Of a stretch of DNA of 32,000 bases, positions 1 through 32,000 are shown in pieces (the stretch's first letter is position 1; each line of letters begins with the position of its first letter). The stretch is from Candidatus Saccharimonadota bacterium. GTDB lineage: Bacteria; Pseudomonadota; Gammaproteobacteria; Enterobacterales; Enterobacteriaceae. The notes beneath the pieces were generated by a model. The model did no database searches, was not told the DNA's origin, and was given only the letters and a program-made list of their open reading frames with translations. The stretch covers positions 574,949-606,948 of the forward strand of contig NZ_OZ060402.1 of NCBI RefSeq assembly GCF_964059045.1, written 5' to 3'. The translations under genes were made by a program, and so were the position numbers.

Positions 1-929
1 AAATAAAAGAATATTTTCCCTAAAAAATTAATTTTATATTTTGAATTAAATGAAAACAATTAAAATTTAAAAAATAGATTTTTAATTATTTTTTAAAAAA
101 AATTAATCTTTTTTCATATAAAAATTTAATTATAATATATGATAAAAAATTAAAAATATAAACTAATACAAACCATACATAACTTACTTTTATTTTACAA
201 AAATCAAATATATTTATTTAATACACACCCACTAAATTCAATTAATTTTTAAATAAATTGATCATTAATAAATATTTAAACAACAATGCCATTTAAGCCA
301 AGAAAAATTTAATAATATAAATATAATTTTAACTATACAATATGATAGAAATTTTTATTACAAAAAATAGTTATTTGATCTTAATAGTAAGATGTTAATA
401 ATATTACTATCTTAACAGTTATTGAATTAAAAAAAAAAACAAATATTAAATCATAATATACACTTATGTATTAAATTTGATGAATATTAATTTTGTTAAA
501 ATAATAATTTTATTAAAATTTTTGTTAATTTTTCTATTTTTATTAAATATTTTAAAAATTATTTATTTTTGAAAAATATTTATATTTACTCTTCGAAATG
601 ATTGTTTTAAAAAATCTTAAAAAAATTTTATAAAATAACAAACAATTAACTATATTTTAATATATTTATATTATTTTAATTATAAAAATTTAATTGATTA
701 AGACTGTAATAAAAAAAATCTTCAAAAAATAATTACCATAGATTAATTTTTTAAAATATTTAGAAATAATATATAATGTATAAAATATATTTCTAAAAAA
801 AATTATTTGTAAGTTATAAAAAATATATCAATAGTTATTTTAAAAAATAATCAATAAAAATATAAAAATTATATTAATTTAATCATAAATTATCTTTAAT
901 ATTGTTTATCAAATTACAGAAAATAATAA

Positions 930-1475
930 ATGAATATAAATAAACAAAATTTAATATGGATTGATTTAGAAATGACAGGATTAAATCCAGAAAAAGATCG
1001 TATTATTGAAATAGCAACGTTAATCACAGATAATCAATTAAAAATTCTAGATATAGGTCCAGTCATTCCTATTTTTCAACCTTTATCTCAATTAAATAAT
1101 ATGGATAAAAAATTTTATAATATACATAAAAAAAATGGACTAATAGAACTCGTAAAAAATAGTCAATTTCATGAACAAAAAGCAGAATTAAAAACTATAA
1201 AATTTTTAAAAAAATGGGTACCAAAAAATACTTCACCTATTTGCGGAAATACTGTTGCTCAGGATAGAAAATTTCTATACCACTATATGCCAAAATTAGA
1301 ATCATATTTTCATTATAGATATATAGATGTCAGCACAATTAAAGAACTAGCTTATAGATGGAAACCAAAAATATTTAAGTATTTTCATAAAAAAAATAAT
1401 CATTCAGCTTTAAATGATATTTACGAATCTATTTCAGAATTAAAATTTTATAAAAAAAATTTTATAAAAATATAA
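930..1475 (+). CDS. orn: oligoribonuclease
   Basis: This is a 181-aa ORF with an ATG start. [19 protein letters not shown] and [18 protein letters not shown] match E. coli Orn (DEDDh exonuclease, same length) as recalled. tRNA-Gly(GCC) lies downstream, as in the E. coli orn-glyV arrangement. Confidence 0.93.
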
Positions 1476-1530
1476 AATTAATACTTGATAAAAATTTTAT
1501 TTTTAGAATATAATATAATTAAAATAAGAT

Positions 1531-1603
1531 GCGGGAATAGCTCAGTTGGTAGAGTACAACCTTGCCAAGGTTGGGGTCACGAGTTCAAATCTCGTTTCCC
1601 GCT
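1531..1603 (+). tRNA. glyV: tRNA-Gly (anticodon GCC)
   Basis: I folded the cloverleaf by hand. The acceptor stem is gcgggaa/ttcccgc, the anticodon stem caacc/ggttg has loop ttGCCaa, and the T-arm is acgag-ttcaaat-ctcgt. It is near-identical to E. coli glyV. The 3' CCA is not encoded; the discriminator t is followed by aaaa. Confidence 0.95.
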
Positions 1604-1720
1604 AAAAATTTTTTTAAAATTTTAAAAATTTAAATTTCCTAAAATAATTTAATATTAAAAAAATAAAATAATTAAATTAAAATATTTTTAAATTATATTA
1701 TTAAAATAATATTTTATAAT

Positions 1721-1779
1721 ATAATTATTGTTGTTGTTAAATATTATCAAATAGAATATTTAACAACAACAATAATTAT
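1721..1779. terminator. perfect 25-bp stem / 9-nt loop hairpin between convergent tRNA-Gly/orn and rpmE (putative bidirectional terminator)
   Basis: ataattattgttgttgttaaatatt (1721-1745) is the exact reverse complement of aatatttaacaacaacaataattat (1755-1779). The hairpin ends 1 nt before the rpmE stop codon. It is AT-only and has no clean U-tract, so terminator function is inferred from position. Confidence 0.55.
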
Positions 1780-1780
1780 T

Positions 1781-1984
1781 TTAAATCATATGAAAACGTT
1801 TATTAAATTTTTCAATTCTTCCACCAGAATCAACTGATCTTTGTTGTCCTGTATAGAATGGATGACAATGAGAACATACATCTAAATTAATATTTTTAGA
1901 AATAGTTGAAAATATTTTTTTAATATGTCCACAAGAACAAGTTGCTGTGATTTCAAAATACTCTGGATGAATGTTTTTTTTCAT
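1781..1984 (-). CDS. rpmE: 50S ribosomal protein L31
   Basis: MKKNIHPEY...CSC....CS.CHPFYTG matches L31. I place the start at the ATG at 1984, which has an aaagga SD 6-8 nt upstream. The track ORF start at 2032 is a TTG inside the upstream palindrome and is rejected. Confidence 0.92.
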
Positions 1985-1992
1985 AATAATCC

Positions 1993-2083
1993 TTTTTAAT
2001 ATAATACAAACATAATTATAATTTACTTTCAAATGATTTGCATTTGAAAGTAAATTATAATTATGTTTGTATTATATTAAAAA
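1993..2083. repeat. perfect inverted repeat, 43-bp arms with 5-nt spacer, abutting the rpmE SD
   Basis: Segment 1993-2035 (tttttaatataatacaaacataattataatttactttcaaatg) is the exact reverse complement of 2041-2083. I verified this base by base. The spacer is atttg. Confidence 0.97.
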
Positions 2084-2539
2084 TAATCAAAATATAAAAT
2101 ATATATAATTATTTAATATATTAAAAAGAAAAAATAAAAATATAGTAAAAAATTCACTAATTCAGTACTATAATAATCAGTATTTATAATAATAAAAATA
2201 AGTTTATTCAAAGAATAATTTTTTATTATGATAATATATCATCTTTTCCTAAAAATATTTCATTGCCATTTTAATTTGATAGATAATAAATCAAGATTTA
2301 AAATAAATATAAAATATTATTTATGAACCATTATCAATGTAAAATTAAAAAATTAATTAGTCAATAATTTTTTTATAATATAAAACTATAAAATCAAATA
2401 ATTTATCAAAATAATAATATTTATTTTAAATAACATTTATTATTATATAAATTAATCATTTTTATTAAATAAATATAATTAATTTTAGTAATTAATTTTT
2501 TTTAACTATATATCATACTGTGAAGAAGATATAAAAACC

Positions 2540-3067
2540 ATGACAACAATCCTTAGTGTTAGAATTAAAAATAAAATAGTCATTGGTGGCGATGGACAAG
2601 CTACTTTAGGCAAGACAGTAATGAAAAGTAATGTTAAAAAAGTACGTAGCCTTTATAATAATAAAATTATTGCAGGATTCGCAGGAGGAACAGCCGATGC
2701 TTTTACTTTGTTTGAATTATTTGAACAAAAATTAGATATGTATCAAGGTCAATTACAAAGATCTGCTATTGAATTAGCTAAAGATTGGAGAACAGACAGA
2801 ATATTACGTAAATTAGAAGCAATACTTGCTGTAGCTGATCGAACATATTCATTAATTATCACAGGAAACGGAGATGTTATTCAACCAGAAGACGATTTGA
2901 TTGCTATAGGATCAGGAGGTCCATATGCACAATCAGCTGCTCGAGCATTATTAAATAATACTCAATTAGATGCTAAAACTATTGTAAAAAAATCTTTAAC
3001 GATTGCTGCAAATATTTGTATATATACAAATCATAATTTTACAATTAAAGAATTATCTTCCGAATAG
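2540..3067 (+). CDS. hslV: ATP-dependent protease subunit HslV
   Basis: This is a 175-aa [11 protein letters not shown]...GGDGQATLG includes the catalytic Thr2, and [10 protein letters not shown] and GSGG are also present. It matches E. coli HslV and lies immediately upstream of hslU. Confidence 0.95.
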
Positions 3068-3080
3068 TAAGGATGAATCT

Positions 3081-4418
3081 ATGTCTGCAATGACTCCTCA
3101 GGAAATCGTCAAAGAATTAGATAAATTTATCATTGGACAAAATTCTGCTAAACGTGCTGTATCAATAGCACTAAGAAATCGATGGAGAAGAATGCAATTA
3201 AATGATGAATTACGTCATGAAATTACTCCTAAAAATATTTTAATGATTGGTCCGACTGGAGTTGGTAAAACAGAAATTGCTAGAAGATTAGCAAAATTAG
3301 CAAATGCACCTTTTATTAAAGTTGAAGCAACAAAATTTACAGAAGTAGGATATGTAGGGAAAGAAGTAGATTCTATAATTAGAGATTTAACTGATTCTGC
3401 AATAAAAATGATTAGAATGCAAGAAATAAAAAAAAATAACAATAAAGCAGAAGAATTAGCTGAAGAAAGAATTCTCGATGTTCTTGTACCTACTCCAAAA
3501 AACAATTGGGATAAAAATACAAAAAATGAAAAACCATTATCTACTATACAATCATTTCGTAAAAAATTAAGAGAAGGTGATCTTAATGATAAAGAAATTG
3601 AAATCAATGTAGCAGCTATTCCTATGGGAGTAGAAATTATGGCTCCACCTGGAATGGAAGAATTAACAAGTCAATTGCAATCTTTATTTCAAAATTTGAG
3701 CGGAAGAAAACAAAACACAAGAAAATTAAAAATTAAAGATGCAATGAAGCTATTAATTGAAGAAGAATCAGCTAAATTAATAAACCCTGAAGAAATCAAA
3801 AAAAAAGCAATCTATGCTGTAGAACAAAATGGAATCGTATTCATAGATGAAATAGATAAAGTATGTAAAAGAGGCAATAATACTTCAGGAGCAGATATTT
3901 CAAGAGAAGGAGTACAACGTGATTTATTACCATTAGTAGAAGGATGTACAGTATCAACAAAACATGGAATGGTAAAAACTGATCATATTTTATTTATTGC
4001 TTCAGGTGCATTTCAAACTTCTACTCCATCTGATTTGATTCCTGAATTACAGGGTCGTTTACCTATTAGAGTTGAATTAAAAGCTTTAACCATAGATGAT
4101 TTCGAAAGAATCCTCACAGAACCAAATGCTTCGATTACTGTTCAATATAAAGCTTTAATTAAAACAGAAGGAATTACTATTAATTTTACAAAAGAAGGAA
4201 TAAGATCTATAGCAGAAGCTGCTTGGAAAGTCAACGAATCTATGGAAAACATAGGTGCTAGGAGATTACATACTGTACTAGAAAAATTAATGGAAGAAAT
4301 TTCATTTTATGCATCTGACAATAACAGTAAATCTATCATTAATATTAATCCTGAATATGTCAGTCAATATTTAGATGAATTAATATCCAATACTGATCTT
4401 AGTAAATTTATTTTATAA
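3081..4418 (+). CDS. hslU: ATP-dependent protease ATPase subunit HslU
   Basis: [40 protein letters not shown] is near-identical to the E. coli HslU N-terminus. The Walker A motif [15 protein letters not shown] is present. The ATG at 3081 has a taagga SD. The track start at 3003 overlaps hslV and is rejected. Confidence 0.95.
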
Positions 4419-4447
4419 ATTTTTATATAAAATAATAAATAATTTAT

Positions 4448-4485
4448 AAATCACCTATTTTAAATTAATTTAATATAGGTGATTT
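4448..4485 (+). terminator. hairpin downstream of hslU (putative intrinsic terminator)
   Basis: aaatcacctat (4448-4458) pairs perfectly with ataggtgattt (4475-4485). A T-rich tract, actgatttttg, follows. The hairpin starts 30 nt after the hslU stop. Confidence 0.5.
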
Positions 4486-4723
4486 ACTGATTTTTGTTAT
4501 TAATTTTATATCATTTAAATAATATGTTAAATACTAAATAAAATAAAAAATTAATACAATATTATAAATTTTAAAATTGTATTTTAAAATTTAAATCAAT
4601 GATAAATATGAAATGTATATATTATAAATGCTATTTCAAAATTAATATTATTAAAAAATTTATTTAAAAAATATTTTTATTTTGATAATATATAAAATAC
4701 TTAAAATAAAAATATAAAAAAAT

Positions 4724-5470
4724 ATGAATCAATGGATTACTGGAAAAATAATTAATATTAAAAAATGGAATCAAAATCTATTTAGTATAATAATAAAAGC
4801 ACCAATAAATTCATTTTCAGCAGGTCAATTTGCTAAATTATCTGTAATCAATGATAATAAAAAAATACAAAGAGCTTATTCTTATGTTAATGCACCTAAT
4901 AATTCTAATTTAGAATTTTATATTAACTTAATTCCAAACGGAAAATTTACTAACCATTTGTATCAATTAAAAATTAATCAAAATATTATGATTAACAAAC
5001 ATTCATTCGGTTTTTTTACTATTGATGAAATACAAAATTGCGAAATATTATGGATGATGGCCACTGGTACTGGAATTGGTCCATACTTATCTATTTTACA
5101 AGAAGGAAAATGGATAAATAAATTTAATAAAATTGTCTTAATTTATTCTGTAAGATTAAAAAAAGATTTAAATTATTTAGATTTAATATATAAATTAAAA
5201 AAACAATATAAAAATAAAATTATATTTGTAAGTATTGTAACAAGAGAACAATCAATAAAATCTTTAAAAAATAGAATTCCAATATTAATTAAAAATAATA
5301 CTTTAGAAAAAAAAATAAAACTCAATATCGATCCTAAAACATCTCATGTAATGCTATGTGGTAATCCTGATATGGTAAAAGAAACACAAAAAGTATTGCA
5401 AAACCTTAAAAATATGCAAAAAAACTTAAGAAAATCACCAGGACACATTACTACAGAAAATTATTGGTAA
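4724..5470 (+). CDS. fpr: ferredoxin/flavodoxin-NADP+ reductase
   Basis: This is a 248-aa ORF, the same length as E. coli Fpr. W.TGK...W...LFS....AP...F.AGQF.KL and RAYSYVN.P match the FAD-binding motifs of Fpr. Confidence 0.9.
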   Translation: MNQWITGKIINIKKWNQNLFSIIIKAPINSFSAGQFAKLSVINDNKKIQRAYSYVNAPNNSNLEFYINLIPNGKFTNHLYQLKINQNIMINKHSFGFFTIDEIQNCEILWMMATGTGIGPYLSILQEGKWINKFNKIVLIYSVRLKKDLNYLDLIYKLKKQYKNKIIFVSIVTREQSIKSLKNRIPILIKNNTLEKKIKLNIDPKTSHVMLCGNPDMVKETQKVLQNLKNMQKNLRKSPGHITTENYW

Positions 5471-5525
5471 ATAACAGTATAATCTATAAATTAAATATTA
5501 TTAATTGATATATTAAAAATATATA

Positions 5526-6539
5526 TTATACATATTCTGAATTAATACATGAATCTAATGAAAACGAAATAACATCTCGAATAGAATTTAATTTCAAAAT
5601 AATCATAATTAATCTGTCTAAACCTATTGCTACACCAGAATAATAATTTATTTGATTTGTTAAAGATTCTAAAAATATTGTATCTATTGGTTCAACTGTT
5701 AAATTGTAATTTAAACGTACTGAATTATCTTTTAAAAATCTTTTTTTTTGTATACAAATATCAGTTAATTCATGACAACCATTGCCTAATTCAATTCCTT
5801 TAAAAAAAATTTCAAATCTATCAACTAATCTTGAATCATTAATATTAACAATTGCGTTACTATTCTGAGAAGCAGGATAATGATAGATAATTGTAGGATA
5901 AGATTGGCCTATATTTGGTTCTACACCAAAAACAAATAATATCTCTAATAAAGAACTAATCTCATATTGTCCATGTTTATTTAATAAAACTAAATTTTCA
6001 ACTCCTAGATTTTTTACTTTTTCTAACAATATTGTATGATTAGAGGAAAAAGGATCACAATCTAAATATTTTATAAAAACATCTTGATAAGAAATTTTTT
6101 TTACTGTATCAACATCAAACATAGTTTTTAAAAATAATTCTACTTCATTCATAAGATCATGCATATTATATAAAGGACGATACCATTCTAACATAGTGAA
6201 TTCTGGATGATGATATCGACCAATTTCACCATTTCTAAAACTATGACAAATTTGATATATAGCACCAATATTAGCAGCAATTAAACGTTTCATATAATAT
6301 TCTGGACTAGTATTTAACCAAAATTTTAAACATTTATTTTTTTTTTCTGTTTTTTTAAAATAAGTTTTAAAAGATTCTAAATGTATATCAGTGACTCTAA
6401 ATTTAGATAAAACAGGAGTTTCAATTTCTAATATTCCTAAATTTAAAAAAAAAGATCGAATTTTTGTCATAATTCTAGAACGATTAACTAAATTAGAAAT
6501 TTTTGCTGTCGGTTTCCAATCATATAATTTATTTTCCAT
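5526..6539 (-). CDS. epmA: elongation factor P--(R)-beta-lysine ligase (truncated class II LysRS paralogue)
   Basis: W.P.A.I.NL..R..IM..IR.FF, TSPEYYMKRL, SFRN.E.GRYH.PEFTMLEWYRP and G.A.G.DRL match E. coli EpmA (YjeA/PoxA). The C-terminus is about 10 aa longer than in E. coli. Confidence 0.9.
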   Translation of the reverse strand: MENKLYDWKPTAKISNLVNRSRIMTKIRSFFLNLGILEIETPVLSKFRVTDIHLESFKTYFKKTEKKNKCLKFWLNTSPEYYMKRLIAANIGAIYQICHSFRNGEIGRYHHPEFTMLEWYRPLYNMHDLMNEVELFLKTMFDVDTVKKISYQDVFIKYLDCDPFSSNHTILLEKVKNLGVENLVLLNKHGQYEISSLLEILFVFGVEPNIGQSYPTIIYHYPASQNSNAIVNINDSRLVDRFEIFFKGIELGNGCHELTDICIQKKRFLKDNSVRLNYNLTVEPIDTIFLESLTNQINYYSGVAIGLDRLIMIILKLNSIRDVISFSLDSCINSEYV

Positions 6540-6780
6540 AATAATCCATAAAATTAAAAATTTAACTATAGTATATAAATGCTATACCTATAAATTAAAA
6601 ATAAAAATTGTTCTTAATATTATCTTCAAAAAATATAAAAATGCCTATATTTTATATCTAATAGAAAAAAAATATTTTTTATGTTATATTAAAAAATATT
6701 TCTAAAAATAATATTAAGAATATTAACTAATAATTTAAAATAATAAAAATATTTTATTATTATCAATAAAATTTATATTT

Positions 6781-7272
6781 ATGAATAAAAAAGTTATTTT
6801 TCCAGGAACTTTTGATCCAATTACATATGGACATTTAGATATTATTAAAAGAATTTCTTTAATATTTGATAATATCATAATTGCAATTTATTGTAATTCT
6901 AAAAAAAAAACTATGTTTAATTTAAAAGAACGAATTAAATTAATTCAACATACTACAATAAAATTAAAAAATATAAAAAAAATTTTTGGATTTAATGATC
7001 TAATAACAAATTTAGCAAAAAATGAAAAATCAAGTATATTAATTAGAGGAATTAGATCCATATCTGATTTTGAATATGAAAAAAAAATGGCAATGATAAA
7101 TAAAAATTTAAATCCTAATATAGAAAGTATATTCTTATTTGCATCACAAAATTTATCTTTTATTTCTTCCTCCATGGTCAAAAAAATAGCTATATATGGT
7201 GGTGATTTAAAAAACTACATCCCTAAAAATGTATCAGATGCATTGTATAAAAAAATAAAAAATAATACATAA
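6781..7272 (+). CDS. coaD: phosphopantetheine adenylyltransferase
   Basis: This is a 163-aa ORF. The N-terminus reads PGTFDPITYGHLDII.R (the T/HxGH nucleotidyltransferase motif), and RG.R...DFEYE and SSS.VK are present, as in E. coli CoaD/KdtB. Confidence 0.92.
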   Translation: MNKKVIFPGTFDPITYGHLDIIKRISLIFDNIIIAIYCNSKKKTMFNLKERIKLIQHTTIKLKNIKKIFGFNDLITNLAKNEKSSILIRGIRSISDFEYEKKMAMINKNLNPNIESIFLFASQNLSFISSSMVKKIAIYGGDLKNYIPKNVSDALYKKIKNNT

Positions 7273-7386
7273 AAATATCATTTAAAAATAAATATTAATG
7301 AATTATCATTTACAGTGATAATTAATTAATAAAATATCATTTATTAAAATATAATAATTATTTTTGAAATAAATGATAATTTTAAA

Positions 7387-7429
7387 TATTATTACAGTCT
7401 GAAATTTTTATTTTCAGACTGTAATAATA
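7387..7429. terminator. perfect 18-bp stem / 7-nt loop hairpin between convergent coaD and the orphan ORF
   Basis: tattattacagtctgaaa (7387-7404) is the exact reverse complement of tttcagactgtaataata (7412-7429). It contains the only G/C-bearing core (cagtctg) in an otherwise AT-only spacer. Confidence 0.55.
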
Positions 7430-7477
7430 ATATTTAAAAACAATAAAAATTTTATTTAATAAATTTTAAATTAAAAT

Positions 7478-8557
7478 TTATTTAAAATAATATGAATATT
7501 TTATGTTTGGATTTCTATTAGTTGTTAATAAAATAGATGCTCTTAAACCAAAAGAAATAAATTTCTTTTCATTATTTTTGTTAACAAATTTTAATTTTGC
7601 TGTATGTGTCACACTTAATTTTAATAAACCAGTTTTGGTAGGTTTTAATTCATAAAGAACATTAGTATTTTTTGGTTCATAATGAAAAAATTCAGGCGTT
7701 GATGTTAACATTTTCATGTATGCCGGAGCTAGTAATTCTTGATTAGCGTATGTAGAAATAAGTTGTCTAGTTTCTAATTTAGGAAATGCTAATTTAAATT
7801 GAGTTAACATATCTCTTTTTGTAGGAGCATCAACAACATAACCTTTAATTTTAACAATAGAATCTGGGTAGTCTAATAAAAATTTCTTATCTAATTCAGA
7901 GGTTTCTTTTAAACTTTGAAACTGATTGTATAATTTATGAGAAAATCTCCAGGTATCAGGTGCAGTATTTAACTTAACCATTTTTTTCCAAGTTACATTG
8001 TCTAATTCTGGATTTGAAAAAATAGCATCTGATAAATTTTTTTGATGTGTATTTGTACTTGAATTTAAAAAAAATTTTTTAATATTTATTAAATCTTGTT
8101 CAGCTTGTTTGTTCTTTAAAGTTTGTTCCGGAGAAATGGAAAGACTATGTTGAATTAAAGTATGATTAGAATCATATTTATTTAAATCACCATTTACATC
8201 ATGTTGTGTAATATTTTTTAAAAGAGAACTTAATAATTGTATTCTTTCTTCTAAATTAACTGGTTTATTATTTAAAGAGATATGATGTAATTGATGTGAA
8301 TTAATTTTTTTTGAATGCGGTCCCATAGAATAAGTAATTTGTTCGTTATTTTTAGAATTACGAATTTTAATTACACTATATCTAGAAGAATTTATTTGAT
8401 CATTATTATTATGTTTGATTCTTTGAGATCTATCAGATTTTATATGAATACTCTTATTATTTACCCTTTTGTTGTTCTTTTGTAAACGATCATTAGATCT
8501 ATCACTTTCATTAATACTTATTAATCGGGTGTTGTTATCAAGTAAAATTGATGACAT
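7478..8557 (-). CDS. hypothetical protein, lineage-specific orphan (low-complexity N/S/K/H-rich N-terminal half, globular-looking C-terminal half)
   Basis: This is an uninterrupted 359-codon ORF with an ATG start and an agga SD about 9 nt upstream. It is the only long ORF in the 1.7-kb coaD-rsmJ gap. Every spurious ORF in this AT-rich window is 130 aa or shorter and shadows a real gene. I recognise no family. Confidence 0.7.
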   Translation of the reverse strand: MSSILLDNNTRLISINESDRSNDRLQKNNKRVNNKSIHIKSDRSQRIKHNNNDQINSSRYSVIKIRNSKNNEQITYSMGPHSKKINSHQLHHISLNNKPVNLEERIQLLSSLLKNITQHDVNGDLNKYDSNHTLIQHSLSISPEQTLKNKQAEQDLINIKKFFLNSSTNTHQKNLSDAIFSNPELDNVTWKKMVKLNTAPDTWRFSHKLYNQFQSLKETSELDKKFLLDYPDSIVKIKGYVVDAPTKRDMLTQFKLAFPKLETRQLISTYANQELLAPAYMKMLTSTPEFFHYEPKNTNVLYELKPTKTGLLKLSVTHTAKLKFVNKNNEKKFISFGLRASILLTTNRNPNIKYSYYFK

Positions 8558-8592
8558 AGTTTTATATCCTATGTTAAAATTCTATAATTTCT

Positions 8593-8621
8593 TTTTTACT
8601 TCAATTTGATTTTTTAGTCAA
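8593..8621 (-). promoter_or_regulatory. candidate sigma70 promoter for the orphan ORF (TTGACT-17 nt-TAAAAA)
   Basis: On the minus strand, ttgact (8621..8616), a 17-nt spacer and taaaaa (8598..8593) lie about 35 nt upstream of the ATG at 8557. -10-like hexamers are common in such AT-rich DNA, so support is weak. Confidence 0.25.
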
Positions 8622-8979
8622 GACATGAGAAGCAATATTGAATATAGTATTTTTATATATACAGTTTTTTTTTAGAATATTTTGTAAAAATCACCATCGC
8701 ATGATATTAAAAAGATTAAAAATAAAATTAAACAAACAAAAAAATCAAAAAAAAATTTTATTTAATTAAATAATTATTGTATATTATTCATTTATAATTA
8801 AAAATTATTTTTACAAAAAATATTTTTAAATTATCAATAAATATATCCTTATAAATTAATTTTAAAAATAAAAATGTTTTTATGATTATATTATTAAATT
8901 AATGAAATTTATTTTTTTAAAATAAAAATATTAACAAACATAAAAATTATTCAATCAAGCTAATATTCATGGTCATAGA

Positions 8980-9738
8980 TTGTATTTAAAAAACTATAAA
9001 ATTTATATTTTGAATCAAAATTCGAATAAAAGTATTTATTTTTTACATTTAAAAAATGATTTAAATGAAAATTTAACTATTGATTATATTGATAACAAAT
9101 ATCAAATTTTTCAACGTAATGAAAAAAATGTTAAAAAAATATGGATTGAATTTAATTCAAAAAAATTAAATTACAGAACAAATCAAAAACAAAAAAAAGA
9201 ACCTTTAGCTAAAGCCGTAGGCATTAAAAAAAATTATTACCCAAATATTTTAGATGCAACTGCAGGATTTGGCACAGACGCTTTTATATTAGCTTCATTA
9301 GGATGCCAAGTTTTAATGTTAGAAAGAAATCCTATTGTCGCCATTTTATTAGCTAATGGTTTAGATAGAGGATTTAAAAATAAAAAAATAGGAAAATGGC
9401 TTAAAAAAAAATTATCTTTACTGTATACATCTAGTGAAAAATTTTTAATTCAAACAAAAACTATACCTGATGTGATATATTTAGATCCTATGTTTCCAAT
9501 CATTAAAAAAAAAGCAAAATCAAAAAAAACAATAAATATTTTAAAAACTATTGTAAAAGAACAAGATAATTCTAATTTATTATTAAATCCTGCTAGATTA
9601 CTAGCTAAAAAACGAGTAGTTGTTAAAAGACCTTTGCATGCTCCTTTTTTAAATAATGTAAAAACATATTCAATTATAAAAACTAAAAAACATCGTTTTG
9701 ATATTTACCAACCATTTAATAAAGAATATAATAAATAA
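8980..9738 (+). CDS. rsmJ: 16S rRNA (guanine1516-N2)-methyltransferase
   Basis: LAKAVGIKK.Y.P...DATAG.G.DAF.LAS.GC.V.MLERNP, YLDPMFP and RVVVKRP match E. coli RsmJ (YhiQ). There is no in-frame ATG near the N-terminus, so a TTG start at 8980 is assumed and the start is uncertain. Confidence 0.85.
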   Translation: MYLKNYKIYILNQNSNKSIYFLHLKNDLNENLTIDYIDNKYQIFQRNEKNVKKIWIEFNSKKLNYRTNQKQKKEPLAKAVGIKKNYYPNILDATAGFGTDAFILASLGCQVLMLERNPIVAILLANGLDRGFKNKKIGKWLKKKLSLLYTSSEKFLIQTKTIPDVIYLDPMFPIIKKKAKSKKTINILKTIVKEQDNSNLLLNPARLLAKKRVVVKRPLHAPFLNNVKTYSIIKTKKHRFDIYQPFNKEYNK

Positions 9739-10000
9739 TATTTAAATATTTTTATATTAGTTGTATATTCCAACATTTATCACATTCTAAAAAAAATCTT
9801 AAAATTTTTATACTATTTTAAAATAAATAAAATACATTACATATAAAACATCATTGTAGTTTTTCAAATAATTAATATAATAATATCTTTTAAATTATTA
9901 ATAATTTATAATCAAATTTAAAACTATATGAATAAAAATTAAAAAATATTATATATTAGTATTATTCCTTCAAATAAAAAATCAATTAATAATATAAATA

Positions 10001-11479
10001 TTATAAAATCTTAAATAACATCCAATACAATAAACCAGATAAAAAAATAGAAATAGGAATTGTTAAAACCCAGGCCAGAAAAATATTTTTTACAGTTTTT
10101 AACTGTATACCACCTCTACTAATCAACATTACACCCATTACTGCAGATGATGAAATATGAGTAGTAGATACTGGAAAACCTACATAATTAGCTAAACCTA
10201 TTGATATTGATGAAGTCATCTGAATTGATATAGCTTGTCCATATGTCATATTTTTTTGTCCTATTTTTTTACCAATAGTCACAGATATTCGACGCCACCC
10301 AATAATAGATCCTATAGATAAAAAAAATGCTACCATAAAAATAATCCATAAAGGAGCATATTCAGTCGATTTTAAGATATTAAATTGTAATTTTTTTAAA
10401 AATATTTTATCTCCTTGATTTATATTTGATAAAATTAATTTTTTATTAATATGATTAGATATTAATAACAATAATCGATGAATATATATACGTTCTGTAA
10501 TACCTAATTGACGATAATTAGATACATTATTCATAATATGATTAACATAATTCATACTACTTAAAAATGGATCATCATAATAAGAATATTTTGAATAAAA
10601 ATGTTTTTTGATTGAAACTGAATATGAATTCATTGCATGTAAATTATTTAATTGATAATATTCTTTAAAATATTTTATACTCTTTTGAGTATGAATTATT
10701 TCCACAGGTGCTGAATTTAAATTCAATACAAAATAACCTGGAAGTATACTCATTAAAATTAACATAATTAAACCAATACTTTTTTGACCGTCATTAGAAC
10801 CATGAGCATAACTTAAACCAATAGCTGATAAAATTAATGTCATTTGTATTAAAAAAGGAGGTCTTGTCTTATTAAATTTGTTTTTATAAAATACTGGATC
10901 CATATTTATAATATTGTTATATTTTAAAATCATTTTTAAAGAACGCAATAAAAAAACAAAAAACAAAGCAATAAAAAAACCAAAAAAAGGAGAACAAATA
11001 AGAACAATAAATATGTTTTTTATATGTATAACATTAATTGAATTTAACAAAGAACAATGAAATAATATAGAGTTTGCAAAACCTATACCAATTATTGATC
11101 CTATTAAAGCATGAGAACTAGATGAAGGTAAACGATAATACCATGAAAATAAATTTAATAACATAACAACTAATAAAATAAAAAAAATTACTAAAAATCT
11201 ATGAAAAAAACTTAAATTTAATAATACTTCTATCGGTAACAAATGTACTATAGTATAAGCAATACTTAAACCTCCTAAAATAACACCAAAAAAATTAAAA
11301 ACACTAGCCATGATTACAGCTATATTCGAAGACATAGAACGAGTATAAATCACTGTAATAACTGAATTTGCAATATCATGAAAACCATTGACAATTTCGT
11401 AAACACATACAAATATTAATGATAGTATTAAAAAATAAAATGAATGGAAATCAAAAATAAAAATCGAAGAAAATAACAT
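10001..11479 (-). CDS. pitA: low-affinity inorganic phosphate transporter
   Basis: YE.VNGFHD.AN...TVIYTR.M, SSSHALIG.IIGIG, HG.NDGQK.IGL, EYAP.WII and STTH.SS match E. coli PitA. I chose the ATG at 11479 (ML...) because it aligns with the E. coli N-terminus as recalled. The ATG at 11494 and the TTG at 11530 are alternatives. Confidence 0.88.
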   Translation of the reverse strand: MLFSSIFIFDFHSFYFLILSLIFVCVYEIVNGFHDIANSVITVIYTRSMSSNIAVIMASVFNFFGVILGGLSIAYTIVHLLPIEVLLNLSFFHRFLVIFFILLVVMLLNLFSWYYRLPSSSSHALIGSIIGIGFANSILFHCSLLNSINVIHIKNIFIVLICSPFFGFFIALFFVFLLRSLKMILKYNNIINMDPVFYKNKFNKTRPPFLIQMTLILSAIGLSYAHGSNDGQKSIGLIMLILMSILPGYFVLNLNSAPVEIIHTQKSIKYFKEYYQLNNLHAMNSYSVSIKKHFYSKYSYYDDPFLSSMNYVNHIMNNVSNYRQLGITERIYIHRLLLLISNHINKKLILSNINQGDKIFLKKLQFNILKSTEYAPLWIIFMVAFFLSIGSIIGWRRISVTIGKKIGQKNMTYGQAISIQMTSSISIGLANYVGFPVSTTHISSSAVMGVMLISRGGIQLKTVKNIFLAWVLTIPISIFLSGLLYWMLFKIL

Positions 11480-11688
11480 AAAACTTAAATCCATTATAAA
11501 TATATAAACTATTTTTATTATCTGTGACAAATTATGATATAGAAAGCAAAATATATAATTTTAATAAAAAATAAAATTTATCAATGTCAAAATGATAGAA
11601 TATTAAAACAAATTATTATCTATCATTTTTTTATCTTATTTTTATCATTGATAATAATTCATACAATGAAAATAAAATTACAAATTAA

Positions 11689-12884
11689 TTATTTTAATTT
11701 TATTGTTAGCCAAAAGGAAATTATCAATAAACTCATCACAAAAATTGAAATCCCTAACCATCCTCCGAAAAACCAAAAATAACCTCCAACACTGCCAAAA
11801 AAACTAGAACCTAAATAATAAAAAAACAAATAAAATGAAAGTGAACCACTTCTTGATAACTTAGAACGATAACCTACCCAACTGCTAACTACAGAGTGAG
11901 CAGCAAAAAAACCACCAGCAAAAAATACTAATCCTATAATTACCAATAATAACTGATTCCATTCTGTAATCAAAATACCAATAACCATTAATAATAATGC
12001 AATATGTAAAATAAAGATCCGATGATATTTTTCAGTTAACATACCTGCTTTAGGAGAAGTATAGACTCCTATTAAATATACTACTGACAAAAATCCTAAC
12101 ATGCCTTGATTAAGATCAAAAGGATCAATAACTAAACGATATCCTATATAATTAAATATAGTGATAAAACCACCCATAAGAATAAAACCTATAAGAAATA
12201 ATTTTGACAAAATAGAATCTTGACATTGTAAAATAAAATTTCTCAATAAATTTTCAAAAATAAATGGTTGTGATTTAAAATTTTTAGATATTGGTAATAA
12301 ATACAAAAATAATATTGAACTGAAAAAAGAAAAAAATCCAACTACCATTAGAGAAACATTCCATGAAAAAATATTTGATAAAATACTAGTAATAATTCTA
12401 CCTAAAAAACCACCAATTGTATTACCACTAATATATAAACCAATAGATAATGACAATACTGTTGGATCTATTTCTTCAGTCAAATATGTCATCGCAACAC
12501 TCACCACACCACTTAATGATAAACCAGTTAAAATACGCATAAAAATAATACCTTCCCAGCTATTCATTAAAGCACATAATATAGTGAATATAGATGCTAA
12601 AAATAAAGAACTAGACATAATAATTTTCCGACCATATACATCAGATAATGGACTAGTTAACAACATACCAAGAGCCATTGTAATAGTAGACCCTGATAAT
12701 GAAAAACTACTCTGTAAAGGTGTTAAATGAAATGTATGAGAAAACAACGGTAAAATTGGTTGAACAGAATATAATGTAGCAAATGTAGATAATCCTGCTG
12801 TAAAAAAAGCAGCTGTTACAGAACTAAATGAGCCAGTTCCTCGTCTTATGTATTTTTTTTTTTATTAATCATCATATCACACAT
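11689..12884 (-). CDS. ynfM: MFS transporter YnfM-like, reading frame interrupted by an A11 homopolymer near the 5' end (frameshifted; possibly rescued by slippage)
   Basis: The 352-codon body (11689-12747) is intact. The same frame stays open upstream to 12861 and encodes YIRRGTGSFSSVTAAFFTAGLSTFATLYSVQPILP, which matches E. coli YnfM FIQRGTPQF...LFSAGLATFALLYCVQPILP. That stretch has no start codon. The only ATGs (12884, 12875, 12872) are in another frame and join through the poly(A) tract at 12853-12863. Confidence 0.8.
12853..12863 (-). other. 11-nt poly(A) tract (poly(T) on + strand) at the ynfM frameshift site
   Basis: I counted 11 consecutive T on the + strand. Twelve or nine A would place the ATG ATG ATT AAT start in frame with the conserved YnfM body. 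Confidence 0.9.
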
Positions 12885-13077
12885 GTTAGGAAGTATATTA
12901 TTCTTATTATTTATTTTTTTTTGAAATTAACCAATATTGTTAATTTTTGTAATAATTTCATAAAAAAATCATTCTTGGATATTATTTATAATTATAAATA
13001 ATTTTCATAAATAAAAAATAAAAATTTATTATTTAAAATGTTCTTATATTTTTATTTTCAATAATCATAGTAATCTT

Positions 13078-13935
13078 TTATGATGTAATAAATATAGTTC
13101 CATCATAAACATAATTAGCTGAACCTGTCATATATAATTTACTACCAACACCTTTCCAAATAATTTTTAAAGATCCACCAATTAAATCAACTTGAACATG
13201 TGAACTTAACAAATTCTGATTAATCCCTACAGCCACTGCTGCACAAGCTCCACTGCCACAAGATTTGGTTTCTCCTACTCCTCTTTCATAAACACGAAGT
13301 TTGATATGACCAGGAGTGATTATTTGAACAAAACCAACATTGACATTTTCAGGAAACAAATGATGTTTTTCTATCAAAGGTCCAAAAATATTAATTTTTG
13401 GATCATTAATATTATCAACTATAATAACACAATGAGGATTACCAAAAGAAACTACACCAAAATAAAATATCGTTTTTTTAATCAACAAAGAATAATAAAT
13501 ATTTATTTTATCAGTCAAAAATGGAATATTTTTTGGAATAAAATCCGGTTGACCCATATCTACTAATACATTTTGAAAATCAATTACTTCACAAATCATA
13601 TGACTTTTTTGAGTAGCAATTGAAATTTTTTTTTTATTACTTAATTGTTTTAAATGCACAAACAAAGCAAAACAACGAGCTCCATTTCCACATTGTGAAA
13701 CTTCCTCTCCATTAGCATTAAAAATCCGATAATAAAAATCAATATGATTACTTTGACTTTTTTCAACTAATAATAATTGATCAAAACCTACTCCTAAATT
13801 GCGATTAGATAAATTAATAATTGTACTTTTAGATAAAGAAATTTTTTGAGAAATTAAATCTATTACCATAAAATCATTACCTAATGCTTGCATTTTAGTG
13901 AAACTAATTTTTTTTATTGATTTTTTTCTTTCCAT
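13078..13935 (-). CDS. dapF: diaminopimelate epimerase
   Basis: F.KM..LGNDFMV.D, GVGFDQLL.VE, F.YRIFNA.G.EV.QCGNGARCFA, GNPHCV, R.RVYERG.GET..CGSGACAAVAVG and LYMTG...VYDG match E. coli DapF. Both catalytic Cys are present. Confidence 0.94.
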   Translation of the reverse strand: MERKKSIKKISFTKMQALGNDFMVIDLISQKISLSKSTIINLSNRNLGVGFDQLLLVEKSQSNHIDFYYRIFNANGEEVSQCGNGARCFALFVHLKQLSNKKKISIATQKSHMICEVIDFQNVLVDMGQPDFIPKNIPFLTDKINIYYSLLIKKTIFYFGVVSFGNPHCVIIVDNINDPKINIFGPLIEKHHLFPENVNVGFVQIITPGHIKLRVYERGVGETKSCGSGACAAVAVGINQNLLSSHVQVDLIGGSLKIIWKGVGSKLYMTGSANYVYDGTIFITS

Positions 13936-13979
13936 TTATTATCCTAAATGTCAATGTTTAATTAAATTAAATTTGATAA

Positions 13980-14312
13980 ATGAAAAATAAACAATATCAT
14001 CAATTAGTTGATGAAATAATGCTAAAAATAGAAAATTGTTTAGATTTATATATGAATTCACATGATATCGATTATGAAATTAACCATAACATGTTAGTTA
14101 TTGAATTTAAAAATAAAAATCAAATCATTATTAACAAACAAGAATTTCTACAAGAAATTTGGGTAGCTACAAAAACTACAGGATACCATTTTAAATATGA
14201 TAATTATAATTGGATTTGTACAAAAACCAATATAAATTTTTGGGTAATTATAGAAAAAATCTTTTTTTTAGAATGTAATATAAAATTTTTTTTTAATTCA
14301 AACATAATATAA
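13980..14312 (+). CDS. cyaY: iron-sulfur cluster assembly protein CyaY (frataxin homologue)
   Basis: This is a 110-aa ORF. DIDYEIN...L.I.F.N...IIN.QE.L...W.ATK..GYHF....WIC matches E. coli CyaY. It is divergent from dapF, as in E. coli. Confidence 0.88.
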   Translation: MKNKQYHQLVDEIMLKIENCLDLYMNSHDIDYEINHNMLVIEFKNKNQIIINKQEFLQEIWVATKTTGYHFKYDNYNWICTKTNINFWVIIEKIFFLECNIKFFFNSNII

Positions 14313-14466
14313 AATATACTCTATTTTTTATTTATTATATAAAATAAATTATTTAATTTTTAAAAAAAAAGTTCTTAATATGATAATTTATAAATTATTT
14401 GAAATAGTTTAAAAATTGTTTGTGTAATTGTTGATAACAATACAACAAAAAAAATAAAAATAAAGT

Positions 14467-15426
14467 ATGAAAAAAATACTTAGAATTGCTACTCGAAACA
14501 GTCCACTTGCATTAACACAAGCTAATTTTATTCGAGATAAATTATTATTTTTTTATCCAGATTGGCATATATATCTCATACCAATTACTACATATGGAGA
14601 TACTATATTAAACAAATCACTAGCTAAAATTGGTGGAAAAGGACTATTTATGAAAGAATTAGAAATAGCTCTATTACAAAATCAAGCAGATATAGCTATA
14701 CATTCTATGAAAGATGTTCCAGTATATAATAATAAAGAACTGTGTTTTTCTAGCATTTGTAAAAGAGAAAATGCTCTAGATGCTTTTATTTCCAATCATT
14801 ACCATTCTATTGATTCTTTACCATATGGTGCAAAAATAGGAACTTCTAGTTTAAGAAGACAATGTCAATTAATAGCTTATCGTCCAGATTTAATTTTTAT
14901 ACCTTTAAGAGGTAATATAGAAACAAGATTAAAAAAATTAGATAAAAAAAAATATGATGCAATTATTTTAGCTAAAGCTGGATTAAATCGATTAGGATTA
15001 AGAAATCGAATATCTCAAACTATTCCTGCGGAAATATCTCTTCCATCTTGTGGGCAAGGAGCAATAGGAATTCAATCTAGATCCAATGATAAAAAAATCA
15101 TTATTCTTTTAAAAATATTAAATGATAAAACTACTAATATAGAAATTACAGCAGAAAGAGCATTTTGTAAAAAATTACAATCTGGATGTCAAATACCTGT
15201 GGGGAGTTATGCAATTTTAAAAAAAAATAAATTATGGTTAAGAGGTTTTATTGGATTACCTGATGGTACAAAAATATTACATGGAGAAAGAATTGGAACC
15301 ATGAATCTAGTTAAAAAAATGGGATATTCATTAGCTAAAGAACTATTTCAAAATGGTGCTAAAAAAATATTAAAAAAAATTAATATTAATAATATTAATA
15401 TCAAAAATGAAAGTATTAATTACTAG
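14467..15426 (+). CDS. hemC: porphobilinogen deaminase (hydroxymethylbilane synthase)
   Basis: LRIATR.SPLAL.QA, GD.IL...[16 protein letters not shown]....ADIA.HSMKD.P, GTSSLRR.CQL and RGN..TRL.KLD are present, and the cofactor-binding Cys sits in SGCQ.P.G. These match E. coli HemC. Confidence 0.94.
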
Positions 15427-16171
15427 ACCTATTAGCGAATCAATCGAATTAAAAACAATTTTAAGATCAGTCGGTATCCGAGCTTGGTCTTTTCCTATTC
15501 TTGAATTTTTTCCTAGTTTAGGACTAAAAGCATTATCAAAAAAAATAAAAATAATCAATAAAAATGATTTTATTGTTATCACTTCTAAAAAAGCTATAGA
15601 ATACTCATCAAATTATTTGAAAAATAATTATATTGAATGGCCATCCCATGCTGAATATTATACTATTGGAAAAGGATCTGCAGATTTTTTTAAAAAAAAT
15701 AGTGGTTATATTGCAAAATATCCTACTAAAAATGAAAATAGTGAAACATTATTAAAAATAATTAATTTAAATCAAATTAAGAATAAAAATATTATTATAT
15801 TAAAAGGAAATCGAGGAAGAAAATTGTTAGAAAAAACTTTTAAAAAAAATGGCGCTAATGTTATATTAATTGAATGTTATCAAAGAAAAATTAAAAATAT
15901 TAATTATAAAATAGAAATTTTAAAATGGAAAAAAAATAATATCAATACACTAGTTATTACTAATAATGAAGTTTTACAAGAACTATATAAAATTTTTTAT
16001 TTTTTAAAAACTGAAAAATGGTTTTTAAAATGTACACTTTTAGTTATTAGTGAGAGATTAAAATATCTAGCTAAAAAATTAGGATATAAAAATATTCATA
16101 TTGCAAAAAATGCAAACAATCAAACATTGCTAAAAAAATTAATTGAAATAAAACAACAAAAAAAAAAATAA
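15407..16171 (+). CDS. hemD: uroporphyrinogen-III synthase
   Basis: M..L.TRP......L...L...G..AW.FP..EF.P and L....L.VISERL..LA..LG...I..A.NA.N..LL..L are collinear with E. coli HemD. The gene overlaps the hemC 3' end by 20 nt. Confidence 0.85.
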
Positions 16172-16198
16172 ATATTTCAATATAAAAATAAATCATCA

Positions 16199-16275
16199 TG
16201 GTCGGCGAAAGAGGATTTGAACCTCTGACCCACTGGTCCCAAACCAGTTGCGCTACCAAGCTGCGCTATTCGCCG
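16199..16275 (-). tRNA. proM: tRNA-Pro (anticodon UGG)
   Basis: The minus strand reads cggcgaatagcgcagcttggtagcgcaactggtttgggaccagtgggtcagaggttcaaatcctctttcgccgacca. The anticodon loop is ttTGGga and the 3' CCA is encoded. It is near-identical to E. coli proM. Confidence 0.95.
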
Positions 16276-16356
16276 TATACAAGAAAAATATTTTGATATT
16301 TTTTTAACTTAAACATTAATAATAAATAATAAAAATATAATATATTTATTTTTTTT

Positions 16357-16433
16357 TGGGGTGGTTAATGGGATTTGAACCCATGACCGCTGGAATCACA
16401 ATCCAGAGCTCTACCAACTGAGCTATAACCACC
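16357..16433 (-). tRNA. hisR: tRNA-His (anticodon GUG)
   Basis: The minus strand reads ggtggttatagctcagttggtagagctctggattgtgattccagcggtcatgggttcaaatcccattaaccacccca. The extra G-1 pairs with C73, the anticodon loop is ttGTGat, and the CCA is encoded. Confidence 0.95.
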
Positions 16434-16479
16434 ACAAAAATTAACTAAAAATTATTGATTATTATATCTAATTATCTTC

Positions 16480-16553
16480 TGCGCTCGACAGGATTTGAAC
16501 CTGATACCTCTACTTTCGGAAAGTAGTGCTCTATCCATCTAAGCTACGAGCGC
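16480..16553 (-). tRNA. argX: tRNA-Arg (anticodon CCG)
   Basis: The minus strand reads gcgctcgtagcttagatggatagagcactactttccgaaagtagaggtatcaggttcaaatcctgtcgagcgca. The anticodon loop is ttCCGaa. No CCA is encoded; gaa follows the discriminator A. Confidence 0.93.
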
Positions 16554-16576
16554 ATAGTTATAGATTAGAACAACTC

Positions 16577-16605
16577 ATTTTATTAAAATAATAATACAAT
16601 GTCTA
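16577..16605 (-). promoter_or_regulatory. candidate sigma70 promoter of the tRNA Arg-His-Pro operon (TAGACA-17 nt-TAAAAT)
   Basis: On the minus strand, tagaca (16605..16600), a 17-nt spacer and taaaat (16582..16577) are present. The -10 element lies 23 nt upstream of the mature tRNA-Arg 5' end. The call rests on the motif only. Confidence 0.3.
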
Positions 16606-16972
16606 GTATTTTTTAAAAATTATTTTTAATTTAATATTTATGAAACTAATTTTTCATTTAATTTTTTATATAATACAAAAATATTATTGTTATTCATAAA
16701 AAAATTAATTCTTTAAAATATTTAATATATAAAATATATGTCAGTTAAAATTTATTTTGATTTATTAAATAATCATATCTATAAAAATTTAATAAAAATA
16801 TAGCAACCAATATATTTATTTTTTATAAAATTTTAAAAAAAATAAATAATATAATCTATATATTAAAAATTAAATTATATAACATATTAAATCTGTATTT
16901 AAAATTAAATAATTTTTTAATAATTAAAATATAAAATCTTTTTAAAAAATAATAATATTATTCTTCTGACTA

Positions 16973-18232
16973 TTAAGATCTTTTCATCATATCAAAAAAT
17001 TCATGATTGGTTTTAGTCATAGATAATTTATTTATTAAAAATTCCATAGCATCAATTTCTCCCATAGGATGAATAATTTTTCTTAAAATCCACATTTTTT
17101 GTAATTCTTCAGGGAAAGTTAATAATTCTTCTTTTCTTGTTCCTGAACGGTTATAATCAATTGCAGGAAATACTCTTTTTTCTGCAATTTTTCGAGATAA
17201 TGGCAATTCCATATTACCAGTACCCTTAAATTCTTCATAAATTACTTCATCCATTTTTGAACCAGTATCAATTAAAGCTGTTGCAATAATTGTTAAACTA
17301 CCTCCTTCTTCTACATTACGAGCTGCTCCAAAAAATCTTTTAGGTCTATGTAACGCATTAGCATCTACTCCTCCAGTTAAAACTTTTCCAGAAGCAGGCA
17401 CCACTGTATTATATGCTCTAGCTAACCGAGTAATTGAATCAAGTAAAATAATTACATCTTTTTTATGTTCTACTAATCGTTTAGCTTTTTCAATAACCAT
17501 TTCAGCTACTTGAACATGTCTAGATGCTGGTTCATCAAACGTAGATGCTACAACTTCTCCTTTAACTAATCTATGCATTTCCGTTACTTCTTCAGGTCTT
17601 TCATCTATTAAGAGAACCATAAGTACACATTCAGGATGATTATAAGCAATACTCTGAGCTATATTTTGTAATAACATAGTTTTGCCTGCTTTAGGAGGAG
17701 CTACAATTAAACCTCTTTGCCCCCTACCAATTGGTGAAGCTAAATCTAATACTCTAGCAGTTAAATCTTCTGTAGAACCATTACCTCTTTCCATTCTTAA
17801 ACGAGAATTTGCATGTAAAGGAGTTAAATTTTCAAATAAGATTTTACTTCGAGCATTTTCAGGTTTATCGTAATTTACTGCATTTACTTTTAATAACGCA
17901 AAATATCGTTCTCCTTCTTTAGGAGGACGTATCTTTCCAGCTATAGTATCACCAGTACGTAAATTAAATCTACGAATTTGACTCGGAGAAACATAAATAT
18001 CATCAGGTCCAGCTAAATAAGAACTATCAGAAGAACGTAAAAAACCAAATCCGTCTTGTAATATTTCTAAAACGCCATTTCCAAATATATCTTCTCCACT
18101 TTTTGAATGTTGTTTTAATATAGAAAAAATAATATCTTGTTTCCGCATACGTGCTAAATTTTCCAGACCTATATTTTCGCCAAGAGTAATTAATTCAGAA
18201 ACTGTGGTATTTTTAAGTTCGGTAAGATTCAT
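16973..18232 (-). CDS. rho: transcription termination factor Rho
   Basis: This is a 419-aa ORF, the same length as E. coli Rho, and it is nearly identical throughout. Examples are [47 protein letters not shown] and the Walker A motif PPKAGKT. It is visibly more GC-rich than its neighbours. Confidence 0.98.
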
Positions 18233-18408
18233 AATGGTGGGTGTCTTAGTAAACTTGAAGTAATTCTTGGAATGAAAATTAAAAATAATTTATTAAAGTA
18301 TCGATATATTAACTAAAATATTTATTTTTATAGAATTATTTATTTATGTAGGTAATATTTATACTTTAATTTAAAAACAATTATAACTTTTTTAATAAAA
18401 AAAATCTA

Positions 18409-18438
18409 GCGGTTTTTCTAGACTATAATAAAAACCGC
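18409..18438 (-). terminator. intrinsic terminator downstream of trxA / start of rho leader region
   Basis: The minus strand reads gcggttttt-attatagtctag-aaaaaccgc, a 9-bp stem with a GC-rich base, followed by tagattttttttatt. It begins 17 nt after the trxA stop. Confidence 0.6.
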
Positions 18439-18454
18439 AGATTCTATGTTAAAA

Positions 18455-18802
18455 TTAAGAACATGATTGATTATTTATGTACATCAATAAAAAATTTTTA
18501 AGTTCATATTTTGATAACATACCTATTTTTTTATCTATAATTTTATTATTTTTTAATAATAATAAAGTTGGCACGCTTTGAATAGAATACTTCACGCCTG
18601 TATTAGGATTTTTTTCAACATCTACCTTTCCTATAATTAAATTATGTTTAAATTCTTTTGAAATATCATCTAATATAGGTGATAACAATTTACAAGGATT
18701 ACACCATGAAGCCCAAAAATCAATTAAAATAAAACTAGATTCATTTAAAACATAACTGTCAAAATTACTATCATTTAAAATAATAATATTATCTGTATTC
18801 AT
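18455..18802 (-). CDS. trxA: thioredoxin 1
   Basis: This is a 115-aa ORF. DFWA.WC.PCK...P.L..I..E, NP........I...PTLLL and the overall layout match E. coli TrxA. The active site reads WCNPC rather than WCGPC. Confidence 0.92.
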   Translation of the reverse strand: MNTDNIIILNDSNFDSYVLNESSFILIDFWASWCNPCKLLSPILDDISKEFKHNLIIGKVDVEKNPNTGVKYSIQSVPTLLLLKNNKIIDKKIGMLSKYELKNFLLMYINNQSCS

Positions 18803-18881
18803 GTTAACTCTATATTTTTATATTTTATATAATAAAATAATAACAAATATTTAATTAATTTTAAATAAAAAAATAATGTTC

Positions 18882-20897
18882 TCAATTAATAATGTTTAAT
18901 GATTGTCTTATTTTTTTTAAATACATTATGCTTAATTCTTCTTTATTATAACAAGATTTCGGGTATAATTGATCAATCCAATATAAATCATCTTGAGGTA
19001 GTTCTAATAAAAAACGACTAGGAATTGTAGAAAATATTTGACCATATTGATTTCTTTGTTTACATAAAGTAAAAACTAATTGCTTTTTAGCTCTAGTGAT
19101 TCCAACATAAATTAATCGACGTTCTTCATCTAAATTATCGTTATCCATACCATTATAATGTGGTAATATTCCTTCTTCCATTCCAATAATAAATACATAT
19201 TTAAATTCTAATCCTTTAGAAGCATGTAAAGTCATTAATTGTAATTTATCTATTTTATTATTATTATTTATATCATAAAATACATCCCTTAATGTAAAAT
19301 GTGTAATTATTTGAGACAAAGTCATAGATTTCTGAATATTATTTCCTTTTAACATTTCTATAATCCATTTTATAAATAAATCAATATTATTAATACTAGA
19401 TTGTATTTTATGAATATCTTTAATAGATTTTTTTATCCATTCTTTATAATTAATATCGTGTATTAATTTTTTTAATGCAATAATAGGAGATGCATTAAAT
19501 TCTTGAATAATATTTTTAATCCATATTGAAAAATTCCTCAATTTTTTTAAACTATAACGATTTAATTGAGTTTGTAATCCCATGTCTAGACTAGCAAAAA
19601 AAAGACTTTTTTTATGAATAGAAGACCATTTAATTAATTTATTTATAGTTACTGTTCCAATAGAACGAGAAGGAATGTTTACAACTCTTAAAAAGGCTAA
19701 ATCGTCGTTTTGATTATCAATTAAACGTAAATAAGATAATAAATCTTTAATTTCACCACGCGAAAAAAAAGAATTACTACCTGAAATTTCATATGCTATA
19801 TCATATTTTATTAATTCTTTTTCAAATAAACGAGCTTGATAATTACCACGATATAAAATTGCATAATCACTATATTTGTTATTAAATCGATTTTTATGTG
19901 AATAAATTACTTGAATAATTTTTTTTGCTTCTTTTTCTTCATTTTGTAAAACTAATATTTTTATCTTAGAACCATAATCTAATTCTGAAAATAATTTTTT
20001 TTCAAATTCATTGTTGTTATGTGAAATTAAAATATTTGCAACTCTTAATATCCTACCCGTTGAACGATAATTTTGTTCCATTTTTATGATAGTAATGTTT
20101 GGAAAATCTGTTTTTAACAAAGAAAAATTTTGAGAACAAGCCCCTCTCCATGAATAAATTGATTGATTATTATCACCTACTAAAGTAAAATCAGATCTTT
20201 TATTACTTAATAATTTTATAAATTCATATTGACTAGTATTAGTATCTTGATATTCATCTACTAAAAAATATTGAATTTTTTCACTCCATTTATTTTTTAC
20301 ACTAAGATATTTTTTTAATAATAAAGTAGGTAAATAAATTAAATCATCAAAATCTAATATATTATATGTAATTAAATGTTGATGATAAATATCATAATAA
20401 TTTGCAAATAAAGAATCTATATCTGTTTTAACTATATTTTTAGCTTGTTTTGGATCAATTAATTGCATCTTCCATTTTGAAATTGAAGATAATAATTTTT
20501 TTAATAATAATTTGTTTTTTTTAAATTTTTTTTTAGTTATATCATTTAATAAATTTAATTGATCATGTTCATCAAATAACAAAAAATTTGCATTTCTTCC
20601 TAAATAATGAATATCTGACTTTATTATTTCCATGCCTAAAGTATGAAAAGTAGAAATTTGTAATTCATTTAAATATTTTTGACCTAAAATTTCTGAAATA
20701 CGATATTTCATTTCTTGAGCTGCTTTATTAGTAAAAGTCATAGCAGCAATATTTTTGATATTATAATTACAATTATTAATTAAATAAATAATTTTACTAA
20801 TAATTACTTTTGTTTTTCCAGATCCTGCTCCTGCTAAAACCAAGCAAGGTCCTTTGACACATTTAACAGCTTTTTCTTGAATTAAATTGAGATGCAT
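18882..20897 (-). CDS. rep: ATP-dependent DNA helicase Rep
   Basis: This is a 671-aa ORF. M.LN..Q..AV....GPCLVLAGAGSGKT.VI..KI..LI....Y......A.TFTNKAA.EMK.R, VDEYQDTN, YRS, LMTLH.SKGLEF and VG.TRA are UvrD/Rep SF1 helicase motifs. The N-terminus matches E. coli Rep. Confidence 0.94.
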   Translation of the reverse strand: MHLNLIQEKAVKCVKGPCLVLAGAGSGKTKVIISKIIYLINNCNYNIKNIAAMTFTNKAAQEMKYRISEILGQKYLNELQISTFHTLGMEIIKSDIHYLGRNANFLLFDEHDQLNLLNDITKKKFKKNKLLLKKLLSSISKWKMQLIDPKQAKNIVKTDIDSLFANYYDIYHQHLITYNILDFDDLIYLPTLLLKKYLSVKNKWSEKIQYFLVDEYQDTNTSQYEFIKLLSNKRSDFTLVGDNNQSIYSWRGACSQNFSLLKTDFPNITIIKMEQNYRSTGRILRVANILISHNNNEFEKKLFSELDYGSKIKILVLQNEEKEAKKIIQVIYSHKNRFNNKYSDYAILYRGNYQARLFEKELIKYDIAYEISGSNSFFSRGEIKDLLSYLRLIDNQNDDLAFLRVVNIPSRSIGTVTINKLIKWSSIHKKSLFFASLDMGLQTQLNRYSLKKLRNFSIWIKNIIQEFNASPIIALKKLIHDINYKEWIKKSIKDIHKIQSSINNIDLFIKWIIEMLKGNNIQKSMTLSQIITHFTLRDVFYDINNNNKIDKLQLMTLHASKGLEFKYVFIIGMEEGILPHYNGMDNDNLDEERRLIYVGITRAKKQLVFTLCKQRNQYGQIFSTIPSRFLLELPQDDLYWIDQLYPKSCYNKEELSIMYLKKIRQSLNIIN

Positions 20898-20991
20898 AAA
20901 AATATATTTCGATTGTTTTTAATTAAATATGTATAAAAATATTTTTAAATCTATTTCAAAAATAATTTAACATTTTATTAAAAATTATAAA

Positions 20992-21027
20992 AACAGAAAA
21001 AATAAATAGAGTTTTATTTTTTCTGTT
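20992..21027 (-). terminator. intrinsic terminator downstream of ilvC
   Basis: There is a perfect 15-bp stem (20992-21006 with 21013-21027) and a 6-nt loop. On the minus strand, tttttataattttt follows it. The hairpin starts 31 nt after the ilvC stop. Confidence 0.55.
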
Positions 21028-21058
21028 ATAATTAAATTAAAAAATATATACTTAAATA

Positions 21059-22531
21059 TTATTTTACAAAAATAGTTTTCATATTTTTCATTTTTTTTCT
21101 TAATTTTTTTCCAATAATTTCAATAGGATGATTTTCAATTTCTTGATTGATCTTATATAAATCAATATTATTAATATCATGAGAAATGATTTTATGACCC
21201 ATGTCACCATACTGTAAATTTTTTAAAAAATTTTTTAATATAGGAATTGCTGAATTAGAAAACAAATAACTACCATATTCTGCAGTATCAGAAATGATTA
21301 AATTCATTTCATATAACCTTTTTCTTGAAATTGTATTAGCAATTAAAGGAAGCTCATGCAATGATTCATAATAAGCAGATTCTTCAATTATACCTGCATT
21401 AATCATAGTTTCAAATGATAATTCCACACCTGCTTTAATAATTGCAATCATAAAGTTAGAAAAATCAAAATATTCTTGTTCTAAAATAGTACCATTATAA
21501 GAAGGAGCGTTCTCAAAAGATGTTTTTTTTGTATCTAATCTCCATTTTAGTAAGTCAATATCATTATTGTTCCAATCATCCATCATTTTAGAAGAAAAAG
21601 ATCCAGATAGAATATTATCCATATGTTGTTGAAATAATGGTGTTAAAATAATTTTTAATTGATTAGATAAATAACATACCCTTATTTTTGCATTATTAGA
21701 TATTCTATCTAACATTAAAGTAATACCTCCATGTTTTAAAGATTCTGTTAAAACTTCCCATCCATTTTGTATTAGTTTACAAGCAAATGCTATATTATGT
21801 CCTTGTTCAACAAGATATTCATAACAAATCAAACTACCTGCTTGTAACATACCACATAAAATAGTTTGTTCTCCCATTAAATCTGATTTTACTTCTGCAA
21901 TAAAAGAAGATTCTAAAATACCTGCATGATGACTACCTATAGCAACTGCCCATGCTTTAGCAATTTCTAATCCAATTTTTTGGGGGTTATTTTTATTATG
22001 GACTGCTATTAATGTTGGAACTCCAAAATTCCTTTTATATTCTTCGCGCACTTCAGAACCTGGGCATTTAGGAGCAACCATAATAACTGTGATATCTTTT
22101 CTAATTTTTTCTCCCATTTCTACAATGTTAAATCCATGAGAATATCCTAAACATGAGCCATTTTTCATTAATGGTTGTATTTTTTGTATGACTGAATGGT
22201 GTTGTTTATCTGGAGTTAAATTAATTACTAAATCAGCAGTAGGAATAAGATTTTCATAAATATCTACAACAAAATTATTTTTAAATGCATTTTTCCAAGA
22301 CATGGTTTTTGCTTGAATTGATTCTTTTCTTAAAGCAAAAGAAATATCTAATCCAGAATCTCTCATATTTAAACCTTGATTTAAACCTTGAGAACCACAA
22401 CCAATAATTACTATTTTTTTTTCTTTTAAAAAAGAACAATAATTTAAGAATTCTTTTTTTTTCATTAAACGACATTTTTTTAATTCAATTAATTTTTCTC
22501 TAAAATTTAAACTATTAAAATAATTTTTCAT
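21059..22531 (-). CDS. ilvC: ketol-acid reductoisomerase (NADP+)
   Basis: [74 protein letters not shown] and SDTAEYG match E. coli IlvC. The ATG at 22531 aligns with E. coli M-ANYFN. The track start at 22543 is a TTG 4 codons upstream. Confidence 0.95.
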
Positions 22532-22628
22532 TTTTTTTTCCAAAATATACTAATATATTATTAATAATAATATCAAAAAACAATTGATGTATATGAATAA
22601 AAAATTATAAAAATTTAAATAATTTCTA

Positions 22629-24485
22629 TTAAAAATTTAATTTATTTACATCACGAACAGCACCTTGATCAGCACTAGTAGCTAAACATGAATATGCTTT
22701 TAAAGCATTTGAAATAATTCTCTTCCTTTGAACATAAGGTGTATATGCTTGATTGTTTCTTGATTCTTCTATATCTTTACGTGTTAATAATTCTTGATTT
22801 GTTACTTGTAATTCAATAGTTCTATTTGGAATATTAATCATGATTACATCATTATTTTGAACTAGTGCAATTATTCCTTTATTTGCAGCTTCAGGCGAAA
22901 CATGTCCTATAGATAAACCTGATGTACCTCCTGAAAATCTACCATCGGTAATTAAAGCACAAGATTTATCTAATCCCATAGATTTTAAATATGTTGTAGG
23001 ATATAACATCTCCTGCATACCAGGTCCACCTTTAGGACCTTCATATCTAATTAAAATAATATCACCTGATTGAATATAATTATTTAAAATTGCATATACA
23101 GCATCTTCTTGACTTTCATATACTTTTACTGGTCCTTGAAAAACATAATTTTTTTTATCTACGCCAGAAGTTTTAACAATACATCCATTTTTAGCAATAT
23201 TACCATATAACACTGCTAAACCACCTTGTTGACTATAAGCATAATCAATAGATCTTATACATCCAAAACGACGATTGGTATCAAGTTCATCCCATCTAAA
23301 TGATTGAGAAAAAGGAATTACTGTTTTAATTCCCATCGGGCCAGCACGATACATCTTAATAATATCAAGATCTTTATTATTTATTATATTATATTTTTTT
23401 ATTGTTTCTTCCAATGTTATTTGTAAAATATTTTTAACTGTAGTATCTAATAAAAAAAAATTATTTAATTCACCTAAGATTCCCATAACACCTCCAGCTC
23501 GATGCATGTCTTCCATATGGTAAATTGATGAACTCGGTGCTATTTTACAGATATTAGGTATTTTTTTAGATAAATCATTAATATCTGACATATTAAAATC
23601 AATATCACCTTCTTTTGCTGCTGCTAGTAAATGCAATACAGTATTGGTTGATCCACCCATTGCTATATCTAATTTCATTGCATTATGAAAAGAATTTTTA
23701 CAAGCTATATTACGTGGTAAAACATTATAATTATCATTATGATAATAAGCTTTTGTAATATCTACAATTGTTTTACCTGATTGTACAAATAGTTTTCTCC
23801 GATCAACATGAGTGGCAAGTAATGTACCATTACCTGGCAATGCTAATCCTAGTGCTTCCATTAAACAATTCATTGAATTAGCAGTAAACATTCCGGAACA
23901 TGAACCACATGTTGGACAAGCAGAGTCTTCTATTTTTTTTGACTCTACATCAGATACATTAGGATTGGAACCTTGAACAATGGCATCAATTAAATCTATT
24001 TTTACAATTTCATTTTTTTGATTTAATATTCTTCCTGCTTCCATTGGTCCACCAGAAACAAAAACAGATGGAATATTTAGACGTAAAGCTGCCATTAACA
24101 TTCCAGGAGTAATTTTATCACAATTTGAAATACACACCATAGCATCAACACAATGTGCATTAATCATATATTCAATAGAATCTGCAATAATTTCTCGGGA
24201 TGGTAAAGAATACAACATCCCAGAATGTCCCATAGCAATACCATCATCTATAGCAATTGTATTAAATTCTTTAGATACACCACCAGAAGATTGAATGGAT
24301 TTTGCTACAATATTACCTAATTCTCTTAAATGAATATGACCTGGGACAAATTCTGTGAAAGAATTAACGATAGCAATAATTGGTTTTTGAAAATCTAAAT
24401 CTGTCATTCCAGTAGCTTTCCATAAAGCTCGAGCCCCTGACATATTTTTACCATGAATTGTTGTAGCGGATCGATATTGAGGCAT
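22629..24485 (-). CDS. ilvD: dihydroxy-acid dehydratase
   Basis: This is a 618-aa [69 protein letters not shown] and [21 protein letters not shown] match E. coli IlvD. The ATG at 24485 has an aggag SD. Confidence 0.97.
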
Positions 24486-24496
24486 ATTAAACTCCT

Positions 24497-24626
24497 TTTT
24501 AGATCATTACAGTGTTAATTAAAAACAAGGTTGAATCTAGTTAAAACAATATATTATTAGGCCTAATAATATATTGTTTTAACTAGATTCAACCTTGTTT
24601 TTAATTAACACTGTAATGATCTAAAA
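24497..24626. repeat. 130-bp perfect spacerless palindrome (65-bp arms, centre AGGCCT) between tRNA-Trp and the ilvD SD
   Basis: Segment 24497-24561 is the exact reverse complement of 24562-24626. I verified this base by base. The first mismatch occurs at the 24496/24627 pair. Confidence 0.97.
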
Positions 24627-24645
24627 TTTATTTTAAATTTTTTAA

Positions 24646-24719
24646 CAAAGGTGGAGGGAATTGAACCCACAACCCTCGGTTTTGGAGACCGATGCTCTAC
24701 CTAATTGAGCTACACCTTT
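24646..24719 (-). tRNA. trpT: tRNA-Trp (anticodon CCA)
   Basis: The minus strand reads aaaggtgtagctcaattaggtagagcatcggtctccaaaaccgagggttgtgggttcaattccctccacctttg. The anticodon loop is ctCCAaa and the discriminator is G, as in E. coli trpT. There is one U-U mismatch in the T-stem. No 3' CCA is encoded. Confidence 0.9.
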
Positions 24720-24907
24720 AAAATATTTATATATATTATTTTAAATAATTAAAAATAAAACAATAATATTAATTATACTATAATTAACAAAATAATTACA
24801 GTATATAAAAATATATTTTGAATAATACATCATAACTATATCAAAAGTTATTTAATTAAATTGTATTATTTGTAATGATTTTAAAATAAAAATTAATCCA
24901 ATAATTC

Positions 24908-24937
24908 TTGTTCAAAAAATATATTTAGTAGTATAAT
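24908..24937 (+). promoter_or_regulatory. candidate sigma70 promoter for the isc operon (TTGTTC-18 nt-TATAAT)
   Basis: ttgttc (24908-24913) and a consensus tataat (24932-24937) lie about 115 nt upstream of iscS. The call rests on the motif only, in about 90% AT DNA. Confidence 0.25.
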
Positions 24938-25052
24938 GAATAATATACTAAATTAATAACAATATTATATTTTATAATTATTTAATTATTTAATCAAATT
25001 AAAAAATCAGTTAAATGTTTAAAATACTAAATTAAAAATTGTTGAGGTTCAA

Positions 25053-26267
25053 TTGTTAAAATTTCCAATTTATTTAGATTATGCTTCTACTACTCCCATG
25101 GAACCAAAAATAGTAGAAAAAATGATAAAATATTTAACATTATCAGGTACATTTGGTAATTCTGCTTCACGTTCTCATTTATTTGGTTGGGAAGCTGAAG
25201 AAGCGGTAGATATTGCTCGTAATCAAATTTCTGATTTAATTAATGCTGATCCTCGTGAAATTATATTTACTTCAGGTGCTACAGAATCAAATAATTTAGC
25301 TATTAAAGGTGTGATAGATTTTTATCAATCAAAAGGTAATCATATTATTACTAGTACGACAGAACATAAATCAGTTTTAGATACATGTCGATATCTTGAA
25401 AGTAAAAATATTAATGTCACTTATCTTAATCCTAATCATGATGGTATTATCGATATTAATAAATTAAAATCTTTTATTTCAAAAAAAACAATATTAATTT
25501 CTATTATGCATGTCAATAATGAAACTGGAGTTATACAACCAATTGAACAAATTGCAGAAATATGCAATCAATATAAAATTATTTTTCATGTAGATATGAC
25601 ACAAAGTATAGGGAAAATTCCTATCGATTTAGAAAAAATAAATATTAGTTTAATTTCATTTAGCGCTCATAAAATTTATGGACCTAAAGGTATTGGAGTA
25701 TTATATGTTAGAAGAAAACCAAGAATTAGATTAGTTAGTCAAATACATGGTGGAGGTCATGAAAGAGGTTTAAGATCCGGAACATTACCAGTACATCAAA
25801 TTATAGGTATGGGAGAAGCATGTCAATTAGCTAAAAAAAATATTACTATAGAACCACAAAGATTAAATACATTAAAAAACAGATTATGGAATGGTATTAA
25901 AGATATTGAAGAAGTTTATTTAAATAGTAACTTAAATAAAGGTGCTCCACATATTTTGAATGTGAGTTTTAATTATGTGGAAGGAGAATCATTAATCATG
26001 GGATTAAAAAATTTAGCAATTTCTTCTGGATCTGCATGCACATCTACTAGTTTAGAACCATCTTATGTATTACGCGCTTTAGGTTTAAAAGATGAATTAG
26101 CACATAGTTCTATTAGATTTTCTATTGGTTTATTCACTACTAAACAAGAAATTGATTATACTATTGAATCTATTCATGAATCTATAATAAAATTAAGAAA
26201 TTTATCTCCTTTATGGGAAATGTATAAATCAGGCATTAATATAGAATCAATTGATTGGAAAGCATAA
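25053..26267 (+). CDS. iscS: cysteine desulfurase IscS
   Basis: This is a 404-aa ORF, the same length as E. coli Isc[46 protein letters not shown] (PLP Lys), [20 protein letters not shown] (catalytic Cys) and LSPLWEMYK are present. The start is a TTG at 25053 with a gagg SD 5 nt upstream. No nearby in-frame ATG exists. Confidence 0.96.
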
Positions 26268-26299
26268 ATTATAAATACACATCAAAAAAGGAAAATAAT

Positions 26300-26707
26300 A
26301 TGACGTATAGTAAAAAAGTAATTGATCATTATGAAAATCCTCGAAATGTAGGTTCATTTTCGGAAAATGATATTAATATTGGAAGCGGTTTAGTCGGTGC
26401 ACCTTCTTGTGGAGATGTCATGAAATTACAAATCAAGGTAAACAATGAAGGTATTATTGAAGATGCTTGTTTTAAAACTTATGGTTGTGGTTCAGCAATT
26501 GCATCAAGTTCATTAATGACAGAATGGGTAAAAGGAAAATCATTGCAAGAAGCTGAAAATATTAAAAATACTAATATTGCTGAAGAATTAGAATTACCAC
26601 CAGTAAAAATTCATTGTTCTATTTTAGCAGAAGATGCTATTAAAGCAGCTATATCAGATTACAAAAGTAAAAAACTAAAAAATCAACAATTTGATTCAAA
26701 AATTTAA
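26300..26707 (+). CDS. iscU: Fe-S cluster assembly scaffold IscU
   Basis: MTYSKKVIDHYENPRNVGSF, GAP.CGDVMKLQIKVN.EGIIEDA.FKTYGCGSAIASSSL and PPVKIHCSILAEDAIKAAI.DYKSK are near-identical to E. coli IscU. The ATG at 26300 has an aaagga SD. The track start at 26255 overlaps iscS and is rejected. Confidence 0.96.
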   Translation: MTYSKKVIDHYENPRNVGSFSENDINIGSGLVGAPSCGDVMKLQIKVNNEGIIEDACFKTYGCGSAIASSSLMTEWVKGKSLQEAENIKNTNIAEELELPPVKIHCSILAEDAIKAAISDYKSKKLKNQQFDSKI

Positions 26708-26767
26708 GTAAATTGAAAATAAATTTTGATTTATAATGTTTATTTTTATGTTTAACATCAGGAAAAT

Positions 26768-27289
26768 ATGAATTACTTTCAATTATTTAATTTACCAGAA
26801 AAATTTTTAATTGATCAAAAATTACTTGTTAAAAATTTTTATGATTTACAAAAAAAATTTCATCCAGATTTATTTATTTTAGATACACCATTAATACAAC
26901 AAAAAGCGCTAAAACAATCTATATTAATTAATAATGCATTTCAAACATTAAAAAATCCATATCATCGTGCTGAGTATCTTTTAAATTTAAATAATATTGA
27001 TCTAAATGATAAAAAATTTAAATTAAATGATAATAATTTTTTTAAAAAATACTTAAATTTATGTGAAAATTTTAACAAAATAAAATTGATGTCTCTTTCC
27101 AAAAATAAATTAATAATATTTAACAAAAATATAATCATGATAAAAATAAAACAATATAATGAAAAAATTGCAATAGAATTAGAAAATAAAAAATGGTTAT
27201 ATGCAAATTATACAATACAGAAAATATATTACTTTATAAAATTACAAAAAAATATAGAAAAAGAAATAAGAGCAAATAATATTTATTAA
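26768..27289 (+). CDS. hscB: Fe-S cluster co-chaperone HscB (J-protein)
   Basis: M.YF.LF.LP..........L...F.DLQ...HPD (the J-domain HPD motif) and N.A.QTL..P..RAEYLL.L match E. coli HscB. The gene lies between iscU and hscA. Confidence 0.9.
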   Translation: MNYFQLFNLPEKFLIDQKLLVKNFYDLQKKFHPDLFILDTPLIQQKALKQSILINNAFQTLKNPYHRAEYLLNLNNIDLNDKKFKLNDNNFFKKYLNLCENFNKIKLMSLSKNKLIIFNKNIIMIKIKQYNEKIAIELENKKWLYANYTIQKIYYFIKLQKNIEKEIRANNIY

Positions 27290-27290
27290 T

Positions 27291-29147
27291 ATGGAAATAT
27301 ATATGTTGCATTTAAATAATGTAAATAAATTCAAAATTGATATTGATCCAAAAGAAAAATTTTCCATTGGTATCGATTTAGGTACAACTTATTCTTTAGT
27401 AGCTATTGGAAACAATCATAATCTACATATATTAACACATCAATCTCAAAAAAAATTATTACCATCAGTTGTATACTATGGAAAAGAAAAAATAATAATT
27501 GGTAAATCAGCTATTAAAAATATTGATACTGATGTTACGAATACTATTACTTCTATAAAAAGGTTAATGGGATTATCTATATCAAAAATTAAAAACTTAT
27601 ATCCAAATATTCCTTATCTTTTAGAAGAAAATAAAAATAATGAAGTTATAATTAAAACAAGAAGAGGTAAATTTTCACCATATCAAATATCTAGCTTAAT
27701 TATTCAAAAAATTATCAATCAAGTCAAATATATTTATCAAAGAAATATTGATTATGCAGTTATTACAGTACCTGCTTATTTTGATGACATACAAAGAAAT
27801 GAAACTAAAAAAGCAATCATGTTAGCAGGATTAAATAATTTTCGTTTATTAAATGAACCGACAGCTGCGGCAATTGCATATGGATTAGATAATAATCAAA
27901 AAGGAATAATAGCAATATATGATTTTGGGGGTGGTACTTTTGATTTTTCATTATTAAAATTAAATCTTAATATTTTTGAAGTATTAGCTACTAACGGAAA
28001 TTCAGACTTAGGTGGTGATGATTTTGATAATTTATTATCTAATTACATACTATCTCAATTAAAGAAAAAAAAAAATAATTTAACTATACTAGAAAAACAA
28101 AAAATTTATTTACTTGCAAAAAATATTAAAAAAAAGTTATCAACAAAACTAGTTGTTCCTTTTATCATAGATAATATTTATTATTCAATTACGAGAATAA
28201 AATTTAATTCTTTAATTGAACCTTTAATAAATAAAACATTAATTAGTTGTAGTAATGCTATTAATGACGCTAATCTTGATTTAGTTAATATAGATAAAAT
28301 TATTTTAGTAGGAGGTTCTACATATATTCCATTCGTTCAAACAAAAGTAAAAAATTTTTTCAAAAAAAAACCGTGTATGACTATTAATCCAGAAGAAGCT
28401 GTAGTATTAGGTGCTGCTATTCATGCAAATAATTTAATTTCTAAAAAAGATAAAAATAAAATATTATTATTAGATGTATTACCTCTATCATTAGGTATTG
28501 AAGTTATAGGAGGAGTAGTAGAAAAAATCATTATGAGAAATACTACAATCCCTACTTCTAAAACAAAAGAATTCACTACTTACCAGGATGGACAAACATC
28601 AATTAGTATTCATATACTACAAGGAGAAAGAGAATTAATTCAACATTGTCGTTCTTTGCAACGTTTTATATTAAAAGGCTTGCCGCCTAAACCAGCAGGA
28701 TCACACAAAATTTTTATTACTTTTGAAATTAATGCTGATGGTATATTAAATGTTATTGCCGAAGAAAAAAAACATAAAATTAAAAAAAAATTAATAATTC
28801 ATAATATATTTAATATTAAAAAAAATTTTATATCAAAAATGATTCAAGAATTTAATAATTATTTTTCTGAAGATAAAAAAGAAATAAAAAAAATAGAAGT
28901 AGTATTAAAAGCAAAAAAAATTCTAGAAATTGTTTATACTCATATAAAAATAAATTTAGATTATATTCACCCAGAAAAATTAAAATTAATTCAAAATATA
29001 TATCTTGAACTAAAAATAGCTATCAAAAACAAAAATATTTCTTGTATTGAAAAAAATATAAAAATACTAGAAGAAAATAGTCAATATTTTATTAATATTA
29101 AACAAAAAAATATACAAAAAAAATATATTAATCAATTATCTATATAG
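27291..29147 (+). CDS. hscA: Fe-S cluster chaperone HscA (Hsp70 family)
   Basis: GIDLGTT.SLVA, ITVPAYFDD.QR..TK.A..LAGL...RLLNEPTAAAIAYGLD, GGGTFD.S.L, LVGGST..P.V, LLDV.PLSLG.E..GG..EK.I.RNTTIP and HILQGEREL...CRSL.RF.L.G.P are present. An alternative ATG lies 4 codons downstream at 27303. Confidence 0.94.
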   Translation: MEIYMLHLNNVNKFKIDIDPKEKFSIGIDLGTTYSLVAIGNNHNLHILTHQSQKKLLPSVVYYGKEKIIIGKSAIKNIDTDVTNTITSIKRLMGLSISKIKNLYPNIPYLLEENKNNEVIIKTRRGKFSPYQISSLIIQKIINQVKYIYQRNIDYAVITVPAYFDDIQRNETKKAIMLAGLNNFRLLNEPTAAAIAYGLDNNQKGIIAIYDFGGGTFDFSLLKLNLNIFEVLATNGNSDLGGDDFDNLLSNYILSQLKKKKNNLTILEKQKIYLLAKNIKKKLSTKLVVPFIIDNIYYSITRIKFNSLIEPLINKTLISCSNAINDANLDLVNIDKIILVGGSTYIPFVQTKVKNFFKKKPCMTINPEEAVVLGAAIHANNLISKKDKNKILLLDVLPLSLGIEVIGGVVEKIIMRNTTIPTSKTKEFTTYQDGQTSISIHILQGERELIQHCRSLQRFILKGLPPKPAGSHKIFITFEINADGILNVIAEEKKHKIKKKLIIHNIFNIKKNFISKMIQEFNNYFSEDKKEIKKIEVVLKAKKILEIVYTHIKINLDYIHPEKLKLIQNIYLELKIAIKNKNISCIEKNIKILEENSQYFINIKQKNIQKKYINQLSI

Positions 29148-29158
29148 GATATATAATT

Positions 29159-29494
29159 ATGCCAATAATAAAATTTTTATATTATGAAAAAAAAATACTT
29201 AAAAATCTCATAATCAATGTTAAATCTGGTCAAACTATTTTAGATGTTGCATTATCAAACAATATTTCGATGGAACATGCATGTGAAAAATCTTGTGCTT
29301 GTAGTACATGTCATTGTATTATTAAAAAAGGATTTAATTCATTATCAAAAATTACTGAAAAAGAAGAAGACTTATTAGATAAAGCATGGGGGTTAAATCA
29401 ATTTAGTCGTTTAGGATGTCAAGCAAAAATCGGAAAAGAAAACATAGAAGTTGAAATACCTATTTATACAATTAATCATTCAAAAAAATATTAA
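29159..29494 (+). CDS. fdx: [2Fe-2S] ferredoxin
   Basis: This is a 111-aa ORF, the same length as E. coli Fdx. G.TILD.AL.N.I..EHACEKSCAC.TCHCI...GF.SL....E.E.D.LDKAWGL...SRL.CQA......EIP.YTINH matches E. coli Fdx. Confidence 0.94.
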   Translation: MPIIKFLYYEKKILKNLIINVKSGQTILDVALSNNISMEHACEKSCACSTCHCIIKKGFNSLSKITEKEEDLLDKAWGLNQFSRLGCQAKIGKENIEVEIPIYTINHSKKY

Positions 29495-29545
29495 TGATAT
29501 AATTATTAAAAAATATTAATTTTTTTAAAAAAATATAGATAACAA

Positions 29546-30946
29546 TTAATATTTTACATAAGGATTTTTATTTTCTTTAAAATTTAATTTTATAGGTGTA
29601 TTAATTAATCCTAATTCACTTTGAAAATAATTTTTCAAATAACGTTTATAGGATGTTAACACACTATTTAATTTATTACCATGTATAATGATTAAAAATG
29701 GATTAAATCCTCCTATATGAGCATATTTAAATTTTATTTTTTTACCTTTTGACATAGGCGGTTCACATTTTTTTAGAGCTTCAATCATGATTTTAGTCAA
29801 TTTCGCACTACTTATTTTTAATATTGCAGTATTATAAGATTTTTTTGAAATTTCTAAAATTTTTTTAATATTAATAGAATATAAAGCTGAAATAAAATAA
29901 ATAGTAAAATTTTTTAAAAATTTTAATTTATAATATAAATCATGCTTGAAATTTTTTCTTTCATTAAGATTTAATAAATCCCATTTATTAACTAAAATTA
30001 TAACTGTTTTACCTAATTTTATAATTAAATTTAATAAATTTAAATCTTGATGTGTAATCATATTCTCTATATCTATTAATAGTAATACTATATTACTATC
30101 ATTCATAGATAACAAAGTTTTTTTTATTGAAAGGTTTGTTATAGAATTATTTTTATTTTTTTTTTTTGCTATACCAGCAGTATCAGTTAAAATAAATTGT
30201 TGACCATTACAAAAAAAAGGAATATCAATACTGTCTCTAGTTGTTCCAGCAACAGAACTAGTTATGACTCTATTTTTTTTTAATAATGCATTTATTAATG
30301 TAGATTTTCCTACATTTGGTCTTCCTATAATTGTTATTTTTAATAATGAATTATTTTTTTTGTTAAATTTTAAAACGGGCTTTTGATCTAAATATAATAA
30401 TGATTTATTAAAGATATGATTTTTTTGTTCATATTCTTTATTAATTAAAGTAATTAAGTATTCGTTAATTAATTTAGTAATACCAATACCATTTGATGCT
30501 GAAATAAAATGTACAAGTGGAAATCCTAAACTATGAAATTCTAATAAAATTGATGATTCACATAATCCATCGATTTTATTGACAACTAAAATAATATTTT
30601 TATGTAACATTCTAATTTCTTTTGCTATTCTGTAATCTACTGGTAATAAACCATCTCGAGCATTAACAACAAAAATAATTATATTTGAATCATTAATTGC
30701 TATTTTAGTTTGCAAATTACTTTTTTTTGTAATTAAATAATTTAGATTTAGTTCATTTTCATATTCTAATCCTGCAGTATCAATTATAAATATTTTTTTG
30801 TTGTTAATAAATATAGTACTAATTTTTCTATCTCTAGTAGTTCCATGAATATTAGATACTAAAGCATCTCTAGTTTTAGTTAATTGATTAAATAAAGTAG
30901 ATTTACCTACATTAGTTTTTCCAATTATAGAAATAATTGGTGTCAT
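29546..30946 (-). CDS. der: ribosome-associated GTPase Der (EngA), two tandem GTPase domains
   Basis: There are two G1 motifs (GKTNVGKSTLFN.LT.TRDALV and GRPNVGKSTLINALL), two DTAG motifs and two NK.D motifs, plus a C-terminal KH-like domain. The ATG at 30946 lies 5 nt after a strong aaggagg SD. The track start at 30952 is a GTG inside that SD. Confidence 0.92.
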   Translation of the reverse strand: MTPIISIIGKTNVGKSTLFNQLTKTRDALVSNIHGTTRDRKISTIFINNKKIFIIDTAGLEYENELNLNYLITKKSNLQTKIAINDSNIIIFVVNARDGLLPVDYRIAKEIRMLHKNIILVVNKIDGLCESSILLEFHSLGFPLVHFISASNGIGITKLINEYLITLINKEYEQKNHIFNKSLLYLDQKPVLKFNKKNNSLLKITIIGRPNVGKSTLINALLKKNRVITSSVAGTTRDSIDIPFFCNGQQFILTDTAGIAKKKNKNNSITNLSIKKTLLSMNDSNIVLLLIDIENMITHQDLNLLNLIIKLGKTVIILVNKWDLLNLNERKNFKHDLYYKLKFLKNFTIYFISALYSINIKKILEISKKSYNTAILKISSAKLTKIMIEALKKCEPPMSKGKKIKFKYAHIGGFNPFLIIIHGNKLNSVLTSYKRYLKNYFQSELGLINTPIKLNFKENKNPYVKY

Positions 30947-31031
30947 TTTCACCTCCTTATTTTTTATTGAACAAATTAAATATTTTTTAAATTTATTTTG
31001 GTTTTAAAAAAATAATTTATCAAAAATTAAA

Positions 31032-31643
31032 TTAATGACTATTGATATAATTTAATTTCATTCTAATAATATTTTTTGTTCGTTTATCCAATTGATATAA
31101 TAAACTTTTTTTCCATAAATATAAAGTTAAACTCTTATTTTTCTCTAATAAAAATAAATCTCCTTTAATATCTTCTATTATTTTTTTCCAATTATTATTC
31201 TTAATTGTATTTAAAACTTTTTTAGCAATTATGATATTTTGTTGTTCAATTTGCATTCTGGCTATTCTTAATTGAATAATAATTTTTAAATTTTCATCTG
31301 AAATATATGGTAAACAAAAATTTAATATCTGAATAGAAAAAGGAATATAATTCATTTGAACAAAAATTTTAGATAATTTTAAACTAATTAAAATACCATA
31401 AATATTTTTATTTTTAATAATAAATTTAAATACTCTTTTATTATATAAAATATTTTTTTTATTTAATTGATGCATTAATTGAGAATATTTTTGTAATCTA
31501 ATATTTTTTTCATAATATTCATTTTTTTTATAGAAATAACAACCCACCAAAAACATAAAAATAAAAATAAAAAAAATACTAAAAAAATATTTATTTTTCA
31601 TAAATTTATTTAAAAAAATAAATATTTTAAATAAAATAAACAT
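31032..31643 (-). CDS. yfgM: YfgM-family membrane-anchored TPR-like ancillary SecYEG/chaperone protein
   Basis: This is a 203-aa ORF with an N-terminal hydrophobic anchor. SDENLKIIIQLRIARMQIEQ matches E. coli YfgM TSDENLKAVINLRLARVQVQ. It lies upstream of der, as in E. coli. The ATG at 31643 has an aagga SD. Confidence 0.8.
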   Translation of the reverse strand: MFILFKIFIFLNKFMKNKYFFSIFFIFIFMFLVGCYFYKKNEYYEKNIRLQKYSQLMHQLNKKNILYNKRVFKFIIKNKNIYGILISLKLSKIFVQMNYIPFSIQILNFCLPYISDENLKIIIQLRIARMQIEQQNIIIAKKVLNTIKNNNWKKIIEDIKGDLFLLEKNKSLTLYLWKKSLLYQLDKRTKNIIRMKLNYINSH

Positions 31644-31652
31644 ATATATTTC

Positions 31653-31718
31653 CTTTTGTATAAAATATGTCTAAATGCATCTATTAATAGATGCATTTAG
31701 ACATATTTTATACAAAAG
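31653..31718. repeat. 66-bp perfect spacerless palindrome (33-bp arms) abutting the yfgM SD
   Basis: cttttgtataaaatatgtctaaatgcatctatt (31653-31685) is the exact reverse complement of 31686-31718. The outer 10 nt of the distal arm (tatacaaaag) are also the junction sequence of the adjacent tandem array. Confidence 0.97.
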
Positions 31719-31991
31719 AATTTTAATAATATTTATTTAGCATAAATAGTATAATTTATTGCATATACAAAAGAATTTTAATAATATTTATTTAGCATAA
31801 ATAGTATAATTTATTGCATATACAAAAGAATTTTAATAATATTTATTTAGCATAAATAGTATAATTTATTGCATATACAAAAGAATTTTAATAATATTTA
31901 TTTAGCATAAATAGTATAATTTATTGCATATACAAAAGAATTTTAATAATATTTATTTAGCATAATAATAATATTTATTTAGCATAAATAG
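31709..31991. repeat. 55-bp direct tandem repeat array, 4 identical full units plus a rearranged fifth
   Basis: The unit is tacaaaagaattttaataatatttatttagcataaatagtataatttattgcata. Units start at 31711, 31766, 31821 and 31876, and all four are identical. The fifth unit, at 31931, runs through unit positions 1-35 and then jumps back to positions 14-39. Unique sequence (agtgttgtc) resumes at 31992. Confidence 0.97.
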
Positions 31992-32000
31992 AGTGTTGTC

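Follow-up and report, generated by a model that had tools for sequence, protein, structure and literature searches.

We analyzed a 32,000-nt stretch (the window) of the chromosome of the aphid symbiont Buchnera aphidicola (genome G000). The chromosome, C1, is 606,948 bp long at 22.4% GC and is accompanied by two small plasmids, one of which is a trpEG plasmid 67–70% identical to known Buchnera plasmids. Within the window, rpmE lies on the minus strand and hslV on the plus strand, and the two genes diverge from a 555-bp spacer. A long palindrome sits in this spacer next to rpmE, 456 bp from the hslV start. See Table 1 for the window coordinates of these features and of the related palindromes discussed below.

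Table 1. Window coordinates of the rpmE-hslV features and of further palindromes in the window
Feature	Coordinates	Strand	Details
Second inverted repeat, rpmE 3' end	1717-1783		29-bp arms with 1 mismatch; perfect core 1721-1745 / 1755-1779; loop 9
rpmE (bL31, 67 aa + stop)	1781-1984	-	ATG 1984-1982; Pfam PF01197, 100.5 bits
rpmE Shine-Dalgarno AAGGA	1990-1994	-	GGA 1992-1990 beyond the stem; A's 1994-1993 are the last stem pairs
Proximal arm, 43 bp	1993-2035		Would be the 3' arm on the rpmE mRNA strand; its end, ...UUAAAAA, abuts GGA
Centre ATTTG, 5 nt	2036-2040		Repeats the ATTTG of the adjoining arm end (ATTTG-C-ATTTG); complements CAAAT at 2030-2034
Distal arm, 43 bp	2041-2083		Contains -10-like TATAAT at 2076-2071, minus strand; -35-like TTTATA at 2098-2093
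hslV, divergent neighbour	2540-3067	+	Start 2540
Sister palindrome, tRNA-Trp/ilvD spacer	24497-24626		65-bp arms, zero loop, perfect; ends at the Shine-Dalgarno: ...CUAAAA followed by AGGAGUUUAAUAUG
Third Shine-Dalgarno-abutting palindrome	31653-31718		33-bp arms, loop 0, perfect; ...ACAAAAG followed by GAAAUAUAUAUG

The open reading frame track supplied with the sequence extends rpmE by 16 codons into the proximal arm of the palindrome, which an earlier note on this DNA had already read as an artefact. We agree that the extension is spurious, because position 1 of the Pfam L31 profile aligns to residue 17 of the 83-aa ORF and because the L31 alignments obtained with tblastn to relatives begin at M1. 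The rpmE starts of the relatives have the same AAGG(A/G) context. The second inverted repeat sits where the tRNA-Gly and rpmE genes converge, and it overlaps the rpmE stop codon (1781–1783). It is of the same class as the rpmE palindrome and has a terminator-like position.

Re-deriving the palindrome from the sequence gave the same exact 43-bp stem as first described, with positions 1993–2035 (TTTTTAATATAATACAAACATAATTATAATTTACTTTCAAATG) the reverse complement of 2041–2083 around the 5-nt loop ATTTG. All 43 of the 43 pairs are Watson-Crick, including five G/C pairs, and there are no G-T pairs. The whole element measures 91 bp with a gap of 5 and no mismatches, is 88% A/T, and is wholly intergenic. 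Imperfect extension to 59-nt arms adds just 9 matches over 16 positions, which we take as chance level in A/T-rich DNA. The minus-strand RNA of the hairpin folds at -54.7 kcal/mol, compared with -14.6 ± 2.9 kcal/mol for shuffled sequences (z = -13.6), and the palindrome as DNA folds at -39.4 kcal/mol per strand (z = -16). In three Markov-3 simulations of the 607-kb chromosome, the longest perfect stem was 16 bp. The hairpin is confirmed to be in the assembly as described, and it is far above chance.

On the rpmE strand, the RNA would run from the stem end, ...AUUAAAAA, directly into GGAUUAUUAUG, so that the stem stops at the GGA of the Shine-Dalgarno sequence, 8 nt before the AUG. The base of the stem had been described as overlapping the Shine-Dalgarno sequence. 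This is true of the two A's of AAGGA, which are paired, but the GGA core lies outside the perfect stem. We modeled the cost of opening this region in an RNA that carries the complete hairpin and in one that lacks the distal arm. Opening of AAGGA takes 2.7–4.3 kcal/mol with the full hairpin vs 0–0.9 kcal/mol without the distal arm, and opening of the stretch from -20 to +13 takes 14–17 vs 4–8 kcal/mol. According to these models, an mRNA carrying the full hairpin would be moderately handicapped in 30S binding, and only if transcription starts upstream of 2083. If the rpmE transcript begins within the distal arm or further downstream, little effect on the RNA is predicted. In either case, the effect on rpmE would be a side consequence, either tolerated or mildly deleterious. 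In E. coli, a stable stem-loop just 5' of the rpmE Shine-Dalgarno sequence does not preclude good translation (PMC7297116).

We also looked for transcription signals in and around the palindrome. An intrinsic terminator was considered and rejected, as the sequence after the stem is GGAUUAUUAUG on the minus strand and UAAUCAAAAU on the plus strand, only 5 of its 43 pairs are G/C, and rpmE and hslV are divergent. The earlier doubt about a simple terminator role was therefore well placed, there being no co-directional gene upstream and no U-run on either strand. A terminator scan returned two "terminator-like" matches, and both cover the inner 20 pairs, with the remaining arm sequence coming after them. 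Promoter-like matches numbered 16, with 16.4 expected from the background rate in shuffled sequences. The best such match on the rpmE strand, formed by the -35-like and -10-like hexamers listed in Table 1, would place the start inside the distal arm, and since matches occur at the background rate, it is no evidence of a promoter. The -10-like TATAAT hexamers are mirrored across both arms.

Next, we extracted rpmE-hslV spacers from seven relatives and folded 133-nt rpmE leaders from eleven. None of the 11 leaders had a significant fold, with z scores from -1.5 to +1.0 vs -13.6 here. The closest genomes are G003 and G004, with L31 82% and HslV 90% identical, and neither has an inverted repeat in its rpmE-hslV spacer in scans of the locus or of the whole genome. 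The earlier note had proposed comparing this spacer in relatives for compensatory changes in the two arms, and this comparison found the hairpin missing from every relative sampled, G003 and G004 included. A 10-bp inverted repeat picked out by eye in the G003 leader was considered as an ancestral seed and rejected, as the fold of that leader is not significant (z = -0.29).

The palindrome does not appear to have lengthened the spacer. A homologous anchor in the spacer, TTCACTAATTCAGTAC vs TTAACTAGTTAAGTAA, lies 180 nt (G000) vs 178 nt (G003) from the origin of the spacer extract, and 168 nt vs 166 nt from the rpmE ATG. These near-equal distances indicate that no net length was added by the palindrome, consistent with a templated replacement. 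Elsewhere, the spacer has reached saturation with respect to G003 and G004, at ~60% identity. Both arms match the collinear sequence of G003 and G004 at the null level of identity, and divergence across the spacer is too great to permit a four-point reconstruction.

The position of the hairpin recalls a known regulatory element. The operator through which bL31 represses its own gene in E. coli and other gammaproteobacteria is a conserved, irregular stem-loop immediately before the rpmE Shine-Dalgarno sequence, and its two bulges, B1 (unpaired G residues) and B2, are needed for repression by bL31 (PMC7297116). The Buchnera palindrome is likewise a stable stem-loop directly 5' of the rpmE Shine-Dalgarno sequence with AU-rich sequence preceding it. 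However, the operator hairpin is ~38 nt long (positions 1–38 of the 53-nt Rfam model), irregular, bulged at B1 and B2, and conserved among the gammaproteobacteria, whereas the palindrome is 91 nt long, perfect, unrelated in sequence, and confined to one lineage. We searched the window from 1400 to 2700 with the Rfam model RF03157 at E values up to 10 and found no match, and a search of nine small-genome relatives at E values up to 1 likewise gave none. As a positive control, five free-living relatives were matched directly upstream of rpmE at 31.7–52.2 bits, four of them above the gathering score of 33.2 bits. The palindrome therefore shares the position of the L31 operator and does not belong to its family, as there is no RF03157 match and the 43/43 stem has neither bulge. 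Sub-threshold Rfam matches to the plant and animal miRNA precursors MIR5649 and mir-4703 and to CRISPR-DR50 were dismissed as reflecting a generic long AU hairpin. The MIR5649 match (window 1996–2080) scores 44 bits vs a gathering score of 100 and has no biological meaning here.

We then scanned the genome for palindromes of the same kind. G000 contains 139 perfect inverted repeats with stems of at least 12 bp, while the Markov-3 controls contain 13–18. About 50 perfect stems are at least 18 bp long, and 14 have stems of 41–91 bp. When mismatches are allowed and a score of at least 22 is used as the cut-off, the scan yields 37 long repeats, and 28 of these have no mismatch. Arms of at least 40 bp occur in 18 repeats: 13 that are perfect, three with a single mismatch, and two with six. 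These palindromes all differ in sequence, nearly all are intergenic, and they occur in convergent and tandem spacers too. The rpmE palindrome itself is single-copy, its matches in the genome being itself and its own reverse complement. Two more matches of 30–37 nt (E = 7e-4) are confined to flanking sequence on the far side of the distal arm (query 73–111) and do not take in the palindrome as a whole. A dispersed palindromic repeat family of the REP, RPE, or MITE-like type was rejected because the genome has no related copies.

By the same measure, the relatives have fewer long repeats: six in G003 (five perfect), three in G004 (all perfect), eight in G012 (seven perfect, none with arms of at least 40 bp), and 11 in G023 (nine perfect, one with a 126-bp arm). 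The G000 count is 3–12 times that of these four genomes. The G023 palindrome with the 126-bp arms, which starts at C1:544777 of that genome, is perfect with zero loop and, at 252 bp, is the longest in the five genomes scanned.

Several G000 palindromes reach into genes. At C1:30337–30519, one arm repeats the final 62 nt of a gene in inverted orientation. At C1:66063–66204, outside the window, a perfect palindrome with 66-bp arms holds the start codon of a ligA-like gene plus 17 nt of its coding sequence in the right arm, with the inverted copy in the left arm. The N-terminus of the ligA-like protein is conserved in relatives, and transcription of both arms would bury the start of this probably essential gene. 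At C1:259368–259480, also outside the window, in a perfect palindrome with 54-bp arms, the final six codons and the stop codon of an rnhA-like gene mirror the first codons of the downstream gloB-like gene (ATGATGAATT). The gloB-like N-terminus is MMN in G000 vs MLY or MIY in relatives, which suggests that one of the two coding ends served as the template for rewriting the other.

The clearest view of how such arms evolve comes from the palindrome in the tRNA-Trp/ilvD spacer. Counterparts are found in the same place in G003 (C1:619262–619361) and G004 (C1:12635–12733), and all end at the ilvD Shine-Dalgarno sequence. The arms (core AAACCTTnnTTnTAATT...) can be aligned across the three genomes though much diverged, and their lengths are 65, 49, and 49 bp in G000, G003, and G004, respectively. 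Within each species, the two arms are perfectly complementary. Arms that are diverged between species yet perfect within each of them cannot result from independent drift of the two arms. DNA-level correction of one arm against the other is the simplest explanation, as RNA-level selection would allow G-U pairs and bulges.

Palindromes that end at a Shine-Dalgarno sequence recur, with three in the window (rpmE, ilvD, and the palindrome at 31653–31718) plus the two ilvD orthologues. Among palindrome edges, 13/36 lie within 12 nt of gene ends vs 9.0 expected by random placement (P about 0.02). Such edges could reflect either selection against burial of the Shine-Dalgarno sequence or a function. 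We rejected a rule that edges always stop at the Shine-Dalgarno sequence, as the ligA-like and gloB-like palindromes bury the entire start region, and the rule is therefore not general. These engulfed start regions are also hard to reconcile with distal arms that are always co-transcribed with the gene, and some distal arms at least are probably outside the mRNA.

We searched for genes that act on hairpin DNA. In the 99.9%-complete G000 assembly, recA, sbcC, sbcD, and xseA were not found by searches that matched these genes in control genomes, whereas mutS is present. Without recA, any arm correction must be RecA-independent, and without sbcC and sbcD, hairpin DNA is not attacked by SbcCD. The sbcB gene (ExoI; C1:554400–555814, outside the window) carries a frameshift at an A10 run, where G003 has A11, and of the 33 related genomes with the gene, G000 alone has it in two frames. 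The split copy could be a pseudogene, a gene rescued by slippage, or a homopolymer error; G000 has 4–6 frame-split genes, similar to its relatives. Laranjo et al. reportedly found in 2017 that ExoI aborts template switching in E. coli. We rejected the sbcB frameshift as the cause of the palindrome excess because G012, which has no sbcB, has eight long repeats and G023, with an intact sbcB, has 11.

Taken together, we favor, at a probability of roughly 60%, that the rpmE element is a lineage-specific palindrome made by template switching and then maintained and tolerated at the DNA level. The palindrome would have arisen after this Buchnera lineage split from its two closest sequenced relatives. 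In the proposed event, the nascent strand switched template during replication at the central microhomology CAAAT/ATTTG, copied about 43 nt of the complementary strand, and switched back. The result would be an inverted copy next to the rpmE Shine-Dalgarno sequence with little or no net change in length. The same RecA-independent process may then have corrected arm against arm, as the ilvD palindrome suggests, and the hairpin would be tolerated because the cell has no SbcCD hairpin nuclease, nor RecA or ExoVII. Under such correction, perfection carries no information on age, so the palindrome is dated only by its absence in G003 and G004.

Several observations at the locus agree with template switching, in that the palindrome has no G-T pairs, is unique in sequence, and is absent at the orthologous site in the sister lineages. 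Stems that are fully Watson-Crick and free of G-U pairs bear the mark of a process acting on DNA and not of selection on RNA. Quasipalindrome mutations always make a palindrome perfect, by templated synthesis (PMC6357072). Template switching has been proposed to be able to create and maintain hairpins (PMC8794818, Monttinen and Loytynoja 2022), and also to homogenize and expand inverted-repeat arms, as in the expansion of an inverted repeat in a yeast promoter (PMC13100816). As in the Ripley model and in the E. coli quasipalindrome reporters (PMC6357072), perfect arms can be made in one RecA-independent event; template-switch mutations also homogenize or lengthen arms, yield unique sequences that belong to no family, and can avoid a net change in length. 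There are differences as well. Documented template-switch events mostly span a few to ~20 nt, whereas the arm here is 43 bp and arms elsewhere in the genome reach 91 bp. Unlike the documented cases, G000 has dozens of palindromes in 0.6 Mb, and we infer the event itself. The palindromes that end at Shine-Dalgarno sequences and the enrichment of edges near gene ends could reflect function and not merely constraint, which counts against reading the palindrome as a by-product.

An alternative is that the element is an exapted 5'-UTR element, with the whole hairpin transcribed along with rpmE and acting as RNA. It occupies the place of the stem-loop that forms the ancestral L31 operator, immediately before the Shine-Dalgarno sequence (PMC7297116), and the stem stops exactly at the GGA, like the ilvD palindromes of three species and the third palindrome in the window. 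The modeled rise in the cost of opening the ribosome-binding region and the AU-rich sequence upstream of the distal arm also fit an RNA role. However, the hairpin is conserved in 0/11 relatives, and its Watson-Crick pairing without G-U points to a DNA-level process. Furthermore, the buried ligA-like and gloB-like start regions show that palindrome edges at times ignore the Shine-Dalgarno sequence, and the promoter-like matches are at background, with one of them starting inside the distal arm. We consider this explanation unlikely, though the most serious competitor. The earlier note had offered, as one option, an rpmE leader element that sequesters the Shine-Dalgarno sequence or stabilizes the mRNA. 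Its description of the anatomy, its case against a terminator, and its reading of the ORF artefact stand, but a dedicated leader is not supported, as the hairpin is absent in 11 relatives, is unlike the L31 operator, and is one of 37 unrelated repeats.

A broader version would combine the two ideas, making the rpmE, ilvD, and third Shine-Dalgarno-abutting palindromes a post-transcriptional module that recurs in a genome nearly devoid of transcription factors. Template switching would make these palindromes and keep them perfect, selection through mRNA stability or ribosome loading would favor a stem that ends at the Shine-Dalgarno sequence, and at rpmE the module would replace the lost bL31 operator. 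We find this proposal improbable.

A functional DNA cruciform, extruding under negative supercoiling between the divergent rpmE and hslVU and modulating the local promoters, appears less probable still. Negative supercoiling accumulates between divergently transcribed genes according to the twin-domain supercoiling model. The palindrome lies in a divergent spacer, is perfect, 88% A/T, and short-looped with a fold of -39.4 kcal/mol per strand, and carries mirrored TATAAT hexamers in both arms, all of which would suit a cruciform. However, it is far from hslV (456 bp), it is not conserved, and the promoter matches are at chance level. Palindromes of the same kind also occur in convergent and tandem spacers, so a role at divergent promoters cannot explain the class. 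The DNA-level nature that the earlier note had offered as one option comes closest to the template-switch origin that we favor, but a functional cruciform is disfavored for the reasons just given.

We regard an assembly or sequencing artefact, in which a fold-back chimera was fixed in the consensus, as very unlikely. Exact-protein look-ups with L31 and HslV found no independent assembly of the strain, and the repeats in G000 far outnumber those of the relatives, as an artefact might produce. However, four independent assemblies of related symbionts contain the same kind of perfect palindrome, and this recurrence argues against an artefact. The ilvD palindrome and, by position, the palindrome at ~30 kb appear to be matched in G003 and/or G004, and the ilvD arms are homologous. 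The assembly is also closed and 99.9% complete, with a number of frame-split genes like that of its relatives. Long palindromes in Blochmannia had hampered both Sanger sequencing and assembly with Velvet, and they were then confirmed by gap PCR and by the Illumina reads that closed the gaps (PMC3017870).

Finally, a diverged homologue of the gammaproteobacterial bL31 operator (RF03157), suggested by the same gene, the same place relative to the Shine-Dalgarno sequence, and the retained MKK... N-terminus of bL31, is hardly credible given the lack of an Rfam match at E values up to 10 where five free-living relatives match, a perfect stem without the required B1 and B2 bulges, and no intermediate forms in nine small-genome relatives.

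Returning to the template-switch palindrome as the preferred reading, we compared it with known classes of bacterial palindromes. Rickettsia palindromic elements are hairpin-forming intergenic DNA in multi-copy families of related sequence. REP/BIME elements are also hairpin-forming intergenic bacterial DNA, like the rpmE palindrome, but they form multi-copy families of related sequence (PMC2817692), whereas the rpmE palindrome is single-copy and the G000 palindromes have no common sequence. A closer likeness is found in the ant endosymbiont Blochmannia, where each genome has 6–20 palindromes of 62–136 bp total length, nearly all at least partly intergenic and of unknown function (PMC3017870), and where selection was suggested to maintain them (Williams and Wernegreen 2010; PMC3017870). 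In both cases, the host is a reduced, A/T-rich insect endosymbiont and the palindromes are at least partly intergenic. The rpmE palindrome has the features used to define the Blochmannia type (at least 30 bp, gap of at most 20, at most 3 mismatches, at least partly intergenic, in a reduced endosymbiont genome), and it is an ordinary member of this already known class. The Blochmannia palindromes differ in belonging to another symbiont lineage, and that study, which allowed up to 3 mismatches, did not cover arm co-evolution or Shine-Dalgarno adjacency.

For annotation, the rpmE hairpin should not be labeled an L31 riboregulator, and the extended ORF should not be used. The class as a whole is a natural experiment, as it shows how palindromes arise, grow into gene ends, and stay perfect under drift in a genome without RecA, SbcCD, or ExoVII. 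Within it, the rpmE palindrome is a clean "young" case at a ribosome-binding site and a good test of tolerance vs regulatory raw material.

Two sites around rpmE in other genomes also carry hairpins. The 20–21-bp perfect hairpins in the rpmE-hslV spacers of G002 (L009 1692–1735) and G001 (L010 1894–1939), both genomes of ~530 kb, lie near hslV. They differ by one extra T in one arm and one extra A opposite, which is a compensated indel. The terminator-like location at the rpmE 3' end may itself be a seed for palindrome growth. At the equivalent site 3' of rpmE in G023 (L011 1319–1409), there is a 43-bp perfect palindrome whose sequence is unrelated to the repeat at 1717–1783.

Follow-up and report, generated by a model that had tools for sequence, protein, structure and literature searches.

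The leaders of rpmE, ilvD and yfgM in Buchnera aphidicola (Eriosoma grossulariae), an aphid endosymbiont, each contain a long, fully complementary palindrome that stops at the Shine-Dalgarno sequence (SD) of the gene, and the palindrome of ilvD has remained perfect while its sequence changed among the symbionts of three Eriosoma species. The explanation toward which we lean gives template switching during replication as the source of these palindromes and of their lasting perfection, and selection on the ribosome-binding site as what determines the position of their outer edge. The window, as the whole analysed stretch of 32,000 nucleotides is called here, comes from this organism, with whose IlvD protein the encoded IlvD is 100% identical; its GC content is 16-27%, and the genome is AT-rich and reduced.

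Exact enumeration of perfect inverted repeats over the 32-kb window recovered the three palindromes that had been predicted from the sequence, with arms of 43, 65 and 33 nt, as well as the smaller perfect hairpins of 25, 18 and 15 nt that had been predicted in other spacers (Table 1). The three palindromes span 91 bp (rpmE), 130 bp (ilvD) and 66 bp (yfgM), all in spacers. Their predicted placement 8-11 nt from start codons, at the SD, was also confirmed: the proximal edge and the ATG are 8 nt apart at rpmE, where the palindrome follows immediately on the SD complement tcc (1990-1992); 11 nt apart at ilvD, with the SD complement ctcct at 24492-24496; and 9 nt apart at yfgM, where the first base of the palindrome belongs to the SD complement ttcc (31650-31653). 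The edges are thus at the complements of GGA, AGGAG and GGAA, respectively. The far end of the ilvD palindrome is 18 nt from the 3' end of tRNA-Trp.

Table 1. Genes, perfect inverted repeats and tandem array of the window
Feature	Position	Strand	Details
25-nt-arm perfect inverted repeat	1721-1779		loop of 9; between convergent tRNA-Gly and rpmE; exact enumeration
rpmE (ribosomal protein L31)	1781-1984	-	67 aa; NF000612, TIGR00105
rpmE leader palindrome	1993-2035 + 2041-2083	-	43-nt arms; loop 2036-2040 (5 nt); 100% complementary
18-nt-arm perfect inverted repeat	7387-7429		between convergent coaD and ORF 7478-8557; terminator-like position
15-nt-arm perfect inverted repeat	20992-21027		downstream of ilvC, 94 nt upstream of rep
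ilvD (dihydroxy-acid dehydratase)	22629-24485	-	618 aa; protein identity
ilvD leader palindrome	24497-24561 + 24562-24626	-	65-nt arms; no loop, GG/CC axis; 100% complementary
tRNA-Trp (CCA)	24645-24720	-	ilvD orientation, directly upstream of ilvD palindrome
yfgM-like gene (TPR_21 family)	31032-31643	-	203 aa; upstream of der; PF09976, 3e-15
yfgM leader palindrome	31653-31685 + 31686-31718	-	33-nt arms; no loop; 100% complementary
Tandem array	31709-31979		55 bp x 4.9 copies, 98% matches

As RNA, the palindromes are predicted to fold with energies of -53.2 kcal/mol (rpmE, z -14.3), -88.1 kcal/mol (ilvD, z -19.8) and -44.3 kcal/mol (yfgM, z -13.1), in each case with the SD unpaired just 3' of the stem. 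Intrinsic terminators and ompA-type stabilisers are likewise stable hairpins of untranslated regions, and the 25-, 18- and 15-nt repeats are at 3' ends, as intrinsic terminators are. Unlike intrinsic terminators, the large palindromes are at gene 5' ends, their T-run sits within the 5' arm, and the stem is followed by the SD instead of a U-tract; a terminator search gave no matches at ilvD or yfgM, and the matches at rpmE consisted of an inner stem followed by stem sequence. The 25-nt-arm repeat has its edge 1 nt from the stop codon of rpmE (1781-1783) and is a fourth perfect repeat that halts at a translation signal. The tandem array overlaps the yfgM palindrome: its first 10 nt (TATACAAAAG) form the outermost part of the palindrome's distal arm.

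A chance origin of the palindromes is excluded: six repeats with arms of at least 15 nt were observed in the window versus 0.05 expected from 100 segment-wise dinucleotide shuffles, and four with arms of at least 25 nt versus none in the same number of shuffles. This enrichment is that of the 32 kb covered, and a general enrichment of the genome, as had been suggested, was not confirmed. The bias toward start codons and the SD is also real: under random placement in the spacers of the window, an element has about a 3.5% chance that its edge falls 6-13 nt upstream of a start codon, and the joint p for all three palindromes is ~5e-5, over a distance range that was picked post hoc with the data already seen. 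The three do share the minus strand, as predicted, but this has no significance because that strand carries about half of the genes in this region. Imperfect inverted repeats in the window have chance-level complementarity (~70-77%), and those arms that score 78-95% (I1-I3, I9 and I12) are perfect cores or, in I12, a short exact stem padded with chance-level flanks, so that no decaying palindrome was seen in the window; its repeats are either perfect or at chance level.

A palindromic form, an intergenic position and a terminal T-run are common to all of the elements, as might be expected of a mobile or repeat-family element (MITE, REP or RPE-like). This explanation, however, is effectively refuted, since the elements are not multicopy: no similarity beyond shuffled expectation was detected among the three arms, and a search of the window and of 90 retrieved loci turned up no additional arm copies, in agreement with the prediction that the palindromes are unrelated in sequence. 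The ilvD element, moreover, is orthologous and vertically inherited. At gathering score, Rfam detected only five tRNAs in the whole window, and the palindromes match no family of cis-regulatory RNA or any other Rfam family.

The Buchnera of E. lanigerum and E. harunire have a palindrome at the same tRNA-Trp/ilvD site, 10 nt from the ATG (locus L081, 7508-7607; locus L085, 9892-9990), with 49-nt arms in each and loops of 2 and 1 nt. The three Eriosoma symbionts are deeply diverged (IlvD identity of 72-81%), and their palindrome arms are homologous at 61-68% identity, with alignment scores that shuffled arms equalled or surpassed in only 2-6 of 500 trials, yet within each copy the arms are 100% Watson-Crick complementary. 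Among 34 alignable pairs, 15 carry changes in both arms and none in a single arm, a pattern matched by 0 of 500 shuffles; transversion swaps (A-T to T-A, for example), for which there is no pairing intermediate, make up 10 of 16 double changes, and indels are mirrored in both arms. The outer edge has been kept at the SD in the three species (gap of 10-11 nt) as the inner arm turned over, and in all five palindromes (three in the window and two orthologues) the edge is 8-11 nt from the ATG. The original prediction had proposed a check of sister genomes for positions that are conserved while sequences co-vary; this holds for ilvD in three species and does not hold for rpmE and yfgM, whose palindromes are specific to E. 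grossulariae and were not found at these genes in the Buchnera of E. lanigerum or E. harunire (the yfgM orthologue in L081 belongs to the same Pfam family, PF09976). The 25-nt-arm repeat is also not present in these two genomes, and in the syntenic ~40 kb of each the ilvD palindrome stands alone. The arrangement of tRNA-Trp and ilvD is conserved in every Buchnera locus compared for it. Beyond Eriosoma, nine other Buchnera lack the palindrome in the same spacer, eight of them with a co-oriented tRNA-Trp upstream; their spacers are of similar or larger size and unstructured (z -1.2 to +1.3; Tetraneura, z -3.9), indicating that the ilvD hairpin is not a conserved requirement.

It is very improbable that the palindromes are assembly artefacts, that is, fold-back chimeras arising from library preparation or from the assembler. 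Palindromes are known to disturb assembly (PMC3017870), and those of rpmE and yfgM are known from one assembly; the ilvD palindrome, however, is at the same site in three independent genomes with differing sequences, and a separate k-mer assembly of the E. harunire reads breaks exactly 30 nt into the proximal arm, as expected of a true inverted repeat. All three palindromes of the window are also internal, with unique flanks on both sides, which a fold-back artefact would not produce in a closed chromosome.

Neither a G·U pair nor a mismatch is present in 239 stem pairs (43 + 65 + 33 in the window, 49 + 49 in the orthologues), and in four of the five palindromes (loops of 0, 0, 2 and 1 nt) no more than 0-1 nt separates the complementary bases from the axis, the exception being the 5-nt loop of rpmE. 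Bases so near the axis cannot pair in an RNA hairpin, and therefore selection at the RNA level would not keep them complementary. Perfect Watson-Crick arms, changes that are mirrored and never one-sided, and symmetry that continues into unpairable axis positions are the marks of template switching, and a DNA-level process of this kind is strongly indicated by the sequence comparison. Quasipalindrome correction, known from the Ripley model and from E. coli thyA and lacZ reporters, is RecA-independent, perfects imperfect repeats, makes multi-base 'compensatory' changes in one step and extends stems (PMC7202029, PMC5941160, PMC8794818, PMC13100816); it predicts mirrored substitutions and indels with no one-sided changes, as in the ilvD palindrome. 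Perfect stems can both arise and be kept up through template switching (PMC8794818), which also turns imperfect repeats into perfect ones (PMC7202029, PMC5941160). RecA and RecJ are missing from Buchnera as well as from Blochmannia (PMC1193525), and so the homogenisation of arms in Buchnera must be RecA-independent. Published cases of quasipalindrome correction mostly involve short stems (~10-20 bp at most) or single events, whereas the Eriosoma palindromes have arms of 33-65 nt, the one at ilvD is traced over three species at ~35% arm divergence, and the edge is fixed at the ribosome-binding site.

We infer that a short inverted duplication would appear in a 5' leader or spacer, and that at replication the nascent strand would copy the other arm, or itself, independently of RecA as in quasipalindrome correction. 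A mutation in one arm would then be erased or mirror-copied to the other, and the sequence of the palindrome would drift while its symmetry stayed. Outward symmetrisation would halt at the SD, where overwriting would destroy the SD and a copy of its complement placed on the far side would trap it in the stem; the outer edge may thus lie at the SD because further symmetrisation is no longer tolerated there. The SD would in this way limit growth, although no intermediate stages were observed, and the shared layout would mark the line at which purifying selection meets a mutational process, rather than represent a sequence-specific regulatory device. If transcribed, stems of -44 to -88 kcal/mol would be flush with an unpaired SD, and if they affected processing or translation, such effects would be secondary. 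The original prediction had offered a process or a convergent function as alternatives; the findings favour the process, and function has no positive evidence on its side.

Long intergenic palindromes of 62-136 bp, 6-20 per genome, are described for the ant endosymbiont Blochmannia (PMC3017870, PMC3268670), and the authors proposed a role in transcription control or mRNA stabilisation. Blochmannia resembles the Eriosoma Buchnera in its AT-rich, reduced, RecA-less genome and in palindromes of the same size class, nearly always in spacers, at which short-read assemblies broke; with at least 60 bp and a spacer location in an AT-rich reduced genome, all three palindromes of the window are of the type defined in PMC3017870. 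The Blochmannia survey tolerated up to 3 mismatches and 20-nt gaps, whereas the palindromes of the window are perfect; its accessible text reports neither start-codon positions nor an orthologue comparison, and Buchnera lay outside the survey. The suggestion that the layout was undescribed goes too far: long spacer palindromes and the upkeep of hairpins by template switching are published, although the placement of the edge at the SD was not found in PMC3017870, PMC8794818, PMC5941160 and PMC7202029.

A tentative alternative to template switching with selection at the edge is that the palindromes are selected as 5'-leader RNA hairpins in mRNA (tRNA-Trp-hairpin-ilvDC, and the rpmE and yfgM-der leaders), template switching merely supplying selection with perfect stems. 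They could act as RNase III sites that separate tRNA-Trp from ilvD and trim the leader to the SD, as 5' protection, or in damping translation through loss of the ribosome standby site. RNase III-processed leader hairpins near ribosome-binding sites are known in the phage lambda N leader, in E. coli adhE and at T7 early-region sites; as the palindromes of the window would if transcribed, they have a long double-stranded stem immediately 5' of the SD, in polycistronic or long-leader transcripts. They are, however, imperfect, much shorter and conserved in sequence, with cleavage demonstrated, whereas the stems of the window are perfect DNA palindromes known from sequence. At 33-65 bp, the stems would have sufficient length to serve RNase III as generic substrates. 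The palindrome also lies too close to tRNA-Trp for a separate promoter to fit in between, which makes co-transcription of tRNA-Trp and ilvD likely. The constant edge and the unpaired SD agree with a selected hairpin, as does retention of the ilvD element in three deeply diverged lineages. The pairing without G·U and the complementarity through loop positions, on the other hand, are unexpected from RNA selection alone; the nine other Buchnera do without the hairpin, and the rpmE and yfgM elements are missing even in the closest sister genome. Nor do rpmE, ilvD and yfgM have an obvious common regulatory logic.

Hexamers resembling a -10 element (TGTAAT, TACAAT and TAAAAT, read by eye) are present within the proximal arm of the ilvD palindrome, at a distance from the ATG (20-21 nt) that is constant over the three species; if used, they would leave the stem outside the mRNA. 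Such hexamers, and symmetry that is perfect at the DNA level, might be taken to suggest a function of the double-stranded or cruciform DNA itself, as symmetric promoters, as replication pause or priming sites near the origin-proximal end, or as sites for dimeric proteins. We consider this unlikely, since promoter-like matches are no commoner than in shuffles of AT-rich DNA, lengths of 66-130 bp far exceed those of any operator, the three elements have no common sequence, and Buchnera has very few DNA-binding regulators.

With template switching as the preferred source of the palindromes, the part played by selection may be larger than the fixing of an edge. All three long palindromes in the 32 kb seen adjoin an SD, which counts against a purely neutral process, as this would be expected to leave some in mid-spacer, and the persistence of the ilvD palindrome through deep divergence, despite the deletion bias of the genome, could instead mean selection. 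It is conceivable, though doubtful, that Eriosoma Buchnera, especially that of E. grossulariae, have a lineage-specific class of self-renewing leader palindromes, in which switching supplies the stems and selection keeps them as RNase III-dependent elements that process transcripts or set translation, for example by releasing tRNA-Trp and fixing the ilvDC leader. If so, post-transcriptional control would have arisen de novo in a genome from which almost all regulators have been lost. That the ilvD palindrome has stayed perfect through the drift of its sequence points to DNA copying that rewrites the arms, rather than to a new regulatory class.

An exact scan of the window bore out the three large perfect inverted repeats predicted at rpmE, ilvD and yfgM, with their edges 8, 11 and 9 nt from the respective start codons, at the Shine-Dalgarno (SD) sequence, as proposed. 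On the sense strand the palindromes end in ...AAAAA/GGAttattATG (rpmE), ...AAAA/AGGAGtttaatATG (ilvD) and ...CAAAAG/GAAatatatATG (yfgM), the slash marking the palindrome edge. Under random placement in the 6.1 kb of spacer in the window, an edge would fall 6-13 nt upstream of a start codon with a probability of about 3.5% per element and about 5e-5 for the three jointly, the 6-13-nt range having been picked after the data were seen. That all three precede genes on the same strand, a further point of the original prediction, is not significant and was dropped. Three smaller perfect inverted repeats (arms of 25, 18 and 15 nt) are also present, and the suspected excess of such repeats was evident across the 32-kb window when compared with segment-wise dinucleotide shuffles: six have arms of at least 15 nt (0.05 expected), and four have arms of at least 25 nt (none in the shuffles). 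The 25-nt-arm repeat ends just beyond the rpmE stop codon, so that rpmE is bracketed by palindromes halting at its translation signals; no counterpart of this repeat was found in the sister genomes, the Buchnera of Eriosoma lanigerum and E. harunire. Perfect repeats with arms of at least 18 nt are rare in 1.65 Mb of other loci, where the only ones adjoining a start codon are the Eriosoma ilvD orthologues.

Inverted repeats, tandem arrays and other features located in the window and in other Buchnera loci
Feature	Locus	Coordinates	Arm or unit	Loop or copies	Remarks
rpmE palindrome	window	1993-2035/2041-2083	43 nt	5 nt	perfect
ilvD palindrome	window	24497-24561/24562-24626	65 nt	0	perfect
yfgM palindrome	window	31653-31685/31686-31718	33 nt	0	perfect
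Inverted repeat 3' of rpmE	window	1721-1779	25 nt		perfect; between convergent tRNA-Gly and rpmE; edge 1 nt from rpmE stop codon
ilvD palindrome	L081 (E. lanigerum)	7508-7556/7559-7607	49 nt	2 nt	perfect; 10 nt from ATG
ilvD palindrome	L085 (E. harunire)	9892-9940/9942-9990	49 nt	1 nt	perfect; 10 nt from ATG
Contig end in ilvD arm	L086 (E. harunire, Logan)	1-40			
Spacer repeat	L004 (Tetraneura akinire)	9283-9315	15 nt		perfect; A/T-only; 40 nt past tRNA-Trp
Large inverted repeat	L007 (Mollitrichosiphum nigrofasciatum)	~600-1200	93 nt (core)		>350 bp total; perfect core 795-983
Hairpin 3' of hslU	window	4438-4495	11-bp stem, AAATCACCTAT/ATAGGTGATTT	16 nt	imperfect; then T-run
ORF between coaD and rsmJ	window	7478-8557 (-)			359 aa
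Tandem array	window	31709-31979	55 bp	4.9	
Tandem array	L081	83-434	74 bp	4.8	
Tandem array	L081	437-688	43 bp	5.9	
Tandem array	L085	1-2847	62 bp	>41	~2.8 kb
Tandem array	L004	5012-7171	69 bp	~30	unusually GC-rich

The prediction that the three elements share no sequence family also stands. No relatedness was found among their arms and no extra copies in the window or other loci, and a MITE origin is rejected on these grounds. An Rfam scan of the window matched tRNAs only, leaving the palindromes without a match, and promoter and terminator scans gave the same match counts as in shuffles, the promoter scans being without discriminating power in this DNA. A terminator role is likewise rejected, since the large palindromes sit at gene 5' ends and are followed by an SD rather than a U-tract. 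The imperfect hairpin 3' of hslU is probably an ordinary terminator.

The window (GC 16-27%) encodes IlvD and HslV proteins 100% identical to those of Buchnera aphidicola (Eriosoma grossulariae); the closest relative is the Buchnera of E. lanigerum (81% identity in IlvD), that of E. harunire being much more distant (72-75%). The gene order is orn, tRNA-Gly, rpmE, hslVU, fpr, epmA, coaD, an ORF, rsmJ, pitA, an MFS transporter gene, dapF, cyaY, hemCD, three tRNAs, rho, trxA, rep, ilvC, ilvD, tRNA-Trp, iscS-iscU-hscBA-fdx, der and a yfgM-like gene. All of the large ORFs have a clear assignment except the one between coaD and rsmJ, which has no NCBIfam or Pfam match; its positional counterparts, of 441 aa in E. 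lanigerum and 451 aa in E. harunire Buchnera, likewise lack a Pfam match.

The tRNA-Trp gene lies upstream of ilvD in 10 of the 11 Buchnera loci examined, and in the two sister genomes the intervening spacer is palindrome almost throughout. The outer ~36 nt of the ilvD arms are homologous among the three species though their sequences differ (61-68% identity, a score equalled in 2-6 of 500 shuffles), with a common core of AATTAAAAAyAAGGTT; the inner portions cannot be aligned. Each of the 34 alignable pairs is Watson-Crick in all three species: 15 have changed on both sides and none on one side only, a pattern approached by none of 500 shuffles and by no slid register. Of 16 double changes, 10 are transversion swaps, for which no paired intermediate exists; indels are likewise mirrored, and the outer edge still stands at the SD in all three species. 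As to the question whether position is kept in sister genomes while sequence co-varies, this was seen for ilvD; the rpmE and yfgM palindromes are absent from both sisters.

A search of further relatives, covering seven GTDB Buchnera loci and four Logan contigs, turned up no ilvD palindrome. It is absent from the other nine Buchnera (Pemphigus, Tetraneura, Mollitrichosiphum, Chaitophorus, Periphyllus, one MAG and three Logan assemblies), and the six of their tRNA-Trp-ilvD spacers that were folded are unstructured (z -1.2 to +1.3), save that of Tetraneura, which folds above chance (z -3.9). The short A/T-only repeat of T. akinire Buchnera occupies this same spacer. A short Logan contig suspected of breaking at a palindrome showed no such break.

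G·U pairs make up none of the 239 stem pairs, and the perfect Watson-Crick symmetry reaches the palindrome axis, where bases cannot pair. This G·U-free symmetry, its extension to the axis and the mirrored transversions and indels are unlike RNA-level compensatory evolution and are such as arm-to-arm copying would give. Template switching during replication needs no RecA. Both RecA and RecJ are missing from Buchnera, as from Blochmannia (PMC1193525), so that RecA-dependent conversion is unavailable. Template switching converts quasipalindromes into perfect palindromes (PMC7202029), can generate perfect stems as well as preserve and lengthen them (PMC8794818, PMC13100816), and has been proposed as the reason for perfect-repeat conservation in Proteobacteria (PMC5941160); mirrored multi-base changes are a prediction of this literature. 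The copying-like features, the absence of RecA and the RecA independence of template switching together lead us to read the elements as template-switch palindromes. The simplest explanation of their shared edge would be selection at the SD, as symmetrisation past that point would overwrite the SD or put its complement in the opposite arm, where it would sequester the SD.

If both arms are transcribed, the predicted folds reach -53 (rpmE), -88 (ilvD) and -44 kcal/mol (yfgM), with z of -13 to -20, and the SD is left unpaired directly 3' of the stem. There is no promoter room between tRNA-Trp and the ilvD palindrome, making a tRNA-Trp-hairpin-ilvDC transcript plausible. Stems this long, if transcribed, would serve as generic substrates of RNase III and would take away any single-stranded standby site. 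Hexamers resembling a -10 element, read by eye inside the proximal ilvD arm (the one nearer the start codon) 20-21 nt from the ATG in all three species, would, if used, start the mRNA past the stem. We regard a selected RNA function as rather unlikely, and none of the present data require it.

An assembly-artefact reading is also rejected. For ilvD, k-mer assembly of E. harunire reads (SRR33632139, Logan), made independently, yielded a 35-kb contig that stops within the proximal arm, 30 nt in, just as a real inverted repeat would lead one to expect. This rules out an artefact for the ilvD element, and is a practical indication that k-mer assemblies of Buchnera become fragmented at such palindromes. 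The rpmE and yfgM palindromes, each known from one assembly, are lineage-specific: no perfect repeat of at least 13 nt was found upstream of either gene in E. lanigerum or E. harunire Buchnera, and across the ~40 kb of synteny in each sister the ilvD palindrome stands alone, apart from a single 18-nt repeat in E. lanigerum, compared with six repeats in the E. grossulariae window. The yfgM leaders have in common only a TAGATGCAT motif, present in both arms; in DNA this AT-rich, the alignments of rpmE and yfgM leaders with those of the sisters are too noisy to tell which arm is ancestral.

Near-identical tandem arrays lie upstream of yfgM, or in the matching origin-proximal region of the chromosome record, in every Eriosomatinae Buchnera examined, with repeat units unrelated from species to species, and this region looks like a slippage or duplication hotspot. 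The window array starts inside the distal arm (the one farther from the start codon) of the yfgM palindrome. The large inverted repeat at the end of the M. nigrofasciatum Buchnera chromosome record adjoins no ORF start, and may be either genuine or an artefact of assembly or circularisation.

Two reports on Blochmannia (PMC3017870, PMC3268670) describe long spacer palindromes of 62-136 bp, which broke assemblies there too, and suggest an effect on transcription or mRNA stability. In the literature searched, no description was found of such palindromes in Buchnera, of an orthologous series with symmetric divergence over long arms, or of a consistent palindrome edge at the ribosome-binding site. 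The ilvD three-species series, with ~35% sequence turnover and zero loss of symmetry, is an unusually clean natural case of concerted evolution of palindrome arms in a RecA-less genome, and supports the view that long perfect stems may be made and kept by template switching, not by stepwise compensatory mutation. What resembles a designed regulatory layout can arise from a mutational process combined with selection on the ribosome-binding site, and this calls for care when endosymbiont spacers are annotated by motif. Such palindromes break short-read assemblies and are to be expected in Buchnera genome projects. If transcribed, the stems would strongly modify mRNA processing and translation of ilvD, a gene of an essential amino-acid pathway of importance to the aphid host.

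Follow-up and report, generated by a model that had tools for sequence, protein, structure and literature searches.

The spacer between the genes for tRNA-Trp (trpT) and dihydroxy-acid dehydratase (ilvD) is almost wholly occupied by a single palindrome in the Buchnera of Eriosoma aphids. This arrangement raises the questions of how so long an inverted repeat arose, what keeps its two arms perfectly complementary, and whether it serves a purpose in the cell. In wild-type E. coli, perfect palindromes longer than ~100 bp are not viable. The 32,000-nucleotide stretch of DNA analysed here (the window) belongs to the Buchnera aphidicola that lives in the aphid Eriosoma grossulariae, and its ilvD protein is 100% identical to a Buchnera (Eriosoma grossulariae) protein.

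A perfect 130-bp palindrome between tRNA-Trp and ilvD

Positions 24497-24561 of the window are the exact reverse complement of positions 24562-24626 (65/65 positions, spacer of 0), yielding a palindrome of 130 bp in total with 0 gap and 0 mismatches. These observations agree in full with an earlier description prepared from the letters of the DNA (the sequence-only reading), which reported a perfect, spacerless palindrome of 65 + 65 nucleotides centred on AGGCCT. The first arm mismatches are located at arm positions 66-68 and 70, and an inverted-repeat search stretches the element to 75-nucleotide arms at 95%. Because the window has a G+C content of 21.9%, chance pairing is expected at ~1/3 of positions. 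A run of 65 paired positions has a probability of ~1e-31 per site, a value that upholds the earlier statement that the palindrome is not a chance event. Each arm carries 14 G/C positions, and the sequences flanking the palindrome show no target-site duplication.

On the minus strand, the order of elements is tRNA-Trp, an 18-nucleotide linker, the palindrome, AGGAGTTTAAT, and the ilvD ATG at 24485-24483. The order of tRNA-Trp, palindrome and ilvD Shine-Dalgarno (SD) sequence had been correctly described, but the linker (24627-24644) had been assigned one nucleotide too many, at 19. The equivalent linker is 10 nucleotides in Buchnera of E. lanigerum and 23 nucleotides in Buchnera of E. harunire. 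Downstream of ilvD, and on the same strand, are ilvC, rep, trxA and rho. The parts of the locus are listed below in the order of the sense strand.

24645-24720, minus strand: tRNA-Trp with CCA anticodon, 3' CCA end not encoded (ARAGORN; Rfam RF00005, 68.7 bits)
24627-24644, minus strand: A/U-rich linker of 18 nucleotides from the tRNA-Trp 3' end to the palindrome (sequence)
24562-24626, minus strand: tRNA-proximal arm, 65 nucleotides, the 5' arm on the sense strand (full-length pairing with the other arm in the RNA fold)
24591-24596, minus strand: mirror core in the tRNA-proximal arm, sense AAGGTT, with an A-run before it (cross-species comparison)
24559-24564, no strand: centre AGGCCT; a hairpin would have a 4-nucleotide GGCC loop (sequence and fold)
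24527-24532, minus strand: conserved core in the SD-proximal arm, sense AACCTT then GTTTTTAATT, resembling a terminator stem base plus U-tract (cross-species comparison)
24497-24561, minus strand: SD-proximal arm, 65 nucleotides, 3' on the sense strand of ilvD and trpT (reverse complement of 24562-24626 at every position)
24492-24496, minus strand: ilvD SD, AGGAG, beginning at the first base past the palindrome (sequence)
22629-24485, minus strand: ilvD, dihydroxy-acid dehydratase (NCBIfam NF009103, 1083 bits)

The spacer RNA is predicted to fold with an energy of -88.2 kcal/mol (z = -24.8 versus shuffles), and the corresponding DNA hairpin is predicted at -63 kcal/mol for each strand. The predicted RNA stem stops at the ilvD SD and leaves it outside the stem, which is consistent with the earlier proposal of an RNA stem ending directly at the SD. 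For the SD itself, a small local hairpin with codons 2-3 of ilvD is predicted.

Orthologous palindromes in sister Buchnera

Buchnera of E. lanigerum carries a palindrome with 49-nucleotide arms and 100% complementarity (L081:7508-7607), and Buchnera of E. harunire carries a perfect palindrome that likewise has 49-nucleotide arms (L002:2892-2990). Both elements are placed between tRNA-Trp and the ilvD SD. The sequence-only reading had stated that it would fail if sister genomes contained an ordinary unstructured spacer and no RNA ends or expression effects mapped to the element, and the perfect palindromes of these two sisters leave it standing. No such structure was found in the trpT-ilvD spacers of nine other Buchnera lineages, which yield z values of -3.6 to +1.5. 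Small AT-rich hairpins are present downstream of trpT in other Buchnera.

When the arms of E. grossulariae and E. lanigerum were aligned, 0 of 2000 shuffles scored higher. Arm windows of 17-22 nucleotides shared between species gave p values of 0.002-0.026, with the exception of a 17-nucleotide window shared by E. grossulariae and E. lanigerum (p = 0.14). The sole block common to all three Eriosoma palindromes is the AAGGTT/AACCTT core, which is found in the same register in each species, at 28-32 nucleotides from the outer end of the arm. The length from core to centre varies among the three species (11, 15 and 29 nucleotides). The ilvD proteins of the palindrome-bearing species are only 71-81% identical, and the presence of homologous palindromes in species this far apart contradicts a very recent origin, which had been one of the earlier suggestions. 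The trpT-ilvD palindrome is orthologous among the three Eriosoma Buchnera and has been retained throughout the Eriosoma lineage. In an NJ tree, Tetraneura adjoins or falls within the Eriosoma group, a placement that implies either loss of the palindrome in Tetraneura or a less simple history. Among further ilvD proteins from Logan, JGI and ENA, none clusters with those of Eriosoma.

Concerted evolution of the palindrome arms

Arm identity between species is only 61-68%. Each species pair is distinguished by 15-19 substitutions plus indels, each of which is mirrored in the opposite arm, and mismatches or G.U pairs account for 0 of the 163 pairs across the three species. Arms that are homologous and diverged, with every difference mirrored, show that the palindrome is old and that its two arms change together, which makes both a recent origin and an assembly artefact unlikely. 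Of the earlier explanations for the perfect symmetry, continual intrastrand homogenisation is favoured by the mirrored differences in each pair and the lack of any G.U pair, and selection on the structure may be an additional factor. The palindrome has the marks of a template-switch hairpin, namely mirrored differences and no one-sided or G.U intermediates.

Terminator, promoter and other candidate elements

Several characteristics of the palindrome are terminator-like. The stem begins 18 nucleotides past tRNA-Trp and has a 4-nucleotide loop, 14 G-C pairs and the conserved AAGGTT/AACCTT core. The sense-strand sequence that comes after the full 65-bp stem is AGGAGUUUAAU, which is not a U-tract, and a terminator reading depends on the internal stem. 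The conserved inner stem is followed by GUUUUUAAUU in E. grossulariae, by AUUUUUAAUU in E. harunire and by AAUUGUAAUU in E. lanigerum, where the T-run is weak (AATTGTAATT). A consensus terminator scan at the palindrome gave 0 hits; a canonical terminator was rejected on this basis, and the internal-stem reading alone remains. This reading would place a transcript 3' end after AACCUUGUUUUU, and efficient termination would leave ilvD in need of a promoter of its own. A promoter scan yielded no promoter-like site above chance.

Most of the other candidate elements considered were also rejected. A promoter inside the palindrome could be formed by TTAAAA-18-AATAAT, which is mirrored across the centre, but 9 such arrangements were found versus 7.8 expected from shuffles, and the arrangement is not conserved in the sisters. 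A search of Rfam 15 at the gathering threshold detected only five tRNAs in the window, and no known RNA family can be assigned to the palindrome on this evidence. A mobile element or dispersed repeat (REP/BIME-like or MITE) was rejected, as neither the window nor 806 kb of related loci contains a second copy of an arm, and the trpT-ilvD palindrome shares no sequence relationship with the window's other palindromes. The sign of the GC skew and the orientation of genes both change ~400 bp from the palindrome (trpT/iscS). A replication origin at the GC-skew minimum (~24-25 kb) was rejected because this minimum coincides with the trpT/iscS orientation switch and is therefore not evidence for an origin. 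The size of an RNase III substrate (dsRNA of at least ~20 bp) is exceeded by the 65-bp perfect stem of the predicted sense RNA, assuming that the spacer is transcribed.

Additional palindromes that end at SD sequences

Further perfect inverted repeats in the window have arms of 43, 33, 25, 18 and 15 nucleotides. The two longest are located next to the genes listed here.

1993-2083, minus strand: second palindrome, 43-nucleotide perfect arms, 5-nucleotide loop, ending 8 nucleotides upstream of the rpmE ATG (inverted repeat)
1780-1984, minus strand: rpmE
31653-31718, minus strand: third palindrome, 33-nucleotide perfect arms, no spacer, ending 9 nucleotides upstream of the yfgM-like ATG (inverted repeat)
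31032-31643: yfgM-like ORF

These SD-abutting palindromes were not mentioned in the sequence-only reading, nor was the resemblance of the conserved core to the base of an intrinsic terminator with a U-tract after it.

The rpmE and yfgM-like palindromes each abut an SD, as does the trpT-ilvD palindrome. The distances from the ends of the window's three longest palindromes to a start codon are 11, 8 and 9 nucleotides, an outcome with a joint p of ~1.6e-4 under random placement. Neither E. lanigerum nor E. harunire has the rpmE palindrome upstream of this gene, and the yfgM-like palindrome has no counterpart in L081, L085 or L087 (E. lanigerum and E. harunire searched). Both palindromes are specific to E. 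grossulariae, and neither has a co-oriented upstream gene to terminate. Since they are unconserved and have no gene to terminate, such palindromes can arise without a terminator role.

A proposed origin and role for the palindrome

We hypothesize that the palindrome originated as a hairpin of the trpT terminator or the ilvD leader, that it was enlarged and kept perfect by template switching, and that its growth ended at the ilvD SD. We give this proposal an even chance of being correct. The ancestor would most likely have been a hairpin that terminated or insulated tRNA-Trp, a highly transcribed gene that immediately precedes ilvDC. In most Buchnera examined, tRNA-Trp is the top-expressed tRNA (PMC3439896). 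The G/C-containing AAGGTT core paired with AACCTT, together with the T-rich run located 3' in the downstream arm, would correspond to the layout of a bidirectional intrinsic terminator.

Upkeep of the symmetry would occur at the DNA level and not by compensatory selection at the RNA level. During replication, the nascent strand may jump template to the opposite arm (quasipalindrome correction), and such template switching would either copy a new mutation across or delete it, and could also lengthen the arms. Perfect hairpins are known to be created and maintained by template switching (PMC8794818). The process would be RecA-independent, and would be expected to proceed unchecked in a genome that lacks SbcCD and most recombination functions. 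Buchnera in general are without RecA, and nearly all recombination proteins are absent (PMC1193525). Outward growth of the arms would halt at the ilvD SD, where selection would act against arms that overwrote the SD or drew it into the stem. The least certain step concerns function: a hairpin of ~-88 kcal/mol between tRNA-Trp and a free SD would most likely act as a transcriptional barrier or attenuator, and on read-through transcripts it would serve as a processing and 5'-protective structure of the ilvDC mRNA. We infer this RNA role, be it as barrier, processing site or 5' protection.

Alternative explanations

Two alternatives would deny the palindrome any function. The assembler, or the mis-mapping of reads from one arm to the other, might have turned an ordinary or quasi-palindromic spacer into a perfect inverted repeat. 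Palindromes disturb both assembly and Sanger sequencing (PMC3017870), and the E. grossulariae assembly does contain more long perfect palindromes than those of its sisters. However, a perfect palindrome, homologous yet different in sequence, occupies this junction in the independent assemblies of all three species, and the E. grossulariae element is situated mid-way along a 607-kb contig between unique flanks. Moreover, in a separate k=31 Logan assembly of E. harunire reads, the contig ends exactly 30 nucleotides (k-1) into the arm, as expected of a true inverted repeat in a de Bruijn graph. An assembly or polishing artefact is thus extremely improbable. The other alternative is that the palindrome is real but without function: in an AT-rich genome with poor repair, template switching would build and enlarge palindromes in any spacer as a mutational by-product, nothing would remove them, and selection would only stop them at the SD. 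New palindromes do arise readily, since neither sister has, within its orthologous ~40 kb, the extra elements of E. grossulariae (43-, 33- and 25-nucleotide arms). The poor conservation of the trpT-ilvD arms (61-68% identity) and the variable length of their central part (11, 15 or 29 nucleotides from core to centre) are also in keeping with a by-product. This account is nevertheless unlikely, though it deserves real weight, as the trpT-ilvD palindrome is the sole long palindrome retained in all three Eriosoma genomes, at the same junction. It has outlasted very deep divergence in symbiont genomes that have a deletion bias, and its G/C-containing core is conserved in register against strong AT pressure.

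The remaining alternatives grant the palindrome a function; the sequence-only reading had listed an RNase III site, a 5' stabiliser, a translational gate and a cruciform as possible roles. If selection acted on the RNA only, RNase III would cleave at the element, or the stem would stabilise the ilvD mRNA from its 5' end, with pairing kept by ordinary compensatory substitutions. The fold predicted for the sense transcript places an extremely stable hairpin between the tRNA and the SD, the pairing of this hairpin survives 15-19 double-sided changes per species pair, and RNase III readily accepts perfect dsRNA of 49-65 bp as a substrate. Yet RNA-level selection tolerates G.U pairs and occasional mismatches, and strong C-to-T pressure predicts some G.U pairs where 0 of 163 were seen. 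Stems of 49-65 bp also go far beyond the needs of these RNA functions, comparable perfect palindromes by rpmE and yfgM are not conserved, and no Rfam family matches. We therefore consider RNA-only selection to be quite improbable. A function of the DNA itself, as a cruciform, a symmetric protein-binding site or a replication-pausing site that affects supercoiling, replication or divergent transcription near the trpT/iscS switch, would account for the strict Watson-Crick symmetry of both strands. AT-rich flanks, which are present here, favour cruciform extrusion; the predicted DNA hairpin of -63 kcal/mol per strand and the change in gene orientation and GC-skew sign ~400 bp away are further points for such a function. 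However, only the 6-nucleotide core is conserved, and a sequence-specific protein site is therefore unlikely. Palindrome length differs among species, and the GC-skew change matches the orientation change and requires no special element. A DNA-level function is accordingly judged to be very improbable.

Relation to known systems

The closest known elements are the long intergenic palindromes (62-136 bp) of Blochmannia, the endosymbionts of ants (Williams & Wernegreen 2010, PMC3017870). Those authors suggested control of transcription or mRNA stability, and expected decay without selection (PMC3017870). The trpT-ilvD palindrome resembles them in total length; the Blochmannia palindromes are near-perfect and nearly all intergenic, and both hosts are reduced, AT-rich gammaproteobacterial insect symbionts without RecA. 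The trpT-ilvD palindrome falls within the Blochmannia class as defined by an inverted repeat of at least 30 bp, a gap of at most 20 nucleotides and at most 3 mismatches. Its setting also corresponds, being intergenic in a window of 21.9% G+C, with RecA absence taken from the literature on Buchnera in general. In contrast, the Blochmannia work is a census (at most 3 mismatches, gap of at most 20 nucleotides) with no orthology, arm-evolution analysis or positional rule, whereas the Buchnera element is perfect in three species with diverged sequence, occupies a tRNA/mRNA junction and ends at an SD. The supplementary files of the census give no palindrome positions (PMC3017870). In the literature, we found no report of the trpT-ilvD palindrome or of long Buchnera palindromes. 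Because long palindromes break short-read assemblies (PMC3017870; E. harunire contig), they are to be expected at the contig ends of symbionts.

Quasipalindrome correction by template switching is described by the Ripley model and by E. coli work cited in PMC7202029, and the creation of hairpins by replication template switching has been documented (Monttinen & Loytynoja 2022, PMC8794818). This mechanism predicts perfect arms, mirrored multi-base differences, no G.U intermediates and RecA independence. Documented cases are mostly short stems (up to ~20 bp) or single events, whereas the stems of the trpT-ilvD palindromes are 49-65 bp and were apparently homogenised repeatedly in the course of a long divergence, by a mechanism that would be the same.

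Conserved terminators are present in Buchnera spacers (Degnan et al. 2011, PMC3164680). Like a Rho-independent (bidirectional) terminator, the trpT-ilvD hairpin starts 10-23 nucleotides past trpT and has an A-run before and a T-run after a G/C-containing stem segment (AAAAACAAGGTT ... AACCTTGTTTTT). However, its stem is 3-5 times longer than that of any normal terminator, no U-tract follows the complete sense-strand stem, and the consensus scan gives no call. The ompA-type 5' stabilising stem-loops and the RNase III hairpins of the phage T7 early region and rRNA spacers are short and imperfect, and owe their definition to RNA ends that have been mapped and to their dependence on nucleases. The trpT-ilvD element resembles them in that a strong hairpin is predicted immediately 5' of the ribosome-binding site with the SD free, and in lying between a stable RNA and a probably co-transcribed mRNA. 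It differs in being long and perfect, and is known here from sequence and a predicted fold.

Implications

One junction in three symbiont lineages, with diverged sequence and flawless symmetry, would amount to a natural long-term record of RecA-independent arm homogenisation. The apparent rule that palindromes stop at the SD can be checked across complete endosymbiont genomes, and would separate what mutation builds from the limits that selection sets. More broadly, template switching in RecA-less, SbcCD-less endosymbionts could be a continuous homogenising drive by which very long perfect palindromes arise, grow to the ribosome-binding site and persist for millions of years, with the trpT-ilvD palindrome co-opted to uncouple or meter read-through from the most active tRNA promoter into ilvDC. 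We regard this wider view as improbable; if true, the palindrome would regulate nutrient provisioning in cis, in a genome that is almost devoid of transcription factors. The trpT-ilvD palindrome is a candidate for post-transcriptional or terminator-level control of ilvDC, an essential-amino-acid pathway, in Buchnera, which have lost nearly all regulators.

A perfect palindrome between tRNA-Trp and ilvD

The 65 nt at 24497-24561 are, on direct reading of the window, the exact reverse complement of those at 24562-24626, and a base-by-base check around the 24561/24562 centre found 65 of 65 positions to be complementary, with the first mismatches at arm positions 66, 67, 68 and 70. A repeat search returned the same element with 75-nt arms (95%) and no spacer. 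Given the window's G+C content of 21.9%, chance complementarity is about 1/3 per position and a run of 65 has a chance of ~1e-31 per site; 14 positions per arm are G/C. The 130-bp perfect, spacerless palindrome centred on AGGCCT that was described in the sequence-only reading is thus borne out, as is the order of tRNA-Trp, palindrome and ilvD, although the linker is 18 nt rather than 19 nt.

Features flanking the trpT-ilvD palindrome
21059-22543, minus strand: ilvC; rho, trxA and rep (minus strand) are further neighbours on the ilvD side
22629-24485, minus strand: ilvD; its protein matches that of Buchnera aphidicola from Eriosoma grossulariae at 100% identity
24492-24496, minus strand: ilvD Shine-Dalgarno (SD) sequence, AGGAG
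between palindrome and tRNA-Trp, minus strand: 18-nt A/T linker
24645-24720, minus strand: tRNA-Trp (trpT)
beyond tRNA-Trp, plus strand: iscS, iscU, hscB, hscA and fdx

The spacer RNA is predicted to form a single uninterrupted stem (-88.2 kcal/mol; z = -24.8 relative to shuffles), the longer tRNA-to-ilvD stretch has a fold z of -14.7, and as single-stranded DNA each strand of the palindrome is predicted to form a hairpin of -63 kcal/mol. No Rfam family matches the palindrome. The tRNA-Trp gene does not encode the 3' CCA: TTA comes after the discriminator G. Maturation therefore requires precise trimming and CCA addition, with a 65-bp stem starting just 18 nt downstream. Cumulative GC skew reaches a minimum near 24-25 kb (window 24000-25100), changing sign at the divergent trpT/iscS orientation, a pattern that probably reflects a transcription-strand effect rather than an origin.

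Palindromes in sister Eriosoma genomes

Perfect palindromes occupy the same spacer in the Buchnera of E. lanigerum and E. harunire, whose ilvD proteins are 81% and 71-72% identical, respectively, to that of the window. The claim therefore withstands the sister-strain comparison that the sequence-only reading had proposed.

Palindromes in the trpT-ilvD spacer of three Eriosoma symbionts (all arms perfect)
E. grossulariae, window 24497-24626: arms 65 nt; spacer 0 nt; linker after tRNA-Trp 18 nt; palindrome end to ilvD ATG 11 nt
E. lanigerum, locus L081:7508-7607: arms 49 nt; spacer 2 nt; linker 10 nt; end to ATG 10 nt
E. harunire, loci L002:2892-2990 = L087:9892-9990: arms 49 nt; spacer 1 nt; linker 23 nt; end to ATG 10 nt

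If an inverted repeat is truly in the reads, a de Bruijn graph must branch at k-1 inside the arm. An independent Logan (k=31) raw-read assembly from E. harunire yields a 35-kb contig that starts at L087 position 9961, exactly 30 nt (k-1) into the SD-proximal arm. This contig break, together with the palindromes in three Eriosoma assemblies, makes an artefact of one assembly very unlikely, and we regard the palindrome as very probably real.

In nine other Buchnera lineages, including those of Pemphigus, Tetraneura, Mollitrichosiphum, Chaitophorus and Periphyllus, tRNA-Trp adjoins ilvD across ordinary spacers of 84-241 nt, none of which holds an inverted repeat >15 nt. Spacer fold z is -3.6 to +1.5 in these lineages, versus -13.9, -16.8 and -24.8 in the three Eriosoma symbionts. 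At two Pemphigus-type loci (L082:5100-5150 and L003:2905-2950) the ilvD leader carries an imperfect ~23-bp hairpin, for instance AATAATATTTAATAGTTTTAA / TTAAAAATATTAAATATTATT with a single mismatch, which sits ~45 nt upstream of the SD and may represent a quasipalindromic relative of the Eriosoma element or a state that preceded it.

In E. harunire the 2.2 kb from ilvC to trxA (L087:13460-15698) has no called gene, and rep is probably a pseudogene there; the helicase is intact in E. grossulariae (671 aa; window 18882-20897) and E. lanigerum (670 aa), and its loss is uncorrelated with palindrome presence. The Buchnera genomes of L082 (598 kb) and L083 (554 kb) have chromosomal leuABCD between rep and trxA and no hscA (HSP70-type) called between fdx and hscB; hscA is intact in the window (618 aa). 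A 359-aa ORF at window 7478-8557 (minus strand) has no NCBIfam match at 1e-10, and its syntenic genes in E. lanigerum (L089:15087-16412, 441 aa) and E. harunire (L090:13840-15195, 451 aa) have no Pfam match.

Homology and symmetry of the arms

Arm-to-arm alignments among the three species give identities of 61-68%, and each species pair differs by 15-19 substitutions plus indels. None of 2000 shuffles exceeded the alignment score for E. grossulariae and E. lanigerum, and each pair shares a 17-22 nt window with 13-18 identities (p = 0.002-0.026, except for the 17-nt window of E. grossulariae and E. lanigerum, p = 0.14). All three palindromes have the block AATTA.AA..AAGGTT in register, 28-32 nt in from the outer arm end, and core-to-centre length varies (11, 15 and 29 nt). 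These alignments show that the palindromes are homologous despite their differing sequences and hence that the element is older than the split of these Eriosoma lineages. The ‘very recent origin’ considered in the sequence-only reading is rejected on these grounds.

Because the palindrome is perfect in each species, every interspecific difference is present on both arms. We estimate that under independent drift at the observed ~0.16 per site per lineage, all 65 pairs would remain intact with a chance of ~1e-10. Selection at the RNA level tolerates G.U pairs and Buchnera is under strong C-to-T pressure, so some G.U pairs would be expected; the 163 pairs of the three species include no mismatch and no G.U pair. 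Watson-Crick symmetry this strict points to a mechanism operating at the DNA level. Template switching within quasipalindromes is independent of RecA. During replication it creates and repairs perfect hairpins (PMC8794818; PMC7202029 and related papers), and it is the known process whose signature is exactly the mirrored, G.U-free one seen in the three palindromes. Buchnera in general lacks RecA and nearly all recombination proteins (PMC1193525), and loss of SbcCD and RecFOR is common among symbionts as a group (PMC4948707). The mirrored differences favour the intrastrand homogenisation suggested earlier, and it is probable that a DNA-level intrastrand copying process keeps the palindrome symmetric.

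Other palindromes in the window

An inverted-repeat scan of the window found five further perfect inverted repeats.

Additional perfect inverted repeats
1993-2083: arms 43 nt, loop 5 nt; ends 8 nt before the ATG of rpmE (1780-1984, minus strand)
31653-31718: arms 33 nt, loop 0 nt; ends 9 nt before the ATG of a yfgM-like ORF (31032-31643)
1721-1779: arms 25 nt, loop 9 nt; between convergent tRNA-Gly and rpmE
7387-7429: arms 18 nt, loop 7 nt; between convergent genes
20992-21027: arms 15 nt, loop 6 nt; between ilvC and rep

Of these, the repeats with arms of 25, 18 and 15 nt resemble ordinary terminators. The ilvD palindrome and the two next longest each end at an A-run leading into the SD (AAAA/AGGAG, AAAAA/GGAT and CAAAAG/GAAA, with the boundary at the slash). 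When palindromes of these lengths are placed at random within the window's 6.1 kb of spacers, an end falls <=11 nt from a start codon in 5-6% of cases each and 1.6e-4 jointly. This rule fits palindrome growth being stopped by selection on the ribosome-binding site. A mobile family is rejected as their source: the three arm sequences are mutually unrelated and no further copy of any of them occurs in the 806 kb of sequence searched, from Buchnera and other loci, indicating that they are locally generated.

Across the orthologous ~40 kb of E. lanigerum (L081 and L089) and E. harunire (L087 and L090), the trpT-ilvD palindrome is the sole perfect inverted repeat with arms >18 nt, and the rpmE and yfgM spacers of both are ordinary, with no counterpart palindromes. 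Long palindromes thus arise readily in the E. grossulariae lineage. That the trpT-ilvD palindrome alone is kept across the three genomes speaks for a degree of selective value, or at the least for a seed of unusual persistence.

The rpmE (L31) gene is flanked on both sides by perfect hairpins found in neither sister genome: the 43-bp stem ending at its SD, and the 25-bp stem (loop 9 nt) that comes immediately after its stop codon and faces tRNA-Gly. Upstream of the yfgM-like gene, a 55-bp tandem repeat (window 31709-31979; 4.9 copies, 98% identity) begins within the 10 outermost nt of the palindrome with 33-nt arms. The spacer that holds it adjoins mnmG/gidA (locus L085) or the record end in other Buchnera, which marks the conventional origin region.

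Candidate functions

On the sense strand of E. grossulariae, the conserved core reads ...AAAAACAAGGTT... in the upstream arm and ...AACCTTGTTTTTAATT... in the downstream arm; the downstream-arm core is AACCTTATTTTTAATT in E. harunire and AACCTTAATTGTAATT in E. lanigerum. With RNA polymerase just past the core, the nascent RNA would form a stem of ~19-35 bp whose base holds the only conserved G-C pairs, with a U-rich run immediately after it that matches an A-run upstream. Judged by sequence, this layout is the design of a putative bidirectional intrinsic terminator. The hairpin starts 10-23 nt after tRNA-Trp in the three Eriosoma symbionts, and other Buchnera have small AT-rich hairpins at the same place, both of which fit a terminator. 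In E. coli, the tRNA-Trp gene is the last of rrnC and the operon terminator comes next, which also suits this reading. Transcripts of tRNA-Trp are the most abundant tRNA transcripts in most of the Buchnera examined (PMC3439896), and conserved terminators are known content of Buchnera spacers (PMC3164680); both agree with a terminator as well. Our preferred reading of the element is a trpT terminator or ilvD-leader hairpin that template switching extended outward to the SD and, in E. grossulariae, also inward to the spacerless centre. A consensus terminator scan was negative for the element, promoter-like matches are at chance level, the T-run after the core is weak in E. lanigerum, and the complete stem has no U-tract after it.

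The spacer holds almost nothing besides the palindrome, so transcription that starts at the trpT promoter and reads through is probably what expresses ilvDC. In read-through transcripts the full hairpin would separate tRNA from mRNA, and cleavage in the A/U linker would leave it at the 5' end of the ilvDC message. Stems at 5' ends are known to protect against RNase E, and a perfect duplex of 49-65 bp is an RNase III substrate. A direct translational gate on ilvD is not indicated because the SD lies outside the predicted stem. It is tentatively proposed, at somewhat less than even confidence, that the palindrome originated as a trpT terminator, insulator or ilvDC leader structure and still works as one, as opposed to being a tolerated by-product.

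Relation to known palindromes

Among published phenomena the nearest is found in Blochmannia, whose genomes hold 20, 10 and 6 long intergenic palindromes of 62-136 bp; the authors who described them remarked that these impeded assembly and should decay without selection, and took the analysis no further (PMC3017870; PMC3268670). Our literature searches found no description of long Buchnera palindromes or of the trpT-ilvD element, and a census of bacterial inverted repeats notes only that Buchnera has the highest density of short ones (PMC10434271). The trpT-ilvD element belongs to this known, little-studied class of long intergenic palindromes, to which the present analysis adds orthology across three species, concerted arm evolution without G.U intermediates, a terminator-like conserved core and the rule of abutment to the SD.
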